In this document: piece after piece, positions 1 to 35,479 of the stretch
How the letters are laid out: the number at the start of each line of letters is the position of its first letter
Numbering within the stretch: position 1 is the stretch's first letter
Virus genome (UHGV): UHGV-0144289
Strand: one strand, 5' to 3'
DNA: 35,479 nt
Source: a virus
The notes under the pieces: generated by a model
What the model saw: only the letters and a program-made list of their open reading frames with translations
The model's database searches: none
What the model was told of the DNA's origin: nothing
Program-made: the position numbers and the translations under genes

Positions 1-50
1 TCGTTTCGCCGTTATTTTCAGCAAACGATACAAAGTTGCGAAAAATACCG

Positions 51-78
51 TTGACTCACCGCGAGAGATAAGTAGAAT
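51..78 (+). promoter_or_regulatory. sigma70-type promoter of the tRNA operon (-35 TTGACT, 16-nt spacer, -10 TAGAAT) followed by a GC-rich discriminator
   Basis: TTGACT at 51-56 and TAGAAT at 73-78 sit ~70 nt upstream of the first tRNA; the GC-rich stretch after the -10 is typical of stable-RNA promoters. Read by eye only. Confidence 0.45.
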
Positions 79-150
79 GCAACGCATCGAACGGCGGCAC
101 AGTCTTCCAGACGATAACAAAATCAAGTGATTAGCAAATAACTTGATGAT

Positions 151-226
<76 letters not shown>

Positions 227-279
227 GTTTAAAAGGCATCGGCGTCAGCGGATGTCTGGCTGAAAGGCCTGAAGAATTT

Positions 280-353
280 GGCGCGTTAACAAAGCGGTTA
301 TGTAGCGGATTGCAAATCCGTCTAGTCCGGTTCGACTCCGGAACGCGCCTCCA
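280..353 (+). tRNA. cysT: tRNA-Cys (anticodon GCA)
   Basis: 74-nt sequence GGCGCGTTAACAAAGCGGTTATGTAGCGGATTGCAAATCCGTC...GCGCCTCCA with GCA anticodon in the loop TTGCAAATC; T-arm GGTTCGACTCC; encoded CCA. Confidence 0.95.
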
Positions 354-365
354 CTTTCTTCCCGA

Positions 366-452
366 GCCCGGATGGTGGAATCGGTAGACACAAGGGATTT
401 AAAATCCCTCGGCGTTCGCGCTGTGCGGGTTCAAGTCCCGCTCCGGGTACCA
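366..452 (+). tRNA. leuZ: tRNA-Leu (anticodon UAA), long variable arm
   Basis: 87-nt sequence GCCCGGATGGTGGAATCGGTAGACACAAGGGATTTAAAATCCC...GGGTTCAAGTCCCGCTCCGGGTACCA; class II tRNA with extra arm, anticodon TAA, encoded CCA. Confidence 0.95.
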
Positions 453-494
453 TTGGGATAAAGCAGAATAATCAAAGCAATAAGCAGTGTCGTG

Positions 495-519
495 AAACCA
501 CCTACGGGTGGTTTTTTTG
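495..519 (+). terminator. rho-independent terminator downstream of the tRNA operon
   Basis: Hairpin AACCACC-TACG-GGTGGTT followed by a run of seven T. Confidence 0.7.
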
Positions 520-582
520 TATCTGAAACTCTCCTTTCCGAAGATGCGTCCGAAGATGATTTTTCAACGAACGCATAGCGAT

Positions 583-1599
583 TCATTTTTTCTGACCACC
601 AACAACCGGCACAATTTTAGTTTTCCTGTCGTAAATCGCCGTTTGTCTCGAATTCTTATGGCCTGAAATCGCCTGTTTCTCCTCGAGGCTTCCTTCCAGA
701 TCAGAGACACCTTTCGCTTTCAGATCGTGGAAAGTGAAATCTATCTGCAGGTGTGGGTTCTTTTCCTGCGCTGCGATTTTCGCGTCGCGCCAGCGTGAAT
801 TAAAACCGTCACGGGTGTATTTGCTGCCGCTGGTCTGGTGAATGACAAACAGGCTACGGATACCCGGCTTTAACGGCAGGGAACGGGCGAGGGCGACAGC
901 GGCGCGCAGGCGTGGCGACCATGCTTTGATTTGCTTCACGCCTGTTTTCCCCTGGCGGATAAAGATCCCGGTTTCGCGTATCTGGTCTTCAGTCAAAGCC
1001 AGCACATCGCTTTGTCTGGCCAGACACAAATAAGCGATTTCCATGGTGGCGCGAACTACGTCTGGAGCAACATCGTAAACCGCTTTGTATTCTTCGTCGG
1101 TGATGTAACGCTCCCGGGCTGCCTCTTTGAACTTCTTAACGCCCTGACAGGGATTATGCTGGACGTAACCCCGCTCATAACCCCAGCGGAATACCCGAGA
1201 AAGAAAACTCTTTTCCCGGTTGGCCTGCGTTTTACTGGCCATGCCACGCTGATCCATATAGCGCCGGATGTGTTCCGGTTTAATTTTATCGGGGTTAACC
1301 TTCCCGAACACCGGCAACACTTTGCCTGCGTATTTCGTGTAGTCTTTGCGGGTTTCTGCCGCTAAATCCTGCCAGTCAGGGGAAGACATGAATTGATCGG
1401 CCAGAGCCTGAAACGTCTTGCGCTCGACTTCTTCTCCCATGGCTTTTTCATATGCCAGCCATACAGCTGATTGAGGCTCGGAGAGCGCACATAGCCTGAT
1501 AGCCTTGTTATCTTTATTCCTGAATTCATACGCCGCCTTACCGCGATACACGCGGGGCGGCATCCAGTTATCAGCGGGGTTCTTACGTTTTCCGGCCAT
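583..1599 (-). CDS. int: Phage integrase, tyrosine recombinase family
   Basis: 338-aa ORF adjacent to the tRNA attachment region; C-terminal half has the catalytic-domain pattern of tyrosine recombinases (conserved R, H-x-x-R and a Tyr nucleophile near the C-terminus, ...TAIYDRKTK). Confidence 0.9.
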   Translation of the reverse strand: MAGKRKNPADNWMPPRVYRGKAAYEFRNKDNKAIRLCALSEPQSAVWLAYEKAMGEEVERKTFQALADQFMSSPDWQDLAAETRKDYTKYAGKVLPVFGKVNPDKIKPEHIRRYMDQRGMASKTQANREKSFLSRVFRWGYERGYVQHNPCQGVKKFKEAARERYITDEEYKAVYDVAPDVVRATMEIAYLCLARQSDVLALTEDQIRETGIFIRQGKTGVKQIKAWSPRLRAAVALARSLPLKPGIRSLFVIHQTSGSKYTRDGFNSRWRDAKIAAQEKNPHLQIDFTFHDLKAKGVSDLEGSLEEKQAISGHKNSRQTAIYDRKTKIVPVVGGQKK

Positions 1600-1828
1600 T
1601 AAAGATAGCTCCGAAGTCTGGTTCTTCCTCCCGCACCGTCTCTTCCTGCTGGTTGCGGTATTTAATCGGGTTCAGGAAATGGCCCCACGTCGTTTTAGGA
1701 TGGCCGTCTGCCCTTTCCATGAAAAAGACACCGGCCCGACGTAGCGCTTCACACTGCCTCGATTTAAGTGGGGTCCCCGTCAGTTCGATCATTTCCTCTC
1801 TGGTGATGATGTCGTGATCGTGTCTCAT
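1583..1828 (-). CDS. xis: Excisionase-like small DNA-binding protein
   Basis: 81-aa ORF directly upstream of and overlapping int by 17 nt; helix-turn-helix-like segment (REEMIELTGTPLKSRQCEALRRAG); start codon preceded by the GAGGAAAGACC start-associated motif. Confidence 0.5.
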   Translation of the reverse strand: MRHDHDIITREEMIELTGTPLKSRQCEALRRAGVFFMERADGHPKTTWGHFLNPIKYRNQQEETVREEEPDFGAIFNGRKT

Positions 1829-1988
1829 GGTCTTTCCTCAGCATGCCGGCTATCGCGTTGTCTGCCGTATCGCAAGCGCGTTGGATATCGGACTGGGTCA
1901 GAGTCCTCTTTCTAACGCTGGCTGATAGCCTGCCAATTTTGATATCGAAATCTGAAAGTAAAAGTGTGCCTGGTTGCCAACGTAGCAT
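1764..1988 (-). CDS. Hypothetical protein (doubtful ORF)
   Basis: 74-aa ORF overlapping the xis-like start by 65 nt; no recognisable domain; may be spurious or shorter. Confidence 0.2.
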   Translation of the reverse strand: MLRWQPGTLLLSDFDIKIGRLSASVRKRTLTQSDIQRACDTADNAIAGMLRKDHETRSRHHHQRGNDRTDGDPT

Positions 1989-2023
1989 TGTGATCTCCGG
2001 TTCATAGGTAGATCACAATGCTA
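1983..2023. repeat. Perfect 14-bp inverted repeat TAGCATTGTGATCT / AGATCACAATGCTA separated by 13 bp
   Basis: Read directly; lies in the gap between two minus-strand ORFs of the early-left operon. Confidence 0.8.
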
Positions 2024-2037
2024 ACGACAGTTGCGAG

Positions 2038-2259
2038 TTATTTCTGATTAGGCTTAATCAGGTTTGGTTTATTCCGGAACGCGCCATTTTCGCGGGTGAT
2101 TTTGGCACTGCGCGGAAAATGCATAGCCAGTTCACAACGCGCGCAGGCTTCGATTATCCCGTTAGTACCGTCCGGAAAAACGACGTGAAGCGCGTCGCCT
2201 CGTTTCAGTGTGAGTTTCAGCATATCAGCGCACCTGCAGCGAACGTTCGCCAATCTCAA
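2038..2259 (-). CDS. Hypothetical early protein
   Basis: 73-aa ORF in the leftward early operon, overlapping the next gene by a few codons; no confident domain assignment. Confidence 0.4.
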   Translation of the reverse strand: MRLANVRCRCADMLKLTLKRGDALHVVFPDGTNGIIEACARCELAMHFPRSAKITRENGAFRNKPNLIKPNQK

Positions 2260-2791
2260 GGTGAGCGCCCGGCACTGGGTTTAACAGTTCTTCCGGTATC
2301 TCTCCGCCGTCAGCGGTAATCTGGGCCGCCGCTGCCTGTGCTGATTCAATCGCTTCCTTGATGGCTTTCTTGTCCGGAGTGACTAACGTCTGAACTGTCA
2401 CTAATTCATCCGGCAGTAATTCATCATTATCGATCACGACGTTTATAGCTCCCTTACGTGCGGTAAAGGTATTTTTGGCGGTTTTAACCGTATCCTGACC
2501 GGCGGCCAGTAGACACTGGAGAACATATTTCTTCAGGTTCGTGATCTTACCTTCGAATGATTTTTTGCGGGCGGCAAGGCGTTTGGCCTCTTCATCGCAG
2601 GTTTTTGCCAGGCCTTCCAGATTGCGAACGTGGACGAAAACGGCATCCAGTTTATCGCCGAGTTGTAACTCAAGACCTTCCATTGTGTCGGCGATCATTT
2701 CAGGAGACAGACCAGCACCGTCTTCGTTTTCCAGTAGTGCCTGGAGTTTTGACATATCGGCTGCGATAGCAATTGCAGTGGTGGAAGTCAT
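2225..2791 (-). CDS. Siphovirus Gp157-family protein (commonly found next to phage recombinases)
   Basis: 188 aa; coiled-coil N-terminus and the pattern EEAKRLAARKKSFEGKITNLKKYVLQCL...TFTARKG...VIDNDELLPDEL, which resembles the Gp157 family as I recall it; immediately downstream of the annealing-protein gene. Confidence 0.5.
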   Translation of the reverse strand: MTSTTAIAIAADMSKLQALLENEDGAGLSPEMIADTMEGLELQLGDKLDAVFVHVRNLEGLAKTCDEEAKRLAARKKSFEGKITNLKKYVLQCLLAAGQDTVKTAKNTFTARKGAINVVIDNDELLPDELVTVQTLVTPDKKAIKEAIESAQAAAAQITADGGEIPEELLNPVPGAHLEIGERSLQVR

Positions 2792-4941
2792 TATGCTTTC
2801 TCCTCGGCTTTATTCAGTTCTTTAATGCGCCCATCTTTGATGGAGATGAGTCGGCGGAGCCGGCCAGACAGATAACGTTCATGCTGCGTGTCGCCGTTGG
2901 CCTGGGCGGCTTTAATGTGAACATCGATCTCACGTGCGATAGGGGAAAACACACCGTTGATTTCGTTCACCGTCACGCCATGCGCCAGGGTATTAGCAAC
3001 GCGGCTTAATTTATCGTCAAACTCCTGGCGGAGCCGTGCTGCATCTTCGGCTGATTCGCTGGCGTTCTTCAGGTCAAACTCGGCCTTGTTCTTCTGGCGG
3101 TACTCCAGATTGTCGTAAAGCCCCATAAAGATATCGCCACTGAATCCGAGGCCGGATAACGCTTTTTTGGTCGCATCTGTCAGTGATTTTTTGGCTGCTT
3201 CGCCGTCGCAGGTGATCCCGTATTTACTACCGTAAATGTAGGGTGTACAGCCGTATGCTGTTTCCTCACCTCGTACTCCGTTCAGGATGTACCAGAGCCG
3301 GACAGTCACAACATGGTGCTGTTCGTTGACGGTATTACCATTCCCATCAAGAACCAGCTCCCACGATGCGTTGTTGTCTTTGCCTTTTACCTGCCGAGTG
3401 ATCGGCGCGCCAATATCGAAACGCTCTTCAACAATATCCACGCCCCAGCCGATGCCCTTAGGGCCAAACTCACGTGTGGCAAGCATGGTCATGTAGGTAC
3501 CGTTGATCGAGGTGCCACCGCCGTTCTGTGTGAAAGCCTTAGTAAACCTTTCGTCGGTTTTAAATACGCGTTTCCAGAGGTCTAAATTGTCTTCCCCGAT
3601 AATTGGTTTTCCGACAGCCTGCACAACATCCTCAGCGTTAGGCAGGCTTTCAGCGTGAGCGATTTGTTTTGCTAAACGCTCGGAATCATCAGCCAGTTTT
3701 TCAGCCTTAACGCTTAACTTCTCTTCCGGCTCTGCACCTTCACCAGAGGCATATACGCCATAACCCATATCATTGAGCGTCTCACGCGCCTGTTTGGCCT
3801 GAGTGTCGGTTACAACCGGCTGCTGCGCTTCCACTTTTTCGCCCACGTTTGAGGCGGTATTTTGCGTCGCCTCTGGTTGTTTAACGGATCCTGTCTCGGT
3901 TTCCTCAAAGCGACCGTTGGCCGCCAGCCATGAATCGATATGGCGGCGCAGGCTGTCAGGGAAATGGTAGGTATCTTTCGCCGGTACGTTTTGTACCACG
4001 CCGAAGATGCTGGCACGGTCGTATTTGAGTATCTGCGGCGTGGTGTGCAGCGATGCTGACCAGCGTTTAAAATCTTCCCGGTCATCGGAAATCATCTTCT
4101 TAGCGTCCAGAAGGTTTCCGGATAGTACCGGCGCATCAGGCGCCAGCGGGAGAAGGGCGGTAGCGATCTCCTGATCCAGCGTTGCATAAGTGTGTTTATA
4201 CCCGCGCTTAGAAATTACCACGGGTGTTTTATCATCGGTGCTGGTGCTGAGAGCGGTATTTTTATATACGCCGGGGGCCAGTTCGTCGCGCTTGCCCGGA
4301 TTCTCAAGCCAGCGTTTAACGAACTGAGAGATAGCCGCTTTGCCCGGCGTCTGGTTTTCAAAGTGGGAGAAAATACCCTGAATAAGATTGTTCAGACCTT
4401 CCACATGCATGCTTTGAACCGGGAAGTTATTTTGCAGGGCGCACAGAACATTAAAGTTAAAGCGATCTTCCTCTTCAAATTCCCCATCGTGGTTTTTCAG
4501 ATTATCCAGATAATCCACAACCTGAGAATAAAGATGGCCATCAATCGCCGCGGTGCTAAAAAGCAGGACGGCAGCAAAGCGTTCATCAGGGGAAACGGTC
4601 ATCAGGTCGATCACTTCATCGTCGGCTGGTAAACCTGCACCACTTCCGGAAGCGCTATCCTGCGCAGTAGAAACCCATTTTTCACCGTCAAAAGTATGCT
4701 GCTGGGCGAATGACTCATCGAACTGGCCAACGGTCGGCAGCGGCTGGCCTTCAACGTGTTCCCACAGTTTCGGTTTGAAATAGTTGTCACCATTGGCCGG
4801 GTATGATTCCCAGAGTTTGCCGGTCATAATGCTTTCGGCCACTTTTTTGTTTGGCGCATCGATGGCGATCGCCAGCTGCACGGCGCCGCAGTCTTTAATC
4901 GCCGATTTCTTTGGCTCAAATGAGCCGTTGTAGATGGTCAT
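2791..4941 (-). CDS. Large recombination protein with a C-terminal Erf/Rad52-like single-strand annealing domain and a ~430-aa N-terminal region of unknown function
   Basis: 716 aa from the ATG at 4941 (preceded by GAGGAAAGACCA). The C-terminal third (YGCTPYIYGSKYGITCDGEAAKKSLTDATKKALSGLGFSGDIFMG) resembles the conserved core of Erf/Rad52-type annealing proteins. Position in the early-left operon fits a recombination function. Confidence 0.6.
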   Translation of the reverse strand: MTIYNGSFEPKKSAIKDCGAVQLAIAIDAPNKKVAESIMTGKLWESYPANGDNYFKPKLWEHVEGQPLPTVGQFDESFAQQHTFDGEKWVSTAQDSASGSGAGLPADDEVIDLMTVSPDERFAAVLLFSTAAIDGHLYSQVVDYLDNLKNHDGEFEEEDRFNFNVLCALQNNFPVQSMHVEGLNNLIQGIFSHFENQTPGKAAISQFVKRWLENPGKRDELAPGVYKNTALSTSTDDKTPVVISKRGYKHTYATLDQEIATALLPLAPDAPVLSGNLLDAKKMISDDREDFKRWSASLHTTPQILKYDRASIFGVVQNVPAKDTYHFPDSLRRHIDSWLAANGRFEETETGSVKQPEATQNTASNVGEKVEAQQPVVTDTQAKQARETLNDMGYGVYASGEGAEPEEKLSVKAEKLADDSERLAKQIAHAESLPNAEDVVQAVGKPIIGEDNLDLWKRVFKTDERFTKAFTQNGGGTSINGTYMTMLATREFGPKGIGWGVDIVEERFDIGAPITRQVKGKDNNASWELVLDGNGNTVNEQHHVVTVRLWYILNGVRGEETAYGCTPYIYGSKYGITCDGEAAKKSLTDATKKALSGLGFSGDIFMGLYDNLEYRQKNKAEFDLKNASESAEDAARLRQEFDDKLSRVANTLAHGVTVNEINGVFSPIAREIDVHIKAAQANGDTQHERYLSGRLRRLISIKDGRIKELNKAEEKA

Positions 4942-4985
4942 TGGTCTTTCCTCTTGGTTACTGGCGCAGGTCACGCGCCGGTTAA

Positions 4986-5309
4986 TTAAAACGGTACGTC
5001 GCTTTCTTCAATTGGAGAGTGATCGATGCACAGCAGCTGCTGAATCTGGTCTTCAATAACACCCAGCTCCTTCTTTGCTTCGGCAGAGATTTTCTCTTTC
5101 TTCGCACGAAGGGCATTAACCTGCATACCAATAATGTCGATTGGCTCTAAAGCTGGAATGGCAACCTCTACCGTTTTGGTAGTAACGAGGACATACAGAT
5201 CAGGGTATTGCTGTGACATGTCACAGGTGAATGAGTGATAAGACGTTGGTAGATATGGTTTGGTTGTGGCCATAACGTAAATAGTTACGGGGATGGTAAG
5301 CGCTTCCAT
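4986..5309 (-). CDS. Hypothetical protein, first gene of the leftward early operon
   Basis: 107-aa ORF with RBS AAGGAG 7 nt upstream of the ATG; no domain recognised. Confidence 0.6.
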   Translation of the reverse strand: MEALTIPVTIYVMATTKPYLPTSYHSFTCDMSQQYPDLYVLVTTKTVEVAIPALEPIDIIGMQVNALRAKKEKISAEAKKELGVIEDQIQQLLCIDHSPIEESDVPF

Positions 5310-5333
5310 AGCGACTCCTTGATGATATATACT

Positions 5334-5452
5334 CAGAGCCGATCAGCGGCTCTGTCGTTGGTCTTTCCTCGCTACAGGGTTGGTCCCCTGTAGCATTCTG
5401 GGCGGTTTGGTCACTGTCCCGGGTAAATTAGCCCACTTCGGTGGGCTTTTTT
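5334..5452 (+). ncRNA. Candidate small antisense RNA in the early-left leader (speculative)
   Basis: Possible extended -10 (TGATATATA, ~5323-5331), then two strong hairpins (5334-5354 and 5371-5394) and a textbook intrinsic terminator on the plus strand (AGCCCAC-TTCG-GTGGGCT plus six T, 5430-5452). No plus-strand gene exists here. Confidence 0.25.
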
Positions 5453-5527
5453 ACGCCTGAAGGTTGCCGGTCTTTCCCGGCTGTCAGGGTGGTCAGCCCC
5501 ATTGGTCTTTCCTCGTTACTGCGTGAA

Positions 5528-5560
5528 TGCTTTAAAAAAATGCCCGGGGCGCCCGGGCCA
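5528..5560 (-). terminator. Intrinsic terminator on the minus strand within the early-left leader
   Basis: On the minus strand: GC-rich hairpin GCCCGGGCGCCCCGGGC followed by TTTTTTT. Lies between the putative PL promoter and the first early-left gene, implying an antitermination requirement. Confidence 0.5.
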
Positions 5561-5748
5561 AGACTACACACAGCAATTCGTATTCGTTGCGGTCTTTCCC
5601 GCATGTCATCGTACTGTCGGCGACCCGAAGAATTCGCGCCCGTCTTTCCGGACTGTCAGAACTGTTTCTGAACAACTGCCGCGTGGTTAGTGCGTCTTTG
5701 ATGTGGTGAAGCATAACCAAAGGTATTTTTATTGGCAATGTTTTTTAC

Positions 5749-5760
5749 TAACAAAAGTTA
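5749..5760. promoter_or_regulatory. Operator-type site TAAC-AAAA-GTTA next to the putative leftward early promoter
   Basis: Same TAAC-N4-GTTA dyad as the two sites in the repressor/cro intergenic region. Confidence 0.45.
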
Positions 5761-5767
5761 ATATTAG

Positions 5768-5805
5768 AGGTGTAAAAAAAGGCAATGCATTGAAAACATT
5801 GCCTT
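5768..5805 (-). terminator. Terminator downstream of the repressor gene (hairpin AGGCAATG...CATTGCCT flanked by A/T runs on both sides; potentially bidirectional)
   Basis: 8-bp perfect stem with a poly-T tract on the minus strand immediately after the repressor stop. Confidence 0.5.
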
Positions 5806-5809
5806 TAAT

Positions 5810-6223
5810 TTATTTTTTTGGAGTGTTTTTTTTCTTTTTTACCAAAAGTAACTCATCAAACAATCGCTGGAATCCGTCAACTTTATCTTTCAACTCATTG
5901 ATATGTCTATCTTTTTCTGATTCAGGTAGAGAATCAAAAAGATCAAGCAGTAGCTTTTGGCGATCATCTAACCGAGGTAAAAGCTCTTCTGCCTTCAACG
6001 GTTCATCGCTATCGGTACCGTTAAGTAACCATGTCGGAGAGCAACGAAGAGCCTCAGCGAGAGAAAACAGATTTTGCCCTTTTGGGGTGTTAATACCTGC
6101 TTCCCACTTGTAAACGCTGACGCCAGATATGCCAACGGCATCGGCGAGCTGCTGTTGTGTCAAACCAAGCTCTTTCCGTCTCGATGTAATGCGATCGTTA
6201 AAGGTCAATTTTTTCATATCCAT
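5810..6223 (-). CDS. Prophage repressor, XRE-family helix-turn-helix protein with no recognisable autocleavage (peptidase S24-like) domain
   Basis: 137 aa; N-terminal HTH (LTQQQLADAVGISGVSVYKWEAG); divergent from the cro-like gene across an operator region; the C-terminal part is acidic/coiled-coil with a lysine tail and shows no LexA/cI-type catalytic signature. Confidence 0.8.
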   Translation of the reverse strand: MDMKKLTFNDRITSRRKELGLTQQQLADAVGISGVSVYKWEAGINTPKGQNLFSLAEALRCSPTWLLNGTDSDEPLKAEELLPRLDDRQKLLLDLFDSLPESEKDRHINELKDKVDGFQRLFDELLLVKKKKNTPKK

Positions 6224-6228
6224 AATAT

Positions 6229-6281
6229 AAGTTAACTTGACATAACTTTCGTTAGTATTTATGTTCCTAACTGACGTTAGG
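6229..6281. promoter_or_regulatory. Immunity switch region: rightward early promoter (-35 TTGACA 6237-6242, -10 TATGTT ~6260-6265) with two operator dyads TAAC-TTTC-GTTA (6243-6254) and TAAC-TGAC-GTTA (6268-6279)
   Basis: Dyads overlap the spacer and start region of the promoter that would drive the cro-like gene; the repressor gene starts divergently at 6223. Confidence 0.55.
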
Positions 6282-6291
6282 AGAGGAAACT

Positions 6292-6489
6292 ATGAAGACC
6301 GAAACTGTTATCAGATTTTTTGGAACTAAAACCGCTGTTGCGCGTGCATTAGGTATCTCTCAAGTCGCTGTAACCCGCTGGGGGACTGTTGTTCCTGAAA
6401 AGCGAGCTGCGCGACTTGAGCATGTAACCGCGGGCGCCTTGAAGTACGACCCTACTTTTTACGAAGAGCAAAACACGTCTAAAGCATAA
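6292..6489 (+). CDS. Cro-like / YdaS-like small HTH regulator
   Basis: 65 aa; HTH (TKTAVARALGISQVAVTRW); first gene of the rightward early operon, RBS AGGAGAGG. Confidence 0.7.
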   Translation: MKTETVIRFFGTKTAVARALGISQVAVTRWGTVVPEKRAARLEHVTAGALKYDPTFYEEQNTSKA

Positions 6490-6551
6490 CTACAGGCGTT
6501 ATCGAAATCTGATTACGCTTAATCAATTTTCAGCGACAGGAGACGCTCGAA

Positions 6552-6998
6552 GTGGAATACCTCGAAGAACTTAAACGAGAGATCTTTAACTGGGCAGCGG
6601 AAAGCGGGCAGGAGCTGGTTGCTATCGAGATAAGCCGCATGTGGTTTCGTCTTGGTGGTAATACCGGTTCGCTGAAGCTGCACCAGATCGAAGATGCAGA
6701 TGGAAACGCCGACTGGCGGGCAATCAACAACAACCGCCAACAAATTTTTCGTTGGTTGCGAGGCGAGACCAAAGCCGCGAGAGCCAAAACTCTGGCGCTG
6801 GTCAAAGCGATGGAAGCGGCGCTGCCGGCAGAACGTTACGCGCGCTTGGGTATGTCCACCCAGTATTTAATTTGTGTGGCCATTCGTGAGTTTGCCGCGG
6901 CGATTATCGCGTTATTACTCGACGCCAGAGACGGGCCGCAGCAAGTCGCCAGAGCATTGCAAGCTATGCGAGAAACACAGCGCCTGACCAGCGTTTAA
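6552..6998 (+). CDS. YdaT-like (CII-like) regulatory protein
   Basis: 148 aa, GTG start with RBS AGGAGA; position after the cro-like gene and the motif RWLRGETKAARAK are reminiscent of the Rac-prophage YdaT family (from memory). Confidence 0.45.
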   Translation: MEYLEELKREIFNWAAESGQELVAIEISRMWFRLGGNTGSLKLHQIEDADGNADWRAINNNRQQIFRWLRGETKAARAKTLALVKAMEAALPAERYARLGMSTQYLICVAIREFAAAIIALLLDARDGPQQVARALQAMRETQRLTSV

Positions 6999-7018
6999 CC
7001 TGTACCGAGGAAAGACCA

Positions 7019-7240
7019 ATGAGAACACAAGACCGCATCACCTGGCGGAACGGGTTTCGCCGGAACGGGGTACAAGTCCCGATGGAAGATATCGAATCGA
7101 TTTTCGAGGAACGTCGCGCTACTGCGCTGACAATCTGGGAACGCTACGAACTGCGCAAGGCAGACCTGCAGGAAGCGGGACTTACCCAGAAAGAATACGA
7201 AATCGCCTGCCGTCAGCTGGCTGACTCGCTGGGGATCTGA
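7019..7240 (+). CDS. Hypothetical small protein upstream of the replication genes
   Basis: 73 aa; ATG preceded by the GAGGAAAGACCA start-associated motif. Confidence 0.6.
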   Translation: MRTQDRITWRNGFRRNGVQVPMEDIESIFEERRATALTIWERYELRKADLQEAGLTQKEYEIACRQLADSLGI

Positions 7241-7242
7241 GT

Positions 7243-8235
7243 ATGAATATTTTGCCATTACTCGACAGGCCGATCGCCTTCCAGCGCAGTTTTATTCGTC
7301 TGGATATTGGTGTGACGGCTGCGCTGTTTCTATCACAAATGACCTACTGGACTAACCGGTCCGACGATGACGGATGGGTGTATAAAACTCAGGAAGAATG
7401 GGAAGAAGAAACCGGCCTTTCCCGCTATGAGCAGGAGGGGGCGCGTAAGAAACTCCGCTCAATTGGTGTACTACTGGAAAAAAGAAAAGGCGTTCCTGCG
7501 CGACTTTTCTACAAAGTAGATAATAACGTTTTATATCAGGTGCTTGCAGCTGCAAACAAGAATGCGGAAAAACCACATACTGGAATGCGGAAAACCACCA
7601 AACAAGTCAGGGGAAAACCAGCAAACTTTCTTACAGAGAATACTACAGAGAATATATATACCCCTAACCCCTTAGAGGAGGAAGGCGTTGAGTTAATTCT
7701 TTCTGATGCACAAAAAGCGCTGGAATTTTACAACGAGCAAACCGGTACCCGCTGCCGTGACCTGAAACCGTTTGTGATGATGCTGACGCCGACCACCACC
7801 CGGGAAGGGTACACACTGGACGAATTGCAGTTAGTTATCCGCTGGGTGCTGGCCACATGGCGCCGCCGTGGCGATAGCCTGCCGAAGCCAGCGAACATCT
7901 GCCGGGTAAACCGCTTTGATGGTTATCTCGCTGACGCTGAAGCATGGGCGGTGACCGAAACCGATATTGATCCGGAAGCCGTTATGAACGGCTACAACGA
8001 AATTTTTGCTGATGTTCTGCCCGCTGCTGAATTGGACACAGACCGCCGCCGGATGATCACCCGTCTGGCCGCCCATATGAAAAACAAAACCACGGGCGCA
8101 TTTCTGGGCTATTTCGAAAAATTCCGCGCTGACGCCTCCGATTTTTACTTTGGTGAAAATGGCGGATGGCGCGCCAGCTTTGACTACCTGATGAAGCCTG
8201 AAACATTGCGTAAAACTCGTGAGGGATCGCTATGA
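7243..8235 (+). CDS. Phage replication initiation / replisome organiser protein
   Basis: 330 aa; N-terminal winged-helix-like domain; directly upstream of and overlapping the helicase gene by 4 nt, the usual O/P-type arrangement. Confidence 0.6.
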   Translation: MNILPLLDRPIAFQRSFIRLDIGVTAALFLSQMTYWTNRSDDDGWVYKTQEEWEEETGLSRYEQEGARKKLRSIGVLLEKRKGVPARLFYKVDNNVLYQVLAAANKNAEKPHTGMRKTTKQVRGKPANFLTENTTENIYTPNPLEEEGVELILSDAQKALEFYNEQTGTRCRDLKPFVMMLTPTTTREGYTLDELQLVIRWVLATWRRRGDSLPKPANICRVNRFDGYLADAEAWAVTETDIDPEAVMNGYNEIFADVLPAAELDTDRRRMITRLAAHMKNKTTGAFLGYFEKFRADASDFYFGENGGWRASFDYLMKPETLRKTREGSL

Positions 8236-9620
8236 CTCCGCAGGAACTGGAATCTTGTGTACTGGCTGGACTGCTGAACGGTGGAGCAAGTCCGGACGCT
8301 TTCGACGTGATCGCATCGACGCCTGAAGAATCATTCAGCATTGTTTTTCATCGTCGCGCCTTCTCGGAAATCAAAAAACAGGCGTTGACGAACGGTCTGA
8401 TCGATATGCTGTTTGTCAGTGAGGCTCTGGGAGGGAGTAGCCTGGCTGATTTATCAGAGATTTCGCGTATGCCCGCCACGGTACCAAACCTGAAAGGTTA
8501 CGCCGGGAAAATGGTGAAGGCGTGGCGCAGCCGCCGTATGGCTGAATTACTGCAAAATGGTGCTGATGGTATCCGCCAGGCGAATAATCAGGAGCAGCGC
8601 GATGAGATTGTCGAAACTGCCGTGGCGCAGCTGCTGGACATGACCGGCGACACTGGCGACGTGCAGCCGGTACACATGAGCGAATTATTGCCGGTGTACA
8701 TGGAAACCATGCAGAAGCGCATGGACGGCGAAGAGGGTACTCGCAACCTGAAAACCGGGATCGAGGAACTTGACGATGCGACCGGCGGAATCAACCTGCA
8801 GGATTTGATTGTCGTCGCTGGGCGTCCGGGCATGGGAAAAACAGAATTTGCGCTGAAGATTGTCGATGGTGTTACCGCTGCTGGCGGTGGCGCGTTGATA
8901 TTCAGCATGGAAATGGCCGCTGCGCAAATCGTAGAACGCGCTCTAGCGGGTTCTGGCAACATGTCAGTGTCACGCCTGCGTAATCCCCTCGATATGCAGG
9001 ACGAGGACTGGGCGCGCTTTACAGCGGCCATGGAGACCATGAACGGGCGCGATATCTGGATCGTTGATGCTACCGATCTGACGATTGAGCAAATCCGCGC
9101 CGTTGCCGAAACGCATAAGCGCCGGTATCCGCATCTGGCGATGATCGTTGTCGATTACCTTGGCCTGATTAAAAAACCGAAGGCAGAGCGTAACGACCTC
9201 GCGATCGCCCACATATCCCGAAACTTAAAAACTATGGCTATGCGCCTGCATACGCCGACGTTCGCGCTTAGCCAGCTTTCCCGCGCCGTGGATTCCCGCC
9301 CGGCGGCCCAGCGCCGCCCGGTCATGTCAGACCTGCGCGATTCCGGTTCCATTGAGCAGGACGCCGACAGCATCATGTTTCTGTACCGCGATGAGGTTTA
9401 CAACCCGGAAAGCCCGGCGGCTGGCGTCGCTGAAATTATCCTGGGTAAAAGCCGCTTCAGCGCCGCAGGCGCAATTATTTATCAGGAATTTAAAAACGGA
9501 CACTTTCTGTCAATGGATCAGCATGTTGGCAAAGAGAAAACACGTATCCAACTGGAGGCCGCGAAACCCCGGAAACAACCCCGTAAATACTCAGAGAAAT
9601 TCAATACCGATGCATTTTAA
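8232..9620 (+). CDS. Replicative DNA helicase, DnaB family
   Basis: 462 aa; Walker A GRPGMGKTEF, and DnaB signatures VVDYLGLIK, LSQLSRAVDSR, SGSIEQDADSIMFLYRDEVY. Confidence 0.9.
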   Translation: MTPQELESCVLAGLLNGGASPDAFDVIASTPEESFSIVFHRRAFSEIKKQALTNGLIDMLFVSEALGGSSLADLSEISRMPATVPNLKGYAGKMVKAWRSRRMAELLQNGADGIRQANNQEQRDEIVETAVAQLLDMTGDTGDVQPVHMSELLPVYMETMQKRMDGEEGTRNLKTGIEELDDATGGINLQDLIVVAGRPGMGKTEFALKIVDGVTAAGGGALIFSMEMAAAQIVERALAGSGNMSVSRLRNPLDMQDEDWARFTAAMETMNGRDIWIVDATDLTIEQIRAVAETHKRRYPHLAMIVVDYLGLIKKPKAERNDLAIAHISRNLKTMAMRLHTPTFALSQLSRAVDSRPAAQRRPVMSDLRDSGSIEQDADSIMFLYRDEVYNPESPAAGVAEIILGKSRFSAAGAIIYQEFKNGHFLSMDQHVGKEKTRIQLEAAKPRKQPRKYSEKFNTDAF

Positions 9621-9658
9621 CCGCGCCTGACCAGCGCGATTTAACTGAGGAAAGACCA

Positions 9659-10327
9659 ATGACCACGAATTTAAATTACCCAAAACCAGTAAAACCGGAT
9701 GATGGCTGCAACTGGCTCCCCGTTATTCTCTGGCGCATGAATGCCGGTGCGCGCGCCCGTAGCCGTTCCGTGTTCGTAGCGGCGCCACGTCCGGCCCCTG
9801 TACCAGGCATCACCCCGCAAAAACCGATTAAGCGAGAAATTATCGCCCCTACGGTTTCCGGCCGCAGGCGTAAAACCCACATCGGCACCGTGATTTATTC
9901 CAGAGGTGAAAAAAGCGTTCGCCTTAGCGAAGGCGCGACTGTCTGGTCTGCTGGCTCAAATGAGCATTTCGATAAAAAAACGGGCCAGCGCGTCGGCAGT
10001 ATTGGTCGTCACCGTCTGGTGCTGGAGAGTATCCGCCCATTGCAGGCCAGCGACGCACAACAGGACGCCGGGAGCGTCACCGCGCAGCAACTGGTAGCCG
10101 TGATGAAAGGCAAAACGCTTTCTTACCAGGGCATTCTGGCATTAATCCAGAAGCACTATCCCGATTGTCAGGTGACGACTAAAGAACTTCACGATCGCGT
10201 GTTCGGCATGTTCATGTCGAATTACGTGGGTATCACCCGTCACGACGATATGCCGGTGGTTCACTTCACGCTTAACAGCGTCGATCCCCGTTATTACATC
10301 GAGTCAGCGAAGAACAAGAGGGCATAA
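9659..10327 (+). CDS. Hypothetical protein (no recognised domain)
   Basis: 222 aa; ATG preceded by GAGGAAAGACCA and a conserved upstream block GCGCCTGACCAGCG. Confidence 0.6.
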   Translation: MTTNLNYPKPVKPDDGCNWLPVILWRMNAGARARSRSVFVAAPRPAPVPGITPQKPIKREIIAPTVSGRRRKTHIGTVIYSRGEKSVRLSEGATVWSAGSNEHFDKKTGQRVGSIGRHRLVLESIRPLQASDAQQDAGSVTAQQLVAVMKGKTLSYQGILALIQKHYPDCQVTTKELHDRVFGMFMSNYVGITRHDDMPVVHFTLNSVDPRYYIESAKNKRA

Positions 10328-10330
10328 GGC

Positions 10331-10564
10331 ATGGCCGGGCAATCAGATTACTTGCCGCCCGGCTTACCGCTTAATCGCGCCAAATGGCCGCAGGAGTGCC
10401 AGATCAAAGAGCACTACGACATGCGGGCCGCGGCACTCATACGCCAGCTGTTCGAGAAAAAAGTTACTCGACAGGCCATCGTAGAGCAGATTGCAGCGAC
10501 GCCGGAAAGCTACCGGGAGTTTTTCAAAGAACGATTAAATTTTTGGCGGGAGAAGCGGACATGA
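10331..10564 (+). CDS. Hypothetical small protein
   Basis: 77-aa ORF tightly packed between neighbours. Confidence 0.45.
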   Translation: MAGQSDYLPPGLPLNRAKWPQECQIKEHYDMRAAALIRQLFEKKVTRQAIVEQIAATPESYREFFKERLNFWREKRT

Positions 10565-10731
10565 AATTTTCAACACCTGATTTTATGCATTGCAGCCGCA
10601 GGACGCTGATGCTGTTCGTACTCAGTGCAAACGTTGTTGGCTGGATAGTCATTATCGCTCTGATATGGGCTGGATGTGAGGTTGCACAGTGGGCGCTGGA
10701 ATGTCTCCGCAGTAGTGGGGTGCTTGCGTGA
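10561..10731 (+). CDS. Small membrane protein (single hydrophobic helix)
   Basis: 56 aa; hydrophobic stretch LMLFVLSANVVGWIVIIALIWAG; start overlaps the previous stop (ATGA) and its stop overlaps the methyltransferase start. Confidence 0.45.
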   Translation: MKFSTPDFMHCSRRTLMLFVLSANVVGWIVIIALIWAGCEVAQWALECLRSSGVLA

Positions 10732-11318
10732 ATAACAAATACACCCTGATTTATGCGGATCCTCCATGGACTTACCGCGACAAAGCCAAAGACGGGGAAC
10801 GCGGCGCCGGGCACAAATACCAGACCATGACTGTGCTCGATATCTGCCGTCTCCCGGTCTGGGAACTGGCCGCTGAAAACTGCCTGCTGGCTATGTGGTG
10901 GGTACCGACTCAGCCGCTGGAGGCGTTGCGAGTAGTCGAGGCGTGGGGCTTCCGTCTGATGACCATGAAAGGCTTTACGTGGAACAAATGCTACAGCCGG
11001 CAGACCGACAAACTGGCCCTTGGAATGGGCCATTTGACCAGGGCGAACAGCGAGGATTGCCTTTTCGCTGTGCAGGGGAAATTACCCGCCCGGATGGATG
11101 CAGGGATCGTTCAGTCATTCACGGCCCCGCGTCTGGAGCATTCGCGCAAACCGGATATCGTGCGCGAAAAGCTGGTGCAGCTGCTGGGCGATGTGCCGCG
11201 TATTGAGTTATTCGCCCGCCAGTCGTCGCATGGTTTCGACGTGTGGGGCAATCAGTGTGAGTCGCCAGCGGTGGCGCTGCTGCCGGGCATTGCAGAATAT
11301 ATCGGGGAGGTAGCCTAA
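10728..11318 (+). CDS. DNA N6-adenine methyltransferase, MT-A70 family
   Basis: 196 aa; catalytic motif IYADPPW near the N-terminus, typical of MT-A70-like phage adenine methyltransferases. Confidence 0.85.
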   Translation: MNNKYTLIYADPPWTYRDKAKDGERGAGHKYQTMTVLDICRLPVWELAAENCLLAMWWVPTQPLEALRVVEAWGFRLMTMKGFTWNKCYSRQTDKLALGMGHLTRANSEDCLFAVQGKLPARMDAGIVQSFTAPRLEHSRKPDIVREKLVQLLGDVPRIELFARQSSHGFDVWGNQCESPAVALLPGIAEYIGEVA

Positions 11319-11320
11319 CC

Positions 11321-11551
11321 ATGAAAAACACTATTCAGGATTTAATGAATCACCAGTTCGCCATGCTGGAAACCGTCACCGATCCCAATATCAAAGGCGA
11401 CCTGCTTCAGGAAGAGTTATCGAGGGCTAAAGCGGTAGTGGAAATCGTCGGGGTGATGGTCGGTACTTATCGAGTTGCGCTCGACGCCCAGAAGGCTATT
11501 TATGACGGTACCGCAGGCAATGTACCTAAGATTATGGGGATCGAAAAATGA
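11321..11551 (+). CDS. Hypothetical small protein
   Basis: 76-aa ORF with start 2 nt after the methyltransferase stop. Confidence 0.5.
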   Translation: MKNTIQDLMNHQFAMLETVTDPNIKGDLLQEELSRAKAVVEIVGVMVGTYRVALDAQKAIYDGTAGNVPKIMGIEK

Positions 11552-12165
11552 TAGAGAAATACACTCCAGCCCAGGAGTTGTTTATCAAGCAGCATATTAA
11601 AAGCTCCACTGCGCGGGAATTAACTGAAATGTTTAACGCTAAATTTGGTACAAATAAGAGCGTGGGCGCTATTCGTATCTGGTGCAAATCTCATGGGTTA
11701 GGAAAGCAGTTTTTAATTGAGCCGCGCTATTCCGATGAGCAGCTGACTTTCATTTATGCCAATAGGAATCTAACGAATGCTGAACTTACAGAAAGGTTCA
11801 ACAGGAGATTCGGTACCGATAAAAAACCTGACAATATCAAGGATGTAAAGATAGCTCGCGGATGGACACGCGAACCTAAAGGCCGGAAACGCATTCTTCC
11901 ACAGTACATCACTGTTAATAAAGAGAAAATTAGACTCGATGTATACGTATATGAATGCGTACATGGAAAATTACCGTCTGGTTATTCGGTTATCCATCTG
12001 GATAATGATTTGAATAACAACAATATCAATAATCTACGCGCGGCACCTAAAGAAATACGCCGCCTGTTCTCTGGGGCGGGCTACTCAAAAATGCCGCAGG
12101 TTCTTGCTCCGGCGCTGTATGCACAAGTTATGCTCCGCCATGCAATTAAACGATTATCCAGCTAA
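11548..12165 (+). CDS. HNH homing-type endonuclease with two N-terminal DNA-binding repeats
   Basis: 205 aa; duplicated ~45-aa module (ELTEMFNAKFGTNKSVGAIRIW / ELTERFNRRFGTDKKPDNIKDVKIARGW) and HNH core VHGKLPSGYSVIHLDNDLNNNNINNL; markedly AT-rich compared with its neighbours. Confidence 0.75.
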   Translation: MIEKYTPAQELFIKQHIKSSTARELTEMFNAKFGTNKSVGAIRIWCKSHGLGKQFLIEPRYSDEQLTFIYANRNLTNAELTERFNRRFGTDKKPDNIKDVKIARGWTREPKGRKRILPQYITVNKEKIRLDVYVYECVHGKLPSGYSVIHLDNDLNNNNINNLRAAPKEIRRLFSGAGYSKMPQVLAPALYAQVMLRHAIKRLSS

Positions 12166-12177
12166 CTGAGGTGGTTA

Positions 12178-12516
12178 ATGGCTAAATCATCCGCAGAACG
12201 TAAAGCCGCGCAGAGGGCGCGGCAATCTGCCGCCGGCAACCGCAAAATTGAGCTGGTTCTCGATACGCAGGAACTGGACATGCTGGCGCATAACTGCGCC
12301 GCCCGGCGTCCGGGGCGTGAACCGTACGAACTGGCCGAGTACATCGCTATGCTGATCCGTCAGGATGATGCGCGGCTTAGTGGCCACATCAAATCGATCA
12401 GCAAACGTCTGTGTAGAAAATGCGGTGAGACGCTGCCGATCACCTCCTGCCCGTGTGCTGGTGATTCGCAATGCTGGGTAACGCGAGGGTGGCACGAAAC
12501 CAAACTGTCAGCATAG
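12178..12516 (+). CDS. Hypothetical protein with C-terminal cysteine cluster
   Basis: 112 aa; basic N-terminus, C-terminal CRKCGETLPITSCPCAGDSQC suggests a small zinc-binding element. Confidence 0.55.
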   Translation: MAKSSAERKAAQRARQSAAGNRKIELVLDTQELDMLAHNCAARRPGREPYELAEYIAMLIRQDDARLSGHIKSISKRLCRKCGETLPITSCPCAGDSQCWVTRGWHETKLSA

Positions 12517-12539
12517 CGAACAACCATACCAGTTAAAAC

Positions 12540-12568
12540 AGAACCGTCAGAAATGGCGGTTTTCTTTT
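12540..12568 (+). terminator. Weak terminator-like hairpin after the 112-aa gene
   Basis: AACCG...CGGTT stem followed by TTCTTTTG; large loop, so weak. Confidence 0.3.
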
Positions 12569-12658
12569 GAATTCAATCGGATATTTTGAGATTTATTGTT
12601 GATTTTTAACGATTCGTGCTCTTAAAAATTTGCGCTCACTGTCAGTTGGTAGTATATA

Positions 12659-12678
12659 TACTGTAATTTTATACAGTA
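12659..12678. promoter_or_regulatory. LexA binding site (SOS box) TACTGTAATTTTATACAGTA
   Basis: Perfect CTGT-N8-ACAG dyad with flanking TA, matching the enterobacterial SOS-box consensus; located ~20 nt upstream of the RBS of the next small gene and overlapping a probable -10 (TATATA). Confidence 0.8.
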
Positions 12679-12698
12679 TTGTTGTTGAGGGAGAGGTA

Positions 12699-12890
12699 GT
12701 GGTTGATAAGAAAGACGCAGGAGACCTTCTCCCCGACGATGGTGATGTACTGATAACGTGTGAAAATGGGAAGATTAAGAAGACCAGAATTGTCCATTCC
12801 GATGAGCACGTAGCGACACTTAACGCGTTGTTTGAATTAGCTAAATTGACGGGTTATACCATTATCAAACCAGACGGCAATATGCTATAA
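12699..12890 (+). CDS. Small SOS-regulated protein, candidate antirepressor
   Basis: 63 aa from GTG at 12699 (RBS GAGGGAGAGG); the longer TTG-initiated frame from 12630 would run through the promoter/operator and is less plausible; AT-rich island. Confidence 0.5.
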   Translation: MVDKKDAGDLLPDDGDVLITCENGKIKKTRIVHSDEHVATLNALFELAKLTGYTIIKPDGNML

Positions 12891-12958
12891 TTACCCCGTT
12901 GGCCTGAACACCCAACACCATGTAATTCTGAACAATTGCTGCGCTAAAGGGGAACCCA

Positions 12959-13555
12959 ATGGCGCAGTATTCTTTTGTAAAAGCACCCGGCGGTGTATTA
13001 ATTCCGGCAACGCCTGACGCCCGCGAATTCTTAGAAAAAAAAGTCCGCATGGGCGGTATTCTGTATGCGGATTTTAAACAGGCAAGGAACTCGGCATTTC
13101 ACCGTAAATTTTTTGCCCTCCTGAATCTGGGATTTGATTACTGGCAACCTTCCGGCGGTGCAATATCGCCAGCCGATAAAAAACTGGTTCGGGGTTACGT
13201 GCAGCTGGTGGCCCACTATGCCGGGCATGGCGACACATTGCAGGAACTGGCGGATCAGTATCTGCGCGATGAGGCAGAAAAACGCGCCGGCAATATCAGC
13301 GCGGTTAAATCGTTTGAAGCTTTCCGTTCCTGGGTAACTATCGAGGCCGGTTTTTATACCGAATACCAGATGCCTGATGGCACCACCCGCAAGGAACCCA
13401 AATCCATATCGTTCGCAAAAATGGACGATGTAGAATTTTCCCAGCTGTACAAATCCGTATTAGACGTCCTCTGGAATTTTATTTTATTCCGCACCTTCCC
13501 TAATCAGCAGGCAGCAGAAAACGCAGCCTCTCAGCTTTTCAGTTATGCGGCCTGA
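12959..13555 (+). CDS. DUF1367-like phage protein
   Basis: 198 aa; resembles the conserved lambdoid nin-region protein family (MAQYSFVKAPGG...FHRKFFALLNLGF) as I recall it. Confidence 0.6.
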   Translation: MAQYSFVKAPGGVLIPATPDAREFLEKKVRMGGILYADFKQARNSAFHRKFFALLNLGFDYWQPSGGAISPADKKLVRGYVQLVAHYAGHGDTLQELADQYLRDEAEKRAGNISAVKSFEAFRSWVTIEAGFYTEYQMPDGTTRKEPKSISFAKMDDVEFSQLYKSVLDVLWNFILFRTFPNQQAAENAASQLFSYAA

Positions 13556-13565
13556 GGCGGACACT

Positions 13566-14042
13566 ATGAAATTCAATATTCGCTCTCATATCGTCGAGAT
13601 GGATGAGGCCGACGCCTTGATCTTTGTGGGTTACCCCATCCACATCGGCTCGAATGGTTATGCAAAAGTCACCGGCTGGCATTTTGGCAAGGAAAGATAC
13701 CTTCATCGCGTCATCATGAATGCGGGGCCTCATGATGTTGTAGATCACATTGATGGTAATAAGCTCAACTGCACCCGCTCAAATCTGAGGATCTGCACAC
13801 AGGCCGACAATACCAAAAATGTGGGCTTGAGGAGTGACAATAGCTCAGGAATTCCGGGAATTTACTGGGTATCCACTCGCCTAAAATGGGCGGCGCAAAT
13901 TTCAGTTGATGGCAGGACCGTTAGTTTAGGCCGCTTTGATGAAATTGCCGATGCTATCAATGCCCGCCGGAAAGCAGAAGATTTGTATTACGGGGAGTTT
14001 GCAGCCAGCAAGGGGGTGCTTTGTGAAAAAGCGCGCCAGTAA
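13566..14042 (+). CDS. HNH endonuclease with AP2-like DNA-binding domain
   Basis: 158 aa from the ATG at 13566 (RBS GAGG); HNH core HRVIMNAGPHDVVDHIDGNKLNCTRSNLRICTQADN followed by AP2-like segment GIPGIYWVSTRLKWAAQISVDGRTVSLGRFDEIADA. Confidence 0.75.
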   Translation: MKFNIRSHIVEMDEADALIFVGYPIHIGSNGYAKVTGWHFGKERYLHRVIMNAGPHDVVDHIDGNKLNCTRSNLRICTQADNTKNVGLRSDNSSGIPGIYWVSTRLKWAAQISVDGRTVSLGRFDEIADAINARRKAEDLYYGEFAASKGVLCEKARQ

Positions 14043-14337
14043 ATCAGATAAGCAATATTTCCAAGATCTCGTTGAGATAGGTTGTATTGTCTGCAAAGTA
14101 CACTTCGGCGTGTACTCCGCCCCCGAAATCCATCACATCCGAACCGGTCAGGGCATAGCCCAGCGCGCCGACCACAAAGAAACTCTCCCGCTTTGCCCGC
14201 CACACCACAGAACCGGCGGACACGGCGTAGCTATCCACGCAGGGCAAAAAACATGGGAAGAAAACTACGGCACGGAGACTGAATTGCTCGAACAGGTCAC
14301 TAACGAGATAAAGGAATTACGTCTATGCAGAATTTAA
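14023..14337 (+). CDS. Ref-like (recombination enhancement function) HNH-type nuclease
   Basis: ~104 aa from GTG at 14023 (RBS AGGGGGT); Cys/His-rich motif CIVCKVH...EIHHIRTG...LCPPHHRTG. Family assignment from memory; the start codon is uncertain (the ORF is open from 13936). Confidence 0.4.
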   Translation: MKKRASKSDKQYFQDLVEIGCIVCKVHFGVYSAPEIHHIRTGQGIAQRADHKETLPLCPPHHRTGGHGVAIHAGQKTWEENYGTETELLEQVTNEIKELRLCRI

Positions 14338-14492
14338 TTCCGTCTCTAAGAGCAGCAGATAACGCTAAAAAATGCGGTTGGCCAGCACGTGCGGAAAGCA
14401 TGAAATTCTGTTCAGGCTCCTTTTCCATTCTGGCGGGCGGCGATTTTGCCCTTCTCTATGCTCGCGCACGCGCGCGTTTAGGGGGCTGAATT

Positions 14493-14789
14493 ATGCCGCT
14501 GGTCGCCACCTTCCGTACAGACTGGTTCAGAGTCATTACCGACCTGACCCGAAAAAATCTCACCACTCAGCAAATCGCCGATGAACTTGGCGTTTCAAAA
14601 TCCGCCGTCCTCGGCTGGAAATCTGGATCAGAGCCTCGCCATGGTCACGGTGAAGCGCTGATTGCTCTCTGGTGTCTGGCTACCAGCTCAGACCGTAAAA
14701 AACTCCCCACAGTGCTTTACCGCCAGTGGTGGACGTTCCGCCGCCCTGTTTTTGGTCGGGAAACTGACCAGAAGGGCAACACACAATGA
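14493..14789 (+). CDS. HTH DNA-binding protein, candidate late-gene regulator
   Basis: 98 aa; HTH LTTQQIADELGVSKSAVLGW; last regulatory-looking gene before the virion module. Confidence 0.55.
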   Translation: MPLVATFRTDWFRVITDLTRKNLTTQQIADELGVSKSAVLGWKSGSEPRHGHGEALIALWCLATSSDRKKLPTVLYRQWWTFRRPVFGRETDQKGNTQ

Positions 14790-14807
14790 CGACTCACTAA
14801 TACAGGA

Positions 14808-15257
14808 GTGAAAAAAATGGTTCGACCGAAAAAAATCGTTGAGATGCCGGGGCAGGAAAAAGCGGCGCCGGAAGAAAAAACGTTCGTTACAGAGGGGCAG
14901 TTAATTACTGCTGAACAGACCGGCGCGCAGCAGCAGGGTAGCGATAGCGACGAACAGACCGTGCAGCAGAATGTTTCAACCCTGCTTGATGGTACTCAGT
15001 TGGCAGAACGTAACGCCATTCTAGCCACACTCAACGCGCAGGGCGCTGCGATCGTTGCCCGCTTCGAAGAGTACGGCTTCACCGACACTATCGGCCACCC
15101 GCTGACCAACTGTCTCGATTTCCTCAGTCTGGTACGCAAAGCCACTGATGTAAGCACTGGCGGCACAGCGGAGCAGGTGACAAACGAGGAAGGCAAAAAG
15201 CAACCCGTACGCAGTGCGCCGGTATTAACCGAACACGGCTGGCACGTTCCGGGCTAA
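14808..15257 (+). CDS. Hypothetical protein (acidic, Gln-rich N-terminus)
   Basis: 149-aa ORF with RBS ACAGGAG before a GTG start. Confidence 0.55.
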   Translation: MKKMVRPKKIVEMPGQEKAAPEEKTFVTEGQLITAEQTGAQQQGSDSDEQTVQQNVSTLLDGTQLAERNAILATLNAQGAAIVARFEEYGFTDTIGHPLTNCLDFLSLVRKATDVSTGGTAEQVTNEEGKKQPVRSAPVLTEHGWHVPG

Positions 15258-15267
15258 GGAGAATTTT

Positions 15268-15489
15268 ATGTGTGGTAGCGCACCAAAAGTTGTTCAGTCA
15301 GACCCGCAGGCCGAAGCCGACGCAGCAGCAGACGCAGCGGCCAAAGCTGCGAACGCTGACGCAGCAGCGCGCAAAAAGCGCAAACAGGGATCATCCCTGC
15401 TGGCCAGCGGCGCAGAAGGCGCAACGGATACAGGTTCTTCCCTGCTGTCCACTGGCGCACAGGCCGCAAAAAATACGTTAGGGGCTTAA
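15268..15489 (+). CDS. Small Ala-rich protein, paralogous to the N-terminal part of the 162-aa internal protein at 22827
   Basis: 73 aa; starts MC..., contains QAEADAAADAAAK and two GSSLLxxG motifs shared with the proteins at 17335 and 22827. Confidence 0.55.
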   Translation: MCGSAPKVVQSDPQAEADAAADAAAKAANADAAARKKRKQGSSLLASGAEGATDTGSSLLSTGAQAAKNTLGA

Positions 15490-15492
15490 TTC

Positions 15493-17118
15493 ATGGATCA
15501 ACTCGCCAGCCGGTTAATCAGGCGCGCTGACACGCTGAAAGCAAATCGCCAGGTGCACGAAAGCGTCTGGCGGGAATGCTACGACTACACCTATCCGCTG
15601 CGCGGGGCCGGGTTTTCGTCTGAGGTGCTGGACGCACAGAGCGCAAAGCACAAGGTTGCGAAGCTGCTGGACGGCACAGCCACCGACAGCGCCCGTATGC
15701 TGGCGTCCGCGCTTATGTCAGGGATGACCCCGGCGAATGCTCAATGGCTGAACCTCGACAGCGAATTACTTCCTGATGACGCTAAGGCGTGGTTGTCCAC
15801 CTGTGCAACGCTGGTATGGGAAAATATCCACGCCGCTAACTTTGACGCGGAAGGGTACGAGGCCAATCTCGATGTGGTCTGTGCTGGCTGGTTCGCGCTG
15901 TACGTCGATGAGGACAAGGAAGAGGGAGGATTTACCTTCCAGCAGTGGCCGCTGGCGCAATGCTTTGTGACTTCCACCCGCCGGGATGGCATCGTGGACA
16001 CGATTTATCGGTGCTATCAGCTCACCGCTGAACAGGCAGTGAAAGAATTCGGCGCGGACAAGGTAAGCGAAAAAATCCGCGATGCTGCAAAAAACAAACC
16101 TGACGATAAATTTGATTTCCTGCACTGCATTTTCCCGCGTGATACCTACGCCGTAAATGCGAAGCTGGCGCGCAATATGCGTTTTGCATCGTTCAACGTG
16201 GAAGTGAACGGCAAGCGTATCGTGCGTGAATCCGGCTATCACGAATTCCCTGTGTGCGTCCCGCGCTGGATGAAAATTCCCGGCGGCTCCTACGGTATCG
16301 GCCCGGTATACGACGCGCTGCCGGACTGCAAAGAGCTGAACGAAACCAAACGCATGGAGAAGGCCGCGCAGGATCTGGCTATCTCCGGTATGTGGATTGC
16401 TGAGGATGACGGCGTGCTCAACCCGCGAACGGTAAAAGTTGGCCCGCGCCGCGTCATCGTGGCGAACAGCACCGAAAGCATGAAACCTTTGCTCACCGGC
16501 GCAGATTTCAACGTGGCGTTTACCGCTGAACAGCGCCTGCAGGCTTCCATTCGCAAAATCATGATGGCCGATCAGTTGCAACCGCAGGACGGCCCGGCAA
16601 TGACTGCTACCGAAGTGCATGTGCGTGTCGCGCTGATCCGCCAGTTGCTTGGCCCGGTCTATGGACGATTCCAGGCTGAATACCTGCAACCGCTGGTGGA
16701 GCGCTGCTTCGGTATTGCGTTCCGCGCTGGCGTTTTTCCTCCCGCTCCCGAGAGCCTCCAGAGCGCCAATTTCAACGTGCGTTATATCTCCCCGCTGGCC
16801 CGTGCGCAGAAGCTGGAAGATGTGACCGCCATCGAGCGATACGGCCAGAACATCATGCAGCTGGCGCAGGCGTACCCGGATGTACTGGACAACATGGACA
16901 GCGACGAGGCGAGCAAGGTTGTCGGCGAGGCTCTTGGCGTTCCGGCAAAAGTTATGCGTTCCGCTGATGCGGTCGAGCAACTTCGACAGCAGCGCCAGCA
17001 GATGCAACAGCAGCAGGCGCAACAGCAGTTGCTGATGCAGGCCGGGACGGAAGCCGCCGGCGCAGCAGGGCAGGCAGCAGGCGCAATTATGGGACAACGA
17101 CTGGCGGGCAACCAATGA
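15493..17118 (+). CDS. Portal (head-to-tail connector) protein, T7 gp8-like
   Basis: 541 aa; size, position at the head of the structural module and Gln-rich C-terminal tail (QQRQQMQQQQAQQQLLMQAG) resemble the T7 gp8 connector. Confidence 0.75.
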   Translation: MDQLASRLIRRADTLKANRQVHESVWRECYDYTYPLRGAGFSSEVLDAQSAKHKVAKLLDGTATDSARMLASALMSGMTPANAQWLNLDSELLPDDAKAWLSTCATLVWENIHAANFDAEGYEANLDVVCAGWFALYVDEDKEEGGFTFQQWPLAQCFVTSTRRDGIVDTIYRCYQLTAEQAVKEFGADKVSEKIRDAAKNKPDDKFDFLHCIFPRDTYAVNAKLARNMRFASFNVEVNGKRIVRESGYHEFPVCVPRWMKIPGGSYGIGPVYDALPDCKELNETKRMEKAAQDLAISGMWIAEDDGVLNPRTVKVGPRRVIVANSTESMKPLLTGADFNVAFTAEQRLQASIRKIMMADQLQPQDGPAMTATEVHVRVALIRQLLGPVYGRFQAEYLQPLVERCFGIAFRAGVFPPAPESLQSANFNVRYISPLARAQKLEDVTAIERYGQNIMQLAQAYPDVLDNMDSDEASKVVGEALGVPAKVMRSADAVEQLRQQRQQMQQQQAQQQLLMQAGTEAAGAAGQAAGAIMGQRLAGNQ

Positions 17119-17348
17119 TCAAAAAAGACGTAACCCCTGAAGACTACCGGCGCATTTTCGAGGAGATGCCCGGCGGGCCGCAGGTGCTGGACGAATTAAC
17201 GCGCCGCTTCGGGCGTGAGGCGTATGTCAAAGGCGGTACCGAAGGCGACCGGGAAACCTGTTACCGGGCCGGACAGCGTTCCGTGCTCGATTTCATTCTG
17301 ATGCAAATCAACAAAGCAGACGGAGTAAACGACGATGTGGAAGTTTAA
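17115..17348 (+). CDS. Hypothetical small protein between portal and scaffold
   Basis: 77-aa ORF, start overlaps the portal stop (ATGA). Confidence 0.5.
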   Translation: MIKKDVTPEDYRRIFEEMPGGPQVLDELTRRFGREAYVKGGTEGDRETCYRAGQRSVLDFILMQINKADGVNDDVEV

Positions 17349-18183
17349 ACACTTATTCATGAACACCGAAACAGGTGCAGAAGCGCCAGCGGGTAACGCA
17401 GGAGGGGATGATGCTGGTAATAGCGATGGTACTCAAAATCCGGGCGGCGGTACTCCTGCTGGTACTTCGCTACTCAGCACCGGCGCGGGCGAACAAGGCG
17501 CGGATGACTGGCTACCTGAAAAATACCGCGTTATGGGCGATGACGGAAAACTCAACGTTGAAGGCTCAGCCCGCAAACTGGCGGATGCTTACACGCACCT
17601 TGAAAAGCGCATGGGCAGCGGCGACACGCCGCCGAAAACGGCTGATGAGTATGCGCCAAAGGTAGAGGTCGAGGGTTTTAAGTGGGACGAATTCAAAGCC
17701 GACCCGCGCATGCAATCCTTCATGAAATCGGCTCATGCCAAAGGCATCACCAACGATCAGATGGGTTTCATCCTGGGCGAATATGCACAGCTGGCCCCCG
17801 AACTGGTTAACGGTGCTGCGGCGCTGGATTCGGAAGCCGCCGCCACGCAGCTGCGCGAGACGTGGAAAACTGACGCCGAGTTTAATAAAAACATCGGTCT
17901 GGCTTTCCGGGCATTTAACTCTCTGGCAGATGACGGCGACAAAGGGCGCATGGATGAAATCGGCAATAACCCGATGGTGATCCGCATGCTGGCGAAAATC
18001 GGCGCTGAAATGCAGGAGGATGCGCCGGCGGGCGGCGATGTGAATCTCGAAGAACAGCAATCAATCCGTGACCTGATGAAGTCCCCGGCCTACATGGATC
18101 CTAAACACGCCGACCATGAGAACGTTTCCGCCCGGGTTCGCGCGTACTACCAGAAGCGTTACGGTGATCAAACTGTAGCGTGA
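17335..18183 (+). CDS. Scaffolding protein (T7 gp9-like)
   Basis: 282 aa, acidic, Ala/Gly-rich, predicted helical; located between portal and major capsid genes. Confidence 0.6.
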   Translation: MWKFKHLFMNTETGAEAPAGNAGGDDAGNSDGTQNPGGGTPAGTSLLSTGAGEQGADDWLPEKYRVMGDDGKLNVEGSARKLADAYTHLEKRMGSGDTPPKTADEYAPKVEVEGFKWDEFKADPRMQSFMKSAHAKGITNDQMGFILGEYAQLAPELVNGAAALDSEAAATQLRETWKTDAEFNKNIGLAFRAFNSLADDGDKGRMDEIGNNPMVIRMLAKIGAEMQEDAPAGGDVNLEEQQSIRDLMKSPAYMDPKHADHENVSARVRAYYQKRYGDQTVA

Positions 18184-18216
18184 CATGTCACGACAACCTA
18201 ACCAGAGGAAAGACCA

Positions 18217-18633
18217 ATGAGCGACAAAGATATCGAGCAGCAAATTCAGGCTAAAGGCTTAACCGCGCCGCGCGTTACGCCTGATCATATCGAGAGCGTT
18301 ATCAAAGAGTGCCATTATCTCAACGTCGGCGAAGCGGTTCAGGCGGGCTGGCCTGATAAGTCGGCAATGGACGATTGCAGCCCAGCGCTGAACCTGCTGA
18401 CGATTTGTGTTCTGGTGCTGCACAACGGCTTCACCGTCACGGGCGAAAGCGCCTGCGCCAGCCCGCAAAACTTCGACCCGGAGATCGGTCGCAAGATTGC
18501 CCGCGAGAATGCGGTTAACAAGATTTGGATGCTGGAAGGTTACCTGCTGAAACAAAAGCTCAGTGAGCAGTGTACCGATGAGCGCATGTGTGAAAACTGC
18601 TACTCCGGCCAGGGCGCCTGTAATAACAAGTAA
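18217..18633 (+). CDS. Hypothetical protein with Cys-rich C-terminus
   Basis: 138 aa; ATG preceded by GAGGAAAGACCA; C-terminal CTDERMCENCYSGQGACNNK. Confidence 0.55.
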   Translation: MSDKDIEQQIQAKGLTAPRVTPDHIESVIKECHYLNVGEAVQAGWPDKSAMDDCSPALNLLTICVLVLHNGFTVTGESACASPQNFDPEIGRKIARENAVNKIWMLEGYLLKQKLSEQCTDERMCENCYSGQGACNNK

Positions 18634-18656
18634 CACCGTGACCAGTCACAACCAGA

Positions 18657-18683
18657 AGCCAGCCTAACCCGCTGGCTTTTTTA
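18657..18683 (+). terminator. Intrinsic terminator upstream of the capsid gene
   Basis: Hairpin AGCCAGC-CTAACCC-GCTGGCT followed by TTTTTTA. Confidence 0.65.
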
Positions 18684-18686
18684 TTT

Positions 18687-18702
18687 GGTCGGGATTCCGA
18701 CC
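18687..18702. repeat. Late-region hairpin motif GGTCGGGATTCCGACC, copy 1
   Basis: 6-bp stem/4-nt loop palindrome; identical 20-mer TTGGTCGGGATTCCGACCGC also at 31396-31415. Confidence 0.8.
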
Positions 18703-18852
18703 GCGCACCTCGATAACAATCACTCCATAACCAGCCCGGCGGGGACGCCGGATACCTGATTTCTCCCGCAATGCGCCAGCGCCAACCGCATTGTGCAGAT
18801 TTGGGCCGGGAAACCGACACCCCGCAGGCGATTTTTTACTGGAGTGATTTTT

Positions 18853-19758
18853 ATGTCATTTGATGCAAACAAGAACATGATCACCGCTGCGTTTGTTACG
18901 CAGTTTCATGATTCTTTCGAAATTGCTGCACAGCAAAAGGATTCGCGCCTGCAAGCGGCTGTCCATGACCGTGGCAGCATCACCGGTGCGTCGTTCACCA
19001 TCAACGATATGGGTACCATTGAGATGAACCAGATCACCACGCGTTTCGGTGATACCGTCTGGGATGTTCCGGAAGCCGGTACCCGTAATGCGCTGATGGC
19101 CGACTACGGCGTTTTCGTCCCGGTCGAGAAACGCGACCTGCGCAAGCTGATTGCCGACCCGCAGGGGCCGTATTTGCAGCTCACCCTGTCCGCCGCCAAC
19201 CGCAAAAAAGACGATGTAATTTACCGCGCGCTGCTCGATGCGGTACTGCGTAAGACTGAGAACAACGGCGCGTATGCATCCGTTACCCTCCCGGCCTCGC
19301 AGAAAATCGTTGCTGGCGGTACTGGCATGACCAAAGCCAAACTGATCGCAGCAAAAGCGATGTTCCGCCGTAACGAATGTGACGAGCAGAACGGCGAAGA
19401 GCTGTACATGACGTACAACGCCGACATGCTGACGCAGATCCTCAGCGATACCACGCTGACCAGCGCCGACTTTATGGCGGTGAAAATGCTTCAGGAAGGT
19501 TCGGTGTCGTCTAAATGGCTGGGCTTTAACTGGCTGGCATACGAGAAGCTGGATTCTGCCACTGCCGAAAACGTCACCACCAAAACCGCCGCCGCCTGGT
19601 GTAAGTCCGCTGTGCATTTCGGTACCGGCGCTGAGTACAACGTCGATATCGGCCCGCGTCGCGATAAAAATAACACCATCCAGATTTCCGTTGATGCGTC
19701 CTATGGCGCTGGCCGCGCCAACGAGAAAAAAGTCGTTGCCATCGATTTTGTAGCATAA
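18853..19758 (+). CDS. Major capsid protein
   Basis: 301 aa from the ATG at 18853; follows the scaffold gene, has a long structured 5' leader and is followed by a terminator, as is typical for highly expressed capsid genes. Confidence 0.65.
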   Translation: MSFDANKNMITAAFVTQFHDSFEIAAQQKDSRLQAAVHDRGSITGASFTINDMGTIEMNQITTRFGDTVWDVPEAGTRNALMADYGVFVPVEKRDLRKLIADPQGPYLQLTLSAANRKKDDVIYRALLDAVLRKTENNGAYASVTLPASQKIVAGGTGMTKAKLIAAKAMFRRNECDEQNGEELYMTYNADMLTQILSDTTLTSADFMAVKMLQEGSVSSKWLGFNWLAYEKLDSATAENVTTKTAAAWCKSAVHFGTGAEYNVDIGPRRDKNNTIQISVDASYGAGRANEKKVVAIDFVA

Positions 19759-19771
19759 AGCCGCTGGTACC

Positions 19772-19801
19772 TTTGCCGGGGGATCCCTCCCGGCCTTTTT
19801 T
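19772..19801 (+). terminator. Terminator-like hairpin after the capsid gene
   Basis: GCCGGGGGATCCCTCCCGGC followed by CTTTTTTT. Confidence 0.55.
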
Positions 19802-19817
19802 CATCTGAGGTAAGGCT

Positions 19818-20381
19818 ATGGCTTCCAGTATCTCTATCTGTTCTAACGTACTGCTGGCGCTCGGCGCTCATCCCATTAACAGCTTCGACGAAGCGACCGA
19901 ACACGCCCGCCTGTGCTCCAATATTTACCCTACCGTACGCAATGACCTGCTGCGAAAACATCCATGGAACTGCGCGGTAAAACGCGTCGTGCTCTCACCG
20001 TCCAGCACCGCGCCCGCGTTTGGTTTCGGCTACCAGTTCCCGCTGCCGGGCGATTTAATCCGGATCCTGTCCGTTGGCCGTGAGTATGAGGATATCGGGT
20101 ACCGCGTTGAAGGAAACCGCCTGCTGGCGAATCAGAACGTAATTTATCTGCGCTACCTGTTTCGTAACGAGGATGAATCGACGTGGGATTCGTCGCTGGT
20201 CAATCTGGCCGAAGCGTTCATGGCCGCAAAGCTGGCGTACGCCGTCACCGGCTCCGCGAGTCTGCGCGACAGTCTGACGCAGGAAGCTGCATTCCTTCTT
20301 CGCCAGGCCAAATCTATCGACGGACAGGAAGAACCGCCGGAAACGCTGGACGGCTATCCAACTTATGAATCGAGGTTCTGA
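19818..20381 (+). CDS. Tail tubular protein A-like (T7 gp11-like)
   Basis: 187 aa; size and position after the capsid gene match T7 gp11. Confidence 0.5.
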   Translation: MASSISICSNVLLALGAHPINSFDEATEHARLCSNIYPTVRNDLLRKHPWNCAVKRVVLSPSSTAPAFGFGYQFPLPGDLIRILSVGREYEDIGYRVEGNRLLANQNVIYLRYLFRNEDESTWDSSLVNLAEAFMAAKLAYAVTGSASLRDSLTQEAAFLLRQAKSIDGQEEPPETLDGYPTYESRF

Positions 20382-22372
20382 TGCGCGCGAACCTAATAAA
20401 AACCAATTTTACCGCGGGTGAAATTTCCCCGCGCCTGATGGGGCGTGTTGATATCGCCCGCTATGCCAACGGTGCAAAAATTATCGAAAACGCGGTGTGC
20501 GTGGTGCAGGGCGGTGTCGTTCGCCGACCGGGTACGCGCTTTGCCGCTGCCGCTAAATATGGTGACCGGACAGCACGACTGATCCCCTACGTCTTTAACC
20601 GCTCGCAGGCGTACATGCTCGAATTTGGCGACGGGTATCTGCGCATCTACCAGAACGGCCGGCAGCTGGTAAACGACGATAATACCCCGTATGAAATCGC
20701 CAGCCCGTACACCGTCGATATGTTGTCTGAGGTGAATTACGTGCAGGGCGCTGACACGATGTTTTTAGTGCACCAGAGCGTCCCGCCGCACCGCTTGCAG
20801 CGTAAGGGGCAAACTGATTGGGTACTGGAAGCCGCGCCGTTTATCGTGGAACCATTCGACGAAATCCGCGACACGCCGGAGAAATGGTGTAAGCCATCGG
20901 TTAAAGAATTCGTCGGCTCAGAAATCACGCTGACGCTCAGTGATGCCGAACCCGCAGATGATGACGATTCCCCCGCGTTTACTGGTACCGGCTGGATATC
21001 GGAGGACGTTGGTTCGTACGTTCGCATTAACAGCGGTCTGGTGCTAATTAAGAGCATCACCAGCGCGCAGATTGCTGTCGGCACCATCCGCACCGATTTA
21101 AGCGCAACGCAGGCGGCATCCCCCGGAGCCTGGACACGTGAAGATACTGTCTGGACGGAGGAATTTGGCTACCCCGGCGCGGTGACGCTGTACCAGCAGC
21201 GGCTGGTTCTGGCTGGTTCCCCGCAGTACCCGCAAACAATCTGGTGGAGCGAAACCGGCGTTTACCTGTCGTTTGAGCTGGGAACGGACGACGACGACGC
21301 GATCAGCTTTACGCTGTCTTCTGACCAGTTAAACCCGATCGTGCATCTGGCGCAGATGAATACGCTTATCGCGCTGACGTACGGCGGCGAGTTTACAATC
21401 ACTGCCGGCAGCGACGCGGCGATCACCCCGACCAATATTTCGGTAAAAAATCCCAGCCCGTACGGCTGCAACAGCATTCGCCCGGTTCGTGTCGGTACCG
21501 AAATTATGTTTATCCAGCGTGCCGGGAAAAAACTGTATGCCGTGGCGTATGACCCCGACAGCTACGTTTCGTATTCCGCCAATGATTTAACGGTGCTGGC
21601 CGAACACATCACGGCCGGCGGCGTCCTCGATATGGCGTATCAGCAACAGCCTGATGCGTTCGTGTGGCTGATCCGCGCCGATGGCGTACTGGTGACGATG
21701 GGTATCGACCGGGCGCAGGATGTAGTCGCATGGTCACGCCAGATCACCGATGGCGTTTTTGAATCGGTGGCGAGTATTCCCTCGGAAAGCGACGACGTGA
21801 TTTATGTTCTGGTGCGCCGGGAAGTTAACGGCCAGACCGTTCGTTATGTTGAAGTATTCGACAGCAACCTGAATACCGATTCCGCAGTAACCGGCTCCAG
21901 TTCAGAAGGTGCCACCACGTGGACAGGTCTTTCTCACCTCAATGGAAAAACGGTTGATGTGGTGGCCGATGGTTCCGTGATGCCGCAGGCAACGGTAACA
22001 GACGGGCAAATCACTCTCAGCCGCAAAGCGAAAAAAATCGAAGTAGGCCTGCATTACGAAACCACCATCCAGACGCTGACGCCGGAAATCTCAACGACCG
22101 AAGGCACCACGCAGAACGCCCGCAAGCGTACCAGCGAAGTCACGCTCCGCTTTATGGAAACCACTGGCGCGGAGTGCAACGGTCAGGTGATCCCCTTCCG
22201 TACCTTCGGCCCAAAAATCCTTAACCAGCCCGCGCCACTTTTCACCGGTGATCATTATTTCGGGAAACTTGGCTGGGAGCGCGGGGAAGACACTTTGATT
22301 ATTCAGCAACGCCAGCCGCTGCCGTTTCATCTGCTGGCGATTATTTTCACGTTCTCCAGCAACGGGGGCTAA
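20381..22372 (+). CDS. Tail tubular protein B-like (T7 gp12-like)
   Basis: 663 aa; size and position match T7 gp12; start overlaps the previous stop. Confidence 0.5.
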   Translation: MRANLIKTNFTAGEISPRLMGRVDIARYANGAKIIENAVCVVQGGVVRRPGTRFAAAAKYGDRTARLIPYVFNRSQAYMLEFGDGYLRIYQNGRQLVNDDNTPYEIASPYTVDMLSEVNYVQGADTMFLVHQSVPPHRLQRKGQTDWVLEAAPFIVEPFDEIRDTPEKWCKPSVKEFVGSEITLTLSDAEPADDDDSPAFTGTGWISEDVGSYVRINSGLVLIKSITSAQIAVGTIRTDLSATQAASPGAWTREDTVWTEEFGYPGAVTLYQQRLVLAGSPQYPQTIWWSETGVYLSFELGTDDDDAISFTLSSDQLNPIVHLAQMNTLIALTYGGEFTITAGSDAAITPTNISVKNPSPYGCNSIRPVRVGTEIMFIQRAGKKLYAVAYDPDSYVSYSANDLTVLAEHITAGGVLDMAYQQQPDAFVWLIRADGVLVTMGIDRAQDVVAWSRQITDGVFESVASIPSESDDVIYVLVRREVNGQTVRYVEVFDSNLNTDSAVTGSSSEGATTWTGLSHLNGKTVDVVADGSVMPQATVTDGQITLSRKAKKIEVGLHYETTIQTLTPEISTTEGTTQNARKRTSEVTLRFMETTGAECNGQVIPFRTFGPKILNQPAPLFTGDHYFGKLGWERGEDTLIIQQRQPLPFHLLAIIFTFSSNGG

Positions 22373-22824
22373 TGATGATCCGTAATGCAACCGCCGGTGA
22401 TATTCCGGCGCTTATCGAACTGGGAACCCGGATGTACCTGGAATCCCGCTATTCCGAAAACTCACCCTTTGACGCGGACAAATGCGCGGAACTGGCTGAG
22501 AGCCTGATTTATTCCCCCGCCGGATGCGTGCTGGTGGCAGAGAAAAACGGCCTGGTGATTGGCTGGCTCGGCGGCGGCATCGCGGAGCAGTTTTTTTCCC
22601 GCCAGTTGATGGCGTTTGAATATGGCCTGTTCGTCGCTCCGGAGTACCGGGGCGGCAGCGCGGGCCCACGGCTGGCCCGTGCATTTATCGAATGGTCGAA
22701 AGAACACGGCGCCGCAGTGATCAACATGGGGATCACCACGGGCGTCCATGCCGAACGTACTGGCCAGCTTTATTCCCGCCTCGGTCTGCAACGTACCGGG
22801 CTGCTTTATTCGATGGAGGTTTAA
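22372..22824 (+). CDS. GNAT-family N-acetyltransferase
   Basis: 150 aa; acetyl-CoA binding motif region LFVAPEYRGGSAGPRLARAFIEW; embedded between tail and internal virion protein genes. Confidence 0.7.
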   Translation: MMIRNATAGDIPALIELGTRMYLESRYSENSPFDADKCAELAESLIYSPAGCVLVAEKNGLVIGWLGGGIAEQFFSRQLMAFEYGLFVAPEYRGGSAGPRLARAFIEWSKEHGAAVINMGITTGVHAERTGQLYSRLGLQRTGLLYSMEV

Positions 22825-22826
22825 CG

Positions 22827-23315
22827 ATGTGTACAGGTGTTGAAATCGCACTGGTGGCTTCTTCGGTTCTCGCTGCTGGCGGGGCAGTGGCCAGCGGCCA
22901 GCAGCAAAAGAAAATGGCGAACTATCAGGCCGCGCAGGCTGAAGCCGACGCCGAAGCATCAAAAGCAGCGGCAAAAGTTGAAGCGGAGCGTATTCGTAAA
23001 GCCGGTCGCCAGCAGGCATCTGCCGCCAATGCTGCGTTGGCAGCTTCAGGCGTTGAGACGGGAGAGGGAACGGCGCTCCGTGTCACGTCAGGTATTGCAG
23101 GGGATGCGGAGCAGGACGCCTATCAGACAATCCTTAATGGCGTGAATTCTTCTAATCGCCTGCAGGCGCAGGCACAAGCCGACAGGATCAGCGGCAGTAA
23201 TGCGGCGACAGCGGGGAATATTAGTGCTGGCAGTTCATTACTTAGTGCTGGCGGAACTGCATACAGCGGCTGGAAAAAAGCAAAAACAGGCAAATACGGT
23301 TTATATGCGGAGTAA
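22827..23315 (+). CDS. Internal virion protein (T7 gp14-like)
   Basis: 162 aa; hydrophobic N-terminus, Ala/Gln-rich; shares motifs with the 73-aa protein at 15268. Confidence 0.5.
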   Translation: MCTGVEIALVASSVLAAGGAVASGQQQKKMANYQAAQAEADAEASKAAAKVEAERIRKAGRQQASAANAALAASGVETGEGTALRVTSGIAGDAEQDAYQTILNGVNSSNRLQAQAQADRISGSNAATAGNISAGSSLLSAGGTAYSGWKKAKTGKYGLYAE

Positions 23316-23320
23316 GTGAC

Positions 23321-26032
23321 GTGAGAATTCCAACGGGTAATTTTGGTAATGTGACACCGCAGGCACAGCAGACGCGTGTCGCTGTTAGCAATGTAGGCAC
23401 TATAGGCAATGCGGTGTCTGGTTTTGGGACCGCTACAGGGCAGGTAGCAGAACAAGTACAGCATGAGCAGGATAAAGCCGATGTGGCAGCCACGCAGGCG
23501 ATTCTGACTGATCTGGAAGCTAAATCTAATGACCGCTGGGAAAACCCGGAGACGGGCGCCACGGTCACTCGTCAGGGCTTTAAATCGTCCGGTGTGGTAA
23601 CCGATATGGATAAGGCCGACGCTGGCGATTACGAGGAAGCGCGGAAGCGCGTACCGCCCAACCAGTTAAACTATTTTGATGCGCAGTGGAAAGCAGGGCA
23701 GGTACGCCGGACAAGTACCTACAGCGGTTTCGAGCGTGCACAGACGGATGAGGCCCAGCGGCAGCAGCTTAATGCGACGGTGACCACTTCCGTCGAACAA
23801 GAGGCCAGCGCATACGATAATCCGATGCAGGCAGGGCTGATACGTAGCGCCCGTAAACACTCGATCGAGATGTATGGCCAGGCGCGTGGCTGGCCGCAGG
23901 AGCGCATCGACGCGGCGGTATCAGAAGCGAACCAAAAAGCGCTGGAGCAGCGCGCGCAGAACTACGCGGTAACCAATCCCACTGGCTGGCTGAATGGCGA
24001 TTTTACGTTGATTAACAGCAGCACCGGCGAACTCGATATGCGCGCCGTTGGCCTGGTGGAGTCCGGTGGTAAGCACCGCAATGCGGATGGTAGTCTTGTT
24101 ACATCGCCCGCTGGCGCGCAGGGTGAATTTCAGTTGATGCCGGACACAGGGAAAGAACTGGCGGCTAAACGTGGCGTGGAATACAACCCGGACGATCCTG
24201 TGCAGCATGCGCAGCTGGCGCGTGATTATGCCGGGCAGCTCAGTAAAAAATACCAGTCAGAACCACTGGCCGGGGCCGCGTATAACTGGGGGATGGGTAA
24301 CGTCGATAAACTGATCGCCAAAGTGGGCGACCCGCGCAAAGGCGAAATCTCGATGGCGGATTTCGTTAAGCAGCTACCCGCAGAAACGCGCGGTTGGTTG
24401 TCCCGCTACAACAAAAATAAAACCGGTCTCGACCCGGTAGCAGTAAACAAAATCGACAATATCGCCGAAGCGCAGATCCGGCAGCAGCGTACGGCGCTGC
24501 GCCAGCAGATTGACCCGATTCTCAATAATACAATGGCGCAGCTGTATAACGGCGAGGTGCCGGATGCTATGCCGAACGCCTCCACCATTTTGTTTGCGTA
24601 TGGTGAGCAGGGGCAAACAGCGGTCAAGCAGCTGGATATCGCGATTGATAACGCCAGAACCTTCCAGGCTATTCAGTACGCCACCCCGGCAGAACAGCAG
24701 GCCGAACTGGCGAAGGTGAAGCCGCAGGCAAACGATCCCGATTTTGCGCTAAAACTTGATGCACACGGCAAACTTAGCGCGCTGGTGCAGAAGAGCAACG
24801 CCAATATTCAGGCGCAGCGCGACTCCGCCCGCTTTAACGATGCGCTGCTCTCCGGCGAGAAACTCGACCCGAGCAATAAATCTATGCAGAGGGCGGCGGA
24901 CAATACGCCATCGGCGCTTAATTTCCGCATTAACGATGCAACCACCCACGATGCTATCGTACAGCAGGTAAACCAGACCGGCATTGTTCCGTCGCAGGTA
25001 ACATCACAGCTCAATGCTATTTCCCGCTCCAGTAGCTCAGATGTAGTGAAGCAAGGCGCTGAAATATTCAATAGGCTTTACGACTCTAAATCTTCTAACG
25101 TCAGTGATATGCCAAAAGATATACAAAGTTTTTATCTGACAATTAAGCAATTGACCGAAGCTGGTATGGCTTCTGATGAGGCAGTGAAACAGGCACAGAA
25201 TATAACCTATAACCAGAACGATGCATTAAAAAATCAGTTAACTTCGACGCAGAGCACTAAAGAATATAAAAGCGAGCGAGATAGTGCTATGGATTCAGCT
25301 CGAAATAGTATGGCTCAGTGGTTCAGAATTGATCCAAAGGCAAGCGATACAACAACTGATGCAGTTAATTTTCGAAATGACTACCAGTCCCTTTACGATA
25401 TCAACTATCGAAATTCTGGTGGGAATTCTGAAATTGCCAAAAAAATGACCAACACTCAAATCTCTCGTAACTGGAGCATTAGCGAAGTGAACGGCAAGGC
25501 CCAGTTCATGAAATATGCACCAGAAGCACTATATAACTTTGGTCCGTCAGGTTGGCAGGCTGAACTGTGGAAAGAAAAAAAAGAGGAACTAATGTATGGC
25601 GAGCGTAATGAGGAGATCTCTACCAGCCCAACGCAGTTAGGAATCACGTCAGGAACTGCAACAAATATTATCTCAAACACCCCCGAGTCTAAAGTTGGTG
25701 GTGAATTGGAAATTGTGCCTGATGTATATACTCCAAGAATTAAAGATTATGCAATTTGGATTCGCTTTAAGGATAAAGATGGTAATGAAAAGGCACAGCC
25801 TTATAACGACAAATTTGGTAGGCAAATGCGGTGGAGGCCATCCCTAGAGGAATGGGGGCCTTACCAGAAAATGCAGAAGGAACGAGAGCAGAAAGAACAG
25901 GATGAAATTTCGCGCGGAAAAGATATTCGCGGATTTAAAGCGAAACATCGAGCATTGGATGAGCAGTACCAGCGTTTGCATGATGAGCGACTTGAACGTA
26001 CGAAAAATTATTTTTCATGGAGTAATGAATAA
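23321..26032 (+). CDS. Internal virion / ejection protein with lytic transglycosylase domain
   Basis: 903 aa; transglycosylase-like motif GLVESGGKHRNADGSLVTSPAGAQGEFQLMPDTG around nt 24050-24180, as in the N-terminal domain of T7 gp16. Confidence 0.65.
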   Translation: MRIPTGNFGNVTPQAQQTRVAVSNVGTIGNAVSGFGTATGQVAEQVQHEQDKADVAATQAILTDLEAKSNDRWENPETGATVTRQGFKSSGVVTDMDKADAGDYEEARKRVPPNQLNYFDAQWKAGQVRRTSTYSGFERAQTDEAQRQQLNATVTTSVEQEASAYDNPMQAGLIRSARKHSIEMYGQARGWPQERIDAAVSEANQKALEQRAQNYAVTNPTGWLNGDFTLINSSTGELDMRAVGLVESGGKHRNADGSLVTSPAGAQGEFQLMPDTGKELAAKRGVEYNPDDPVQHAQLARDYAGQLSKKYQSEPLAGAAYNWGMGNVDKLIAKVGDPRKGEISMADFVKQLPAETRGWLSRYNKNKTGLDPVAVNKIDNIAEAQIRQQRTALRQQIDPILNNTMAQLYNGEVPDAMPNASTILFAYGEQGQTAVKQLDIAIDNARTFQAIQYATPAEQQAELAKVKPQANDPDFALKLDAHGKLSALVQKSNANIQAQRDSARFNDALLSGEKLDPSNKSMQRAADNTPSALNFRINDATTHDAIVQQVNQTGIVPSQVTSQLNAISRSSSSDVVKQGAEIFNRLYDSKSSNVSDMPKDIQSFYLTIKQLTEAGMASDEAVKQAQNITYNQNDALKNQLTSTQSTKEYKSERDSAMDSARNSMAQWFRIDPKASDTTTDAVNFRNDYQSLYDINYRNSGGNSEIAKKMTNTQISRNWSISEVNGKAQFMKYAPEALYNFGPSGWQAELWKEKKEELMYGERNEEISTSPTQLGITSGTATNIISNTPESKVGGELEIVPDVYTPRIKDYAIWIRFKDKDGNEKAQPYNDKFGRQMRWRPSLEEWGPYQKMQKEREQKEQDEISRGKDIRGFKAKHRALDEQYQRLHDERLERTKNYFSWSNE

Positions 26033-28935
26033 TGCCAATTTACCCCACACCCAGCGAATTCAGTAATGGTTATATACCTGCTGGTAGCGCCCTGGATGCC
26101 CCAGTAGGGTTCGATATTGATTTACCTGAAGGTGCAAACCCGGAACCTCAACCGCCACAACCGTCCGTATGGAGCGCTGCATTCCGACAGAATAACCTAC
26201 TAGCAGGGATTTTTCGGCCTGCAAAACAATTTGAACCGGCTGAAGGGTATAACCCTTACGCTGATAAGAATGAAATTCACGGCTATGAGCAATGGGGATC
26301 TGCTTTCGCAGATTCTCAGTCACCAGAAGAAACAGCCTGGATTAAAAACCAGATTGACGATGAAAACGAAGACCGCCGTGTACTGTCCGAGGCTGGCACA
26401 GAGGGAACTTTAGCCAGTATCGCTGCTGGGGCTATCGATCCTGTCACGGTGGCTTCGATGTTCATCCCCGGCGCCCAGGGAACTCTGGTTGCGCGCATTG
26501 GTTCGCAGGTTGCTATCGGTGCTGCTGGTACCGCGCTTAGCGAGGTTGTGCTCAACAACGAACAGTATACCAGAACAGCCAGGGAGAGTGCCGCGCATAT
26601 CACAGCCGGCGCACTTCTCAGCGGTGTATTTGCTACTGCTGGCGCTATGATCACCCCATCGGTAAGAAATGCGGCAACCCGGGAAGTAGCCGAGGCGCTC
26701 GATAATATGAATGCCTCGCCAACGATTAATAACGCAGCCGACGCCCTGGCGGATACTTTACCGAACGGTGGCAGCGTCGGCGCTATGCGTATTCGCGAGG
26801 CGACGCTGGAAGACCTCACGCCAGTGTCCGGCGGCCCGCTCGGCAAGCTGGCTAAAAAGGCCGGTAGCTATCTGACGCCGATCACCCGCCTGATGGAATC
26901 CCCATCAAAAGAAGCGCGCCGGACAGCGCTGGAGCTGGCGGAGAATAACTTCACGCTGGAAGGCAACCTGCGCGGTATCGAAACTCCGGTAGCTGCCGAG
27001 ACGCGCGTACGTGGCTGGCGCCGCGAAGAGGCGGCCGTCGTTACTGCTAATAAGCAGGCATACACCCAGTATAAAGCCGAGGGCGGCGATCTGGGTTATA
27101 CGGCCTTCCGTGAACAGGTTGGTGAGGCGCTGCGTAACGGCGACGTGCACGTTAATGCGAAAGTGCAGGAAGCGGCGCAGGCAATGCGTACGGTCATTAA
27201 CCGCGTGAAGACAGCCCAGCAGGAACTGGGCTTACTCCCGCCGGATGCCGAATTGAAAGCGATGGGGCAGACCAGCTATTTCCCGCGCGTGTACAAGGTG
27301 GGGAAAATCGTTAGCGAGCGCGATAAATTCCGCAATATGCTGGTTGACTGGTGGTCACGCGGTGAGAAAACCATGTCCCGCGAAGATGCCGAAATCGCCG
27401 CCGATACCACTATTAACCGTATTGTCGGGGCCAAAATTCCGCAGGAGTTCGCCAACGTCTTTATGGTGAAAGCGCCGGGTAGCACTAAATCGCGTACGTT
27501 GAGTGTTCCCGATCGTCTGATGAAAGACTATCTGGAGAGCGATGCAAATTACGTCCTGCAGCGTCATATCCGCGAAGCCTCAGCGGAGATCGAATTAACC
27601 CGCACCTTTGGCAACAAATCGCTGGATTCGCAGCTTGCCGCCATCCAGGACGAATACGACGCGCTGATGCGTTTACGCCCGGCAGAACAGGAAAAGCTGG
27701 CGAAGGCGCGCGAAGCCGACCTGCGCGATATTCTGGCGCTCCGCGATCGCCTCGTTGGAACCTACGGTATGCCGGATGATCCATCATCATTTTTCGTTCG
27801 CGCCGGTGCTTTCCTGCGTAGTGCCAACTTTGTAACGAAACTCGGTGGCATGACGGTATCCGCTATTCCGGATCTGGCGCGCGGCATGATGGTTAACGGC
27901 TTCAGCAATACCATGCGTGGATATGGCGCGCTGATCACTCGATCACCGGCTTACCTCGCCAGCCGGGCGGAGCAGAAGAAAATGGCTGTAGGGCTGGAAA
28001 CTATTCTTCAAACCCGCTCGCGTACGATGGGCGATCTGGTGGATAGCTCTTCGCGCACCACTGCGATCGAAGCGGGCATGGAGCGCATTACCGATGTGTT
28101 CGGCAAGCTGACCATGATGGGCCACTTTGACGACATGAACAAATCGGTAAATGGCATGATTACTTCAGACGGTATTTTGTCAGGTGCGTTCCCGGCGAAA
28201 CGTCTGGCTAAGCTCGGCATCAATGACAAAATGGCCGAACGCATCCAGAAAGAGTTTCAGAAGCACGGCGAAGTCATTCAGGGCTGGCATATCGGCAATT
28301 TCGAAAAATGGGATGACCAGTACGCCGCCGGCTTGCTGCAATCTGCGGTACTGAAAGACGTAAACAATACCGTTATCACGCCGGGTATCGGTGATACGCC
28401 GCTATGGGCCAGTACCCCGCTGGGGAAAACTGTATTCCAGTTTAAGTCTTTTGCTACGGCATCCTATAACCGCGCGACGCTCGGTGGCCTGCAGGAAGGT
28501 ACCGCGCAATTCTATTACGGTACCGCCTTCCAGATTGGCCTGGGCTCATTGACCTATGCGCTTAAGCAGGCGGCTAACGGTCGCGAGGTTGATTTGACGC
28601 CGCAGAAGATGGTACTAGAGGGTATCGACCGTTCGGGTATCCTCGGCCCGCTGATGGAATACAACAACATGGCGGAAAAGGCATCTGGCGGCATGATAGG
28701 ACTTGGGCCATTGCTCGGCACCGGTACGCAATCCCGTTATGCCAGCCGCGGCTTTATCGGTTCTGCTCTGGGGCCAACCTTTGGCCTGCTGGATACTGTA
28801 ACCGATGTGACCGCTGGCGTGCTGAATGGCGACGCTGGAGACCGGGTCCTGCATAGCGCGCGAACGCTGTTACCGGGCAATAACCTGTTCTGGATCGCGC
28901 CGCTGATTAACCAGGTCGATCCCGGTATGCGTTGA
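26032..28935 (+). CDS. Large internal virion / DNA ejection protein
   Basis: 967 aa; position and size consistent with T7 gp15/gp16-type core proteins. Confidence 0.55.
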   Translation: MPIYPTPSEFSNGYIPAGSALDAPVGFDIDLPEGANPEPQPPQPSVWSAAFRQNNLLAGIFRPAKQFEPAEGYNPYADKNEIHGYEQWGSAFADSQSPEETAWIKNQIDDENEDRRVLSEAGTEGTLASIAAGAIDPVTVASMFIPGAQGTLVARIGSQVAIGAAGTALSEVVLNNEQYTRTARESAAHITAGALLSGVFATAGAMITPSVRNAATREVAEALDNMNASPTINNAADALADTLPNGGSVGAMRIREATLEDLTPVSGGPLGKLAKKAGSYLTPITRLMESPSKEARRTALELAENNFTLEGNLRGIETPVAAETRVRGWRREEAAVVTANKQAYTQYKAEGGDLGYTAFREQVGEALRNGDVHVNAKVQEAAQAMRTVINRVKTAQQELGLLPPDAELKAMGQTSYFPRVYKVGKIVSERDKFRNMLVDWWSRGEKTMSREDAEIAADTTINRIVGAKIPQEFANVFMVKAPGSTKSRTLSVPDRLMKDYLESDANYVLQRHIREASAEIELTRTFGNKSLDSQLAAIQDEYDALMRLRPAEQEKLAKAREADLRDILALRDRLVGTYGMPDDPSSFFVRAGAFLRSANFVTKLGGMTVSAIPDLARGMMVNGFSNTMRGYGALITRSPAYLASRAEQKKMAVGLETILQTRSRTMGDLVDSSSRTTAIEAGMERITDVFGKLTMMGHFDDMNKSVNGMITSDGILSGAFPAKRLAKLGINDKMAERIQKEFQKHGEVIQGWHIGNFEKWDDQYAAGLLQSAVLKDVNNTVITPGIGDTPLWASTPLGKTVFQFKSFATASYNRATLGGLQEGTAQFYYGTAFQIGLGSLTYALKQAANGREVDLTPQKMVLEGIDRSGILGPLMEYNNMAEKASGGMIGLGPLLGTGTQSRYASRGFIGSALGPTFGLLDTVTDVTAGVLNGDAGDRVLHSARTLLPGNNLFWIAPLINQVDPGMR

Positions 28936-28939
28936 TAGC

Positions 28940-29374
28940 CTAGTTACACGAACTAACAGTAACTGCATTGAAGAATGTTCCGGAGGGGTAGGTGTAAACA
29001 TATTGCATCTCCCCACCTAATCTAATGAATGAACCCAGTGGATTTTTATTCGTGCATAACCCATTTTTTGTTATTTCATCCATTCGAGATTTAGCAACGT
29101 CGATTGAAGTATGGGTCTCTGAAGCGGTAGCCAGCATTTCTTCTTCGGTTACGCCTAGCCTTACCTGCGCGATTATTTTGTTTCCATCAGCAGAAACATC
29201 TTTCATTATTACGTTTTCTGATAACGTTAAGGGCAGTCTGGGGCGTACCTGAGTGACGATTTTCTGAGCCTGTTCGCATACATCAAACTCAGTTAAGTTT
29301 GGTTTACACTTATCTGCTGCGAATGCCGGATGTGAGATCATTACTAATATCGAAATTAGACCAATTTTTTTCAT
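28940..29374 (-). CDS. Secreted protein of unknown function (moron, opposite strand)
   Basis: 144 aa; N-terminal signal peptide MKKIGLISILVMISHPAFA-AD; four Cys in the mature part; AT-rich; has its own A/T-rich promoter region at 29375-29460. Confidence 0.7.
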   Translation of the reverse strand: MKKIGLISILVMISHPAFAADKCKPNLTEFDVCEQAQKIVTQVRPRLPLTLSENVIMKDVSADGNKIIAQVRLGVTEEEMLATASETHTSIDVAKSRMDEITKNGLCTNKNPLGSFIRLGGEMQYVYTYPSGTFFNAVTVSSCN

Positions 29375-29463
29375 GAAAAATAAACGCCTTTAGCTGAGTG
29401 TTAGGTATAAGAAACATTTAACAAAAAACCATACAGCGATCAATTTTATAATTAGATTAGAAA

Positions 29464-29480
29464 TAGTCAGGATTCCGACC
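29464..29480. repeat. Late-region hairpin motif TAGTCAGGATTCCGACC, copy 2
   Basis: Same 17-mer at 34300-34316; preceded by a TATAAT-like element. Confidence 0.8.
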
Positions 29481-29527
29481 TCTAAGCCGACACATCATAG
29501 CCCTATGGATAAACACGGGGCTTTTTT

Positions 29528-29869
29528 ATGCATTCAGATTACAAAACTCGCCTTACTGCTCTTAGCGATAAGCTCACCGACGTAGTTCTGGAAGAAGCCG
29601 ATCCGGATAACTGGCCGGGGGCAGGGAAGGAAATCACAAAGCACACTAAACAGGAACGCGGTGATCGGTACTGGCATAAGAAGAACGCGGCCGCATCGCT
29701 GACGCTGCTGGTAAAAGTCCATTCGCTGATTGGCATGCATACGCGCGGGGGGACGCCTAAACCCGGCGAGGATCCGGACGATGAAGCATTCCGCCTGGGG
29801 CAACAGGTATCTGCGGCTGAACGGGCAGCACAGGAAGTTATCGAACGCATACAACAGCGGAAAAAATGA
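29528..29869 (+). CDS. Putative terminase small subunit
   Basis: 113 aa; immediately upstream of and overlapping the large-subunit gene by 4 nt; assignment by position only. Confidence 0.4.
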   Translation: MHSDYKTRLTALSDKLTDVVLEEADPDNWPGAGKEITKHTKQERGDRYWHKKNAAASLTLLVKVHSLIGMHTRGGTPKPGEDPDDEAFRLGQQVSAAERAAQEVIERIQQRKK

Positions 29870-31476
29870 TTTCATTCGTCGCCTTTTTCATCATATGGGC
29901 GGAGCGGATGGGGTGGGAGGTTCCCGACTGCCATTATCGAGCCTGCCACTGGTTGGAACACCGCGGGGATCTCGCGGTGCTTCGCTGTTTTCGTGGCTTT
30001 GGTAAATCTACCATTCTGGCGGTGTATAACGCATGGCGATATTACCAGAACCGCCAGTACCGCATTCTTCACCAGTCTGAAGCTGACGGCACCGCGTACA
30101 AAACCAGCCGCGATACGCAGAACGTTTTACGCAATCACCCACTGACCAAAGGCATGCTACCGGACGGACAGGGAACCGTTGAACAGTGGTGGGTTAACGG
30201 CTCTCTGGATATGCGTAACGGCAGCATGTACGCAAAGGGGATCCTCTCTAACGTTACCTCGGCCCGCGCTGATGAATGCCAGAACGATGACGTAGAAGTA
30301 CCCCGCAATATCCAGACGCCAGAGGCGCGGGAAAAGCTGCGTTATCGTCTCGGTGAACAGACACACATTCTTGTCCCCGGCGGGCGAAAGCTGTTTATCG
30401 GCACGCCGCATACCCACGATAGCCTTTACGATGAGGTTGAATCTATGGGCGCCGACTGTCTGACCATCAAACTATTCGGTAAAGAATTTAGAATCGAGGA
30501 AAAACAGGCCACTGCGAGCCGTTACTCGTTACCGTTCCGGCCGGAATATGTTTTCGTCGGTATTCACATTGGCGCGCGACTGCTCGTTGAAGGTGTTGAT
30601 TATCGTCTTAACGATGACGGTATCGAGTTTGCCGAGGCTCCCGGCACCACGGTTGACTGTTACGCCGATTGTGAATGGCCAGAAAGGTTCACTCCGGAGG
30701 AAATGACAAAGCGCCGTCGCGAGACTCGCACAATTAACGAATGGGACAGCCAGTACCAGCTGCACAGTAAACCGGTTGGCGAGGTTCGTCTCGATCCCGA
30801 CCGCATACGCGAATACAACGTACAGCCTGAAATCCGGTACGCGAACCGCTCCTGCTCGATGTGGCTTGGCCAGACGCAAATTGTTGGTGCTGTTGCCTGG
30901 TGGGATGTGGCCACCGGCAAAGTTAAGGCCGACGCCTCGGCGTTCTCTCTGATTTTCACCGACGCACGCGGGCATCTGTACTGGCATGTTTGCCAGGGGC
31001 TTACGGGCGAACTGGCGGAATTCGACGACAACGACAAAATCACCGGCGGTCAGGTGATGCAGATTAAAGAGCTGGTGCTTAAATACCAGATCCCGCTGGT
31101 CTGCGTCGAGGTGAACGGCCCGGGCAGCTTTGCCGGGAAATTGCTGATTCAGGCACTAAAGGGTACCGGCTGCGGCGTACGGGAAGAATTCAGCGTGACC
31201 AATAAACAAAAGCGCATCCTCGATGCATTCGAAGCGCCGCTGTCGTCGCGCTTCCTCTGGGCGCATACCGACGTGCTCGACGGCCCAATGTATGACCAGA
31301 TGCGCGACTTTAACCCGGCGCTGACTAATCAGCCAGATGACTTTATCGACTCTGGCTCTGGCGCAATCAGCTCAACACCAGTGCGCATTGGTAAATTGGT
31401 CGGGATTCCGACCGCACAGGCGCGGGAACATTGGCAACCAAATGATGGCGATCACATGGTCGCCGTAGATTACTAG
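29866..31476 (+). CDS. Terminase large subunit (T7 gp19-like)
   Basis: 536 aa; Walker A-like FRGFGKST in the N-terminal ATPase domain, acidic catalytic residues downstream; size matches T7-type terminases. Confidence 0.8.
   Translation: MISFVAFFIIWAERMGWEVPDCHYRACHWLEHRGDLAVLRCFRGFGKSTILAVYNAWRYYQNRQYRILHQSEADGTAYKTSRDTQNVLRNHPLTKGMLPDGQGTVEQWWVNGSLDMRNGSMYAKGILSNVTSARADECQNDDVEVPRNIQTPEAREKLRYRLGEQTHILVPGGRKLFIGTPHTHDSLYDEVESMGADCLTIKLFGKEFRIEEKQATASRYSLPFRPEYVFVGIHIGARLLVEGVDYRLNDDGIEFAEAPGTTVDCYADCEWPERFTPEEMTKRRRETRTINEWDSQYQLHSKPVGEVRLDPDRIREYNVQPEIRYANRSCSMWLGQTQIVGAVAWWDVATGKVKADASAFSLIFTDARGHLYWHVCQGLTGELAEFDDNDKITGGQVMQIKELVLKYQIPLVCVEVNGPGSFAGKLLIQALKGTGCGVREEFSVTNKQKRILDAFEAPLSSRFLWAHTDVLDGPMYDQMRDFNPALTNQPDDFIDSGSGAISSTPVRIGKLVGIPTAQAREHWQPNDGDHMVAVDY
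31398..31413. repeat. Late-region hairpin motif GGTCGGGATTCCGACC, copy 3 (inside the 3' end of the terminase gene)
   Basis: Part of an identical 20-mer shared with 18685-18704; ~80 nt upstream of the tail-fibre start. Confidence 0.8.
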
Positions 31477-31493
31477 CCGCCGGAGTTCCTCGT

Positions 31494-34013
31494 ATGTCGG
31501 TACCGAACCAGACACCCTATAACATCTATACCGCCAACGGGCTGACGACTGTCTTTGCCTATGAGTTTTACCTGATCAGCGCCAGCGATATTCAGGTCAC
31601 AATCAACGGCAACGAAGTAACGTCCGGCTATACAGTGTCTGGTGTGGGTAATACTGGCGGTGGCGAAGTTACTTTTCTGACCGCGCCGGCCAATGGCGCT
31701 ACAGTCATTTTTGAACGTGTAACGCCGACTTACAGGCTCACTGATTACCAGGACAACGGCGACCTGCTGGCCGATACAGTTAACAAAGATTTTGACCGTC
31801 TCTGGATGGCTATTCAGCGCGCGTTTATTTATCTCGGAGTGGCCCTAAGTCGCCCGCTGTTCGGCGGTGGACCTTTCAACGCTAACGGCTACCGGATAGC
31901 AAATCTGGCCGATCCAGTTAACGATCAGGATGCAGCTACTAAAAAATTTGTAATTGAAAATGGAAAAATTAATCTAGCTCGTACTCTACGCGTTCCGGAG
32001 TCTAGCATCACACCGTTACCTTCCATTGCAGAACGAAAAAATAAAATCGTTGCAATGGATAATAATGGCAATCCATTGATGGTATTGCCTTCGAGTGGAA
32101 GTGCAGCAGATGTAATGATTGAGTATGCCAAACCGACAGGTAGCGGGCATATAGGGGTTCTTACTGGAGGCACCGTTGAAGATGCAATAAAATACGTAAC
32201 CCCTGAAATGATAAGGATTAATGGTGAAAGATATATTCACGGCATCACTGCTGATGCAACTAAATTTCTACAGGCAGCTATAGATTACGGAAAAGCTAAT
32301 AACCTTCCGGTATATTTAACTAAAATGTATCCGTGCATATCTTCACCGATAGAGTTTAATTTGCCATTCGACGATGGGACTGTATACCCAGGGTGGATAG
32401 GGAACGGTGATTCAAATATTGCTCCTGAAATACCAGTTAAGGCAAAAGCAGCACTGCGTGTTTATGATGATTCAATGATTGTTGGTGAAAACCAACACAA
32501 TTGTGGGATTATTGGTAATTTTTCAAAAACTGCGGGACCATGGGATCATACATCTTCCATGGGTCTATACATCGCAGGTGACAGCGGACCAGATCAATAC
32601 ATAAAGTATCACCTTTCTGATTTCAGGATTAGCGGATTCTTTATTGGGCAATGGGTAGACGGGACTGTAAACCGCTGTGTAGAAAATAATATGATGTACT
32701 CAGGGTGTGCCATTCCTGCTTGTTATCAAGGATCTGATTCTCTGGCGCAAACTGGGCTGACATTATATTGGTATAATATTACAGGCCCTGTTTTTGGCGG
32801 GCGCTGGCTAACGAGAAATCATGCATACGCGTCTCAGTACCTTCCGCCGTACCCGGCATCAGATATTCATCGGGCGGGATGGAATGATTCGTACCATGTA
32901 GACAAGTTTCATTATTATGGTGATACCGGCATGGACTGGACACATCCAGCATATGCCGCTCTTGACACTTGGTTTGATACGTATGTTTTCAAGTCTGCAA
33001 ACTGCTTGCCTACGGCCAGCGGTGGTCGGTTGTCAAATAATCAGCAGAATGGGGTTTACCCAGTTGATACCTATAGAGGTATAGCTGGGCGCGCAAGAAC
33101 TATTATTTCACTTCCGGGAAGGGAGATATTGCATTGCAATATTGGTGAGGCTAAAGTGCTGTGGTCTCCAAGAACGCCATTCTACCACTCTGCTCAATTC
33201 GTTGACGGATTTAAATCATATGTTGGTAACAGTAAAATAAGGACTCTTATACTGGAAAGGGTAGGAATCATCAAGTATGGCCTTGGTGATGTTGCTGGAA
33301 ATAGATTTAATGTTAATAATGTTGATCCCTACGAACCATCTCTTTCAACATTTCCAGCGATGGCAACAAGAGGAAATATTTTCGCCCTTGATATTGTAAA
33401 AGGTGGCGCGGTTCAGGCTGCCCCAGTTAATGAATTTAACGGCACAAGAATCGGTGCCGGTGAGAATATAGTTGCTCAAAGAAAGCTTGGAGATAATTCA
33501 AACTATCGTCTTTTCGGTCTTCAGGAGTTAAACGGAACAAATTTATCCGATAAGTATGTTTTTAATCGAAATGATGCCTATATGCCGCCAATAGCTTTTC
33601 CCGGTGGTAATGCTGCTCAGTTTAAGTATCTTTATGGCACATTCGCACCAACTATTACAATTGGCGGCGCAAGCGTAATACCATCATCCATTATTGGAAT
33701 TTACCGTCGGTTTGGTGATGTTGTTCGTTGCGATATAAGGGTCAGATCAACCTCTTTACTGGTTAGCACTGCGGGCGCCATAGTAATTAGTGGTCTTCCT
33801 TTTACAGCCGCTTCTATACAGGAGGGTGGGTCTAAAGGAAGCATAATTCTTAGTACGGCTACAGGGGTTTTAGTTATGCCGCTTGTTCCTGCTGGGACAA
33901 ATCAAATGACGATTATTAAATCGTCAGCCCAAGAAATATATTCTCAAGCAGCTGGTACTTTTGATTTCACTCTCCAGTGTACTTTTGATTATGTTGTTCC
34001 TTTTAATTCATGA
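31494..34013 (+). CDS. Tail fibre / tailspike: T7 gp17-like N-terminal adaptor fused to a large receptor-binding (probably polysaccharide-depolymerase-like) domain
   Basis: 839 aa; N-terminal ~150 aa resemble the T7 gp17 N-terminus (GYRIANLADPVNDQDAATKKFV versus T7 GRRIVNLANAVDDRDAVPFGQL, from memory); the remainder is AT-rich, Asn/Gly/Tyr-rich. Confidence 0.85.
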   Translation: MSVPNQTPYNIYTANGLTTVFAYEFYLISASDIQVTINGNEVTSGYTVSGVGNTGGGEVTFLTAPANGATVIFERVTPTYRLTDYQDNGDLLADTVNKDFDRLWMAIQRAFIYLGVALSRPLFGGGPFNANGYRIANLADPVNDQDAATKKFVIENGKINLARTLRVPESSITPLPSIAERKNKIVAMDNNGNPLMVLPSSGSAADVMIEYAKPTGSGHIGVLTGGTVEDAIKYVTPEMIRINGERYIHGITADATKFLQAAIDYGKANNLPVYLTKMYPCISSPIEFNLPFDDGTVYPGWIGNGDSNIAPEIPVKAKAALRVYDDSMIVGENQHNCGIIGNFSKTAGPWDHTSSMGLYIAGDSGPDQYIKYHLSDFRISGFFIGQWVDGTVNRCVENNMMYSGCAIPACYQGSDSLAQTGLTLYWYNITGPVFGGRWLTRNHAYASQYLPPYPASDIHRAGWNDSYHVDKFHYYGDTGMDWTHPAYAALDTWFDTYVFKSANCLPTASGGRLSNNQQNGVYPVDTYRGIAGRARTIISLPGREILHCNIGEAKVLWSPRTPFYHSAQFVDGFKSYVGNSKIRTLILERVGIIKYGLGDVAGNRFNVNNVDPYEPSLSTFPAMATRGNIFALDIVKGGAVQAAPVNEFNGTRIGAGENIVAQRKLGDNSNYRLFGLQELNGTNLSDKYVFNRNDAYMPPIAFPGGNAAQFKYLYGTFAPTITIGGASVIPSSIIGIYRRFGDVVRCDIRVRSTSLLVSTAGAIVISGLPFTAASIQEGGSKGSIILSTATGVLVMPLVPAGTNQMTIIKSSAQEIYSQAAGTFDFTLQCTFDYVVPFNS

Positions 34014-34020
34014 GGCAAAT

Positions 34021-34290
34021 ATGACTTTCAGAGTGACGCAGACTATAGGGAAATCTATAGCATACCCAACGCTAGGTGTATGGATGCCACCAGAAGATAC
34101 TTCGATTGAGGTTGAATACCAGGCTGTATCGTTAATATCGCTAAATAATGGAACAGCGACTGTTTCATTTAAAGTTAGCATTGATGGTTGTCTTTCCAGT
34201 GGGGAGCTTACCCATTCTTTTGTCTACTCTGGGTCTGGAAGCCCTCTTGAAGAGGCAGAGGAATCACTTAAAAGCAAACTCGTAATATAG
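34021..34290 (+). CDS. Small protein downstream of the tail fibre (possible fibre accessory/chaperone)
   Basis: 89 aa from the ATG at 34021; same low GC as the fibre C-terminal domain. Confidence 0.45.
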   Translation: MTFRVTQTIGKSIAYPTLGVWMPPEDTSIEVEYQAVSLISLNNGTATVSFKVSIDGCLSSGELTHSFVYSGSGSPLEEAEESLKSKLVI

Positions 34291-34300
34291 AATTTCATTT

Positions 34301-34316
34301 AGTCAGGATTCCGACC
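34301..34316. repeat. Late-region hairpin motif AGTCAGGATTCCGACC, copy 4
   Basis: Upstream of the lysis cassette; preceded by a TAGAAT-like element. Confidence 0.8.
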
Positions 34317-34372
34317 TTAGCTTCGCCTTACCCTCGCATCATTCCACATAGTGATCCCCATGGGGGTAAGGC

Positions 34373-34603
34373 ATGCGAATGAAGAATTTACCGGATGTGG
34401 CGGCTGGCACGTCGTACATCACATCCACTGTCAGCGGGAGCTACTGGCTGCTGCAACTTCTCGATAAGGTAAGCCCCAGCCAGTGGGCGGCTATTGGCGT
34501 ACTAGCCAGTATTGTTTTTGGGCTGCTTACCTACCTCACTAATTTGTATTTCAAAATCAAAGACGACCGGCGGAAGGCACAGGACTATGAGCAACAAAGC
34601 TAA
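34373..34603 (+). CDS. Holin, phage-21 S-like pinholin with dual-start motif (M-R-M)
   Basis: 76 aa; two transmembrane segments; sequence [58 protein letters not shown] closely resembles the S21 pinholin as I recall it. Confidence 0.8.
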
Positions 34604-35123
34604 GTTCAGCGCCGCTATGCTGGCGCTTCTGGCCGCCGGTGCATCTGCACCGGTACTGTTCGATCAGTTTATCAGCGAAAAAGAAGGTAACGCGCTGGTG
34701 GCCGTTGTTGACCCCGGCGGTGTGTGGTCATTGTGCCACGGAGTAACCGTTATAGATGGCAAGCGTGTCATTAAGGGCCAAAGAGCAACTGAGGAACAGT
34801 GCAGGAAGGTAAACGCCATTGAGCGTGATAAGGCGCTGGCCTGGGTAGAAAAGAATGTGCTCGTTTCTTTGACGCCGCCGCAGAAGGTCGGCATAGCCTC
34901 ATTCTGCCCGTACAACATCGGGCCGGGTAAGTGCTTCCCCTCAACGTTCTATCGCAAGCTGAACGCAGGCGACCGTAAAGGTGCATGCGCGGAGATCCGG
35001 CGATGGGTGTTCGACGGAGGCCGGGATTGCCGACTGACCAAAGGCCAGAAGAATGGCTGCTACGGGCAGGTTGACCGCCGCGATCAGGAAAGCGCTTTGA
35101 CGTGCTGGGGGCTGTACGAATGA
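34587..35123 (+). CDS. SAR endolysin (signal-anchor-release lysozyme, phage-21 R-like)
   Basis: 178 aa; N-terminal SAR segment [19 protein letters not shown], catalytic-region motifs [20 protein letters not shown] and [23 protein letters not shown] similar to R21. Confidence 0.85.
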
Positions 35124-35479
35124 ACGGAAAAACCAAACTGGTGATTGTTGGTGGCGTGCTGGCGGTATGCGCCGGGATTTACTGGGCGGGGTATCTGAAA
35201 GGCTGGTACGCACATTCAGAGCAAGTAAACAGCCAGGCTAAACAAAGGCTACCGAAGCAGGAAAAGGCAGTTGCCGCTGGTGAGCAGAAAGCAGCGACGG
35301 CGAACGCCGAAGCCAAAGTGATTTACCGTACCGTTTATCGTGATGTGGTGAAATATGTCAATGACCCGAATCGTACTGTGTGCCAGTTTGATCCTGCTGC
35401 TGTGCAGCTGCGCCAACGAGCAATCGACGCGGCCAACGCCATCCCCGGATTTGATGAACCGACCGTGCAAGATAAGTAA
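35120..35479 (+). CDS. Rz-like i-spanin
   Basis: 119 aa; N-terminal transmembrane helix (LVIVGGVLAVCAGIYWAGYL) followed by coiled-coil periplasmic domain; start overlaps endolysin stop. Confidence 0.7.
   Translation: MNGKTKLVIVGGVLAVCAGIYWAGYLKGWYAHSEQVNSQAKQRLPKQEKAVAAGEQKAATANAEAKVIYRTVYRDVVKYVNDPNRTVCQFDPAAVQLRQRAIDAANAIPGFDEPTVQDK
35355..35479 (+). CDS. Rz1-like o-spanin embedded in the +1 frame of Rz (3' end beyond the window)
   Basis: Out-of-frame ORF MSMTRIVLCASLILLLCSCANEQSTRPTPSPD... with lipobox LLLCSC and a Pro-rich mature part. Confidence 0.6.
   Translation, partial: MSMTRIVLCASLILLLCSCANEQSTRPTPSPDLMNRPCKIS

Follow-up and report, generated by a model that had tools for sequence, protein, structure and literature searches.

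Lambdoid early genes, a T7-supergroup virion module and repeated predicted late promoters in a predicted Klebsiella prophage without a phage RNA polymerase

The Element and Its Boundaries

The window, meaning the whole stretch of 35,479 nt analysed here (UHGV-0144289), holds, to judge by its sequence, a temperate podovirus prophage of ~35.3 kb from Klebsiella that is complete in all essentials and seated in the 3' half of a tRNA-Leu(UAA) gene, before which genes for tRNA-Gly and tRNA-Cys stand (ARAGORN, Rfam).

366..452, plus strand: tRNA-Leu(UAA), integration target (ARAGORN, Rfam)
397..538, no strand: attL identity block with a second copy at attR (comparison with contig L018)

Contig L018, which is 100% identical to the window over 15,614 nt, carries attR, 254 nt beyond the point where the window stops, and then runs on into host genes. 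The att duplication in this contig comprises 143 nt at 96.5% identity, including a 53-nt exact copy of the 3' part of tRNA-Leu, and the same attL/attR arrangement has been found in an E. coli relative (L001). The left edge, originally set at 583, has to be moved to attL at ~397-538, inside and just after the tRNA gene, and at the right the stop codon of Rz is the last codon of the window. The tyrosine integrase would insert the element into the 3' half of tRNA-Leu(UAA). Exact copies of the TerL protein are encoded on 141 contigs and exact copies of the capsid protein on 44, and the source names of these sequences and of their clusters are mainly Klebsiella species.

A Lambdoid/Rac-Like Early Region

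583..1599, minus strand: tyrosine integrase (phrog_1, E 1e-52)
1583..1828, minus strand: excisionase, DUF4224 type (phrog_1266; annotation of the L001 homologue)
2225..4974, minus strand: two early-left recombination genes (phrog_253, phrog_2489)
2225..2791, minus strand: Sipho_Gp157/Gam-like protein (PF05565, 120 bits)
2791..4974, minus strand: 727-aa exonuclease-like protein (PHROGs)
5810..6223, minus strand: CI-like repressor with HTH_3 domain (PF01381, 59 bits; PHROG repressor families)
6292..6489, plus strand: Cro-like gene (phrog_409)
6552..6998, plus strand: YdaT/CII-like gene (phrog_163; PF06254 YdaT, 76 bits)
7243..8235, plus strand: RepO-like initiator
8232..9620, plus strand: DnaB-type helicase (phrog_428, phrog_9773 and phrog_19 for the RepO and DnaB pair)
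10331..14337, plus strand: nin-like region (PHROGs; PF16786)
14493..14789, plus strand: 98-aa XRE/Cro-type HTH protein, candidate late-gene activator (phrog_16553)

Judged by these assignments, the early half follows the order known from lambdoid and Rac-type prophages, with integrase, excisionase, recombination genes, divergent CI-like and Cro genes, a YdaT/CII-like gene, an O-type initiator, a DnaB-type helicase and a nin region including NinB and Ref. The nin-like region additionally holds a HolE-theta-like gene, an MT-A70/Dam methylase and two HNH endonucleases, its Ref protein being of the nuclease type. The exonuclease-like gene probably starts at the ATG at 4941, as indicated by a shared initiation motif. 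No S24 peptidase domain has been found in the CI-like repressor by Pfam profile search, and no homologue of the Q antiterminator among the early-right and nin-like genes with PHROGs.

A T7-Supergroup Virion Module

14808..18183, plus strand: head-assembly block (Pfam, PHROGs)
14808-15257 and 15268-15489, plus strand: late-leader genes with no assigned function (position)
15493..17118, plus strand: portal (PF12236, 410 bits)
17335..18183, plus strand: scaffold-position gene (PHROGs, position)
18217..18633, plus strand: N4 gp49 / Sf6 gp66 family gene (PF13876, 115 bits)
18853..19758, plus strand: major capsid protein (PF19821, 235 bits; phrog_3437)
19818..20381, plus strand: tail tubular A
20381..22372, plus strand: nozzle/tubular B (PF25675, 32.9 bits; phrog_394/phrog_376 for the tubular pair)
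22372..28935, plus strand: GNAT and internal virion protein block (PF00583, PF24072, PF01464; phrog_418, phrog_1044, phrog_342)
22827..23315, plus strand: gp14-like protein (PF24072, 19 bits, below cut-off)
23321..26032, plus strand: 903-aa SLT-domain protein (PF01464)
26032..28935, plus strand: 967-aa gp16-like internal virion protein (PHROGs)
28940..29374, minus strand: gene with N-terminal signal-peptide-like sequence (ORF translation; phrog_8772)
29528..31476, plus strand: small-terminase-position ORF and T7-type TerL (phrog_38, PF22530)
31494..34013, plus strand: tail fibre/spike with T7 gp17-type N-terminal adaptor (PF03906, 43.7 bits)
34373..35479, plus strand: lambdoid lysis cassette of class II holin, lysozyme and Rz-like spanin (PHROGs; Pfam on the L018 genes)

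The late half consists of a T7-supergroup virion module followed by the holin-lysozyme-Rz cassette that is likewise shared with lambdoid phages. Profile models have been passed by the portal, the nozzle, the T7-type TerL domain and the gp17-type N-terminus. The head-assembly block comprises two unknown genes, the portal, a Bbp19-family gene (PF25181) and the scaffold-position gene, and a GNAT acetyltransferase (PF00583) opens the block of internal proteins, whereas the small terminase subunit is a putative assignment made from position alone. Several parts of the module vary: the N4 gp49 / Sf6 gp66 family gene is an accessory insertion missing from several relatives, the reverse-strand gene at 28940..29374, probably a moron, differs among them, and the C-terminal part of the fibre has a low GC content in the GC profile and is exchangeable, relatives carrying different C-termini.

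The original prediction of a hybrid between lambdoid early modules and a T7-type virion module is borne out by the gene content, as every gene class that it listed has been recovered at its place with Pfam and PHROGs, and the structural proteins checked by profile searches and BLASTP belong to T7-type families, not to P22-like or siphovirus ones. The virion can be called T7-like only at the level of the supergroup, and T7 itself is detected by BLASTP only through the portal (23%), TerL (32%; E 5e-20 against gp19) and the fibre N-terminus (36%; E 1e-4 against gp17). Similarly, the claim that T7 order is followed almost gene for gene holds for families and positions, namely portal, scaffold, capsid, tubular A, tubular B and internal proteins, together with the terminase, the gp17-type fibre adaptor and a capsid gene framed by promoter and terminator; it fails for the fibre, which comes after the terminase, for the GNAT gene at the place of gp13, and for the lambdoid lysis cassette. 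Further differences from T7 are genes on both strands and the lack of a single-subunit RNA polymerase and of T7-type DNA metabolism genes, and the prophage is not a member of the Autographiviridae. The temperate Autographiviridae described so far, among them LUZ100, Pasto, HTVC019P and the P. putida KT2440 prophage, keep the polymerase, with a MarR-type switch (PMC10134795).

No Phage RNA Polymerase in the Element or Its Surroundings

With T7 RNA polymerase as the query, tblastn and phmmer searches of the window and of L001 have returned only noise (best E 0.07 over 43 aa). Assigned genes fill 95% of 583-35479, the largest gap being 205 bp, and all ORFs of at least 500 aa belong to families other than RNA polymerase, in agreement with the earlier claim that the window lacks such a gene. 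A polymerase located beyond 35479 had been considered; none has been found in L018, either between the window end and attR or in the flanking host genes, nor in 12 related loci that reach ~5 kb upstream of the portal.

Relatives and Mosaicism

The closest relatives are the temperate Yersinia podoviruses YeP4, YeP5 and YeP6 (MK733262-4; Y. enterocolitica O:9), an RNA polymerase-less lineage whose members have been induced and shown by EM to form podovirus particles (PMC6548840). The whole late unit is common to these phages and the prophage, with amino acid identities of 51% for the HTH homologue, 82% for the portal, 87% for the capsid and 80% for TerL, and with the tubular proteins, GNAT, the gp14-like protein, the fibre N-terminus and the lysozyme also shared, while the internal proteins after gp14 diverge. 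All five of the dyad sites described below are present and an RNA polymerase is absent, as in the prophage. In contrast, YeP4 has no early gene in common with the prophage: its integrase and repressor are different, and the early set of YeP4-6 comprises DNA polymerase, primase and helicase of the BPP-1 / BcepC6B / Xfas53 / APSE type. YeP4 has been grouped with BPP-1, BcepC6B and Xfas53 by its early genes, not by virion modules (PMC8579659).

Bordetella BPP-1, Burkholderia BcepC6B and Xylella Xfas53 are temperate podoviruses with a T7-type short-tailed virion module, and in the prophage, as in this group, a Bbp19-family gene follows the portal. Matches to the portal include five Bordetella and 25 Pelagibacter phage records, HTVC010P among them, but portal identity to this group is at most ~45%, and hosts and early modules differ. 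BPP-1, BcepC6B, Xfas53 and the HTVC010P-type pelagiphages are not known to carry a phage RNA polymerase, nor are VpV262 and SIO1, marine members of the T7 supergroup.

The converse combination is seen in the 'Stenotrophomonas' phages BUCT708 and BUCT709 (vB_SmeS_), which match the early half at 84% nucleotide identity over 62% of its length (up to 96% aa) and have a lysozyme 77% identical to that of the prophage. Their podovirus-type virion module is only distantly related (28-31% aa identity), a different HTH gene precedes the late genes in place of that of the prophage, and the dyad motif is absent. Taken together, these comparisons suggest a recombinational mosaic of a lambdoid/Rac-like early region and a self-contained late unit. 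The combination of lambdoid and T7-type modules is not unusual, such mosaics being already in databases.

Repeated Late Elements as Predicted Promoters

14754..14787, plus strand: predicted late promoter 1, GGTCGGGAAACTGACC, 12 nt, CACAAT (motif and relatives)
18654..18720, plus strand: terminator-like hairpin, then predicted late promoter 2, GGTCGGGATTCCGACC, 12 nt, AACAAT, ahead of the capsid gene
19775..19800, plus strand: intrinsic terminator directly 3' of the capsid gene (hairpin and conservation)
29465..29498, plus strand: predicted late promoter 3, AGTCAGGATTCCGACC, 12 nt, CATCAT
31398..31431, plus strand: predicted late promoter 4, GGTCGGGATTCCGACC, 12 nt, GAACAT, inside the TerL 3' end
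34301..34334, plus strand: predicted late promoter 5, AGTCAGGATTCCGACC, 12 nt, TACCCT, ahead of the lysis genes

Five copies of a 16-nt imperfect dyad with the consensus (A/G)GTC(A/G)GGAWWC(C/T)GA(C/A)C are present, all of them on the plus strand and ahead of late gene blocks (motif matches, 7 against 0.35 expected from shuffling). The first site coincides with the last codons of the HTH gene and has a terminator-like hairpin ahead of it, at 14726-14744. Further hairpins are seen in the leaders after several of the sites. In every close relative the five sites recur at corresponding syntenic positions, with such sites in elements of Escherichia, Enterobacter, Trabulsiella, Pluralibacter, Pectobacterium, Serratia, Symbiopectobacterium, Sodalis and Yersinia. 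Downstream of the dyad, after an unconserved 12-nt spacer, follows a hexamer nAnnAT that has the signature of a sigma-70 -10 element; position +14 is A in 49/52, +17 is A in 41/52 and +18 is T in 49/52 unique contexts, which are not 52 independent observations, as sites at the same position are homologous and independence lies mainly in the five site classes. At the expected position of a -35 hexamer the sequence reads GGAWWC, with 0/6 matches to TTGACA by direct reading. vB_EcoM_APEC, a more distant relative whose virion is of the same type, shows no obvious late motif in repeated copies, and the promoter scheme is therefore regarded as clade-specific.

The 98-aa HTH protein is the only regulator-like gene product co-inherited with the dyad sites. 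In YeP4 and in all related loci that extend far enough, its gene is found upstream of site 1, and it accompanies the late module also into elements with unrelated early genes; as in lambdoid phages, this regulator gene stands at the distal end of the early-right block, where lambda has Q. The structural model (pLDDT 75) finds its best fold matches in the N-terminal domain of P22 c2 and in restriction-modification controller proteins, matches that are weak (Foldseek E 0.02-0.1) and indicate an XRE-type DNA binder, not an activator as such. The dyad half-sites are 10 bp apart, centre to centre, a spacing that would suit an HTH dimer.

Activation by the HTH Protein and Alternative Readings

Most likely, the late genes are read by the host sigma-70 polymerase from five phage-specific, activator-dependent promoters. 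The dyad would occupy about -40 to -25, the usual place of the -35 hexamer, the HTH protein would bind there as a dimer and recruit polymerase, and the nAnnAT hexamer 12 bp downstream would serve as the -10 element. To this reading, jointly with that of a mosaic prophage lacking its own RNA polymerase, we assign a probability of roughly 0.7. The earlier proposal that late transcription depends on host polymerase and repeated hairpin/promoter elements is strengthened by the five syntenic positions and the fixed -10-like hexamer, but not as regards the hairpin, for which no selection is seen.

It is unlikely, though worth weighing, that the dyads are operators at which the HTH protein acts as a repressor or timing brake, the host polymerase working unaided and any activation coming from another factor. 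The PHROGs label of the protein family is "transcriptional repressor", XRE-fold neighbours are mostly repressors, and a site over about -40 to -25 would occlude polymerase. However, with no -35 match and only a partial -10, unaided promoter activity should be very low, and the HTH gene, distal in the early-right block and presumably kept off in a lysogen by the CI-like repressor, would be expressed just when the late genes must switch on; moreover, some XRE neighbours, such as the restriction-modification controller proteins, are activators at sites abutting the -35 position. We consider it very unlikely that the element has no part in a promoter and works instead as a hairpin in RNA or DNA, be it an RNase III-type site for processing or stability, a terminator or antiterminator, or a cis-acting put-like RNA. 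T7 has processing hairpins between its late genes, and the near-palindrome with its 6-bp stem and 4-nt loop lies between gene blocks, several copies having the additional leader hairpins behind them. Yet each of three stem pairs out of six (1, 2 and 5) is lost at 16-17 of 51 unique sites, essentially without compensation, the exceptions being one A-T and four G-T, while the bases themselves are conserved; Rfam holds no matching family, and the conserved A, A and T past the unconserved spacer would be left unexplained. The dyad thus appears to behave as a protein-binding DNA site, not as a selected hairpin.

Less probable still is a dedicated polymerase or sigma-like factor, not recognisable by sequence, with the five elements as its promoters; for this factor the two late-leader proteins, an injected virion protein or supply in trans by another element might be considered. 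The element stands before the head, capsid, packaging, fibre and lysis blocks, much as T7 RNA polymerase promoters are distributed, and several conserved proteins have no assigned function; against this stand the absence of T7 RNA polymerase similarity from the window, L001 and the 12 related loci, the family assignments of all large ORFs, the sigma-70 signature at fixed spacing, and the XRE-type HTH gene as the sole co-inherited regulator. That the whole is a defective or cryptic remnant, its architecture devoid of functional meaning, seems quite unlikely: the CI-like repressor has no recognisable S24 autocleavage domain and the prophage is known here from sequence, induction having been seen for relatives, but every module gene is intact, coding sequence makes up 95% of the element, both att sites are preserved, identical proteins occur on >100 contigs across Klebsiella species, and the relatives induced and imaged are close ones with the same late unit.

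Host-read, HTH-activated late promoters would set the prophage apart from lambdoid and Rac-type phages, in which a single late promoter and a Q-type antiterminator take the place of five dispersed predicted promoters, and its virion is neither lambda-like nor P22-like. Activator-dependent promoters lacking a -35 element are known from P1 Lpa (inverted repeat plus -10), T4 MotA boxes and restriction-modification C proteins, which likewise combine a -10, a conserved element at the -35 place, host polymerase and a small DNA-binding factor. No sequence relationship to these systems exists; the candidate factor is of XRE type, and its predicted site, a dyad of 16 bp, has its centre near -32.5. A classical class II activator site would lie farther from the -10, and the mode of action may be a different one. 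With terminators ahead of promoters 1 and 2 and another behind the capsid gene, the late region would be split into units; one of these, in which a promoter precedes the capsid gene and a leaky terminator follows it, would reproduce the arrangement of phi10, gene 10 and Tphi in T7, and the terminator at 19775..19800 is kept in all relatives, with changes in its stem.

Hybrid Architecture and Extent of the Prophage

A hybrid architecture, in which a lambdoid early half is joined to a podovirus virion module, has been assigned to the element with a probability of about 0.95. As temperate phages exchange modules freely and short-tailed T7-type virions without a phage polymerase are already known, such an arrangement is unsurprising. 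The left border of the element lies at a tRNA cluster, and phage DNA extends from the integrase gene through the last base of the window, which belongs to the stop codon of the gene for an Rz-like spanin.

Landmarks at the left border
151-452: tRNA genes Gly, Cys and Leu-UAA
583-1599, minus strand: integrase gene

Contig L018, which is 100% identical to window positions 19866-35479, extends beyond the window end and carries, starting 254 nt past it, a copy of positions 397-538 (143 nt, 96.5% identity) with a 53-nt exact duplicate of the 3' part of tRNA-Leu, followed by the host genes for a DHDPS-family protein, yecA and tyrP. We have therefore placed attL at ~397-538 and attR just outside the window, which gives a prophage of ~35.3 kb, whose genes and att sites are intact. 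Insertion site, gene order and right end are all the same in an E. coli relative, in which the integrase shows 98% amino acid identity and the late half 83% nucleotide identity. Exact copies of TerL occur on 141 contigs and of the capsid protein on 44; for these sequences and the clusters to which they belong, K. pneumoniae and other Klebsiella species predominate among the source names, so that the source has been taken to be a Klebsiella chromosome. Twelve related loci with 75-86% identity, none of them identical, have been retrieved from the species-representative genome set. Prophages of this family are frequent in Klebsiella and in other Enterobacterales, and a clear gene map aids their annotation. 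Among isolates, the phage collection contains close relatives only in the temperate Yersinia phages YeP4-6, and a literature search on this prophage family in Klebsiella has returned no specific description.

The Lambdoid Early Half

The early genes are arranged in two divergent blocks, in an order that is lambdoid and to which a YdaT homologue adds a Rac flavour.

Early gene blocks
Minus strand: integrase, DUF4224-type excisionase, small unknown genes, Sipho_Gp157/Gam-like, 727-aa exonuclease-like, CI-like HTH repressor (without S24 domain)
Plus strand, in order: Cro-like, YdaT/CII-like, RepO-like initiator, DnaB-type helicase, HolE-theta-like, MT-A70 methylase, two HNH endonucleases, NinB, Ref-type nuclease

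With lambdoid prophages the window shares int-xis beside the att site, divergent CI/Cro, a CII-like gene, O with a helicase, the nin region and the S-R-Rz lysis cassette, and the lambdoid character predicted for this half has thereby been borne out. The lambdoid hallmark of Q with a single late promoter is absent, and five dispersed, conserved promoter-like sites are found instead; a Q-type antiterminator has not been matched by PHROG or Pfam in any ORF from DnaB to the portal. The phages vB_SmeS_BUCT708 and BUCT709 match ~62% of the early half at 84% nucleotide identity, whereas identity falls to 28-31% for the virion proteins, so that the early and virion modules assort separately. BUCT708 (L023, OM816834.1) is named as a Stenotrophomonas siphovirus; its early proteins are up to 96% identical to the Klebsiella prophage, and its structural genes are podovirus-like (portal, tubular A and B homologues, SLT internal protein). 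Both the host and the morphotype given in its record may need re-examination.

Some smaller features of the early half have also been recorded. Two HNH endonuclease genes (11548-12165 and 13545-14042) lie in the nin-like region; by tblastn neither has an equivalent in the otherwise very similar BUCT708 early module, and they are thus likely mobile insertions. An initiation sequence, GAGGAAAGACCAATG, consisting of a Shine-Dalgarno element, spacer and ATG, is found six times, with copies on either strand; five of them adjoin mapped gene starts, the copy near 5358 having no assigned ORF.

Copies of GAGGAAAGACCAATG
4937-4953, minus strand
5354-5370, minus strand
5498-5514, minus strand
6997-7023, plus strand
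9637-9663, plus strand
18195-18221, plus strand

Judged by this sequence, the true start of the 727-aa exonuclease-like ORF is probably the ATG near 4941 and not the GTG at 4974; its PHROG alignment, which begins at residue 12, agrees with the ATG. A 19-nt direct repeat, CGGTCTTTCCCGGCTGTCA, occurs with its variants in three copies (5468-5486, 5590-5608 and 5640-5658) immediately downstream of the minus-strand CI-like repressor gene (5810-6223) and partly inside a small minus-strand ORF (5428-5604).

The Virion Module and Its Relation to T7

The portal protein has been assigned to PF12236 with 410 bits (cut-off 27) and the capsid gene to PF19821 by profile search, and the genes of tail tubular proteins A (phrog_394) and B (phrog_376) directly follow the capsid gene, the nozzle/tubular B protein also matching PF25675 (Phage_nozzle, 32.9 bits, cut-off 27). 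The gp14-like protein remains under the cut-off of PF24072 (T7_gp14, 19 bits against 27), a 903-aa protein carries an SLT domain, and a 967-aa protein matches phrog_342 "internal virion protein"; number and order of the internal proteins fit T7 gp14/15/16, with weak homology (E 0.01 and 1.1 in BLASTP to T7 gp16). TerL contains the T7 RNaseH-like domain PF22530 (28.4 bits, cut-off 27), its gene being overlapped by a small ORF, and the fibre begins with the T7 gp17 N-terminal domain PF03906 (43.7 bits, cut-off 25.2). Significant BLASTP matches to T7 proteins are limited to the portal (gp8, 23% over 417 aa, E 5e-12), TerL (32%, E 5e-20) and the fibre N-terminus (gp17, 36% over 89 aa, E 1e-4). Tubular A and B give no significant BLASTP match to T7 gp11 and gp12, and tblastn of all window proteins against T7 has returned TerL and an HNH only.

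The late half had been described as T7-like, following T7 almost gene for gene. The portal, tubular A/B, TerL and fibre families uphold the likeness, although, as judged from these matches with BLASTP reaching T7 for three proteins, "T7-like" is correct at supergroup level only. In four respects the order differs from that of T7: the fibre comes after the terminase, the position of T7 gp13 is taken by a GNAT acetyltransferase, genes of the Bbp19 and N4-gp49 families are inserted, and lysis is encoded by a lambdoid holin-lysozyme-Rz cassette.

Absence of a Phage RNA Polymerase

T7-type podoviruses without an RNA polymerase, temperate as well as lytic, have long been known, in line with the phage records among the portal matches and the annotation of YeP4, and the virion module described here is a member of such a temperate lineage. 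The predicted lack of a polymerase gene in the window has been confirmed: searches with T7 RNAP (tblastn, phmmer) have yielded noise only in the window, in the whole E. coli relative with its flanks, and in the 12 related loci, which come from eight genera and reach ~5 kb upstream of the portal. Large window ORFs show no RNA_pol match, all ORFs of at least 500 aa falling in other families, and since ~95% of 583-35479 is covered by assigned ORFs and the largest unassigned gap measures 205 bp, such a gene could not be accommodated. A degraded or other-frame polymerase has been ruled out by six-frame phmmer and sensitive tblastn, which have given noise with T7 RNAP as well. A gene located just beyond 35479, for which the original prediction had advised a check, has likewise been excluded, as the identical contig L018 and the E. 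coli relative both end at attR, after Rz.

No RNAP is annotated in YeP4 or in vB_EcoM_APEC, a more distant phage which also pairs RepO and DnaB-type genes with the same virion type. Autographiviridae are defined by a single-subunit T7-type RNAP, and the element, having none, falls outside them; in addition, their genes all lie on one strand, whereas the early-left genes of the window are on the minus strand, and RepO and DnaB stand here in place of a T7-type replication set of DNA polymerase, primase-helicase, SSB and exonuclease. Recent work on temperate T7-like phages deals with members that have retained their RNAP (PMC10134795).

Predicted Late Promoters and Terminators

A 16-nt imperfect dyad, (A/G)GTC(A/G)GGAWWC(C/T)GA(C/A)C, has been found on the plus strand at five places ahead of late gene blocks.

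Dyad sites (plus strand) and predicted late transcript starts
14754: site 1, 53 nt before the first late gene; predicted start near 14794
18687: site 2, ahead of the capsid gene; predicted start near 18727
29465: site 3, ahead of the ORF in small-terminase position; predicted start near 29505
31398: site 4, within the TerL end and ahead of the fibre gene; predicted start near 31438
34301: site 5, ahead of the holin gene; predicted start near 34341

Both strands together contain seven matches to the motif, compared with 0.35 expected by shuffles, and the early half contains none. Dyads occupy the same five positions in the E. coli relative and in YeP4, and most of these positions are filled, within the DNA fetched, in elements of Enterobacter, Trabulsiella, Pluralibacter, Pectobacterium, Serratia, Symbiopectobacterium and Sodalis. 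The symmetry would also fit a selected hairpin, which has been ruled out by the pair counts: of the six dyad pairs, three fail to pair in 16-17 of 51 unique sites, with essentially no compensation, and the inner TCGG/CCGA bases are invariant throughout these sites. On these counts, the pattern is that of a protein-recognised DNA site. An Rfam scan of the window has found no family beyond the three tRNAs.

The dyad is followed by an unconserved 12-nt spacer and then by A at +14 (49/52), A at +17 (41/52) and T at +18 (49/52). The resulting hexamer, nAnnAT, aligns its conserved bases with -11, -8 and -7 of a sigma-70 -10 element, in which -11 and -7 are among the most critical bases. The place expected for a -35 element reads GGAWWC, with no match to TTGACA. 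Based on the hexamer at fixed spacing and the missing -35, the five sites have been read as activator-dependent late promoters, and it is likely that they serve the host polymerase, as had been presumed for late transcription together with repeated elements. A generic sigma-70 scan has returned eight promoter-like sites in the late region, compared with 14.9 in shuffles, and none at the five elements, since promoters without a -35 are expected to escape it. A search for a repeated late motif in vB_EcoM_APEC has found none, only replication-origin iterons standing out, and the promoter scheme is thus not generalisable to this phage. A degenerate second copy of the dyad, GCCGGGAAACCGACA, is located at 18805-18819, downstream of late promoter 2 and 48 nt before the capsid start codon; its position is kept in several relatives, including Serratia and Symbiopectobacterium.

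Terminator-like hairpins with T runs immediately precede promoters 1 and 2, and a strong terminator after the capsid gene is kept in every relative including vB_EcoM_APEC, with changed stem and loop. This promoter-capsid-terminator unit resembles phi10, gene 10 and Tphi of T7 in layout, which is not evidence of descent. A further hairpin with a T run (AGCCC...GGGGCTTTTTT) has been observed at 29493-29527, between the -10 hexamer of promoter 3 and the next ATG, and all relatives carry one at the corresponding position, its stem differing in the Serratia/Pectobacterium group. As the predicted start of promoter 3 falls in or just past its 5' arm, upstream transcripts could terminate there, while those from promoter 3 would lack the hairpin.

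A Candidate Activator

The gene directly upstream of the first site encodes a small regulator-like protein.

Candidate activator gene
14493-14789, plus strand: 98-aa XRE/Cro-type HTH protein

All related loci that extend far enough carry a homologue (38-100% identity) directly upstream of site 1. YeP4 has no early gene in common with the window but keeps the HTH gene, the virion module and the sites, whereas BUCT708 shares early genes and has neither the HTH gene, nor the sites, nor this virion module. This co-inheritance with the sites and the virion module is the main argument for the HTH gene as candidate activator. Measured between their centres, the dyad half-sites are spaced 10 bp, which would suit binding by a dimer. 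The position of the gene, at the distal end of the early-right block, is that of Q in lambda. The family is unnamed and confined to Enterobacterales prophages. Its AlphaFold model (pLDDT 75) shows an XRE/Cro-type HTH, the nearest structures being the P22 c2 N-terminal domain, CapH and restriction-modification controller proteins (weak, E 0.02-0.1); these matches are generic for XRE and do not separate an activator from a repressor. On balance, we slightly favour the 98-aa protein as the activator of the five sites, activation being preferred to repression by inference. In this lineage, at 14746-14789, the last seven HTH codons (F-G-R-E-T-D-Q) are encoded by the first dyad site; in other lineages the ORF ends earlier and site 1 is intergenic.

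Of all the features, only the conserved five-promoter regulon and the small HTH gene linked to it have not been found described elsewhere, and they provide a clean, testable hypothesis. Made up of five promoters, a 16-bp site and a single 98-aa protein, this late regulon would be compact and would show a way of expressing a T7-type virion module in the absence of a T7-type polymerase; it could also serve as a small orthogonal activator-promoter pair.

Relatives and Possible Origin of the Late Unit

Portal matches rank from YeP4-6 (82%) over Acinetobacter, Alcaligenes and Escherichia podoviruses (41-45%) to HTVC010P-type pelagiphages, Vibrio phages and Bordetella phages. YeP4-6 have been induced from lysogens and identified as podoviruses by electron microscopy (PMC6548840), and a paper on podovirus evolution around PhiGT1 covers the LUZ24 and Mx8 lineages, not this clade (PMC10386132). 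YeP4-type phages and the window share the late unit, comprising the HTH regulator, the virion module with its Bbp19-family gene, and the five dyads, whereas the YeP4 early module is of BPP-1/APSE type (DNA polymerase I, primase, helicase) and is matched by none of the window early proteins.

One may tentatively suggest, as a possibility that we regard as rather doubtful, that the late unit is a portable transcription-plus-morphogenesis cassette moving between unrelated early modules and represents a state from or alongside which the RNAP-dependent Autographiviridae layout arose. Such a cassette would contain the small XRE-type activator, five promoters without -35 and conserved terminators, and would have joined a lambdoid early module in the window and a BPP-1/APSE-type one in YeP4. 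The layout mirrors that of T7, with a promoter before the head genes, the promoter-capsid-terminator unit and a promoter before the fibre, and could therefore represent the host-polymerase-dependent state; a phage polymerase with its promoters could have taken over pre-existing promoter positions.

Variable and Accessory Genes of the Virion Module

The GNAT acetyltransferase gene (22372-22824), located between the nozzle and gp14-like genes, is kept in nearly every relative whose locus covers the position, including vB_EcoM_APEC (31% aa). Patches of low GC (42-47%, compared with ~55-57% in the rest of the virion module) have been observed at 25001-26000, 29001-30000 and 32001-34000, corresponding to the C-terminal part of the SLT protein, the moron region and the C-terminal two thirds of the fibre. 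Fibre C-termini vary among near-identical prophages (672-839 aa), with a sialate O-acetylesterase type in E. coli, which together with the low-GC patches suggests frequent exchange of receptor-binding domains. A reverse-strand gene (28940-29374, minus strand) with a signal-peptide-like N-terminus lies between the gp16-like and terminase genes; it varies or is replaced among the relatives and is therefore probably a moron, putatively expressed in the lysogen. A sigma-70-like promoter for this gene (CTGACT, 16 nt, TAAAAT; 29443-29470, minus strand) overlaps late promoter 3 on the opposite strand.

Follow-up and report, generated by a model that had tools for sequence, protein, structure and literature searches.

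Cluster K mycobacteriophages carry start-associated sequences (SAS/ESAS), for which the acting factor was left open as 'RNA or protein' (Pope et al. 2011, PMC3203893). The PeSL of T4-type phages are mobile regulatory cassettes, built as promoter-plus-terminator units (PMC2839356, PMC4122927), and the Salmonella prophages Gifsy-1 and Gifsy-2 encode the small RNA IsrB (Rfam RF01386; Padalon-Brauch et al. 2008, PMC2330248). IsrB is itself an sRNA without an assigned function. Small phage RNAs also pair with short repeated targets in the P22 sar/ant, P1/P7 c4 RNA and P4 CI RNA systems, where the targets include one over a ribosome-binding site (RBS) of an early or immunity operon, and lytic or anti-repressor functions stay silent as a result of the pairing. 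The c4 and CI RNAs derive by processing from the strand that also encodes their targets and act on two sites within one operon, and sar is purely cis-antisense. RegA of phage T4 is a protein whose operators are degenerate and AU-rich.

We analyzed a 35,479-nt stretch of virus genome UHGV-0144289 (the window), in which a tag of 11–13 bases, GAGGAAAGACCA, is common to the RBSs of several scattered prophage genes. The tag system works like the mycobacteriophage SAS and is not homologous to it. The likeness drawn in the preliminary description was borne out: both are short asymmetric repeats with a Shine-Dalgarno (SD) core, conserved beyond the needs of rRNA pairing, rare in the host, and placed a few bases upstream of the ATG of different gene families, nearly always in one orientation. 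In both, a subset has an inverted repeat just upstream, and the genes concerned are preceded by an intergenic gap; in the window, coupled starts lack the tag. However, the sequences are unrelated (GGGATAGGAGCCC for SAS, GAGGAAAGACC here), phage group and host phylum also differ, and RBS copies per genome number 4–6 for the tag versus 11–19 for SAS. Unlike SAS, the tag has extra non-start copies clustered in the early-left leader, its upstream inverted repeat keeps base pairing (the ESAS arms do not), and a complementary antisense RNA gene is identifiable.

Table 1. Positions of the tag copies and associated features in the window.
Feature	Positions	Strand	Details
GGAAAGACC copies	1829, 4943, 5360, 5469, 5504, 5591	minus	
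GGAAAGACC copies	7009, 9649, 18207	plus	
xis start tag, GAGGAAAGACC-ATG	1826..1840	minus	xis: DUF4224 excisionase, 81 aa
RecE-like exonuclease (716 aa) start cassette	4939..4979	minus	hairpin GGCGC-GUGACCU-GCGCC (4979-4963), spacer AGUAACCAA, GAGGAAAGACCA-ATG (4953-4939)
Putative IsrB-like antisense sRNA gene	5328..5453	plus	conserved -10 TATACT (5328-5333); 5' stem; hairpin 1 (5371-5394, loop UUGGUC); hairpin 2 (5398-5423, loop UUUGGUCAC); terminator (5430-5447 plus U-run)
Non-coding leader copy GAGGAAAGACCAA	5358..5370	minus	plus strand: 5' tail UUGGUCUUUCCUC of putative antisense sRNA
Hairpin-type leader copy GCCGG-GAAAGA-CCGGC	5465..5481	minus	CUGACAG just before
Leader copy GAGGAAAGACCAATG, pseudo-RBS	5500..5514	minus	hairpin GGGG-CUGACCA-CCC after copy
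Hairpin-type leader copy GCGG-GAAAGA-CCGC	5587..5603	minus	inside sense leader sRNA
Degenerate hairpin-type copy CCG-GAAAGA-CGG, compensatory stem	5638..5652	minus	tenth tag copy, CCGGAAAGACGGG at 5640-5652
Early-left promoter TTGCCA-17-TATGCT (5738-5710) and sense leader RNA	5535..5738	minus	
73-aa gene (phrog_2465) start cassette	6979..7021	plus	hairpin AGCGC-CUGACCA-GCGUU (6979-6995), spacer UUAACC, GAGGAAAGACCA-ATG
222-aa basic winged-helix protein (phrog_4183) start cassette	9622..9661	plus	hairpin CGCGC-CUGACCA-GCGCG (9622-9638), spacer AUUUAACU, GAGGAAAGACCA-ATG
138-aa Gp49/Sf6-gp66-family moron (late region) start cassette	18179..18219	plus	palindrome CGUGACAUGUCACG, spacer ACAACCUAACCA, GAGGAAAGACCA-ATG

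The window holds nine copies of GGAAAGACC versus 0.37 expected, a number reached by none of 100 dinucleotide shuffles, and seven of GAGGAAAGACC versus 0.49 expected. Copies cluster in the leader and are single in short intergenic regions elsewhere; all nine, together with a degenerate tenth, lie on the transcribed strand. The six sites described previously as gene starts sharing the string are all present at their reported coordinates and strands, and five of them are true RBSs, those of the xis, RecE-like exonuclease, 73-aa, 222-aa and 138-aa genes. The sixth had been assigned to a 24-codon leader ORF at 5500, which we reject as a gene: its ATG is ACG, CTGG or CAGAGG in relatives, and the site is a non-coding leader copy. 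The 716-aa product, formerly taken for an annealing protein, is a RecE-like exonuclease matching phrog_2489. The xis tag falls within the coding sequence of an overlapping upstream ORF (..LRKDH..). A 65-kb sample of host (E. coli) chromosome contained no copies, versus eight in its resident prophage.

The prophages bearing the tag are a Klebsiella/Enterobacter-type family, and the motif is a family trait, with the same layout at more than 120 related prophage loci. Every one of 80 loci retrieved via the neighboring 107-aa protein, without use of the motif, carries 4–9 copies. Of 645 copies in 78 related loci, 639 lie on the transcribed strand. The tag is under strong selection. Conservation does extend well beyond SD needs, as had been claimed: at four orthologous starts (34–57 distinct sequences each) identity is 0.99–1.00 over the 11-mer versus 0.55–0.86 in the flanks, with a variable spacing of 0 to 5 nt between tag and ATG, and no relatives with an altered tag were found. 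The RBS-type copies lie next to start codons; the leader copies are conserved at non-start positions. The pL and pR operator regions contain no tag, and the tag stays invariant while the repressors and operators of relatives differ, which rules it out as the repressor's site.

The tag belongs to a portable start cassette of about 45 nt, consisting of a CUGACCA-loop hairpin, 8–14 nt often with UAAC, the tag, 0–5 nt and the start codon. The upstream blocks earlier reported as shared between pairs of starts are real, and we reinterpret GCGCCTGACCAGCG as the hairpin of this cassette (stem CGC/GCG plus 1–2 covarying pairs, loop CUGACCA), which the recE-like start also has. G.U pairs in the cassette hairpins number nine on the sense versus two on the antisense strand, and a consensus promoter scan found no promoter consensus in the cassette. 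Start cassettes and PeSL alike are short, conserved stem-loop elements that flank variable ORFs and form recombination joints for modular shuffling, with a hairpin and RBS here instead of a promoter and terminator. The tags are also recombination joints, consistent with the previous suggestion of linkers for module exchange. The E. coli relative L206 has a 94-aa gene, missing from the window, whose two borders coincide exactly with tags; at this junction, the upstream 70 nt of the window are 94% identical to cassette A of L206 and the downstream 80 nt are 93% identical to cassette B. The same tag junction is followed by different morons in the window and in the relative L055, and the non-orthologous genes that follow a tag include an alternative excisionase and genes of 94–96, 174, 156 and 89 aa.

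The sense leader RNA stops at a strong terminator (5558–5542 plus U7) and ends with a 3' module similar to that of the host sRNA RprA, at 43–56 bits, below Rfam gathering scores. Start-less copies exist in the leader, as described, but they are not incidental: one is the predicted template for the 5' tail of an antisense sRNA, and others lie in compensatory hairpins. Because these non-RBS copies are conserved among relatives though no ORF follows, a plain strong RBS is insufficient as an explanation. The copy at 5358–5370 is invariant in all 27 distinct relatives, and the hairpin-type copies retain G-GAAAGA-C with compensatory flanking pairs (UG/CA, CG/CG, GG/CC). One subgroup of relatives is without both hairpin copies in the sense leader RNA.

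The best candidate for a trans-acting factor, which went unnoticed in the preliminary description, is a predicted leader-encoded antisense small RNA of about 113 nt (about 5340–5453, + strand), opposite the leader transcript and adjoining the repressor. Its 5' end probably lies at about 5339–5341. The hexamer TATA[AC]T occurs in 50 of 50 distinct relatives, about 21 nt past the CAT of the 107-aa gene, a placement that matches TAGAAT 6 nt upstream of the mapped 5' end of the 94-nt Gifsy-2 IsrB. Transcription beginning at 5367, where the Rfam isrB model starts, would leave the anti-tag out of the RNA. The proposed promoter was not flagged by the consensus promoter scan, which also misses the experimentally mapped IsrB promoter, so this result is weak evidence either way. 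The predicted structure is 93.8% paired with double changes at 14 pairs, which none of 500 shuffles reached, versus 44–51% for slid controls, and the fold has z = -6.96. Both covarying hairpins pair on the antisense strand only, with G.U cells numbering 11 antisense versus 3 sense in hairpin 1 and 72 versus 2 in hairpin 2, and the terminator has its U-run on the + strand only.

Rfam isrB matches 5367–5451(+) at 28.7 bits (E = 0.014), below its gathering score of 35 bits, and the reciprocal model, R1, finds the IsrB loci as its best matches in the Gifsy-2 (E = 0.008) and HK225 (E = 0.025) loci. These reciprocal profile matches support a relationship between the predicted RNA and the verified sRNA IsrB. 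Both are located in the early-left operon on the strand opposite the flanking genes, with a promoter overlapping the downstream gene start, and both have two hairpins, a UUUGGUC loop in hairpin 2 and a GCCCAC..GUGGGC terminator. Unlike IsrB, the window sRNA would have an additional 5' extension of about 26 nt bearing the anti-tag; in Gifsy-2, where IsrB is present and this extension absent, neither the tag nor repeated targets were found. No Rfam C4 match was found in the window. Among relatives, the sRNA gene co-occurs with multi-copy RBS tags, and all 27 distinct sRNA genes carry UGGUCUUUCC unchanged. The 5' tail UUGGUCUUUCCUC shows perfect complementarity to each tagged RBS; the sense copy in the leader makes this automatic, and the complementarity alone cannot separate an RNA partner from a sense-binding protein. 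Computed seed duplexes have energies of -26 to -31 kcal/mol at six tagged sites versus -9 to -15 at the RBSs of cro, ydaT and the 107-aa gene. Folding predicts that one half of the seed, UUGGUC, is taken up by a conserved GAUCAG in the 5' stem, so that only the anti-SD UUUCCUC stays single-stranded. Weak R1 matches (E = 0.03–0.7) antisense to the cassettes (4920–5012, 7002–7046, 9594–9683 and 18144–18245) suggest that the cassettes are colinear with the sense complement of the sRNA. No covariation between sRNA loops and cassette loops was found, because the paired cores are invariant.

We tentatively propose, on the basis of sequence comparison and with somewhat less than an even chance of being correct, that this antisense sRNA represses translation through the tag, which would serve as its portable target. 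The motif statistics, conservation, strand bias, complementarity, strand-specific antisense structure and indel junction are observed; we infer production of the sRNA, a 5' end upstream of the anti-tag, pairing in trans, and the direction and timing of regulation. The cassette, of which GAGGAAAGACCA is the SD-containing half, would single out an mRNA for one antisense RNA encoded by the phage. The sRNA 5' region would pair with the tag, and both hairpin loops carry UUGGUC, which is complementary to the GACCA of the cassette loops and tag. Once paired, the sRNA would mask the SD and keep the 30S subunit from binding, so that one RNA would repress xis, the RecE-like exonuclease gene, the early genes of the 73-aa and 222-aa proteins and the late-region moron. 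The additional leader copies, linear or in GAAAGA hairpin loops, could be further sRNA binding sites that may serve as decoys or as control points on the leader itself; like the prophage anti-sRNAs or sponges AgvB/AsxR, they could putatively titrate the antisense RNA. Against the proposal, transcription of the leader converges on the sRNA gene and crosses it, so that early mRNAs and the sRNA may not coexist. In contrast to c4, CI and sar, the proposed RNA would act in trans on at least five dispersed genes, in both divergent operons and the late region. As in the RegA regulon, one factor would repress many early mRNAs at their initiation regions, but the tag sites are identical and G/A-rich rather than degenerate and AU-rich.

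It is unlikely, though conceivable, that a sequence-specific RNA-binding protein of phage or host origin instead uses the tag, alone or together with the upstream hairpin, as its RNA operator, and that antisense RNA plays no part in tag recognition. Such a protein could repress or activate translation in the manner of RegA or coat proteins, or it could be an N-like antiterminator reading the leader G-GAAAGA-C hairpins, which have compensatory stems and resemble boxB-type purine-rich loops; strand bias and RBS overlap would fit any RNA-level factor. The family retains uncharacterised proteins of 107 aa (phrog_2479), 73 aa (phrog_2465) and 222 aa (phrog_4183), the last of them basic (pI 10.2) with an invariant Arg-rich helix, ILWRMNAGARARSRS. 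However, the dedicated RNA-binding regulator suggested earlier found no counterpart, RegA-like or other, among ten proteins tested. The 107-aa and 73-aa proteins are acidic, the 222-aa protein shows no recognisable fold besides a winged helix (typically DNA-binding), and the relative L021 keeps its tags although an internal deletion has cut its 107-aa gene to 42 aa. Nor is the first gene past the leader N-like, and no GAAAGA hairpin lies downstream of cro, hence there is no nutR equivalent.

The exact bounding of the 94-aa gene by two tags, the junction shared before different morons, the non-orthologous genes behind the tag and the preference for gap-preceded starts would also fit a cassette that needs no trans-acting factor, a reading to which we give a low probability. 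The cassette would then be a strong, structure-insulated translation-initiation unit (upstream hairpin, unstructured A-rich SD region, near-optimal spacing) that has spread and whose copies stay uniform by recombining with one another in a phage with its own RecE-type recombination system, and the tags would be mosaic joints, or linker sequences, like PeSL. GAGG followed by 8 nt and ATG is indeed a good RBS. This reading leaves unexplained the conserved non-coding and hairpin-embedded leader copies and the 99–100% conservation of every 11-mer base across more than 120 diverged loci with free ATG spacing; gene conversion across 11–15 nt is unlikely to homogenise copies, and selection for future recombination is an insufficient evolutionary cause. 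Asymmetric copies in one orientation relative to transcription, clustered in the leader and single in short intergenic regions, might alternatively be DNA sites for a conserved phage protein, such as the 222-aa winged-helix protein, acting in orientation-dependent transcriptional silencing or activation like mycobacteriophage L5 stoperators. We consider this very improbable: RBS-type copies always supply the SD, 0–5 nt from the start codon, which a DNA site would not need, and the flanking stems covary with pairing kept. The strand-specific G.U pairs of these stems, in the cassette hairpins and with the opposite bias in the sRNA hairpins, point to RNA.

Being identical at every site, the tag also serves as a short homology patch for the gain and loss of gene modules. 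What is new is that the 5' tail of an IsrB-like antisense sRNA would be transcribed from the leader copy at 5358–5370. Because the tag is the exact complement of the predicted sRNA 5' end, one RNA may lock all tagged genes at once.

The tag, an 11-13-base string shared by the ribosome-binding sites (RBSs) of scattered genes, occurs far more often in the window than dinucleotide shuffling predicts. Nine copies of GGAAAGACC are present in 35.5 kb, against 0.37 expected, and none of 100 dinucleotide shuffles reached nine, which rules out chance or low complexity as the origin of the repeats; GAGGAAAGACC occurs seven times. All copies in the window lie on the transcribed strand, and in 78 related loci from a motif-independent set this strand holds 639 of 645 copies. 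As a motif-blind control, loci were fetched through the 107-aa protein encoded beside the early-left leader (n = 80), and every one of them carried four to nine tag copies on the leftward strand and zero to three on the other. An exact 15-mer scan of viral contigs found at least 120 loci, about 45 of them with 5-11 copies in the same layout; nine copies, against 0.08 expected, were likewise counted in a 16.5-kb segment of BUCT708/709, the closest isolated phage. The string lies at the sites that the preliminary description had given for it, and all copies were located together with their flanks; that description had also held that a motif common in the host would speak against the idea, and a 65-kb sample of E. 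coli chromosome contained none, compared with eight in its related prophage. We conclude that the tag is a real, strongly selected and widespread feature.

The prophage belongs to the Rac/Gifsy type and encodes Cro/YdaS and YdaT/CII-like regulators; a tRNA Gly-Cys-Leu cluster adjoins it. Among the genes that directly follow a tag copy (see table), the 716-aa product had been taken for an annealing protein and is instead a RecE-like exonuclease. The gap between tag and ATG is 0-1 nt at five window copies and 0-5 nt in relatives, across four orthologous gene families. The tag also fronts non-orthologous genes, including an unrelated excisionase and genes of 94-96, 174, 156 and 89 aa. Upstream of xis, an ORF at 1764-1988 (minus strand) overlaps the xis start by about 21 codons and shows codon-like variation in relatives; because it reads through the tag (..AGMLRKDH..), the xis tag is coding sequence and RBS at once. 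The BUCT708/709 phages (vB_SmeS_BUCT708/709; OM816834/OM816835; locus L001) were deposited as phages of Stenotrophomonas maltophilia. Their early region is 84% identical to the enterobacterial prophage of the window over about 12 kb, with the full tag and small RNA system, and the Stenotrophomonas host label looks doubtful.

Tag copies, tagged genes and elements of the early-left leader in the window
Feature	Position	Strand	Remarks
Tag copies	1829, 4943, 5360, 5469, 5504, 5591	minus	in leftward operon
Tag copies	7009, 9649, 18207	plus	in rightward operons
Degenerate tenth tag copy	5640-5652	minus	
xis, right after a tag copy			DUF4224 excisionase
716-aa RecE-like exonuclease gene, right after a tag copy			phrog_2489
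73-aa protein gene, right after a tag copy			phrog_2465
222-aa protein gene, right after a tag copy			basic; phrog_4183
138-aa protein gene, right after a tag copy			Gp49/Sf6-gp66-family moron; late region
Promoter-like site	5738-5710	minus	downstream of repressor gene; conserved leader behind it
Leader: two hairpins with GAAAGA loops		minus	first in leader; compensatory stems CCG/CGG and GCGG/CCGC, UG/CA in relatives
Leader: strong terminator	5558-5542 + U7	minus	after the two GAAAGA hairpins
Leader: linear tag copy	5500	minus	after strong terminator
Leader: CUGACCA hairpin, then third GAAAGA hairpin	5465-5481 (third GAAAGA hairpin)	minus	after 5500 copy
Leader: hairpin	5371-5394		after third GAAAGA hairpin
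Leader: linear tag copy	5358-5370	minus	last in leader

To quantify conservation, the initiation regions of four orthologous tagged genes were aligned from all loci (34-57 distinct sequences each). Identity within the 11-mer was 0.99-1.00, compared to 0.55-0.86 in the 28 nt upstream and 0.68-0.81 in the 12 nt downstream. Because Shine-Dalgarno (SD) pairing takes only GAGG, the bases beyond it must be read by something else. In front of the recE-like, 73-aa and 222-aa genes, the tag forms the 3' portion of a longer element of about 45 nt, the cassette, in which a hairpin is followed by 8-14 nt, often with UAAC, and then by the tag. The hairpin has an invariant CGC/GCG core with one or two covarying outer pairs (GCGC/GCGC, ACGC/GCGU, GGUGU/GCACC), and of its 39 distinct versions 21 have a CUGACCA loop. 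Where stem cells depart from Watson-Crick pairing, nine are G.U when read on the sense strand and two when read on the antisense strand. This bias fits a hairpin formed in the mRNA, though covariation is modest.

Four or five tag copies in the early-left leader have no gene behind them. A 24-codon ORF had been proposed at the 5500 copy, but it is not conserved: relatives have ACG, CTGG or CAGAGG in place of its ATG. The leader copies are thus kept without being gene starts, and an explanation of the tag as simply a good RBS cannot account for them. No feature is annotated by PGAP in the leader of the E. coli relative. The leader carried by E. coli 23GD11002 is 92.7% identical to that of the window. 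Seven related loci (L017, L067, L080, L081, L096, L113 and L120) differ in the leader RNA before the first terminator and lack the two GAAAGA hairpins there; the leader copies farther downstream are retained, as are the sRNA gene and the RBS tags, indicating that those two hairpins are dispensable for the system.

The end module of the leader RNA is much like that of the host sRNA RprA, with a 22-nt identity (ACGAAUUGCUGUGUGUAGUCUU) and a terminator. In a permissive Rfam scan, RprA (RF00034) matched the minus strand of the window at 5633-5532 with 43.3 bits. The related loci L008 (3706-3806, minus) and L107 (2270-2388, plus) scored 56.2 and 43.9 bits; all three scores fall below the gathering threshold of 70 bits, and only the 3' module is common. 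The terminator stem of L008 is also close to the E. coli RprA terminator. With its 3' module, the phage leader may mimic the Hfq-binding or second-seed region at the RprA 3' end. Some relatives (L094, L103, L107 and L008) have a GC-rich insertion of about 150-350 nt between the GCGGGAAAGACCGC hairpin and the RprA-like module, and in L008 and L042 the leader insertion contains a tRNA T-arm-like GGTTCGATTCCGG; ARAGORN found no tRNA or tmRNA in the insertions of relatives, and no Rfam family matched them.

The opposite strand of the leader carries a candidate antisense sRNA gene. A permissive Rfam scan matched isrB on the plus strand at 5367-5451 (28.7 bits, E = 0.014), below the gathering score of 35. 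IsrB is a mapped sRNA of 88/94 nt encoded by the Salmonella prophages Gifsy-1 and Gifsy-2, opposite to the flanking early-left genes and with no known function (PMC2330248, PMC5391140). The resemblance extends to the antisense place in the early-left operon, the two hairpins followed by a terminator, and reciprocal similarity: R1, a covariance model built from the family of the candidate, matched the IsrB loci of Gifsy-2 (E = 0.008) and HK225 (E = 0.025), in each case as its top match within that locus. The terminator at 5430-5447 has its U-run on the plus strand only, in the window and in relatives inspected by eye. Aligned across 27 distinct relatives, both hairpins and the terminator were 93.8% paired with 14 pairs changed on both sides, a level that none of 500 shuffles reached and that slid controls (44-51%) fell short of. 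In hairpin 2, 72 G.U cells on the plus strand correspond to 74 mismatches on the minus strand, and hairpin 1 has 11 G.U cells on the plus strand versus three; judged from this alignment, hairpin pairing is specific to the plus strand. A -10 hexamer, TATA[AC]T, is present in 50 of 50 distinct relatives about 21 nt past the CAT of the 107-aa gene. The window has TATACT there, within the 5' UTR of the 107-aa gene, and Gifsy-2 has TAGAAT at the equivalent place, 6 nt upstream of the mapped 5' end of the 94-nt IsrB. A consensus promoter scan did not flag the proposed sRNA promoter, and it likewise missed the verified IsrB promoter of Gifsy-2. The predicted RNA (5340-5453) has a folding z-score of -6.96. 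Four lines of evidence, namely the terminator, the pairing, the strand bias and the -10 hexamer, say that the plus strand of the window would make an IsrB-homologous RNA.

At the Rfam gathering threshold the window gave three tRNAs only, and the 12 relatives scanned gave no isrB match and only sRNA-Xcc1 (RF02221), in two of the 12. The two matches score 66-68 bits (L020, 12230-12318; L025, 10882-10970) and lie several kb from the leader. The leader RNAs are outside curated Rfam families. A GATC (Dam) site at 5341-5344 on the plus strand, inside CCGATCAG, is conserved in almost all relatives and lies just downstream of the proposed sRNA -10, in a small covarying hairpin (GAGCCG-AUCAG-CGGCUC); the sRNA promoter could conceivably respond to methylation. 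Further anti-tag copies lie on the plus strand at 5456-5700 and would be transcribed if the sRNA terminator were read through or transcription restarted; a 16-nt complement of CGAGGAAAGACCAAUG is found at 5499-5514 on this strand. In the hairpin at 5465-5481, G.U pairs occur only on the plus strand in several relatives and only on the minus strand in two others, and both strands may be functional there.

The family RNA carries a 5' extension of about 26 nt, counted from its inferred 5' end, that Gifsy IsrB lacks. This extension holds UUGGUCUUUCCUC, the perfect complement of GAGGAAAGACCAA, and UGGUCUUUCC is invariant in all 27 distinct sRNA genes. A whole-window RNAduplex scan with the 32-nt sRNA tail was not discriminating, as its GC-rich 5' part pairs with many windows, and seed-only duplexes took its place. 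These gave -26 to -31 kcal/mol for six tagged sites, values that are high by construction, and -9 to -15 kcal/mol for the cro, ydaT and 107-aa RBSs. The loops of sRNA hairpins 1 and 2 read UUGGUC, complementary to GACCA of the cassette loops and the tag. The cassette runs loop, spacer, tag, and the sense complement of the sRNA runs hairpin 2, hairpin 1, tag; R1 gave weak matches (E = 0.03-0.7) antisense to four window cassettes, consistent with this shared order. The sRNA gene and multi-copy RBS tags co-occur, and Gifsy-2, whose IsrB is without the extension, lacks the tag; neither a repeated complement of the IsrB 5' end nor additional GACCAA sites were found in it. The cro RBS (GGAGAGGAAACTATG; 6283-6289, plus strand) contains GAGGAAA, which matches in all seven bases the complement of UUUCCUC, predicted to be single-stranded in the sRNA, and cro might be a weaker sRNA target.

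Our leading interpretation, which we hold tentatively, is that the tag is the target of the antisense sRNA. Pairing of the sRNA with the tag would cover the SD sequence and repress translation of the tagged genes, and the leader copies would be further binding sites, acting as decoys or control points. Several observations weaken this interpretation. The complementarity of tag and sRNA tail is automatic, because a sense copy sits in the leader, and the conserved GAUCAG is predicted to take up one half of the seed by pairing, leaving only UUUCCUC free. The leader transcript is convergent through the sRNA gene, which raises a problem of timing. No kissing-loop covariation was seen when the base that follows UGGUC in sRNA hairpin 2 was compared with the one that precedes GACCA in the cassette loops; since the paired cores are invariant, the loop-loop part of the model is without comparative support. 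No relatives with a changed tag were found. A broader scheme is possible, if more doubtful: in a widespread family of temperate enterobacterial phages one sRNA would serve as master translational lock, with the portable cassette of hairpin and tag bringing any gene, new morons included, into its regulon, the leader copies as decoys and the tags as patches at which genes are swapped.

The tag could instead be read by a sequence-specific RNA-binding protein, as the preliminary description had suggested, and such a protein would account for the GAAAGA hairpins with their compensatory stems. We consider this unlikely; no candidate was found. The 107-aa protein always occurs with the tag, but it is acidic with no known domain, and one relative has an internally deleted copy of its gene and still keeps the tags. 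The 73-aa protein is acidic too. For the 222-aa protein, whose cluster P0001 comprises 352 member sequences, a fold search gave a winged-helix, DNA-type domain; it is kept as a candidate for a DNA-level rival. None of ten early proteins tested against Pfam and PHROG matched a RegA-family repressor. A lambda N/nut arrangement would have boxA-boxB sites in both early operons and an arginine-rich, N-like protein encoded first in the early-left operon. It was rejected, since cro is followed by neither a GAAAGA hairpin nor any other nutR-like site, there is no N-like gene or protein, and the first early-left protein is acidic without an arginine-rich motif. The idea of a dedicated trans-acting factor is retained, with an antisense RNA likelier than a protein. 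Even less probable, in our estimation, is an RBS cassette spread by recombination and read by no factor, which explains neither the non-coding leader copies nor why the tag is conserved base by base. As for other known systems, no C4-type RNA was matched in Rfam at E <= 10 within 4800-7100, and the P1 c4 and P4 CI RNAs lie on the same strand as their repeated targets, whereas the candidate RNA here is on the opposite strand. Stoperators of the L5 type match the operator of the immunity repressor at the early promoter and are bound by that repressor. This reading was also rejected: neither the pL nor the pR operator region contains the tag, which is invariant though repressors and operators differ between relatives.

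The junctions between tagged genes bear on how the tags move. In L206, an E. coli relative, the 107-aa and recE-like genes are separated by a 94-aa gene that has its own cassette. Just before the recE tag, 70 nt of the window match L206 cassette A at 94% identity and cassette B at 31%; for the 80 nt after the tag the values are 93% with cassette B and 34% with cassette A. This switch indicates that the 94-aa gene was gained or lost exactly between two tags, in support of the earlier proposal that the strings act as linkers for module exchange. In the late region, the junction CGTGACATGTCACG..TAACCAGAGGAAAGACCAATG precedes the 138-aa gene in the window and the 156-aa gene in another relative, where an 89-aa gene with its own tag follows. 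These junctions show the recombination role of the tags, whatever the factor. The same junction behavior was described for PeSL cassettes of T4-type phages, in which an early promoter and a stem-loop/terminator flank variable ORFs (PMC2839356). The window shares this behavior as a recombination joint. Of the cassettes at 6979-7021, 9622-9661 and 18179-18219, the promoter scan covered the first, and no promoter-like site was found in it.

Start-associated repeats of the SAS type have been known in phages since 2011, their mechanism being unknown (PMC3203893). The analogy with SAS that the preliminary description drew holds: the repeat is asymmetric, about 13 bp long and present many times (9-10 copies in the window), nearly always in one orientation; it lies a few bp upstream of starts, includes the SD core, is rare in the host (65-kb sample) and has an upstream inverted repeat. 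The tag system departs from SAS in its leader copies, in stems compatible with RNA and in a complementary RNA that can be identified. The SAS consensus is 5'-GGGATAGGAGCCC in cluster K mycobacteriophages versus GAGGAAAGACC(A) in enterobacterial prophages; with both sequence and phage group different, the two systems are analogous, not homologous. By Rfam thresholds the tag system is not a member of isrB or RprA, and it is not RegA-like, c4/CI-like, nut, PeSL or a repressor stoperator. Literature searches on the motif strings returned only unrelated primer or eukaryotic matches, and those on prophage sRNAs, Klebsiella RIL-seq and RprA homologues returned no description of it. On the leading interpretation, it would combine phage antisense-RNA control with start-associated repeats.

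If the broader scheme of a master translational lock is true, it would be the first mechanistic explanation of SAS-type start-associated repeats in phages. Because the repeat is here accompanied by a complementary RNA gene, the SAS question becomes testable by one pair of compensatory mutations. The tag and sRNA together are a compact, apparently orthogonal RBS/anti-RBS pair, and they mark this family of prophages in genomes of Klebsiella, Enterobacter, Citrobacter, Salmonella and E. coli. If the model holds, the IsrB class of prophage sRNAs, known since 2008 but lacking a role, would gain a function. The model would also show post-transcriptional co-regulation of scattered genes by a temperate phage, how new genes get plugged into that control, and why the joints of mosaic genomes coincide with regulatory sequences.

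What the first reader, a model, noticed from the sequence alone, without database searches (positions are those of the whole stretch)
1983..2023. Perfect 14-bp inverted repeat between early-left genes
TAGCATTGTGATCT and its exact reverse complement are separated by 13 bp in a short intergenic gap near the xis/int end of the early-left operon. A 14-bp perfect stem is unlikely by chance and lacks a following U-tract on either strand, so it is more likely a protein-binding dyad (for example for an excisionase or regulator) or an RNA processing site than a terminator.
Basis: seen in the sequence. Interest (0 to 1): 0.4.

Follow-up and report, generated by a model that had tools for sequence, protein, structure and literature searches.

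The report
Promoter-embedded mRNA hairpin gating small gene
The perfect inverted repeat is the DNA copy of a conserved mRNA hairpin that hides the ribosome-binding site and start codon of an overlooked small prophage gene just upstream of xis-int, and its upstream arm appears to contain a lysogeny-type (YdaT/CII-like) promoter, so the gene would be translated only from transcripts that start inside the hairpin.

Summary
The 14-bp perfect inverted repeat (1983-1996 / 2010-2023, 13-nt spacer) is real and is the longest perfect stem in the window.

The site is not truly intergenic. The arm at 1983-1996 holds the ATG (1988-1986) of a conserved, mostly unannotated 74-aa gene on the minus strand (orf74, phrog_27062). 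That gene runs into xis.

In more than 60 distinct relatives the stem is kept through compensatory changes. G-U wobbles favour the minus (mRNA) strand. SD and AUG are always paired, so this is an RNA structure, not a protein-binding dyad or a terminator.

Twenty-one bp upstream lies a perfect YdaT box (TGATT-N6-AATCA, 2045-2060). The only other copy in the window sits beside the phage's own ydaT gene. Both boxes are followed, after exactly 21 nt leftward, by a TAnnnT hexamer. At this site the hexamer is TAGCAT, the first six bases of the hairpin's 5' arm.

Best reading: early-left read-through transcripts fold the hairpin and silence orf74. Transcripts from a YdaT-activated PI-like promoter start near 2011, lack the 5' arm and are translated, as with T4 genes e, soc, 49 and I-TevI. 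The structure is shown by comparison; the promoter and start site are inferred. No RNA-seq could be consulted.

The parts
2010..2023 (-). 5' arm of the mRNA hairpin (UAGCAUUGUGAUCU). It is non-coding and also holds the candidate -10 hexamer and the predicted transcription start.
1997..2009 (-). 13-nt loop (ACCUAUGAACCGG). CC 2008-2007 can pair with GG 1998-1997 of the SD.
1983..1996 (-). 3' arm (AGAUCACAAUGCUA). It contains the last two bases of the SD, the SD-AUG spacer, the AUG (1988-1986) and codon 2 of orf74.
1995..1998 (-). Shine-Dalgarno GGAG of orf74, 6 nt before the AUG. It is paired in the MFE structure.
2024..2030 (-). 5' side of the lower stem extension (CUGUCGU). It pairs with codons 2-4. 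The helix is interrupted in the window and forms 7-8 further bp in most relatives, giving 18-25 bp in all.
1977..1982 (-). 3' side of the lower stem extension (CGUUGG, codons 3-4 of orf74).
1764..1988 (-). orf74: a conserved small gene (phrog_27062, 74 aa, invariant FDIKIGRLSASVRK). It is unannotated in most relatives and overlaps the xis start by 65 nt in another frame.
2045..2060 (.). YdaT box A (TGATT-N6-AATCA), inside the last codons of the 61-aa gene. Proposed activator site of a PI-like leftward promoter, centred at about -41.5.
2018..2023 (-). Candidate -10 hexamer TAGCAT, exactly 21 nt downstream of box A.
2009..2013 (-). Predicted (not mapped) transcription start of the PI-like promoter. 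Such transcripts lack the 5' arm.
   Evidence: inference; folding
2038..2223 (-). Upstream 61-aa gene (phrog_2482), stop TAA 2040-2038. It is the last gene of the tightly coupled recombination cassette.
1826..1840 (-). xis ribosome-site cassette GAGGAAAGACCAUG, read through by orf74 ribosomes (it encodes R-K-D-H of ORF74).
1583..1828 (-). xis-like gene (DUF4224, phrog_1266 excisionase).
583..1599 (-). Tyrosine integrase.
6510..6525 (.). YdaT box B, the only other perfect box in the window. It lies between the cro-like gene and ydaT (PRE-like site).
6483..6488 (-). TATGCT hexamer exactly 21 nt leftward of box B (candidate -10 of the PRE-like promoter).
6552..6998 (+). ydaT (PF06254, E 3e-21), the CII-equivalent activator gene of this phage.

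Best explanation
The inverted repeat encodes a hairpin in the leftward (minus-strand) mRNA. The hairpin base-pairs the Shine-Dalgarno sequence (GGAG, 1998-1995), the AUG (1988-1986) and the first codons of orf74 with a non-coding upstream arm (2023-2010, extended to about 2030). On long transcripts that read through from the early-left promoter the hairpin forms and orf74 is essentially untranslated.

The DNA of the upstream arm also carries the -10 element (TAGCAT, 2023-2018) and start point (about 2011) of a weak, activator-dependent promoter. A YdaT box (2045-2060) sits at the class-II position (about -41.5). YdaT is this phage's equivalent of lambda CII. When YdaT is made during the lysogeny decision, transcripts start inside the hairpin. 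They lack its 5' arm, have an open ribosome site, and so express orf74 along with the downstream xis-int region.

Shown by sequence and comparison: the hairpin, its covariation and strand, the reality of the gene, the box, and the fixed box-to-hexamer geometry shared with the ydaT-proximal box. Inferred: YdaT binding at box A, promoter activity, the start site, and the size of the translational effect.
For: 1. Structure. Across 41 distinct sequences, 87% of cells are paired. Eight of 14 pairs show double (compensatory) changes. None of 500 shuffles reaches the observed covariation, and slid registers drop to 26-51% paired. RNAalifold recovers the stem.
2. Strand. In the 11-bp core there are 41 G-U cells on the sense strand, against 5 that would be G-U on the other strand.
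3. Occlusion. In 62 of 62 distinct relatives the AUG is fully paired and the SD mostly paired. Stems are 18-25 bp and dG runs from -18 to -34 kcal/mol. Opening the orf74 ribosome site costs 18.9 kcal/mol, against 2.8-7.2 for neighbouring genes; 44 long ORFs average 8.1 (sd 3.6, max 17.3).
4. The gene is real. phrog_27062 E 6.7e-31. Codon-position entropy is 0.46/0.36/1.01. Synonymous/non-synonymous counts are 14141/10966 in frame, against about 2400/22500 off frame. There are 75 homologues in Klebsiella, Raoultella, E. coli, Serratia, Pectobacterium and others.
5. Promoter.
- The window has exactly two perfect TGATT-N6-AATCA sites, against 0 of 1000 shuffles with two or more. One lies 21 nt before the hairpin; the other is beside ydaT (PF06254).
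- Published YdaT boxes are TTGATT-N6-AATCAA and ATGATT-N6-AATCAA, and they activate a PRE-like promoter (PMC9986795, PMC11879457, PMC8630535).
- Both window boxes are followed leftward by N21 and then TAGCAT or TATGCT.
- In 11 of 11 relatives with a perfect box A there is exactly one other perfect box. It lies within about 200-250 bp of the YdaT-domain match and carries N21 + TAnGCT.
- Four Serratia-group phages changed the left half-site to C(A/G)ATT at both sites.
- In Rac, the box beside ydaT is followed by N21 + TATGAT.
- Box A half-sites are frozen even at synonymous codon positions, while the N6 spacer tolerates amino-acid changes.
- The stop-to-AUG spacer is fixed at 49-50 nt.
6. Consequence. 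Transcripts starting at 2013-2009 need only 7.0 kcal/mol to open the site, against 19.0-19.4 for read-through RNA.
7. Precedent. T4 e, soc, 49 and I-TevI show about a 100-fold effect (PMC3014915).
Against: - The start site, YdaT dependence and translational effect are therefore unmeasured.
- The consensus promoter scan finds nothing here. There is no recognisable -35, as expected only if the promoter is activator-dependent.
- TAGCAT is also explained by complementarity to AUGCUA, so at site A the -10 reading is not independent of the hairpin.
- At site B, the T and A of the hexamer overlap the complement of the cro stop codon, and GCn is a terminal Ala codon. Coding could therefore contribute to its conservation.
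- One Serratia subgroup has TTGCAT (no A at -11) one nt further away.
- In the Rac paper the YdaT-responsive promoter was placed about 190 bp from the box, not adjacent.
- Rac's box upstream of xisR is spaced N22 and has no hairpin or orf74.
Confidence: 0.6

Rival explanations
1. The hairpin is only a constitutive translational throttle or coupling device, with no internal promoter. It keeps orf74 translation very low on the single early-left transcript. Alternatively, it lets orf74 be translated only when ribosomes finishing the upstream 61-aa gene nibble the base of the stem, or when a 30S subunit waits on the single-stranded spacer (standby).
For: The structure, covariation and SD/AUG occlusion are as. 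In most relatives the first paired base lies a median of 7 nt after the upstream stop codon, within reach of a terminating ribosome. The hairpin sits in the only untranslated gap of an otherwise overlapping operon: UAAUG, UGAUAUG, and the orf74/xis and xis/int overlaps.
Against: A terminating ribosome would open only 2-4 of 18-25 bp. This reading does not explain the perfect YdaT box, its frozen synonymous sites, the N21 + TAnnnT geometry shared with the ydaT-proximal box and with Rac, or the co-variation of the two boxes.
Confidence: 0.2
2. The hairpin is mainly an RNase III (or other) processing site. Cleavage would separate the recombination-gene mRNA from the orf74-xis-int segment, as with the lambda N-leader and sib sites or the T7 intergenic sites.
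For: With the lower stem, the helix reaches 18-25 bp in relatives, close to the two helical turns favoured by RNase III. It lies at a module boundary with no terminator.
Against: The window's own helix is 14 bp plus an interrupted extension. Some relatives keep only a 9-11 bp uninterrupted upper stem. The one invariant feature is that AUG and SD are in the stem at a fixed position, which processing alone does not require. No cleavage data exist. This could co-exist with the main reading.
Confidence: 0.1
3. The repeat is a DNA dyad bound by a dimeric protein (excisionase, repressor or other regulator).
For: Perfect symmetry in the window. Each arm resembles a CRP half-site (TGTGATCT), a match recalled from my own knowledge, not tested here. 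The repeat is conserved in relatives.
Against: Half-site sequence is not conserved, whereas complementarity is (GUGAUC, GUGGUC, GUGGCCUC, GGCGGCCUC, UGCUG and others). The one-sided changes are strand-asymmetric G-U. The arm-to-arm spacer varies. The TGTGA and TCACA cores are 19 bp apart rather than the 6 bp of a CRP site. The repeat is about 1.4 kb from the attachment site where Xis acts. No further copies of the half-site cluster anywhere in the window.
Confidence: 0.03
4. It is an intrinsic transcription terminator at the end of the recombination genes.
For: A stable stem-loop at a gene boundary.
Against: There is no U-run after the stem on either strand. The terminator scan does not call it. 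The 3' arm is the start of a conserved gene.
Confidence: 0.01

Closest known systems
Transcript-specific translation of phage T4 genes e (lysozyme), soc, 49 and I-TevI (review PMC3014915)
   Same: The SD and/or AUG are buried in a hairpin on long read-through transcripts. A second promoter lies in the DNA that encodes the 5' strand of that hairpin, so its transcripts lack the inhibitory arm and are translated.
   Different: There, the internal promoter is a T4 late promoter (TATAAATA, gp55/gp33) in a lytic phage. Here it would be a sigma-70 promoter dependent on a CII-like activator (YdaT) in a temperate phage, and the gated gene precedes xis-int. The start site here is predicted, not mapped.
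Lambda CII-dependent PI promoter; YdaT-box-dependent PRE-like promoters of Rac and CP-933P (PMC11879457, PMC8630535, PMC9986795)
   Same: A lysogeny-decision activator has one site between cro and cII/ydaT and a second site ahead of the integration genes. The box sequence matches the published YdaT box (core 10 of 10). The phage encodes YdaT.
   Different: No PI-equivalent YdaT site is described in the three papers read. Lambda PI lies inside xis, so that Int is made without Xis. Here the promoter lies upstream of orf74 and xis, and is fused to a translational hairpin.
RNase III-sensitive hairpins of the lambda PL operon (N leader, cIII, sib) and T7 early mRNA (my own knowledge)
   Same: A stable hairpin in a phage early operon that overlaps a ribosome site or a module boundary, with no U-tract.
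   Different: No evidence of cleavage. The window's helix is shorter and more regular. The conserved feature is the position of the AUG and SD.
RBS-sequestering structures of small or toxic genes (hok, tisB standby site; MS2 lysis gene) (my own knowledge)
   Same: A small gene whose start site is locked in a very stable local structure and needs a special route to be translated.
   Different: No antisense RNA partner or processing signal was found. Toxicity of ORF74 is unknown.

Membership tests
T4-type promoter-in-hairpin translational gating | A hairpin sequesters the SD and/or AUG on upstream-initiated transcripts | tested here: met
   Covariation-supported stem. AUG paired in 62 of 62 relatives. 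dG_open is 18.9-19.4 against about 3-7 kcal/mol for neighbouring genes. This is computational; no probing was done.
T4-type promoter-in-hairpin translational gating | A promoter in the DNA encoding the 5' strand, so that its transcripts lack that strand | tested here: inconclusive
   Box-N21-TAGCAT geometry is shared with the ydaT-proximal box in 16 phages and with Rac. The predicted start at 2013-2009 gives an open site. The start is not mapped, and the generic promoter scan is negative.
T4-type promoter-in-hairpin translational gating | Measured difference in translation between the two transcript forms | not testable with these tools
   Needs reporter fusions.
YdaT (CII-equivalent) regulon site | The phage encodes a YdaT-family protein | tested here: met
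   PF06254 E 3e-21 at 6552-6998. Also present in 15 of 15 relatives.
YdaT (CII-equivalent) regulon site | Inverted repeat nTGATT-N6-AATCAn | tested here: met
   Perfect core at 2045-2060. Only two such sites in the window, against 0 of 1000 shuffles with two or more. Literature boxes.
YdaT (CII-equivalent) regulon site | YdaT binds the site and activates an adjacent promoter | not testable with these tools
   Supported only indirectly, by co-variation of the two boxes in the Serratia group and by the shared spacing.
RNase III processing hairpin | About 20 bp or more of mostly continuous dsRNA | tested here: inconclusive
   The window has 14 bp perfect plus an interrupted extension. Relatives have 18-25 bp with a bulge.
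RNase III processing hairpin | rnc-dependent cleavage | not testable with these tools
   No RNA data.
Intrinsic terminator | GC-rich stem followed by a U-run | tested here: not met
   No U-run on either strand. Not called by the scan.
Palindromic operator for a dimeric DNA-binding protein | Half-site sequence conserved; changes need not be complementary | tested here: not met
   Half-sites differ between phages while pairing is kept. Strand-asymmetric G-U substitutions.
Any Rfam family | Score at or above the gathering threshold | tested here: not met
   Only the three tRNAs pass. At relaxed E-value, the only matches are generic miRNA-precursor hairpin models far below threshold.
CsrA/RsmA (considered for the upstream 61-aa protein as a possible reader of the loop GGA) | Match to PF02599 or to CsrA structures | tested here: not met
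   No Pfam hit even at E 10. No CsrA in PDB sequence or profile searches. The AF2 model has five strands at pLDDT 85, but Foldseek gives no hit at E <= 0.001 and no CsrA among the top 50.

The most novel reading that the evidence does not exclude
The hairpin-plus-promoter is the sensor of a recombination-directionality switch.

- On YdaT-made (lysogeny) transcripts orf74 is translated. Its ribosomes run, in another frame, across the xis ribosome-site cassette and stop 29-65 nt inside xis. This overlap is kept in 59 of 59 distinct relatives, whatever gene follows. Xis synthesis would be changed, most likely suppressed, so that Int acts alone and the phage integrates.
- On early-left transcripts after induction the hairpin silences orf74. 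The xis site is then free, and Xis plus Int drive excision.

This would be a translational solution to the problem lambda solves by placing PI inside xis. The conserved ORF74 protein itself may also act on Xis or Int.
Probability: 0.25. Interest if true: 0.75.

Novelty: new variant of a known kind. Interest (0 to 1): 0.55.

Why it matters
- It turns an anonymous palindrome into a concrete, testable regulatory module: an unannotated conserved gene, a covariation-supported RNA switch with no Rfam family, and a predicted second target of YdaT.
- For YdaT-type lambdoid phages, which are widespread in Klebsiella, E. coli, Serratia and Pectobacterium, only the PRE-like target has been described. This would be the missing PI equivalent.
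- It would also show that the T4 'promoter inside an inhibitory hairpin' trick is used in the lysis-lysogeny circuit of temperate phages.
- It flags a small protein with a 14-residue invariant core, positioned to influence excision and integration. That matters for prophage stability and for engineering or inducing these prophages.
- Practically, genome annotation pipelines miss orf74 in most E. coli records.

Tried and rejected
1. CsrA idea. The 61-aa upstream protein (MLKLTLKRGD...TRE) looks CsrA-like by eye, and the loop carries GGA. Nothing formal supports this. The only profile hit is a weak match to Bap surface-protein repeats.
2. CRP site. The arms resemble CRP half-sites, but the TGTGA and TCACA cores are 19 bp apart rather than 6, and TGTGA is not conserved in relatives.
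3. Activating sRNA or extra copies. I searched the arm sequence in the window at up to 2 mismatches. The only notable extra hit is a 10-of-12 copy of the 5' arm inside the upstream gene (2129-2140), and there is none in the early leader.
4. Rfam, at gathering and relaxed thresholds: nothing.
5. Function of ORF74. There are no Pfam, NCBIfam, PADLOC or PDB hits. The AF2 model is poor (pLDDT 64: a beta-hairpin plus a long helix), so no fold search was run on it.
6. Frameshift or bypass across the 49-50 nt gap. I considered this because of the fixed gap length, and rejected it. There are no matching take-off and landing codons, and orf74 has its own conserved SD and AUG.
7. Small hairpin CUGAUUA/UAAUCAG at the end of the upstream gene as an RNA element. 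Pairing is lost in the Serratia group while the box-like pattern persists, so it is better read as the YdaT box.
A literature search for a described hairpin upstream of excisionase genes found nothing specific.

Full report
**Observation.** The window contains TAGCATTGTGATCT at 1983-1996 and its exact reverse complement at 2010-2023, 13 nt apart. This is the longest perfect stem-loop in the 35.5-kb window. Only 1 of 100 Markov-1 shuffles reached 14 bp. No T-run follows on either strand, and the consensus scan puts neither a terminator nor a sigma-70 promoter on it.

**Context.** The window is a prophage record integrated beside tRNA-Gly/Cys/Leu. All genes around the repeat are on the minus strand:
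- integrase, 583-1599;
- a DUF4224 excisionase, 1583-1828;
- a 61-aa gene, 2038-2223 (phrog_2482; the listed 73-aa ORF starts too early);
- a Gp157/Gam-like gene, 2225-2791;
- a large 'exonuclease' gene, 2791-4974.

The last three overlap stop-to-start (UAAUG, UGAUAUG).

**The gap is not empty.** The ORF at 1764-1988 (minus strand, 74 aa) matches phrog_27062 at E 6.7e-31. It is conserved in BUCT708, ZF40 (annotated there as gp04) and E. coli prophages. It has 75 homologues in the protein collection, all 'hypothetical'.

It shows a clear coding signature. Column entropy by codon position is 0.46/0.36/1.01. Synonymous against non-synonymous codon differences are 14141/10966 in frame, and about 2400/22500 in the other frames. 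The protein has an invariant core, FDIKIGRLSASVRK. PGAP leaves the gene out in E. coli.

Its AUG is at 1988-1986, inside the arm 1983-1996. Its SD, GGAG, is at 1998-1995, at the junction of loop and arm. The real intercistronic spacer is therefore 49 nt.

**It is an RNA hairpin on the mRNA strand.** I collected 80 viral loci, 9 genome loci and 6 annotated records. They give 62 distinct sequences.
- On a 41-sequence alignment, the 14 pairs are standard in 87% of cells. Eight pairs show changes on both sides. None of 500 shuffles reaches the observed covariation, and sliding the partner drops pairing to 26-51%.
- RNAalifold independently predicts the 11-bp core.
- Variants include GUGAUCU/AGAUCAC, GUGGUC/GACCAC, GUGGCCUC/GAGGCCGC, GGCGGCCUC/GAGGCCGCU, UGCUG/CAGCA and, in ZF40, CGUGUGACCUC/GGGGUCACAUG.
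- One-sided changes are G-U on the sense strand 41 times in the core. Only 5 times would they be G-U on the opposite strand.
- In most relatives the stem continues for another 7-8 bp. The spacer sequence CCAUCGC pairs with codons 2-4, GCGAUGG. This gives 18-25 bp and -18 to -34 kcal/mol. The window's own version has a U-U mismatch there.
- In all 62 sequences the AUG is fully paired in the minimum-energy fold, and the SD is mostly paired.
- Opening positions -13 to +5 of orf74 costs 18.9 kcal/mol. The neighbouring genes cost 2.8-7.2, and 44 long ORFs of the window average 8.1 (sd 3.6, max 17.3).
- Rfam has no matching family.

These results argue against a double-stranded DNA operator and against a terminator.

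**A promoter in the 5' arm.** I tested this idea.

The stretch TTATTTCTGATTAGGCTTAATCAG was already conspicuous, because it is invariant in the first alignment. It contains TGATT-N6-AATCA at 2045-2060. Published YdaT boxes are TTGATT-N6-AATCAA (CP-933P) and ATGATT-N6-AATCAA (Rac). YdaT is the functional equivalent of lambda CII and activates a PRE-like promoter up to 29-fold (PMC9986795, PMC11879457, PMC8630535).

Evidence from the window itself:
- It encodes a YdaT-family protein (6552-6998, PF06254, E 3e-21) after a Cro/YdaS-like gene.
- It has exactly two perfect boxes: 2045-2060, and 6510-6525 between cro and ydaT. None of 1000 shuffles gave two.
- Read leftward, both boxes are followed by exactly 21 nt and then a T-A-n-n-n-T hexamer. 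Box A is followed by TAGCAT, the first six bases of the hairpin's 5' arm. Box B is followed by TATGCT.

Evidence from relatives:
- In 11 of 11 relatives with a perfect box A there is exactly one other perfect box. It lies within about 200-250 bp of the YdaT-domain match and again carries N21 + TA(A/T/G/C)GCT, although the 21-nt spacers differ.
- All 15 relatives checked carry one ydaT.
- In four Serratia-group phages the left half-site has become C(A/G)ATT at both sites, as expected if one co-evolving protein reads both.
- In E. coli K-12 Rac, whose YdaT is only about 30% identical to the CP-933P YdaT, the box beside ydaT is followed by N21 + TATGAT.
- Box A lies in the last codons of the 61-aa gene. 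Its half-sites are frozen even at synonymous positions, while the N6 spacer tolerates amino-acid changes (K/T/R, P/R/H).
- The box-N21-TAGCAT arrangement occurs in 49 of the 61 distinct relatives that were parsed correctly. The stop-to-AUG spacer is fixed at 49-50 nt.

With TAGCAT as -12 to -7, the start falls at about 2011 and the box centre at about -41.5, a class-II activator position. This last step is my inference.

**Consequence.** RNA starting at 2013-2009 lacks the 5' arm and needs only 7.0 kcal/mol to open the orf74 site. RNA that reads through from upstream needs 19.0-19.4. This is the arrangement documented for T4 genes e, soc, 49 and I-TevI. There, late promoters lie in the DNA encoding the 5' strand of an inhibitory hairpin, and the effect on lysozyme synthesis is about 100-fold (PMC3014915).

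**Caveats.**
- Nothing here is measured.
- TAGCAT is also what pairing with AUGCUA demands.
- At site B the hexamer overlaps the cro stop codon and a terminal Ala codon.
- One Serratia subgroup has TTGCAT, one nt further away.
- The Rac paper assigns the YdaT response to a promoter about 190 bp from the box.
- RNase III cleavage of the roughly 20-bp helix, or simple throttling or coupling, remain possible and could co-exist.

**Downstream link.** In 59 of 59 distinct loci where the next gene could be called, orf74 overlaps that gene's start by 29-65 nt, always in the same relative frame. The next gene always begins with the cassette GAGGAAAGACCAUG, whatever protein it encodes. The R-K-D-H near the ORF74 C-terminus is simply that cassette translated. 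Ribosomes on orf74 therefore always traverse the xis ribosome site. This motivates the directionality-switch reading given as the novel case.

**Side leads that failed.**
- The upstream 61-aa protein looks CsrA-like by eye, but no Pfam, PDB-sequence or Foldseek result supports this.
- ORF74 has no detectable family, and its model is poor.

**Verdict.** The 'intergenic protein-binding dyad' reading is replaced by a conserved mRNA hairpin that gates an overlooked gene, probably combined with a YdaT-dependent PI-like promoter. It is a new variant of a known kind of control, of moderate to good interest.

Noticed in passing
L112 2005-2020 (E. coli K-12 Rac, NC_000913.3 1413504-1413519): A perfect YdaT-box core (TGATTATTAATAATCA) lies between rcbA and xisR. 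It is followed leftward by N22 + TAACAT and then the xisR SD and ATG. This suggests a YdaT-dependent PI-like promoter for xisR-intR in Rac. The term intR has no whole-word hit in PMC11879457, and 'integrase' has no hit in PMC8630535 or PMC9986795.
   Followed up: partly
L111 3652-3705 (Rac, ydaS-ydaT junction): The published Rac YdaT box is followed leftward by exactly 21 nt and then TATGAT (5 of 6 to consensus). A class-II-type promoter may therefore sit right next to the box, rather than, or in addition to, the PracR4 promoter placed about 190 bp away in PMC11879457.
   Followed up: partly
window 1826-1840 and loci L007-L095 around 1646-1663: ORF74's conserved R-K-D-H is the translation of the shared ribosome-site cassette GAGGAAAGACCAUG of the next gene. 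orf74 overlaps that gene by 29-65 nt in the same relative frame in 59 of 59 distinct loci. This holds whether the next gene is one of three xis types or an unrelated 86-88-aa gene.
   Followed up: partly
window 2038-2223: The 61-aa protein (phrog_2482) gives a confident all-beta model (five strands, pLDDT 85) with no significant structural neighbour. Its profile weakly matches the repeat units of staphylococcal Bap (7dm0, full-sequence E 8e-8; per-repeat i-E 0.07). The C-terminal NQK-stop is invariant at the DNA level because it overlaps the YdaT box and its flank.
   Followed up: partly
window 2129-2140 (minus strand): A 10-of-12 copy of the hairpin's 5' arm (GCGUUGUGAACU) lies inside the upstream gene. 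It could pair with the same 3' arm as an alternative long-range partner. Its conservation was not checked.
   Followed up: no
L107-L110 and L071-L083 (Serratia-group proviruses): Both YdaT boxes carry C(A/G)ATT instead of TGATT in the left half-site. This looks like a specificity shift co-evolving with a diverged YdaT.
   Followed up: partly
L001 (OM816834.1, 'Stenotrophomonas phage vB_SmeS_BUCT708'; also BUCT709): These records share the whole int-xis-orf74-recombination module, at 80% DNA identity, with enterobacterial (Klebsiella/E. coli) prophages. This is unexpected for a Stenotrophomonas host and may indicate a host mis-assignment.
   Followed up: no
window 6483-6489 and site-B loci L096-L110: All 16 cro-like genes examined end with Ala-TAA at a fixed 21-nt distance from the YdaT box, although the cro sequences differ. 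The stop codon and last codon seem to be held in place by the overlapping -10-like hexamer.
   Followed up: partly

Follow-up and report, generated by a model that had tools for sequence, protein, structure and literature searches.

A Prophage Gene Predicted to Join a RecE-like N-terminal Module to a Rad52/Sak-type Annealase in a Cassette without a Nuclease

Domain profiles and structural models of a 716-residue protein encoded by virus genome UHGV-0144289 (35,479 nucleotides, referred to here as the window) make it probable that one polypeptide joins a RecE-N/YdfE_N module, a disordered linker of ~100 amino acids, and a Rad52/Sak-type annealase, and that its gene belongs to a nuclease-free cassette. 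Such a protein would most likely function as a tethered annealase dependent on the nucleases of its host.

Results

The features on which this reading is built are given below by window position.

2225–2791, minus strand: Gp157-family gene (Pfam Sipho_Gp157, E = 8e-35; PHROG 253), adjoining the fusion gene at its 3' end
2791–4941, minus strand: coding sequence of the fusion gene (RecE-N/YdfE_N joined to Rad52-like; 716 amino acids plus a TAA stop), from the open reading frame list
2794–3108, minus strand: aa 612–716, predicted three-helix C-terminal region, a candidate partner-binding tail
3109–3597, minus strand: aa 449–611, predicted Rad52/Sak-type annealing core with the invariant motif KKSLTDAxKKALSxLGF
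3598–3906, minus strand: aa 346–448, low-confidence and probably disordered linker (AF2 pLDDT <50 over most of aa 348–446)
3748–3813, minus strand: aa 377–398, conserved linker motif of the GYGVYA type, VTDTQAKQARETLNDMGYGVYA
3907–4941, minus strand: aa 1–345, N-terminal module, a homologue of the non-catalytic N-terminal part of RecE/ExoVIII and, probably, of YdfE_N, with AF2-predicted sub-domains at aa 1–92 (alpha/beta), 108–222 (helical), and 247–345 (helical)
4950–4953, minus strand: Shine-Dalgarno core GAGG, 8 nt 5' of the ATG at 4941, read directly from the sequence
4986–5309, minus strand: upstream gene for a 107-residue protein (PHROG 2479, E = 2e-53) that ends in ...EESDVPF, like an SSB C-terminal tail

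An earlier note on this DNA had described 2791–4941 as a single open reading frame, without giving its strand, and the description proved correct. The gene runs on the minus strand from an ATG at 4941 to a stop codon at 2791–2793, and the ATG is preceded by AAGAGGAAAG. An in-frame GTG at 4974, which would extend the product to 727 residues, was dropped in favor of the ATG given the Shine-Dalgarno core and the N termini of the homologues, all of which read MTIYNG... or M..Y/F.... PHROG 2489 matches the protein end to end (E = 0). When one genome per species was scanned, the fusion was encoded by a single open reading frame in ~50 of the 58 Enterobacterales carrier species, at 31–78% identity, and because of this the 716-residue frame is a genuine gene and a genuine fusion rather than a frameshift artefact, a question that had been raised for comparison with homologous prophages. 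Taken overall, full-length single-frame homologues range from 31 to 99% identity and are found across many Enterobacterales and in phage isolates; the sequenced phages BUCT708/709 and ZF40 share the one-frame architecture, and hundreds of Klebsiella protein clusters contain the uninterrupted fusion, with the linker in frame and alignable across homologues. The prophage is lambdoid and of the Klebsiella type, and the gene sits in its early-left (recombination) region.

Direct searches of Pfam, NCBIfam, and the PDB (by phmmer and by profile) with the full protein gave nothing significant, and the domain assignment came solely from domain-wise profiles and predicted structure. The annealing-like core had been placed in the C-terminal third, which the model bears out: AF2 puts a beta-sheet/helix core at aa ~449–611, within a C-terminal half of pLDDT 90.7, followed by helices at 612–653, 658–682, and 685–715 with a pLDDT of ~85–90. 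The Rad52 fold, a three-stranded beta-sheet crossed by an alpha-helix together with a beta-hairpin, is present in the predicted C-terminal structure, and the only significant structural matches of this domain were RAD52, Mgm101, and 80alpha Sak. A Foldseek search of the PDB with the full-length model returned RAD52 only (E = 8e-6, probability 1.0), and a search of BFVD returned only free-standing viral annealases of the Rad52/Erf type, the Erf-labelled models ranking below the Rad52-labelled ones with E values of ~7e-3 or worse; neither search gave a match for the N-terminal domains. Erf itself (Pfam PF04404) was matched by neither the window protein nor any of 31 relatives. By profile and predicted fold, the C-terminal half is a Rad52/Sak-type annealing domain and not an Erf domain, so that one part of the earlier label "Erf/Rad52-like" stands and the other falls.

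Against Pfam PF04098 (Rad52_Rad22) the window protein scored 13.6–13.7 bits (E ~0.06), below the gathering score of 20.3. The same family was matched at E ≤1 by 19 of the 31 aligned relatives (best 1.9e-6), it was the sole SSAP family matched by the window protein and its relatives, and one relative, P0053, carries a precomputed PF04098 match. Because the window protein falls short of the gathering score, the family assignment rests on the relatives and on the predicted structure; the agreement with annealing-protein profiles that had been anticipated was found there and not for the window protein itself. Among the aligned fusions, Lys-584, Lys-585, and Lys-593 are invariant and Lys-592 is at least 90% conserved, and hhalign sets Lys-592/Lys-593 opposite Lys-152/Arg-153 of RAD52, the landmark residues of the RAD52 sequence used being in agreement. 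The three-helix region at aa 612–716 may bind a partner, on the analogy of the Redbeta C-terminal domain (PMC6393309).

The N-terminal ~430 residues had been thought to hold no recognizable motifs, which is true of direct Pfam and PDB searches but not of profile methods. With hhalign, window residues 11–342 align to RecE residues 10–353 in a RecE N-terminal profile (probability 100%, E = 6.6e-40, 301 columns). BLASTP against E. coli K-12 YdfE gave E = 2e-10, PHROG 607 and PHROG 2082 match the module, and PF27430 (YdfE_N) is precomputed on homologues (P0103, for example) that are 81–97% identical over the N-terminal query. NCBIfam PRK09709 matched weakly over model positions 176–381, with 41.6 bits against a cut-off of 1269, and PF06630 had no direct Pfam match on the window protein. 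The AF2 pLDDT is ~75–90 in the sub-domain segments.

No PD-(D/E)XK or DEDDh domain was found in the fusion protein by Pfam, HMM, or fold searches. Pfam DUF3799/PDDEXK and RNase_T, which true RecE relatives do match, were not matched by the fusion protein, and phmmer with the RecE nuclease domain (aa 564–866) found nothing among this protein class. Across 26 aligned fusions, no charged or polar residue is invariant or nearly so within the N-terminal 350 residues, a pattern that argues against the module being any enzyme. As judged from these comparisons, the module is of the non-catalytic RecE-N/YdfE_N kind and no nuclease. The proposal that it might be a fused exonuclease thus fails, its likeness to RecE covering the non-catalytic part, whereas that of an accessory domain distinct from the annealase is upheld; the module may yet serve as an anti-nuclease or bind a host component.

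Between the two halves, the linker varies in length in the alignment of fusions, and it is here that the natural split variants (L014, L043, and L066) break. Its GYGVYA-type motif occurs in 10 of 24 Rad52-type fusions, in none of 17 RecE-N proteins of the nuclease type, and in 1 of 45 others. The RecE linker motifs RGEYVEGISDPNDPKW and NLGxGxFSID, present in RecE and many relatives, are absent from the window protein. The full-length AF2 model has a pTM of 0.34, which leaves the inter-domain geometry undefined.

A Gp157-family gene had been noted to follow, and it does: the fusion gene's TAA stop and the ATG of this gene overlap as TAATG, an arrangement that implies translational coupling. Of 80 loci, 76 have a Gp157-family gene directly 3' of the annealase gene, whether the latter is fused or stands alone, and in most of them stop and start overlap; the other 4 loci are cut by contig ends. 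It is likewise found after the free-standing annealases of Vibrio and Pseudomonas phages and after a PF06630-type fusion (P0245), and no Gp157 gene follows the YdfE-type genes. PHROG 253 carries the label "Mu Gam-like end protection." We did not adopt this label as shown, given an hhalign probability of 2% for a 77-sequence Gp157 profile against a single Mu Gam sequence and a PDB profile search that yielded coiled-coil noise only; a Pfam scan of the window Gp157 at E ≤1 listed Sipho_Gp157, Med9, and DUF7307, and no Mu Gam family.

Homologues of the 107-residue upstream protein are found 5' of the fusion gene at 47 loci, and 32 terminate in [ILVT]P[FY]; the protein may be a third component of the cassette. 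Within ±4 kb, none of the 80 loci was found to hold a RecE-type nuclease, RecT, or DnaQ-like exonuclease, and no lambda Exo/RecE-type recombination exonuclease was recognized in the early region of the window. PADLOC gave no match for the fusion protein, Gp157, the 107-residue protein, or a 73-residue open reading frame. An HNH endonuclease gene is found at 11548–12165. The window also has four Chi sites on the plus strand and none on the minus strand, where about one would be expected and 2 of 100 shuffles reach four; as a sign of RecBCD dependence this count is a hint, too slight to build on.

Other prophages carry the same N-terminal module joined to a PD-(D/E)XK nuclease (as in RecE), a DEDDh 3'-5' exonuclease, or YdfE_C. 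Because it is fused elsewhere to these different effectors, the module is most likely a platform by which a DNA-end-processing activity would be delivered to a target or partner that they share.

Discussion

In the mechanism that we favor, the annealase half would bind single-stranded DNA through the conserved basic helix KKSLTDAxKKAL and anneal complementary strands, probably as an oligomer, to judge from the behavior of its family. It would probably work with the translationally coupled Gp157-family protein downstream and, in this lineage, probably also with the small SSB-tail-like protein upstream. Because the cassette encodes no nuclease, the single-stranded substrate would have to come from host nucleases or from replication.

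Existing annotation tells a different story, in which the protein is a RecE-type exonuclease, an orthologue of exonuclease VIII that resects double-stranded DNA ends. PHROG 2489, 7838, 2082, and 607 are all labelled exonuclease, PRK09709 matches weakly, and RefSeq/GenBank product names and several phage records use terms such as "exonuclease family protein" and "phage-associated endonuclease." The similarity to RecE, however, is confined to RecE residues ~10–353, outside the nuclease domain (aa 564–866, PMC11611040), and the nuclease families recognized in true RecE relatives, an NCBIfam score near the cut-off, and an adjacent recT gene are all missing, whereas the C-terminal fold is that of RAD52. 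The domain analysis already contradicts an exonuclease, which we regard as very improbable, and these labels, like that of "exonuclease VIII," are probably annotation transferred from the RecE N-terminal similarity. We give still less credence to the long frame being an artefact in which a sequencing error or recent frameshift joined an accessory gene to an annealase gene of ~270 residues. Free-standing annealase homologues of 240–285 residues do exist, and the two halves are separate open reading frames in Citrobacter murliniae (L014), Mixta (L043), and Photorhabdus luminescens (L066), but the split copies are a minority beside the uninterrupted, alignable frame of most carrier species and of the isolated phages, and some of them (L042 and L035) are broken within the N-terminal domain, so that the pattern looks like decay. 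The three split copies may mean that covalent fusion is not essential, or they may themselves be decaying.

A rival that deserves more weight, though we think it unlikely, is that the N-terminal module is an anti-host device coupled to the annealase, which would block or commandeer RecBCD or a different host nuclease, or serve as an anti-defense decoy. Phage recombination modules usually hold an anti-RecBCD function (PMC12315714), the disordered linker contains conserved short linear motifs typical of partner-binding peptides, and the module has no enzymatic signature and travels with several effector domains. Against this, it resembles neither Gam, GamL, nor Abc2, nor any PADLOC or defense-related model; a candidate end-protection role has already been given, by label, to the adjacent Gp157; and the RecE N-terminal region, a stretch of ~560 residues with no assigned function, itself boosts recombination between linear molecules (PMC11611040). 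The tethered annealase remains the reading that we prefer. A bolder extension of it, which we offer only as a speculation with the odds against it, is that RecE-N/YdfE_N is a portable platform for interchangeable DNA-end enzymes (5'-3' nuclease, 3'-5' nuclease, annealase, and YdfE_C) and that the three-gene cassette of SSB-tail mimic, tethered annealase, and Gp157 is a hitherto unrecognized, nuclease-free recombination system that recruits or redirects host SSB-interacting nucleases. If true, the portable-platform reading would be the first handle on the job of the RecE N-terminal domain.

The predicted core resembles those of the Rad52/Sak phage annealases (lactococcal ul36 Sak and staphylococcal 80alpha Sak), the human RAD52 N-terminal domain, and yeast Mgm101 in its beta-beta-beta-alpha arrangement with a hairpin, and the basic helix motif is like RKEAVTDGLKRAL of RAD52. 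A helical C-terminal extension and a gene position in the phage early recombination module are also common to Rad52/Sak annealases. In contrast to those of phages, which have 200–300 residues, the window protein has ~445 extra N-terminal residues comprising the RecE-N/YdfE_N module and linker, its sequence is too divergent to pass the PF04098 threshold, and its gene has Gp157 as an obligatory partner in place of a gene for an exonuclease or SSB. We found no mention of such fusions in the surveys of Rad52-superfamily annealases that were checked, and no literature on PF06630, PF27430, or the "RecE N-terminal domain."

With RecE of the Rac prophage (exonuclease VIII) and Gifsy-type RecE, the protein shares homology over the first ~345 residues, a layout of N-terminal module, disordered linker, and C-terminal effector, and a prophage position between cI and int just upstream of the partner gene. 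It differs in that the effector is an annealase and not a PD-(D/E)XK nuclease, the partner is Gp157 and not RecT, and both a PF06630 match and the RecE linker motifs are lacking. YdfE of the Qin prophage (PF27430 YdfE_N plus PF27432 YdfE_C) has an N terminus probably of the same family and likewise no nuclease domain, but it ends in YdfE_C where the window protein ends in a Rad52-like domain; the titles and abstracts of papers on YdfE give no function. The RecE-2 proteins of Zheng et al. (2025, PMC12315714), RecE relatives of unknown role, similarly have no nuclease domain. Like Lambda Red (Exo, Beta, and Gam) and the P22 system (Erf and Abc), the genes form a compact early-operon cassette of a Rad52-superfamily annealase with accessory proteins, and, as in P22-class modules, there is no phage exonuclease (PMC12315714). 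The accessory proteins differ from those of both systems, being Gp157 and a small SSB-tail-like protein, as does the presence of a RecE N-terminal module in cis with the annealase.

That the first ~350 residues of RecE form a module which also carries an annealase and other effectors separates the role of the module from nuclease chemistry, and natural domain-swap variants are thereby on hand. Among Enterobacterales prophage proteins, hundreds that bear the label "exonuclease" are probably annealases. The annealase and Gp157 cassette, with or without the SSB-tail-like protein, is conserved and is a compact candidate tool for recombineering in Klebsiella, Serratia, Yersinia, Proteus, Xenorhabdus, and their relatives. 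Phage ZF40, listed with only an anti-RecBCD gene in a 2025 survey (PMC12315714, Table 1), does, our findings suggest, have an annealase.

The large ORF is a single, conserved prophage gene

The window carries a lambdoid-type prophage whose integration site adjoins a tRNA-Gly/Cys/Leu cluster at 151–452. The prophage lies directly downstream of this cluster with its integrase gene adjacent, and a related prophage occupies the same tRNA cluster, downstream of pgsA, in E. coli 23GD11002 (locus L002, 2151–3600).

Early genes of the window prophage, in order
583–1599, minus strand: integrase
1583–1828, minus strand: excisionase
2038–2259, minus strand: small ORF (PHROG 2482), downstream of the Gp157-family gene and overlapping it
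2225–2791, minus strand: Gp157-family gene
2791–4941, minus strand: large ORF (fusion gene)
4986–5309, minus strand: 107-aa ORF (PHROG 2479)
5810–6223, minus strand: cI-like repressor
Next in order, plus strand: cro, cII, O-like and DnaB-like replication genes, methyltransferase, HNH gene
11548–12165: HNH endonuclease gene

The large ORF encodes 716 aa from an ATG at 4941 that a Shine-Dalgarno core (GAGG) precedes by 8 nt, and the corresponding start is used in all homologues. Its TAA stop and the ATG of the Gp157-family gene overlap as TAATG, so the coordinates and gene order of the earlier note are correct, with both genes on the minus strand. The position of the small ORF at 2038–2259 is taken by a 183–186-nt gene in three related loci (L001, L002, and L003).

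The earlier note had asked whether a frameshift or the joining of two genes could account for the unusual length, and comparison of homologues speaks against this. Single-ORF homologues occur in phages vB_SmeS_BUCT708 and BUCT709 (81% identity), in Pectobacterium phage ZF40 as gp07 (35% identity, 99% coverage), and in E. coli chromosomes, where RefSeq names them "phage-associated endonuclease" or "exonuclease family protein." A Klebsiella michiganensis protein (P0103) is 99% identical over its full length, and more than 100 protein clusters of ~714 aa were found among those listed, with Klebsiella as the main source alongside Raoultella and E. coli. When one genome per bacterial species was scanned and 80 loci were kept, the full-length type was present in ~58 Enterobacterales species at 31–78% identity, including Raoultella, Citrobacter, Serratia, Yersinia, Pectobacterium, Xenorhabdus, Photorhabdus, Proteus, Providencia, Pantoea, Rahnella, and Erwinia; Pseudomonas and others have only a free-standing version of the C-terminal domain (~240–280 aa). 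Five or six genomes among the 80 loci have an interrupted gene, broken in the linker in L014 (4001–6276), L043 (4001–6054), and L066 (4001–5755) and within the N-terminal part in L042 and L035. Such split copies are few and have the look of decayed or secondarily split genes, and sequencing errors or genuine two-gene variants may also be among them. A sequencing artefact is thus a very unlikely origin for the large ORF, which encodes a genuine recombination protein found in many prophages.

The C-terminal domain is of the Rad52/Sak type

Searched alone, residues 430–716 gave a sub-threshold match to Pfam Rad52_Rad22 (13.6 bits, E = 0.066). Their relatives form ~100 protein clusters, mostly free-standing proteins of 235–290 aa, one of which has a precomputed PF04098 match and one of which is named Rad52/22 by UniRef. 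In a 31-member alignment the motif KKSLTDAxKKALSxLGFxxD is invariant, and 19 of the members individually match Rad52_Rad22 at E ≤ 1 (best 1.9e-6). The AF2 model built from this alignment is confident (pLDDT 90.7) and consists of a long β-hairpin and sheet, a bridging helix, and three long C-terminal helices. Foldseek searches with the full-length model returned only RAD52 chains from the PDB (E = 8e-6, probability 1.00) and only free-standing viral Rad52/Erf-type annealases from BFVD. A profile-to-sequence alignment (E = 7e-4) places Lys-592 and Lys-593 opposite Lys-152 and Arg-153 of the inner DNA-binding site of human RAD52; in the RAD52 sequence used, R55, Y65, K102, K133, K152, R153, and R156 stand at their literature positions. 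No Erf profile matched the window protein, its C-terminal part, or the 31 aligned members; we therefore assign the domain to the Rad52/Sak type and not to Erf. The annealing core that had been proposed for the C-terminal third thus stands, with its Erf component removed; that the domain anneals DNA is inferred from these similarities.

The N-terminal region is homologous to the RecE N terminus and to YdfE

The preceding ~430 residues had been described as without recognizable motifs, and this description does not hold. Residues 1–429 matched only 144 clusters at E ≤ 0.001 among 1.84 billion representative proteins, and BLASTP against E. coli RecE aligned only residues 247–320 with RecE residues 256–332 (E = 2e-4). 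A profile-profile comparison of Rad52-type fusions and nuclease-bearing RecE proteins over their N-terminal regions, from which we left out the seven fusions for which phmmer had given any hit to the RecE N terminus, gave a probability of 100% and E = 6.6e-40 over 301 columns, pairing window residues 11–342 with RecE residues 10–353. BLASTP against K-12 YdfE, a Qin-prophage pseudogene product, aligned residues 10–260 (E = 2e-10), and Pfam PF27430 (named YdfE_N) is present on homologues 81–97% identical over the N-terminal query.

In the full-length AF2 model (mean pLDDT 74.8, pTM 0.34) this region forms three folded segments followed, after residue 345 and up to residue ~446, by a mostly low-confidence stretch. 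None of the segments has a significant neighbor in the PDB or BFVD by Foldseek with that model.

Folded N-terminal segments in the AF2 model
Residues 1–92: α/β
Residues 108–222: helical
Residues 247–345: helical

Database labels would make the protein an exonuclease: the whole protein falls in phrog_2489 ("exonuclease"), residues ~180–390 match RecE-type PHROGs families, and NCBIfam matches the middle of exodeoxyribonuclease VIII, far below threshold. The nuclease domain of RecE, however, comprises residues 564–866, outside the region of similarity, and the N-terminal domain of RecE is without known function (PMC11611040). Moreover, the invariant or near-invariant N-terminal positions in 26 aligned fusions are only Ala, Gly, Pro, and Leu, which disfavors an enzyme. 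A fused exonuclease, as the earlier note had considered, is accordingly very unlikely, and the database name is misleading. Judged from these comparisons, the N-terminal part appears to be a non-catalytic RecE/YdfE module; an anti-host role for it is a less likely alternative.

The module is swappable

When long proteins related to the N-terminal region were grouped according to their C-terminal domain, the module proved to be joined to at least four different domains.

C-terminal domains attached to the RecE-N/YdfE_N module
Rad52-like annealase: ~24 clusters at 50% identity; example P0245, with a bona fide PF06630 (Exonuc_VIII) N terminus (E = 5e-77)
RecE PD-(D/E)XK nuclease: Pfam DUF3799; 17 clusters with a RecE-nuclease match, two of them weak; example P0361
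DEDDh 3'-5' exonuclease: Pfam Rv2179c-like (E = 1e-65); example P0297 (L090–L091)
YdfE_C domain: Pfam PF27432; example P0273 (L092–L094)

The otherwise disordered linkers of RecE-N proteins contain short conserved linear motifs, which we tallied in Rad52-type, nuclease-type, and other proteins. RGEYVEGISDPxDPKW, present in Rac RecE (E. coli RecE residues 463–478), and NLGxGxFSID occur in all three classes, whereas a GYGVYA-type motif is almost specific to annealase fusions (10 of 24, against 0 of 17 nuclease-type and 1 of 45 other proteins). The window protein has the GYGVYA-type motif alone (residues 393–398) and lacks the other two.

The annealase is paired with a Gp157-family protein

A Gp157-family ORF directly follows the annealase gene in 76 of the 80 loci; its start lies no more than a few bases from the annealase stop and in most cases overlaps it, an arrangement of translational coupling. 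The remaining four loci are cut off by contig ends. The pairing is independent of whether the annealase is fused or free-standing and recurs in Vibrio phage D79, Pseudomonas phage Orisa01, ZF40 (gp07/gp06), and the locus of P0245. No Gp157 gene follows the DEDDh-type or YdfE-type genes (L090–L091 and L092–L094). The presence of Gp157 thus goes with the annealase domain, in the way that RecT accompanies the RecE nuclease. PHROGs labels the family "Mu Gam-like end protection," but a Gp157 profile gave no support against Mu Gam (probability 2%), and end protection is treated here as a database label for a putative function.

Homologues of the 107-aa upstream protein precede the fused annealase gene in 47 of the loci L009–L069, as well as in L001–L003, and the family was not found beside free-standing annealases, Rac RecE, or the DEDDh-type or YdfE-type genes. 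The 107-aa protein of the window ends in ...IEESDVPF, and 32 of the 47 homologues end in an acidic stretch followed by [ILVT]P[FY] (ESDIPF, DEIPY, MELPY, EEIPY, and others). This ending resembles the C-terminal tail of SSB (DDDIPF), and the protein could be a cassette member that mimics the SSB tail.

Within 4 kb of the gene in the 80 loci we found no RecE-nuclease, DnaQ-like exonuclease, or RecT homologue, and no λ Exo- or RecE-type recombination exonuclease was recognized in the early region of the window.

A proposed mechanism and its place in the literature

The domain identities, the lack of a nuclease domain in the protein, the conservation of the fusion, its translational coupling with Gp157, and the lack of a RecE-type, DnaQ-like, or RecT homologue beside the cassette are established computationally; what follows is a proposal. 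We suggest that the C-terminal domain would bind ssDNA, supplied by host nucleases or replication, and anneal complementary strands like Rad52/Sak proteins. Gp157 would be its working partner, possibly acting at DNA ends, and the three-helix tail could be the Gp157 binding site. The RecE-N/YdfE_N module would serve in cis as a non-enzymatic platform, perhaps for end or partner targeting or for oligomerization, consistent with RecE, in which the module enhances linear-linear recombination (PMC11611040). The long unexplained N-terminal region of RecE is thereby seen in a new frame, and a compact cassette is defined that is open to testing.

In a survey of lambdoid recombination modules (Zheng et al. 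2025, PMC12315714), Table 1 gives ZF40 as the sole phage with an anti-RecBCD gene but without annealase, nuclease, or SSB, and the survey also describes "RecE-2" proteins, related to RecE, without a nuclease domain and of unknown roles. Since ZF40 gp07 (L008), which carries the annotation "exonuclease," is homologous to the window protein over the full length, its Rad52-like domain was apparently overlooked there, and the "no annealase" classification is probably due for revision. The Rad52-superfamily annealase papers searched do not mention such fusions, PF06630 and PF27430 were mentioned nowhere in the literature search, and no description of RecE-N combined with a Rad52-like domain was found in it. 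Both halves come from known families; the novelty, within the literature searched, is the combination.

The window contains four Chi sites (GCTGGTGG; 13204, 16692, 22530, and 34694), all on the plus strand and none on the minus strand, against ~1 expected; at least four occurred in 2 of 100 shuffles. This hints weakly at co-oriented sites in a phage without its own recombination exonuclease. In a 14-kb stretch around the homologous gene, BUCT708 and BUCT709 (L001) have an early-gene order much like that of the window from integrase to replicative helicase, and the proteins encoded there are 81–96% identical to those of the Klebsiella-type window prophage. Their recorded host is Stenotrophomonas maltophilia, an assignment that looks odd.

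Follow-up and report, generated by a model that had tools for sequence, protein, structure and literature searches.

What occupies the approximately 390 bp that separate the leftward early promoter from the first early-left gene in the virus genome UHGV-0144289? A sequence-only reading of the 35,479-nucleotide stretch of DNA analysed here (the window) had taken this interval for a single structured leader of the leftward transcript, with an array of hairpins behind which the early-left genes would lie. The individual elements are present, with the GAAAGA hairpins, the repeats, the motif copies, the terminator and a 24-codon open reading frame (ORF) all found within a few bases of where they had been placed, and the region contains no protein gene, is conserved, and lies downstream of a repressor-controlled leftward promoter. 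The single leader itself is refuted, because a strand test on pair variants among relatives, based on whether a variant leaves a G-U pair or a mismatch, divides the features between two strands and rules out one structured RNA on the minus strand. The conservation set consisted of 54 sequences, the window and 53 relatives. We give an even chance to the reading that the 390 bp are a non-coding control module of a lambdoid prophage, made up of two convergent small-RNA units and a repeat-bearing spacer. Judged by sequence comparison, the predicted small-RNA pair is best read as one RNA that carries a copy of the processed 3' form of the Hfq-dependent host small RNA RprA and another that is IsrB-like.

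Strand assignment of the hairpins

The three hairpins with GAAAGA loops each have a 5-bp stem. HP1 (GUCCG-GAAAGA-CGGGC, minus strand, 5638-5653) and HP2 (UGCGG-GAAAGA-CCGCA, minus strand, 5588-5603) are located in the 5' half of a predicted RNA from the leftward promoter (pL), and both fold on the minus strand. In HP1, one pair changes from C-G to U-A in three distinct relatives and another from U-G to C-G, with G-U pairs in the minus sense only, and in HP2 G-C becomes G-U at two positions, also in the minus sense. HP3 (GCCGG-GAAAGA-CCGGC, 5466-5481) is situated between two convergent terminators, and an HP3-type unit is found in one to three copies per relative. The sole variants of HP3, at nine loci, read as A-C on the minus strand and as G-U on the plus strand; they favor the latter, for which the decoy model described below has no explanation. 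The exact 8-mer GGAAAGAC is found at both HP1 and HP2 in 49/54 sequences, the exceptions being the distant L050-L053 group and L040, where it survives at a single one of these hairpins. Stems vary, as in the GCUCG/CGAGC variant of L070, while the 8-mer is invariant and the closing G-C pair constant. Direct repeats described as about 19 nt correspond to a pair of about 18 nt (5642-5659 and 5470-5487), identical at 16/18 positions.

Three further minus-strand hairpins were recorded. A small hairpin between HP1 and HP2 (UCGG-GUCG-CCGA, 5617-5628) shows a compensatory U-A to G-C change in three relatives. The Class B hairpin (GGG-CUGACCA-CCC, 5487-5499) has, by eye, a constant loop and stems that differ among relatives (GAGC/GCUC, GGGC/GCCC), and its box is also seen by eye ahead of the gene cassettes at 6984 and 9627. 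The third (5334-5354) belongs to the 5' untranslated region of the first early-left gene, which encodes a 107-aa protein (Shine-Dalgarno AAGGAG at 5320-5315, AUG at 5309), and its variants give six G-U pairs in the minus sense and six mismatches in the plus sense.

Two hairpins behave in the opposite manner. The 9-bp-stem hairpin at 5371-5394 (hairpin C, loop UUGGUC) does exist, yet it folds on the plus strand and not in the leftward transcript to which it had been assigned: its cells comprise 203 Watson-Crick, 12 G-U and 4 mismatched pairs in the plus sense, compared to 203, 3 and 13 in the minus sense, with compensatory changes at 8/9 pairs. Hairpin 2 (plus strand, 5398-5422, loop UUUGGUCAC) has 184 Watson-Crick, 61 G-U and 5 mismatched cells in the plus sense versus 184, 0 and 66 in the minus sense, and compensatory changes at 5/10 pairs; it is read as plus-strand because its 61 G-U cells are mismatches on the minus strand. 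The covariation proposed as a check on the leader therefore upholds minus-sense pairing for HP1 and HP2 and places the 9-bp hairpin on the other strand.

A predicted small RNA downstream of pL

A consensus scan identified the pL-like early-left promoter (TTGCCA-17-TATGCT, minus strand, 5710-5738) with 9/12 matches. An operator-like inverted repeat, TACTAACAAAAGTTA, lies at 5746-5760 and again in the pR region at 6243-6257, the two being 93% complementary and the latter copy sitting between the pR -35 and -10 elements; a second related copy at 5712-5723 agrees at 10/12 positions by eye. In relatives with different repressors and promoters, conservation starts approximately 6-10 bases past the -10 element, that is, at +1.

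The terminator scan confirms that a strong intrinsic terminator lies between the leftward promoter and every early-left gene. The minus-strand terminator placed at 5528-5560 is borne out as a stem of seven G-C pairs with a 3-nt loop (5558-5542) followed by a U7 run (5541-5535), and its stems vary in a compensatory way among relatives. What was regarded as an internal terminator may instead be the 3' end of a discrete predicted RNA of about 170 nt (minus strand, 5535 to ~5704) that comprises HP1, HP2, an RprA-like core and the terminator, with a fold of -62.7 kcal/mol and a z-score of -2.9. Most short-form relatives have a unit of 171-178 nt, L051/L052 one of 131 nt, and relatives that carry an internal insert one of 424-498 nt. 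Early-left expression still requires read-through of the small-RNA terminator, and the model that we prefer gives no account of how.

Lambda N/nut and HK022 put likewise have sites in the interval from pL to the early-left genes, where a terminator must be overcome. In a protein-dependent system of the N/nut type, HP1 and HP2 would act as boxB and bring a phage protein onto RNA polymerase, permitting read-through of 5558-5535. This would suit a strong terminator ahead of every early-left gene and 5-bp covarying stems that carry an invariant purine-rich GAAAGA loop, given that the boxB loop of lambda nutL is GAAGA, and a 73-aa protein of the pR operon (7019-7240) starts with MRTQDRITWRNGFRRNG and is arginine-rich. 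However, the loops are of six bases and not five, a hexamer that may or may not fold like the GNRA-like pentaloop of boxB, and the best boxA match (queries CGCUCUUA / UGCUCUUUAACA) is 6/8, CGCACUAA in the pL RNA, the 12-mer having at least four mismatches. The plus-strand pR operon offers start cassettes only, with no leader-like sequence or GAAAGA hairpin that could serve as a second site. No N-family match was obtained among the ORFs scanned, a part of those in the window (10 ORFs by Pfam, 10 by PHROGs and 5 by NCBIfam), nor for the 107-aa protein of the first downstream gene, which by eye is not arginine-rich. The suggested search for an arginine-rich N-like protein accordingly yielded none in the first gene downstream of pL and the 73-aa candidate in the pR operon. 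Furthermore, HP3 and additional copies are found past the terminator, the terminator and gene order persist in L050-L053 with no GAAAGA hairpin ahead of the terminator, and the same 8-mer occupies ribosome sites. With boxA at 6/8, no N match among the scanned ORFs and no second pR site, N/nut-like antitermination, one of the mechanisms first put forward, is quite unlikely.

The other proposed form, RNA-only antitermination similar to HK022 put, would have RNA polymerase modified in cis by the invariant first ~50 nt of the transcript, alone or together with the hairpins. The stretch immediately after pL and before the terminator is nearly invariant over its first 53 transcribed bases among 15 distinct aligned sequences, with one substitution (position 9, in the window itself), and the neighboring protein diverges by up to ~20% across the wider relative set. 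Against this, a second copy is missing after pR, the HK022 immunity region (20.0-31.5 kb) shows no similarity (E at least 2.1 throughout), and the predicted fold pairs the 5' segment of the pL RNA with the RprA core, another possible cause of the conservation of that segment. We consider the put-like reading highly improbable. Neither nut nor put is related in sequence to the region, and, the boxB-like loop aside, their defining features were not found in it.

The 3' block resembles processed RprA

The discrete small RNA under pL gains a second feature from the RF00034 covariance model, which locates the RprA core ACGAAUUGCUGUGUGUAGUCUU at 5560-5581 on the minus strand with 22/22 bases identical, at a score of 43.3 bits (E 3e-4) that is below the gathering score of 70; relatives score 37.6-56.2 bits, likewise below 70. 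In the Rfam alignment, HP2 aligns with the middle hairpin of RprA. The 3' module of 47 nt, AUUGCUGUGUGUAGUCUUUGCCC followed by terminator and U run, is present, with 22/22 bases that include an 18-mer (5577-5560) equal to the 5' end of processed RprA, and then U7. The final ~45 nt of the predicted pL RNA hence match the processed 3' form in both the 22 bases and the terminator. The RprA 5' stem-loop and central pairing region (nt ~30-62) are absent and are replaced by phage sequence and HP2, with AACGAAU/ACGAAUU all that is left. In RprA itself, the central region (nt 30-70) pairs with rpoS. It also pairs with narP, and the processed 47-nt form (RprAproc) has known regulatory activity, although its direct partner is not known (PMC9262595). 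Like RprAproc, the phage RNA has AUUGCUGUGUGUAGUCUU and then a G+C-rich terminator and U run, and identity begins exactly at E. coli RprA nt 60, where the last 47 nt start (PMC9262595). Unlike RprA, the phage copy lies under pL and not at a chromosomal locus, its 5' 120 nt are unrelated to RprA, nt 30-70 are replaced, and the scores, at 43-56 bits, stay short of the gathering score. Pairing with the rpoS leader arm is predicted at -33.0 kcal/mol, compared to -26.1 +/- 3.6 in shuffles, a gap too small to settle whether the two pair.

The RprA-like block was found in at least 120 viral contigs and 76 unrelated contexts. Capture of a whole host rprA gene was rejected, as none of 120 examined occurrences resembles nt 1-59 and the best local score was 14/59. 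An identity with AgvB was also rejected: the model of the conserved ~42-nt 3' region of AgvB/AsxR (RF02702) gives 17.7 bits against a gathering score of 56, and it has no match in phage LLS, which has the same RprA-like block. AgvB and AsxR are nevertheless similar in kind, being short Hfq-type RNAs of lambdoid prophages with conserved 3' and variable 5' portions, found as convergent pairs and acting as mimics or decoys (PMC4104026). They differ in that the RNA described here is under pL and not at a late moron site, and is proposed to partner with a phage RNA, not with a small RNA of the host. As with StxS (PMC7547250), the pL RNA would be a product of early termination of a phage operon transcript. 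Nothing relevant on RprA-like phage RNAs or on the motif strings turned up in the literature searched. A wider claim, part of a reading that we regard as doubtful, is that many enterobacterial phages may have taken up the RprAproc block as a portable small-RNA 3' module.

A predicted IsrB-like RNA on the plus strand

The plus-strand hairpins belong to a predicted antisense small RNA (5340-5453, its 5' end inferred) that resembles the Hfq-associated IsrB and was identified by RF01386 and by its fold. In the window the RF01386 score is 28.7 bits (E 0.002), compared to 33.1 in L050 and 35.0 in L009, the last being equal to the gathering score of 35, and the fold z-score is -7.3. In 25 distinct relatives, 98.1% of the cells of the plus-strand hairpins are paired and 13/19 pairs show compensatory changes; 0/500 shuffles reach the observed values, and slid controls are at most 50% paired. 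The RNA would end at a plus-strand intrinsic terminator found by the terminator scan, AGCCCACUUCGGUGGGCU followed by U6 (5430-5453), which aligns with the IsrB terminator. A candidate -10 hexamer (TATACT, plus strand, 5328-5333) is TATACT or TATAAT in 38/38 distinct sequences despite varying flanks, with extended -10 forms TGATATAAT in L050/L053 and TGATATACT in L051; a good -35 element is lacking.

IsrB of the Salmonella Gifsy prophages has been detected by experiment as an RNA of 88/94 nt and is antisense to flanking genes beside sbcA (PMC2330248). The window RNA is similar in being antisense to early-left genes next to a RecE/SbcA-type exonuclease gene, as in Gifsy-1 and Gifsy-2: it has pL on one side and the 107-aa and exonuclease genes on the other, and Gifsy-2 isrB lies between STM1010 and sbcA. 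Likewise, a UUUGGUC-loop hairpin is followed by the terminator GCCCACUUCGGUGGGC, and L009 reaches the gathering score. The IsrB-family structure, with two UUGGUC-loop hairpins and a terminator, is antisense to the 5' leader of the early-left mRNA, an arrangement that recalls lambda OOP and P22 sar, which lie opposite an early transcript but have no sequence relation to it. Differences from IsrB include the window score (28.7 versus 35 bits), a different first hairpin, and a 5' extension of ~25 nt that contains an anti-cassette segment, the IsrB 5' end aligning ~25 nt downstream of the proposed plus-strand transcription start. In ~7 kb examined around isrB of Gifsy-2, GGAAAGAC does not occur, and no IsrB target is named in the IsrB literature searched.

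A start-associated cassette and its complement

The sequence GGTCTTTCC is found nine times in the window, all in the sense of local transcription, compared to an expectation of 0.27 +/- 0.47; 0/100 shuffles reach nine, and chance is therefore excluded. GGAAAGACC is the core of a conserved cassette, with the formula CCUGACCAGCG-N13-GAGGAAAGACC-N1-5-AUG, ahead of five phage genes. Motif scanning placed it at the start of the exonuclease gene (minus strand, 4939-4953) and at 1826-1839 (minus), 7007-7021, 9647-9661 and 18205-18219 (all plus). Homologous genes retain the cassette even in relatives whose proteins are only 50% identical, and three of the five genes have a CUGACC(A/U)GCG box upstream. 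Complementarity to 16S rRNA beyond the Shine-Dalgarno was tried and rejected, since comparison with the 16S sequence gave only a chance-level 7-mer.

The GAGGAAAGACC copies reported at 5358-5371 and 5500-5514 are also genuine. At 5500-5514 (minus strand), GAGGAAAGACCAAUG matches the cassettes at 4939, 9647 and 18205 at 15/15 positions, heads the 24-codon ORF, and read on the plus strand is a perfect anti-cassette 15-mer, whereas the copy at 5358-5378 is identical to the cassette of gene 7019 at 20/21 positions. Throughout the window, matches of at least 13 nt to the leader are confined to cassettes. The suggestion that the repeats share a core with the start-associated sequence holds, as the hairpin loops contain the same 8-mer, although without the Shine-Dalgarno (GAGG). 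The 24-codon ORF (ATG 5502 to 5428) is present in the window, but in many relatives its start is ACG, AAG or GTG and the HP3 frame differs; a coding role for it and for the ORF that follows the proximal cassette copy was rejected, because they lose their starts or shift frame in relatives. The 107-aa protein has no solved relative and no family of known function, and a protein search of genome contigs found no match to it. A DNA pattern scan of species representatives detected only Citrobacter murliniae and Raoultella lignicola.

On the plus strand, the predicted IsrB-like RNA contains the exact complement of GGAAAGACC within an anti-cassette segment, CGUUGGUCUUUCCUCG (5356-5371), recognized by conservation and complementarity. 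Its UUGGUCUUUCCU is invariant in 25 distinct relatives, a conservation that is inseparable from that of the cassette copy on the opposite strand. The segment is complementary, perfectly or nearly so, over 13-21 nt to the ribosome sites 4941, 6999-7019, 9647 and 18205, and over 12 nt to ribosome site 1828; UUGGUCUUUCC is the part presumed to contact the cassette genes. When the plus-strand seed was scanned across the window by loop-tolerant duplex energy, the cassette sites did not stand out from background; the scan is uninformative because such energies swamp perfect matches of 13-21 nt.

The cassette has a counterpart in the start-associated sequences of cluster K mycobacteriophages (SAS/ESAS), a short invariant motif that precedes some of the start codons by 1-8 nt, in a single orientation, often with a second conserved upstream element of inverted-repeat character, for which function was left open (PMC3203893). 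Here too, the motif lies shortly before a subset of starts, in one orientation and with an upstream partner, a functional resemblance without sequence homology. The phage cassette differs by its unrelated sequence and host, and in having extra copies in a non-coding leader, some of them in loops, next to a complementary RNA. The cluster K precedent, whose factor is not known (PMC3203893), would equally serve a translational operator, in which a phage or host RNA-binding protein reads GGAAAGAC at the cassette ribosome sites and is buffered by the leader copies. The same invariant 8-mer in unstructured ribosome sites and in loops of varied stems, and the loss of the GAGG Shine-Dalgarno from the hairpin copies, are consistent with such an operator. 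However, there is no candidate protein, and a complementary RNA encoded within the module is a simpler partner. CsrA-type sites have a consensus with GGA in the loop, and by eye the hairpins are unlike it; a CsrA sponge was rejected as a poor fit on this comparison. We regard the translational operator as unlikely.

A non-regulatory origin was also considered, in which the cassette is a gene-boundary linker for gain and loss of small genes and the leader copies are non-functional remnants of recombination. The one to three units among relatives, the appearance of L035, as if two copies had lost what lay between them, the insertion between HP1 and HP2 of L070 of a 48-aa ORF whose ribosome site is cassette-like, and the 20/21 match of the 5358-5378 copy to the cassette of gene 7019 are all in keeping with this. 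Arguing against it, start codons decay but the 8-mer is the same in every copy, stem pairing is maintained by compensatory changes, and HP1 and HP2 are found in 49/54 sequences, so we judge it unlikely. The number of decoy hairpins, which ranges from zero to five among relatives, fits relics as well as dosage tuning.

A possible RNA circuit

Our preferred mechanism, drawn from complementarity and conservation, is that the plus-strand RNA may be an antisense repressor of the cassette genes that is titrated by decoys on the pL RNA. If made from the TATACT hexamer, it would carry UUGGUCUUUCCUC near its 5' end, and in the proposed pairing GUCUUUCC would be the antisense counterpart of GGAAAGAC. 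In the lysogen, the plus-strand RNA would keep the cassette genes silent. After induction, abundant pL RNA and its read-through product would display five cassette-like copies, three of them in hairpin loops lacking the GAGG Shine-Dalgarno, that could titrate the antisense RNA or some other 8-mer-binding factor. Cleavage by RNase E at the RprA site could then release an RprA-like 3' fragment acting on host targets, and the early-left genes would be expressed solely via read-through of the small-RNA terminator. The repeated ribosome-site motif copies of the phage may thus be RNA decoys, and titration of a factor common to loops and start sites is a live idea because the loops share the 8-mer with the start-associated sequence. 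Pairing of the plus-strand RNA to HP1 would involve only 8 bp and need an opened closing base pair, and the 8-mer never varies, which makes a covariation test of the pairing model impossible.

In its fullest form the proposal is a three-tier circuit within 400 bp, in which a cassette marks genes, an IsrB-family small RNA of the lysogen blocks all of them via one seed, and a pL sponge releases them and delivers an RprA mimic, the RprAproc block being widely adopted by enterobacterial phages. We advance this as doubtful but possible.

The locus illustrates that a hairpin array between a promoter and a gene can be split over opposite strands, and corrects a tempting misreading. The cassette, together with an antisense RNA encoded beside it, provides a testable partner for a start-associated motif. 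Occurrence of the RprA-like block in so many contigs and contexts suggests a common phage route into host Hfq networks, undescribed in the literature searched. If the anatomy holds, the first RNA of this phage family after induction would be a regulatory RNA and not an mRNA leader.

Organization of the early-left region

The window is a lambdoid-type siphovirus prophage in which tRNA genes (151-449) are followed by a leftward integrase gene (583-1599), genes for a DUF4224 and a Gp157 protein, and leftward genes for a 716-aa exonuclease (2791-4941), a 107-aa protein of unknown function (4986-5309) and a cI-like HTH repressor (5810-6223). A P22-Cro-like protein is encoded on the plus strand (6292-6489), and to its right are genes designated YdaT-like, RepO-like and DnaB-like after the annotation of relatives. 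Of deposited sequences, the closest are the phages that bear the name Stenotrophomonas phage BUCT708/709, along with a few E. coli prophages; the 107-aa gene is also present in 49 IMG/VR contigs, and of the species-representative genomes, those of Citrobacter murliniae and Raoultella lignicola carry the leader. In all annotated relatives 525-930 bp separate the repressor gene from the 107-aa gene, a stretch that lacks annotation in three records and carries one 37-aa hypothetical call in BUCT708. The sequence-only reading had described the ~390 bp upstream of the 107-aa gene (~5310-5700) as one structured early-left leader pointing to antitermination or regulator titration. All of the elements it listed are found in the sequence and its observation is confirmed; its interpretation is partly supported, and the anatomy is very probably that of two convergent RNA units.

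The predicted leftward RNA

The pL-like leftward promoter (TTGCCA-17-TATGCT, 5738-5710, minus strand) has operator-like repeats on either side, and these are found again at pR, between its -35 and -10 elements. Relatives differ in repressor, operator and promoter, and near-identity begins ~6-10 bases after the -10 element, a conservation boundary that places the transcription start near 5703. Approximately 170 nt downstream is a strong intrinsic terminator of seven G-C pairs and a U7 run (5558-5535, minus strand). For most short-form relatives the predicted pL RNA unit has a length of 171-178 nt; in L051 and L052 it is 131 nt, and in relatives with an insert between the second hairpin, HP2, and the 3' part it is 424-498 nt. 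Variants of HP1 (5653-5638) and HP2 (5603-5588), both with GAAAGA loops, are G-U or compensatory only when read in the minus sense, indicating that these hairpins belong to the leftward RNA.

The 3' part of the pL RNA is almost certainly homologous to the 3' block of RprA. Against the Rfam RprA model the window scores 43.3 bits (E 3e-4) and seven relatives score 37.6-56.2 bits; each of these matches falls under the gathering score of 70 yet spans the full model. HP2 is aligned to the middle hairpin of RprA, and 22 consecutive identical bases, ACGAAUUGCUGUGUGUAGUCUU, are followed by the terminator. In E. coli K-12 the 18-mer AUUGCUGUGUGUAGUCUU starts at nucleotide 60 of the 106-nt RprA, which is the first base of its last 47 nt; these constitute RprAproc, the processed and still active form (PMC9262595). 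Between HP2 and the RprA-like core, long-leader relatives (L001 4538-4725, L008, L009, L037 and others) have a G+C-rich insert of ~255 nt, the 3' part of which aligns with the RprA 5' hairpin, raising the score to 50 bits, and the remainder of which is without an Rfam match. In the predicted fold (5533-5704, minus strand) a 12-bp helix joins the invariant 5' segment CACGCGGCAGUU to the RprA-like core AAUUGCUGUGUG, and in L050 the same helix is possible with a different 5' sequence; as modeled, this helix may mask the core until the pL RNA is processed.

At least 120 IMG/VR contigs contain an exact match to the 18-mer, ATTGCTGTGTGTAGTCTT, which together with a terminator makes up the processed-RprA block seen in the IMG/VR loci L059-L178 and in Escherichia phage LLS (L058 1500-1565). 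Among the 18-mer matches listed there are 76 distinct upstream contexts, in which conservation is at most 0.5 bit per position right up to the block and begins exactly at its first base; a hairpin and T run follow the 18-mer in 68 of these 76, and none resembles rprA nucleotides 1-59. Only 26 of the 119 listed matches are accounted for by the phage family bearing the start-associated cassette, most lying outside it. In phage LLS the block closes a non-coding stretch of ~360 nt that separates the repressor gene from the first of the early-left genes. In some other contigs it lies, by eye, ~370-470 nt downstream of a gene for a product like a cI/LexA-type repressor, and in others directly after a stop codon. 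Such a conserved block behind unrelated upstream contexts suggests a portable 3' module of phage RNAs, of which we found no description in the searchable literature. Precedents exist for convergent pairs of prophage sRNAs whose 3' part is conserved and 5' part variable (PMC4104026), and for an sRNA arising from early termination of a phage operon (PMC7547250). CACAAC(A/C), reported as the GcvB-target motif of the anti-sRNA AgvB (PMC4104026), precedes several RprA-like blocks (L067, L118, L162; L058 1500-1520), and the AgvB model has no match to these loci.

The predicted rightward RNA

On the plus strand, 5367-5451 matches the Rfam isrB model with 28.7 bits (E 0.002; gathering score 35), and relatives score 33.1 (L050) and 35.0 bits (L009). 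We aligned 25 distinct relatives and counted pairs on both strands. Hairpin 5371-5394 gave 203 Watson-Crick, 12 G-U and 4 mismatched pairs on the plus strand against 203, 3 and 13 on the minus, and hairpin 5398-5422 gave 184, 61 and 5 against 184, 0 and 66. Overall, 98.1% of plus-strand cells are paired, with compensatory changes in 13 of 19 pairs; none of 500 shuffles reached these values, and in slid controls no more than 50% of cells pair. With a plus-strand terminator at 5430-5453, these counts move the 9-bp hairpin (5371-5394), formerly assigned to the leftward leader, to an antisense RNA, and the existence of the plus-strand structure is highly likely. At hairpin 5334-5354, beside the ribosome site of the 107-aa gene, the minus strand is favored. 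A TATACT/TATAAT hexamer (5328-5333), invariant in 38 distinct sequences with variable flanks and set within TGATATAAT or TGATATACT in distant relatives, would start the RNA near 5340; because it has no good -35 element, we infer this 5' end.

IsrB is an 88/94-nt RNA of Gifsy-1 and Gifsy-2 that is antisense to flanking genes, adjoins sbcA, and was detected in Salmonella lysogens, where it is strongly induced by starvation (PMC2330248). The Gifsy-2 isrB locus has the same layout as the window's. The Gifsy-2 early-left leader (L054 4180-4260, minus strand), L050 (2620-2680) and L053 share a GUUCCGC-GGCCGG-CGAUA-GGCAAA segment, which in the distant relatives L050 and L053 sits where HP1 would be.

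Start cassettes and GAAAGA hairpins

GGTCTTTCC occurs nine times in the window against 0.27 expected, a count reached in 0 of 100 shuffles. Five of these form start-associated cassettes, GAGGAAAGACC(A)AUG: on the minus strand before the genes at 1828 and 4941, and on the plus strand before those at 7019, 9659 and 18217. Within the region itself the motif is found four times exactly and once as the variant GGAAAGACG, each time in the leftward sense. A box, CCUGACC(A/U)GCG, lies ~13 nt upstream of three of the five gene cassettes, and box and cassette are kept at homologous genes even where the relatives' 107-aa protein is only 50% identical. Across loci the stems of the GAAAGA hairpins come in at least six versions (GUCCG, GUCUG, UGCGG, GCCGG, CCCGG, GCUCG) with a constant loop and a constant G-C closing pair, which leaves the 8-mer GGAAAGAC as the invariant unit. 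It is common to hairpins and gene starts, bearing out the earlier suggestion of a shared core; the GAGG Shine-Dalgarno is lost from the hairpin copies.

The spacer between the two convergent terminators (5454-5534) consists of one unit of a cassette copy, a CUGACCA-loop hairpin and a third GAAAGA hairpin, HP3 (5481-5466), variants of which are few and A-C in the minus sense. Relatives have one to three units, the sequence of some relatives suggesting a deletion between copies, and the 24-codon ORF from the spacer cassette copy is not conserved in them. L070 carries a 48-aa ORF (MTKKNMTDML...) with a cassette-like ribosome site inserted between HP1 and HP2, and an extra hairpin, GCUCG-GAAAGA-CGAGC, after HP2.

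Antitermination and a proposed antisense control

As the sequence-only reading had it, a terminator (5558-5535) stands before all of the early-left genes, so their expression requires read-through. Its proposal of N/nut-like antitermination fits poorly: the best boxA match is 6/8, the loops are six bases long, the pR operon has no site, and in L050-L053 gene order and terminator are retained with no GAAAGA hairpin preceding the terminator. The search for an arginine-rich N-like protein returned no N-like family match among the ORFs scanned; one lead is the 73-aa cassette gene (7019-7240, plus strand; phrog_2465, function unknown), whose product, with its arginine-rich N-terminus MRTQDRITWRNGFRRNG and own start cassette, is by sequence a candidate RNA-binding protein. 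Protein-independent, put-like antitermination likewise fails: pR lacks a copy, and comparison with HK022 showed no similarity. On the rightward strand the 12-mer closest to boxA, TGCTCTTAAAAA (12617-12628, two mismatches), is located between a 112-aa regulator gene and ninB.

The plus-strand RNA holds the exact complement of the 8-mer, and UUGGUCUUUCCU is invariant in 25 of 25 relatives. Within the window, matches of at least 13 nt to this anti-cassette segment are confined to the cassettes at 4941, 6999-7019 (20/21), 9647 and 18205, and the cassette at 1828 has a 12-nt match; every match is oriented to permit pairing of the plus-strand RNA with mRNA. Both the cassette's GACCAA and the upstream box's UGACCA have complements in the loops of the plus-strand RNA, UUGGUC and UUUGGUCAC. 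The role proposed for the IsrB-like RNA is repression, of the cassette genes and also, in cis, of the early-left leader; after induction, decoys would be supplied by the pL RNA and its read-through product. Drawn from complementarity, this scheme is tentative and less likely than not. Three observations limit it: the 8-mer never varies, which gives covariation no purchase on the pairing; an energy scan did not set cassette sites apart from background; and decoy hairpins number from 0 to 5 among relatives. The region is a variant of prophage Hfq-type sRNAs and start-associated motifs, with a fairly unusual circuit hypothesis.

Follow-up and report, generated by a model that had tools for sequence, protein, structure and literature searches.

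The DNA analysed here, the 35,479-nt viral genome UHGV-0144289 (hereafter the window), carries a hairpin followed by a run of T residues on the strand opposite to the leader of a phage early-left operon, which raises the question of whether this locus encodes a small antisense RNA or whether the hairpin simply belongs to the leader transcript. An initial annotation of the sequence had favoured the antisense RNA, a molecule of about 110 nt with its own promoter, complementary to the leader and ending at a UUCG-tetraloop terminator.

The early-left leader and the terminator opposite to it

The locus belongs to the immunity region of a lambdoid prophage whose integration site adjoins a tRNA-Gly/Cys/Leu cluster. 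To the right of its cI-like gene are found Cro (P22_Cro), YdaT/cII-like, replication and helicase genes, while a pL-like promoter downstream of the cI-like gene is followed by a leader of about 390 nt and then by the early-left genes. The features of this segment are:

5810-6223, minus strand: cI-like HTH repressor gene of the immunity region
5710-5738, minus strand: pL-like promoter, TTGCCA-17-TATGCT
5638-5653, minus strand: leader hairpin GUCCG-GAAAGA-CGGGC, with a U-G pair valid on the minus strand only
5588-5603, minus strand: leader hairpin UGCGG-GAAAGA-CCGCA
5466-5481, minus strand: leader hairpin GCCGG-GAAAGA-CCGGC, complementary in its loop and closing pairs to GGUCUUUCC of the plus-strand RNA
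5430-5452, plus strand: terminator, stem AGCCCAC (5430-5436) with GTGGGCT (5441-5447), loop TTCG (5437-5440), T-run 5447-5452, from the terminator scan
5334-5354, minus strand: pL mRNA hairpin immediately preceding the Shine-Dalgarno sequence of the 107-aa gene (CAGAGCCGCUGAUCGGCUCUG)
4986-5309, minus strand: first early-left gene, 107 aa, PHROG match phrog_2479, Shine-Dalgarno AAGGAG at 5320-5315
2791-4941, minus strand: exonuclease gene, 716 aa, PHROG match phrog_2489

The N5-GAAAGA-N5 stems of the leader covary across relatives, with G-U pairs on the minus strand, and no ORF in the leader or just downstream qualified as an N-like arginine-rich antiterminator for these boxB-like hairpins. 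Elsewhere in the leader, the minus-strand element 5633-5532 matched RprA (RF00034) with 43.3 bits (50.2 and 48.3 bits in relatives), scores that do not reach the gathering threshold of 70 bits; only the 3' half is common to both RNAs, namely the core AUUGCUGUGUGUAGUCUU and a terminator, and no description of a phage RprA-like RNA was found in the literature.

The terminator scan confirmed an intrinsic terminator on the plus strand at 5430-5452, opposite the pL leader. Its T-run comprises the six T residues annotated, but T5447 pairs with A5430 and only five of them extend past the stem. Hairpin-plus-T sites were not rare in the same scan (7 per 3 kb versus 4.0 expected). The reported absence of a plus-strand gene upstream also held: the plus-strand ORFs in 4784-5238 have just 34-49 aa and are nested within minus-strand genes that show strong PHROG matches, so that the terminator is an orphan with no credible plus-strand gene ahead of it. 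Two further ORFs touching the hairpin were rejected as coding, a 24-aa minus-strand ORF (5513-5428) that ends inside the terminator and whose AUG is lost in relatives, and a 58-aa ORF (5428-5604) that crosses a terminator and lacks a Shine-Dalgarno sequence.

Promoter, structure and coding strand of the RNA

The following elements were delimited for the plus-strand RNA, which faces the final ~115 nt of the pL leader, the side of the operon already supposed:

5305-5310, plus strand: weak -35, TCCATA, 3/6 matches, 17-bp spacer
5328-5333, plus strand: -10 box TATACT, with TATACT or TATAAT at the same position in all 77 relatives
5339-5452, plus strand: predicted sRNA of about 114 nt, probable start within 5338-5341, matched end to end by the covariance model R1 with 131.6 bits
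5341-5350 and 5354-5363, plus strand: helix P1, GAUCAGCGGC paired with GUCGUUGGUC, predicted -12.9 kcal/mol
5364-5370, plus strand: single-stranded linker UUUCCUC, anti-Shine-Dalgarno-like
5371-5379 and 5386-5394, plus strand: helix P2, loop UUGGUC at 5380-5385, 98.3% of cells paired
5397-5406 and 5413-5423, plus strand: helix P3, U5417 bulged, loop UUGGUC at 5407-5412, from covariation

A -10 box conserved at a fixed distance from the structure supports the proposal that the RNA has its own promoter, although not the one first suggested. The candidate extended -10 TGATATATA does occur at 5323-5331, but it is not a conserved element, since most relatives have TGATGTATA at that place, and it was rejected as the -10 of the sRNA. 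A perfect extended -10, TGATATAAT, is present at the sRNA promoter in phages of the Serratia type, and the Salmonella prophage Gifsy-2 has TAGAAT at the equivalent place, 6 nt ahead of the mapped 5' end of the small RNA IsrB. A consensus promoter scan made no call at 5328-5333 because of the weak -35. With the -10 box at 5328-5333 the sRNA should start at about 5339; it would thus be transcribed from its own sigma-70 promoter (-10 TATACT) and ended by the UUCG-loop intrinsic terminator. As such a promoter is independent of the repressed pL, the sRNA should exist in the lysogen. Direct reading of 5339-5452 revealed no AUG, and the RNA is therefore non-coding.

The plus-strand RNA 5340-5452 folded at -54.9 kcal/mol (z = -6.5), a value that none of 200 shuffled sequences equalled, versus -39.9 kcal/mol for the minus strand. 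From an alignment of 46 distinct sequences (A2), RNAalifold predicted four helices with 33 pairs, in which 96.6% of the cells were paired compared with 88.0% in shuffles. Compensatory changes on both sides had occurred in 17 of the 33 pairs (134 cells), and the covariation score, 0.364, fell to 0.05-0.09 when the 3' partners were slid by 1-3 columns. P1 includes the invariant GATC at 5341-5344; eight of its pairs were 100% paired and two showed double changes, and it also contains an invariant U-G and frequent G-U pairs which are possible on the plus strand only. Compensatory double changes affected 7 of the 9 pairs of P2, which in the E. coli variant has an entirely different stem but the same loop, and 5 of the 10 pairs of P3, which is rich in G-U pairs. 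The terminator stem covaries as well (AGCCCAC/GUGGGCU in some relatives, GGCCCGC/GCGGGCC in others), and the run of 4-7 T, retained in all relatives, is conserved on the plus strand only. Since its four helices covary in 46 distinct relatives, the element is far beyond a chance hairpin. In alignment A2, TTGGTCTTTCC and GTTGGTCC were invariant because the search pattern had required them, and for this reason their constancy was rechecked on the second, protein-based set described below.

Three hairpins, and not the two annotated, were counted ahead of the terminator by folding and alignment. The first of those annotated, 5334-5354, belongs chiefly to the mRNA strand, the 5' helix of the sRNA being formed in another register (5341-5350/5354-5363). 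In several relatives the variants of 5334-5354 give G-U pairs on the minus strand and A·C mismatches on the plus strand, with minus/plus energies of -10.4/-6.8, -8.1/-2.8 and -11.5/-6.6 kcal/mol. The opposite holds for the sRNA helices P1-P4, where alignment A2 contained 246 G-U cells versus 6 A·C cells. An RNA made from the other strand would have produced the reverse ratio, which indicates that selection acts on the plus-strand RNA and that the structure is not that of the leader sense alone; the prediction was made on the plus strand, which favours G-U, but the 41-fold excess is far above such a bias.

These data bear on the reading in which the terminator would shield the immunity region from stray plus-strand transcription, or serve as an attenuator of pL active in both directions, with the hairpins as leader mRNA structures. 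The mRNA-strand hairpin at 5334-5354 agrees with it, and so does the minus-strand tail of some relatives, U-rich in the Serratia type (UUCUUUUAC), which could attenuate pL. We nonetheless hold it to be very improbable: the G-U excess assigns to the plus strand the structure under selection, the -10 box has been conserved, the minus-strand tail of the window, UAAUUUAC, is poor for termination, and Northern blots show the homologue IsrB as a discrete RNA (PMC2330248). The presence at 5339-5452 of a real plus-strand gene for an IsrB-like sRNA is, on the contrary, highly probable in our judgement.

Distribution, linkage and relationship to IsrB

BLAST returned relatives from prophages of E. coli and from two deposited phages. 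The latter were two near-identical 'Stenotrophomonas' phages, the remaining matches among deposited phages being to the generic UUCG terminator, from which it follows that no studied model phage carries the sRNA. A DNA-pattern scan detected the element in 101 viral contigs and in genomes of Serratia, Citrobacter, Raoultella, Rosenbergiella, Pseudescherichia and Escherichia whittamii. A 501-nt region of the window was matched in approximately 450 of 5,426 complete E. coli genomes, and the two E. coli loci fetched carry a variant of the sRNA with an insertion in the P1 loop (90 bits with R1). As the pattern scan had fixed part of the sequence, a second set was gathered through the 107-aa protein alone, yielding 49 loci with 48-99% protein identity. 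The sRNA was found in antisense in all 49. In the window its 5' end lies 30 nt from the start codon of the 107-aa gene (5309), and the same distance upstream of this ORF was kept in 45 of the 49 loci, shortening to 23-24 nt in the remaining four, the most distant (L204-L207). Among the 24 distinct variants of this set, GGTCTTTCCT was invariant, and the P2 and P3 loops remained constant as UUGGUC (GUGGUU in two) while their stems changed completely.

At curated thresholds, Rfam recognized only three tRNAs in the window and no family for the sRNA element. Covariance searches with Rfam and with a model of the relatives pointed to IsrB. The Rfam isrB model (RF01386) has a gathering threshold of 35 bits; it scored 28.7 bits (E 0.0098) at 5367-5451 in the window and 33.1 bits (E 4e-4), with a 31-nt insertion, in the best relative tested, the Serratia-type L027, and none of 12 relatives passed. 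The element is accordingly not a strict member of that family (28.7-33.1 versus 35 bits). Conversely, the R1 model, built from the sRNA family, found IsrB of Gifsy-2/SPN3UB at its published location (2498-2589) with 23.7 bits (E 3.6e-4) and the HK225 copy with 18.5 bits, and these were its best non-self matches, so that the relationship is reciprocal. The alignment of R1 with IsrB spans P1, P3 and the terminator; the linker and P2 are missing in IsrB.

Northern blot and primer extension have both confirmed IsrB, an RNA of 88/94 nt encoded between sbcA (recE) and STM1010 in the orientation <- -> <- (PMC2330248). It is associated with ProQ (PMC5391140), and its expression in lysogens has been described, with no function attributed to it (PMC7067206). 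In Gifsy-2, the TAGAAT box lies 20 nt from the recE start codon and the IsrB terminator abuts the STM1010 stop. IsrB (isrB-1 and isrB-2 of Gifsy-2 and Gifsy-1, also SPN3UB and partly HK225) and the window sRNA are both antisense to a lambdoid early-left operon, between leftward ORFs and near a recombination exonuclease gene, and in both the -10 box is about 20 nt from the start codon of the adjoining gene. They have in common a 5' helix, a helix with a UUUGGUC loop (the P3 loop is shared with IsrB of Gifsy-2 and HK225) and a terminator with a CUUCGG loop. The window sRNA differs in its greater predicted length (114 nt), as it corresponds to IsrB plus a 31-nt insertion, formed by the UUUCCUC linker and P2, which completes a seed complementary to ribosome-binding sequences. 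The flanking genes are not homologous (phrog_2479 and the phrog_2489 exonuclease in the window, STM1010 and RecE in Gifsy), and Gifsy, unlike the window, is devoid of GGAAAGACC repeats. From these sequence comparisons we conclude that the window sRNA is a distant, extended homologue of IsrB. Prophage antisense sRNAs, and IsrB specifically, were thus already known; the longer, widespread variant with the anti-cassette insertion is absent from Rfam, and no paper describing it was found.

The relationship to IsrB could suggest that the sRNA is a moron-like regulator of host mRNAs acting through ProQ or Hfq, its antisense position being incidental. IsrB is among the RNAs recovered with Hfq and with ProQ, and starvation induces it; the window RNA has a U6 tail after an A/U-rich stretch and is highly structured, like ProQ ligands; and its UUGGUC loops are conserved, although a purely cis-antisense RNA needs no fixed loop sequence. 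We rate this interpretation as improbable, given the constant linkage of the sRNA to a phage gene, with the 30-nt spacing kept in nearly all loci, and the fact that its seed matches phage sequences.

Complementary sequences and possible modes of action

The pL leader had been described as carrying GGTCTTTCC/GGAAAGACC repeats, and these are real: 9 copies of the motif were counted in the window, 0.27 being expected. Three forms of GGAAAGACC can be distinguished, a ribosome-binding cassette, pseudo-cassettes and the leader hairpins. CsrA sites were dismissed as an explanation of GGAAAGACC, by reasoning only, as its sequence departs from ANGGA and its length and specificity are too great. The cassette, GAGGAAAGACC(A)AUG, is located at five real starts, 1828 (minus), 4941 (minus), 7019 (plus), 9659 (plus) and 18217 (plus), which belong to a xis-like gene, the exonuclease gene, two early-right genes and one late gene. 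The pseudo-cassettes, without a conserved AUG, are in the pL leader, and one copy falls inside the sRNA gene. The elements concerned are:

5354-5371, plus strand: anti-TIR seed GUCGUUGGUCUUUCCUCG, complementary to GAGGAAAGACCAAUG, formed by the 5' part of the RNA as extended by the 31-nt insertion
4939-4953, minus strand: TIR cassette GAGGAAAGACCAAUG of the exonuclease gene, duplex with the seed -30.5 kcal/mol
5498-5514, minus strand: pseudo-TIR cassette GAGGAAAGACCAAUGGG, which would open a non-conserved 24-aa ORF and whose AUG is lost, for example, in L001

With the five cassette starts the seed forms duplexes of 16-19 bp that include the Shine-Dalgarno sequence and the AUG, with energies of -25.9 to -30.6 kcal/mol, and these are the five best seed targets of the ~215 ORF starts (median -9.9 kcal/mol). 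Only this seed-limited calculation was informative; duplex energies of the full-length sRNA with TIRs did not discriminate, long duplexes with loops being formed by chance, and they were discarded. In a complete relative genome several genes again start with the cassette, which is also found in distant Serratia-type phages, where its Shine-Dalgarno part varies while GGAAAGACCA stays constant. The sRNA was present in 19 of the 19 viral contigs with two or more cassettes, a co-occurrence that phage relatedness alone may account for. A search for repeated trans sites of IsrB in Gifsy-2, SPN3UB and HK225 returned only chance 8-9-mers.

The comparisons described so far demonstrate the conservation of the sRNA gene, its strand, structure and linkage to the adjoining gene, and its complementarities; from them we infer transcription of the sRNA in the host, its pairing and partners, the nucleases concerned and the direction of regulation. 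The reading we consider the most satisfactory, and somewhat probable, is that 5339-5452 (plus strand) specifies an IsrB-like antisense sRNA of about 114 nt that lowers early-left expression and possibly also that of the cassette genes in trans. The sRNA would pair with any pL transcript, with pairing begun by loop-loop contacts through its two UUGG-type loops. The sequence of the P2 and P3 loops, UUGGUC, fits the YUNR U-turn type, and YUNR loops were reportedly recognized by Franch et al. in 1999 in plasmid antisense RNAs that act through kissing loops (CopA, RNAI, Sok). Like these RNAs, the window sRNA has stable stem-loops, with 6-7-nt loops opening with a U-turn-type motif (UUGG), opposite complementary target hairpins, although CopA, RNAI and Sok belong to unrelated replicons with unrelated sequences and the U-turns of the window loops are predicted from sequence. 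The resulting long duplex between sRNA and leader could lead to cleavage and decay, or to remodelling just upstream of the ribosome-binding site, and the outcome would be lower expression of the 107-aa gene and of the downstream exonuclease/recombination genes. The sRNA would in this manner curb pL expression that is leaky or early. The cis duplex stops 18 nt short of the Shine-Dalgarno sequence of the 107-aa gene, a gap that makes direct ribosome occlusion on this gene not obvious. Under the same reading, the seed at 5354-5371 could also repress in trans the genes with the GAGGAAAGACCAAUG cassette, at least five.

A more radical version, compatible with the above and the most interesting of the rivals, would make the sRNA mainly trans-acting: a phage-wide anti-ribosome-binding-site regulator whose seed GUCGUUGGUCUUUCCUCG blocks GAGGAAAGACCAAUG in early-left, early-right and late operons, the overlap with the leader being secondary and the leader copies of GGAAAGACC serving as decoys that titrate the sRNA after induction. 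This is possible, but we find it clearly less likely than an effect exerted chiefly on the early-left operon. It would explain the excess of motif copies and the ranking of five real start codons, on both strands, as the best seed targets; it agrees with the retention of the cassette at several gene starts of distant relatives, Serratia phages included, with the presence of the sRNA in every viral contig having several cassettes, and with the invariance of GGTCTTTCCT in a set chosen independently of this sequence. However, an sRNA whose gene overlaps one copy of the cassette is bound to be complementary to it, and homologous genes inherit their 5' ends, so that cassette conservation is not independent evidence. 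Moreover, about half of the seed is buried in P1; its UUGGUC is sequestered there (-12.9 kcal/mol), and pairing in trans would hence require strand invasion from the 7-nt linker. IsrB has no seed and Gifsy no repeats, and the ancestral function therefore cannot depend on the seed. Finally, no covarying change of seed and cassette was found, save one weak case (L149). Taken as sequence evidence, the complementarities, the linkage and the cassettes fit a trans-repression of cassette genes without proving it.

In its strongest form, which we regard as unlikely, this idea would have one constitutive sRNA repress every GAGGAAAGACCAAUG gene, and related superinfecting phages as well, until an excess of leader produced on induction releases all of them at once. 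The decoy step would be performed by the pL leader, whose five GGAAAGACC copies, three of them in hairpin loops, would soak up the sRNA. An antisense RNA expressed in lysogens and blocking a related superinfecting phage through pairing with phage mRNA has been described in the Salmonella prophage BTP1, STnc6030 (PMC7067206). This RNA, with 786 nt and opposite late structural genes, has no structural similarity to the window sRNA.

Comparable strategies exist in other temperate phages. In the P1/P7 c4, P4 CI (Rfam C4, RF01695) and N15 CA systems, a small RNA is complementary to repeats in the operon that it controls, including a ribosome-binding site. Both these C4-type RNAs and the window sRNA are complementary to a sequence repeated several times that includes a ribosome-binding site; C4-type RNAs, however, are processed from a leader of the same sense, whereas the window sRNA is on the opposite strand, and their repeats have another sequence and are confined to one operon. 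The C4 model gave no match in the window at its gathering threshold or at E up to 10, which does not support membership in that family. Lambda OOP and P22 sar are short constitutive antisense RNAs of temperate phages that end at an intrinsic terminator and pair with mRNA of a regulatory region. The analogy drawn with them in the initial annotation stands as a functional one and does not extend to a family relationship: OOP is opposite the cII 3' end in the rightward operon and sar is opposite the ant ribosome-binding site in immI, while the window sRNA is opposite the pL leader, and neither sar (RF00262) nor OOP was among the 13 Rfam matches obtained for 4700-6300 with E up to 10. PMC7067206 also gives a description of OOP.

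The locus places IsrB, found in 2008, in a far broader family of prophage antisense RNAs, widespread and uncaptured by Rfam, whose position is constant, opposite the early-left operon, in Serratia, Citrobacter, Raoultella and other genera. The extended members offer an explicit candidate target, a ribosome-binding cassette common to several phage genes. Should the sRNA indeed restrain the early-left or the cassette genes, it would constitute an RNA layer of lysogeny control or superinfection exclusion beyond the CI repressor, and this layer would concern a common group of enterobacterial prophages.

Prophage end, relatives and a repeated initiation region

At the left end of the window, a tRNA cluster is directly followed by a leftward ORF that, by position, is a putative integrase gene. 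These two features mark the prophage end, which adjoins a tRNA operon.

151-452, tRNA-Gly(GCC), tRNA-Cys(GCA) and tRNA-Leu(TAA)
583-1599, leftward ORF of 338 aa

Among the relatives, OM816834.1, deposited as 'Stenotrophomonas phage vB_SmeS_BUCT708' (loci L002/L208), has 87% sequence identity with this region of the window. Its immunity region and early genes are those of enterobacterial prophages, and Stenotrophomonas looks doubtful as its host. In the E. whittamii-type relative L052, the minus strand of positions 3417-3614 (L052 numbering) matched isrK (80.4 bits), C4 antisense RNA (74.5 bits) and c4-a1b1 (52.9 bits), all above the Rfam thresholds; this one related prophage thus also contains several distinct regulatory RNAs.

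Five non-homologous genes, belonging to three operons, were found to start with a single common ribosome-binding cassette, GAGGAAAGACC(A)AUG, usually preceded by UAAC from the stop codon upstream.

1826-1839, minus, cassette at gene start
4939-4953, minus, cassette at gene start
7007-7021, plus, cassette at gene start
9647-9661, plus, cassette at gene start
18205-18219, plus, cassette at gene start

The motif occurs 9 times in the window against 0.27 expected, and such a common initiation region of 13-15 nt among unrelated genes is unusual.

Features at the two ends of the early-left leader

The first early-left gene, which encodes the 107-aa protein, has a hairpin of the mRNA strand just 5' of its Shine-Dalgarno sequence. 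This hairpin overlaps the start of the predicted IsrB-like antisense RNA (sRNA), and a Dam site directly follows that start. An A/T-flanked hairpin lies at the other end, between the 3' end of the cI-like repressor gene and the pL-like promoter.

5334-5354, minus, mRNA-strand hairpin
5341-5344, GATC (Dam) site
5770-5812, hairpin AAAGGCAATG...CATTGCCTTT

In several relatives the stem of the 5334-5354 hairpin is maintained by minus-strand G-U pairs. The GATC, unchanged in every relative but one, forms the base of P1, the 5' helix of the sRNA, so its invariance may be explained by pairing; a methylation control of the sRNA promoter is a further possibility. The 5770-5812 hairpin resembles a bidirectional terminator and is matched weakly, below threshold, by the models of STnc240 and further sRNAs.

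boxB-like hairpins and an RprA-like element in the pL leader

The minus-strand pL leader contains the following elements.

5466-5481, 5588-5603 and 5638-5653, minus, boxB-like hairpins (5-bp stem, GAAAGA loop)
5633-5532, minus, RprA-like RNA
5558-5542, minus, terminator stem, with U-run to about 5535

CUGACAG is often found 5' of the boxB-like hairpins, whose stems covary across relatives, with G-U pairs possible on the minus strand only. With two of the three located 5' of the leader terminator, they are candidate antitermination or protein-binding sites; no N-like protein was found among the ORFs in the leader or just downstream.

The Rfam RprA model matched 5633-5532 with 43.3 bits (E 0.0013), below its cut-off of 70, as were the RprA-like RNAs of relatives (50.2 and 48.3 bits). 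The element has 22 nt in common with the RprA core (ACGAAUUGCUGUGUGUAGUCUU), a GGAAAGACC hairpin of the leader aligns as the counterpart of the RprA middle hairpin, and it has a strong intrinsic terminator of its own. No paper on a phage RprA-like RNA was found in the literature. The element could be a pL-derived mimic of a host sRNA or an attenuator, or could provide a clue to where RprA originated.
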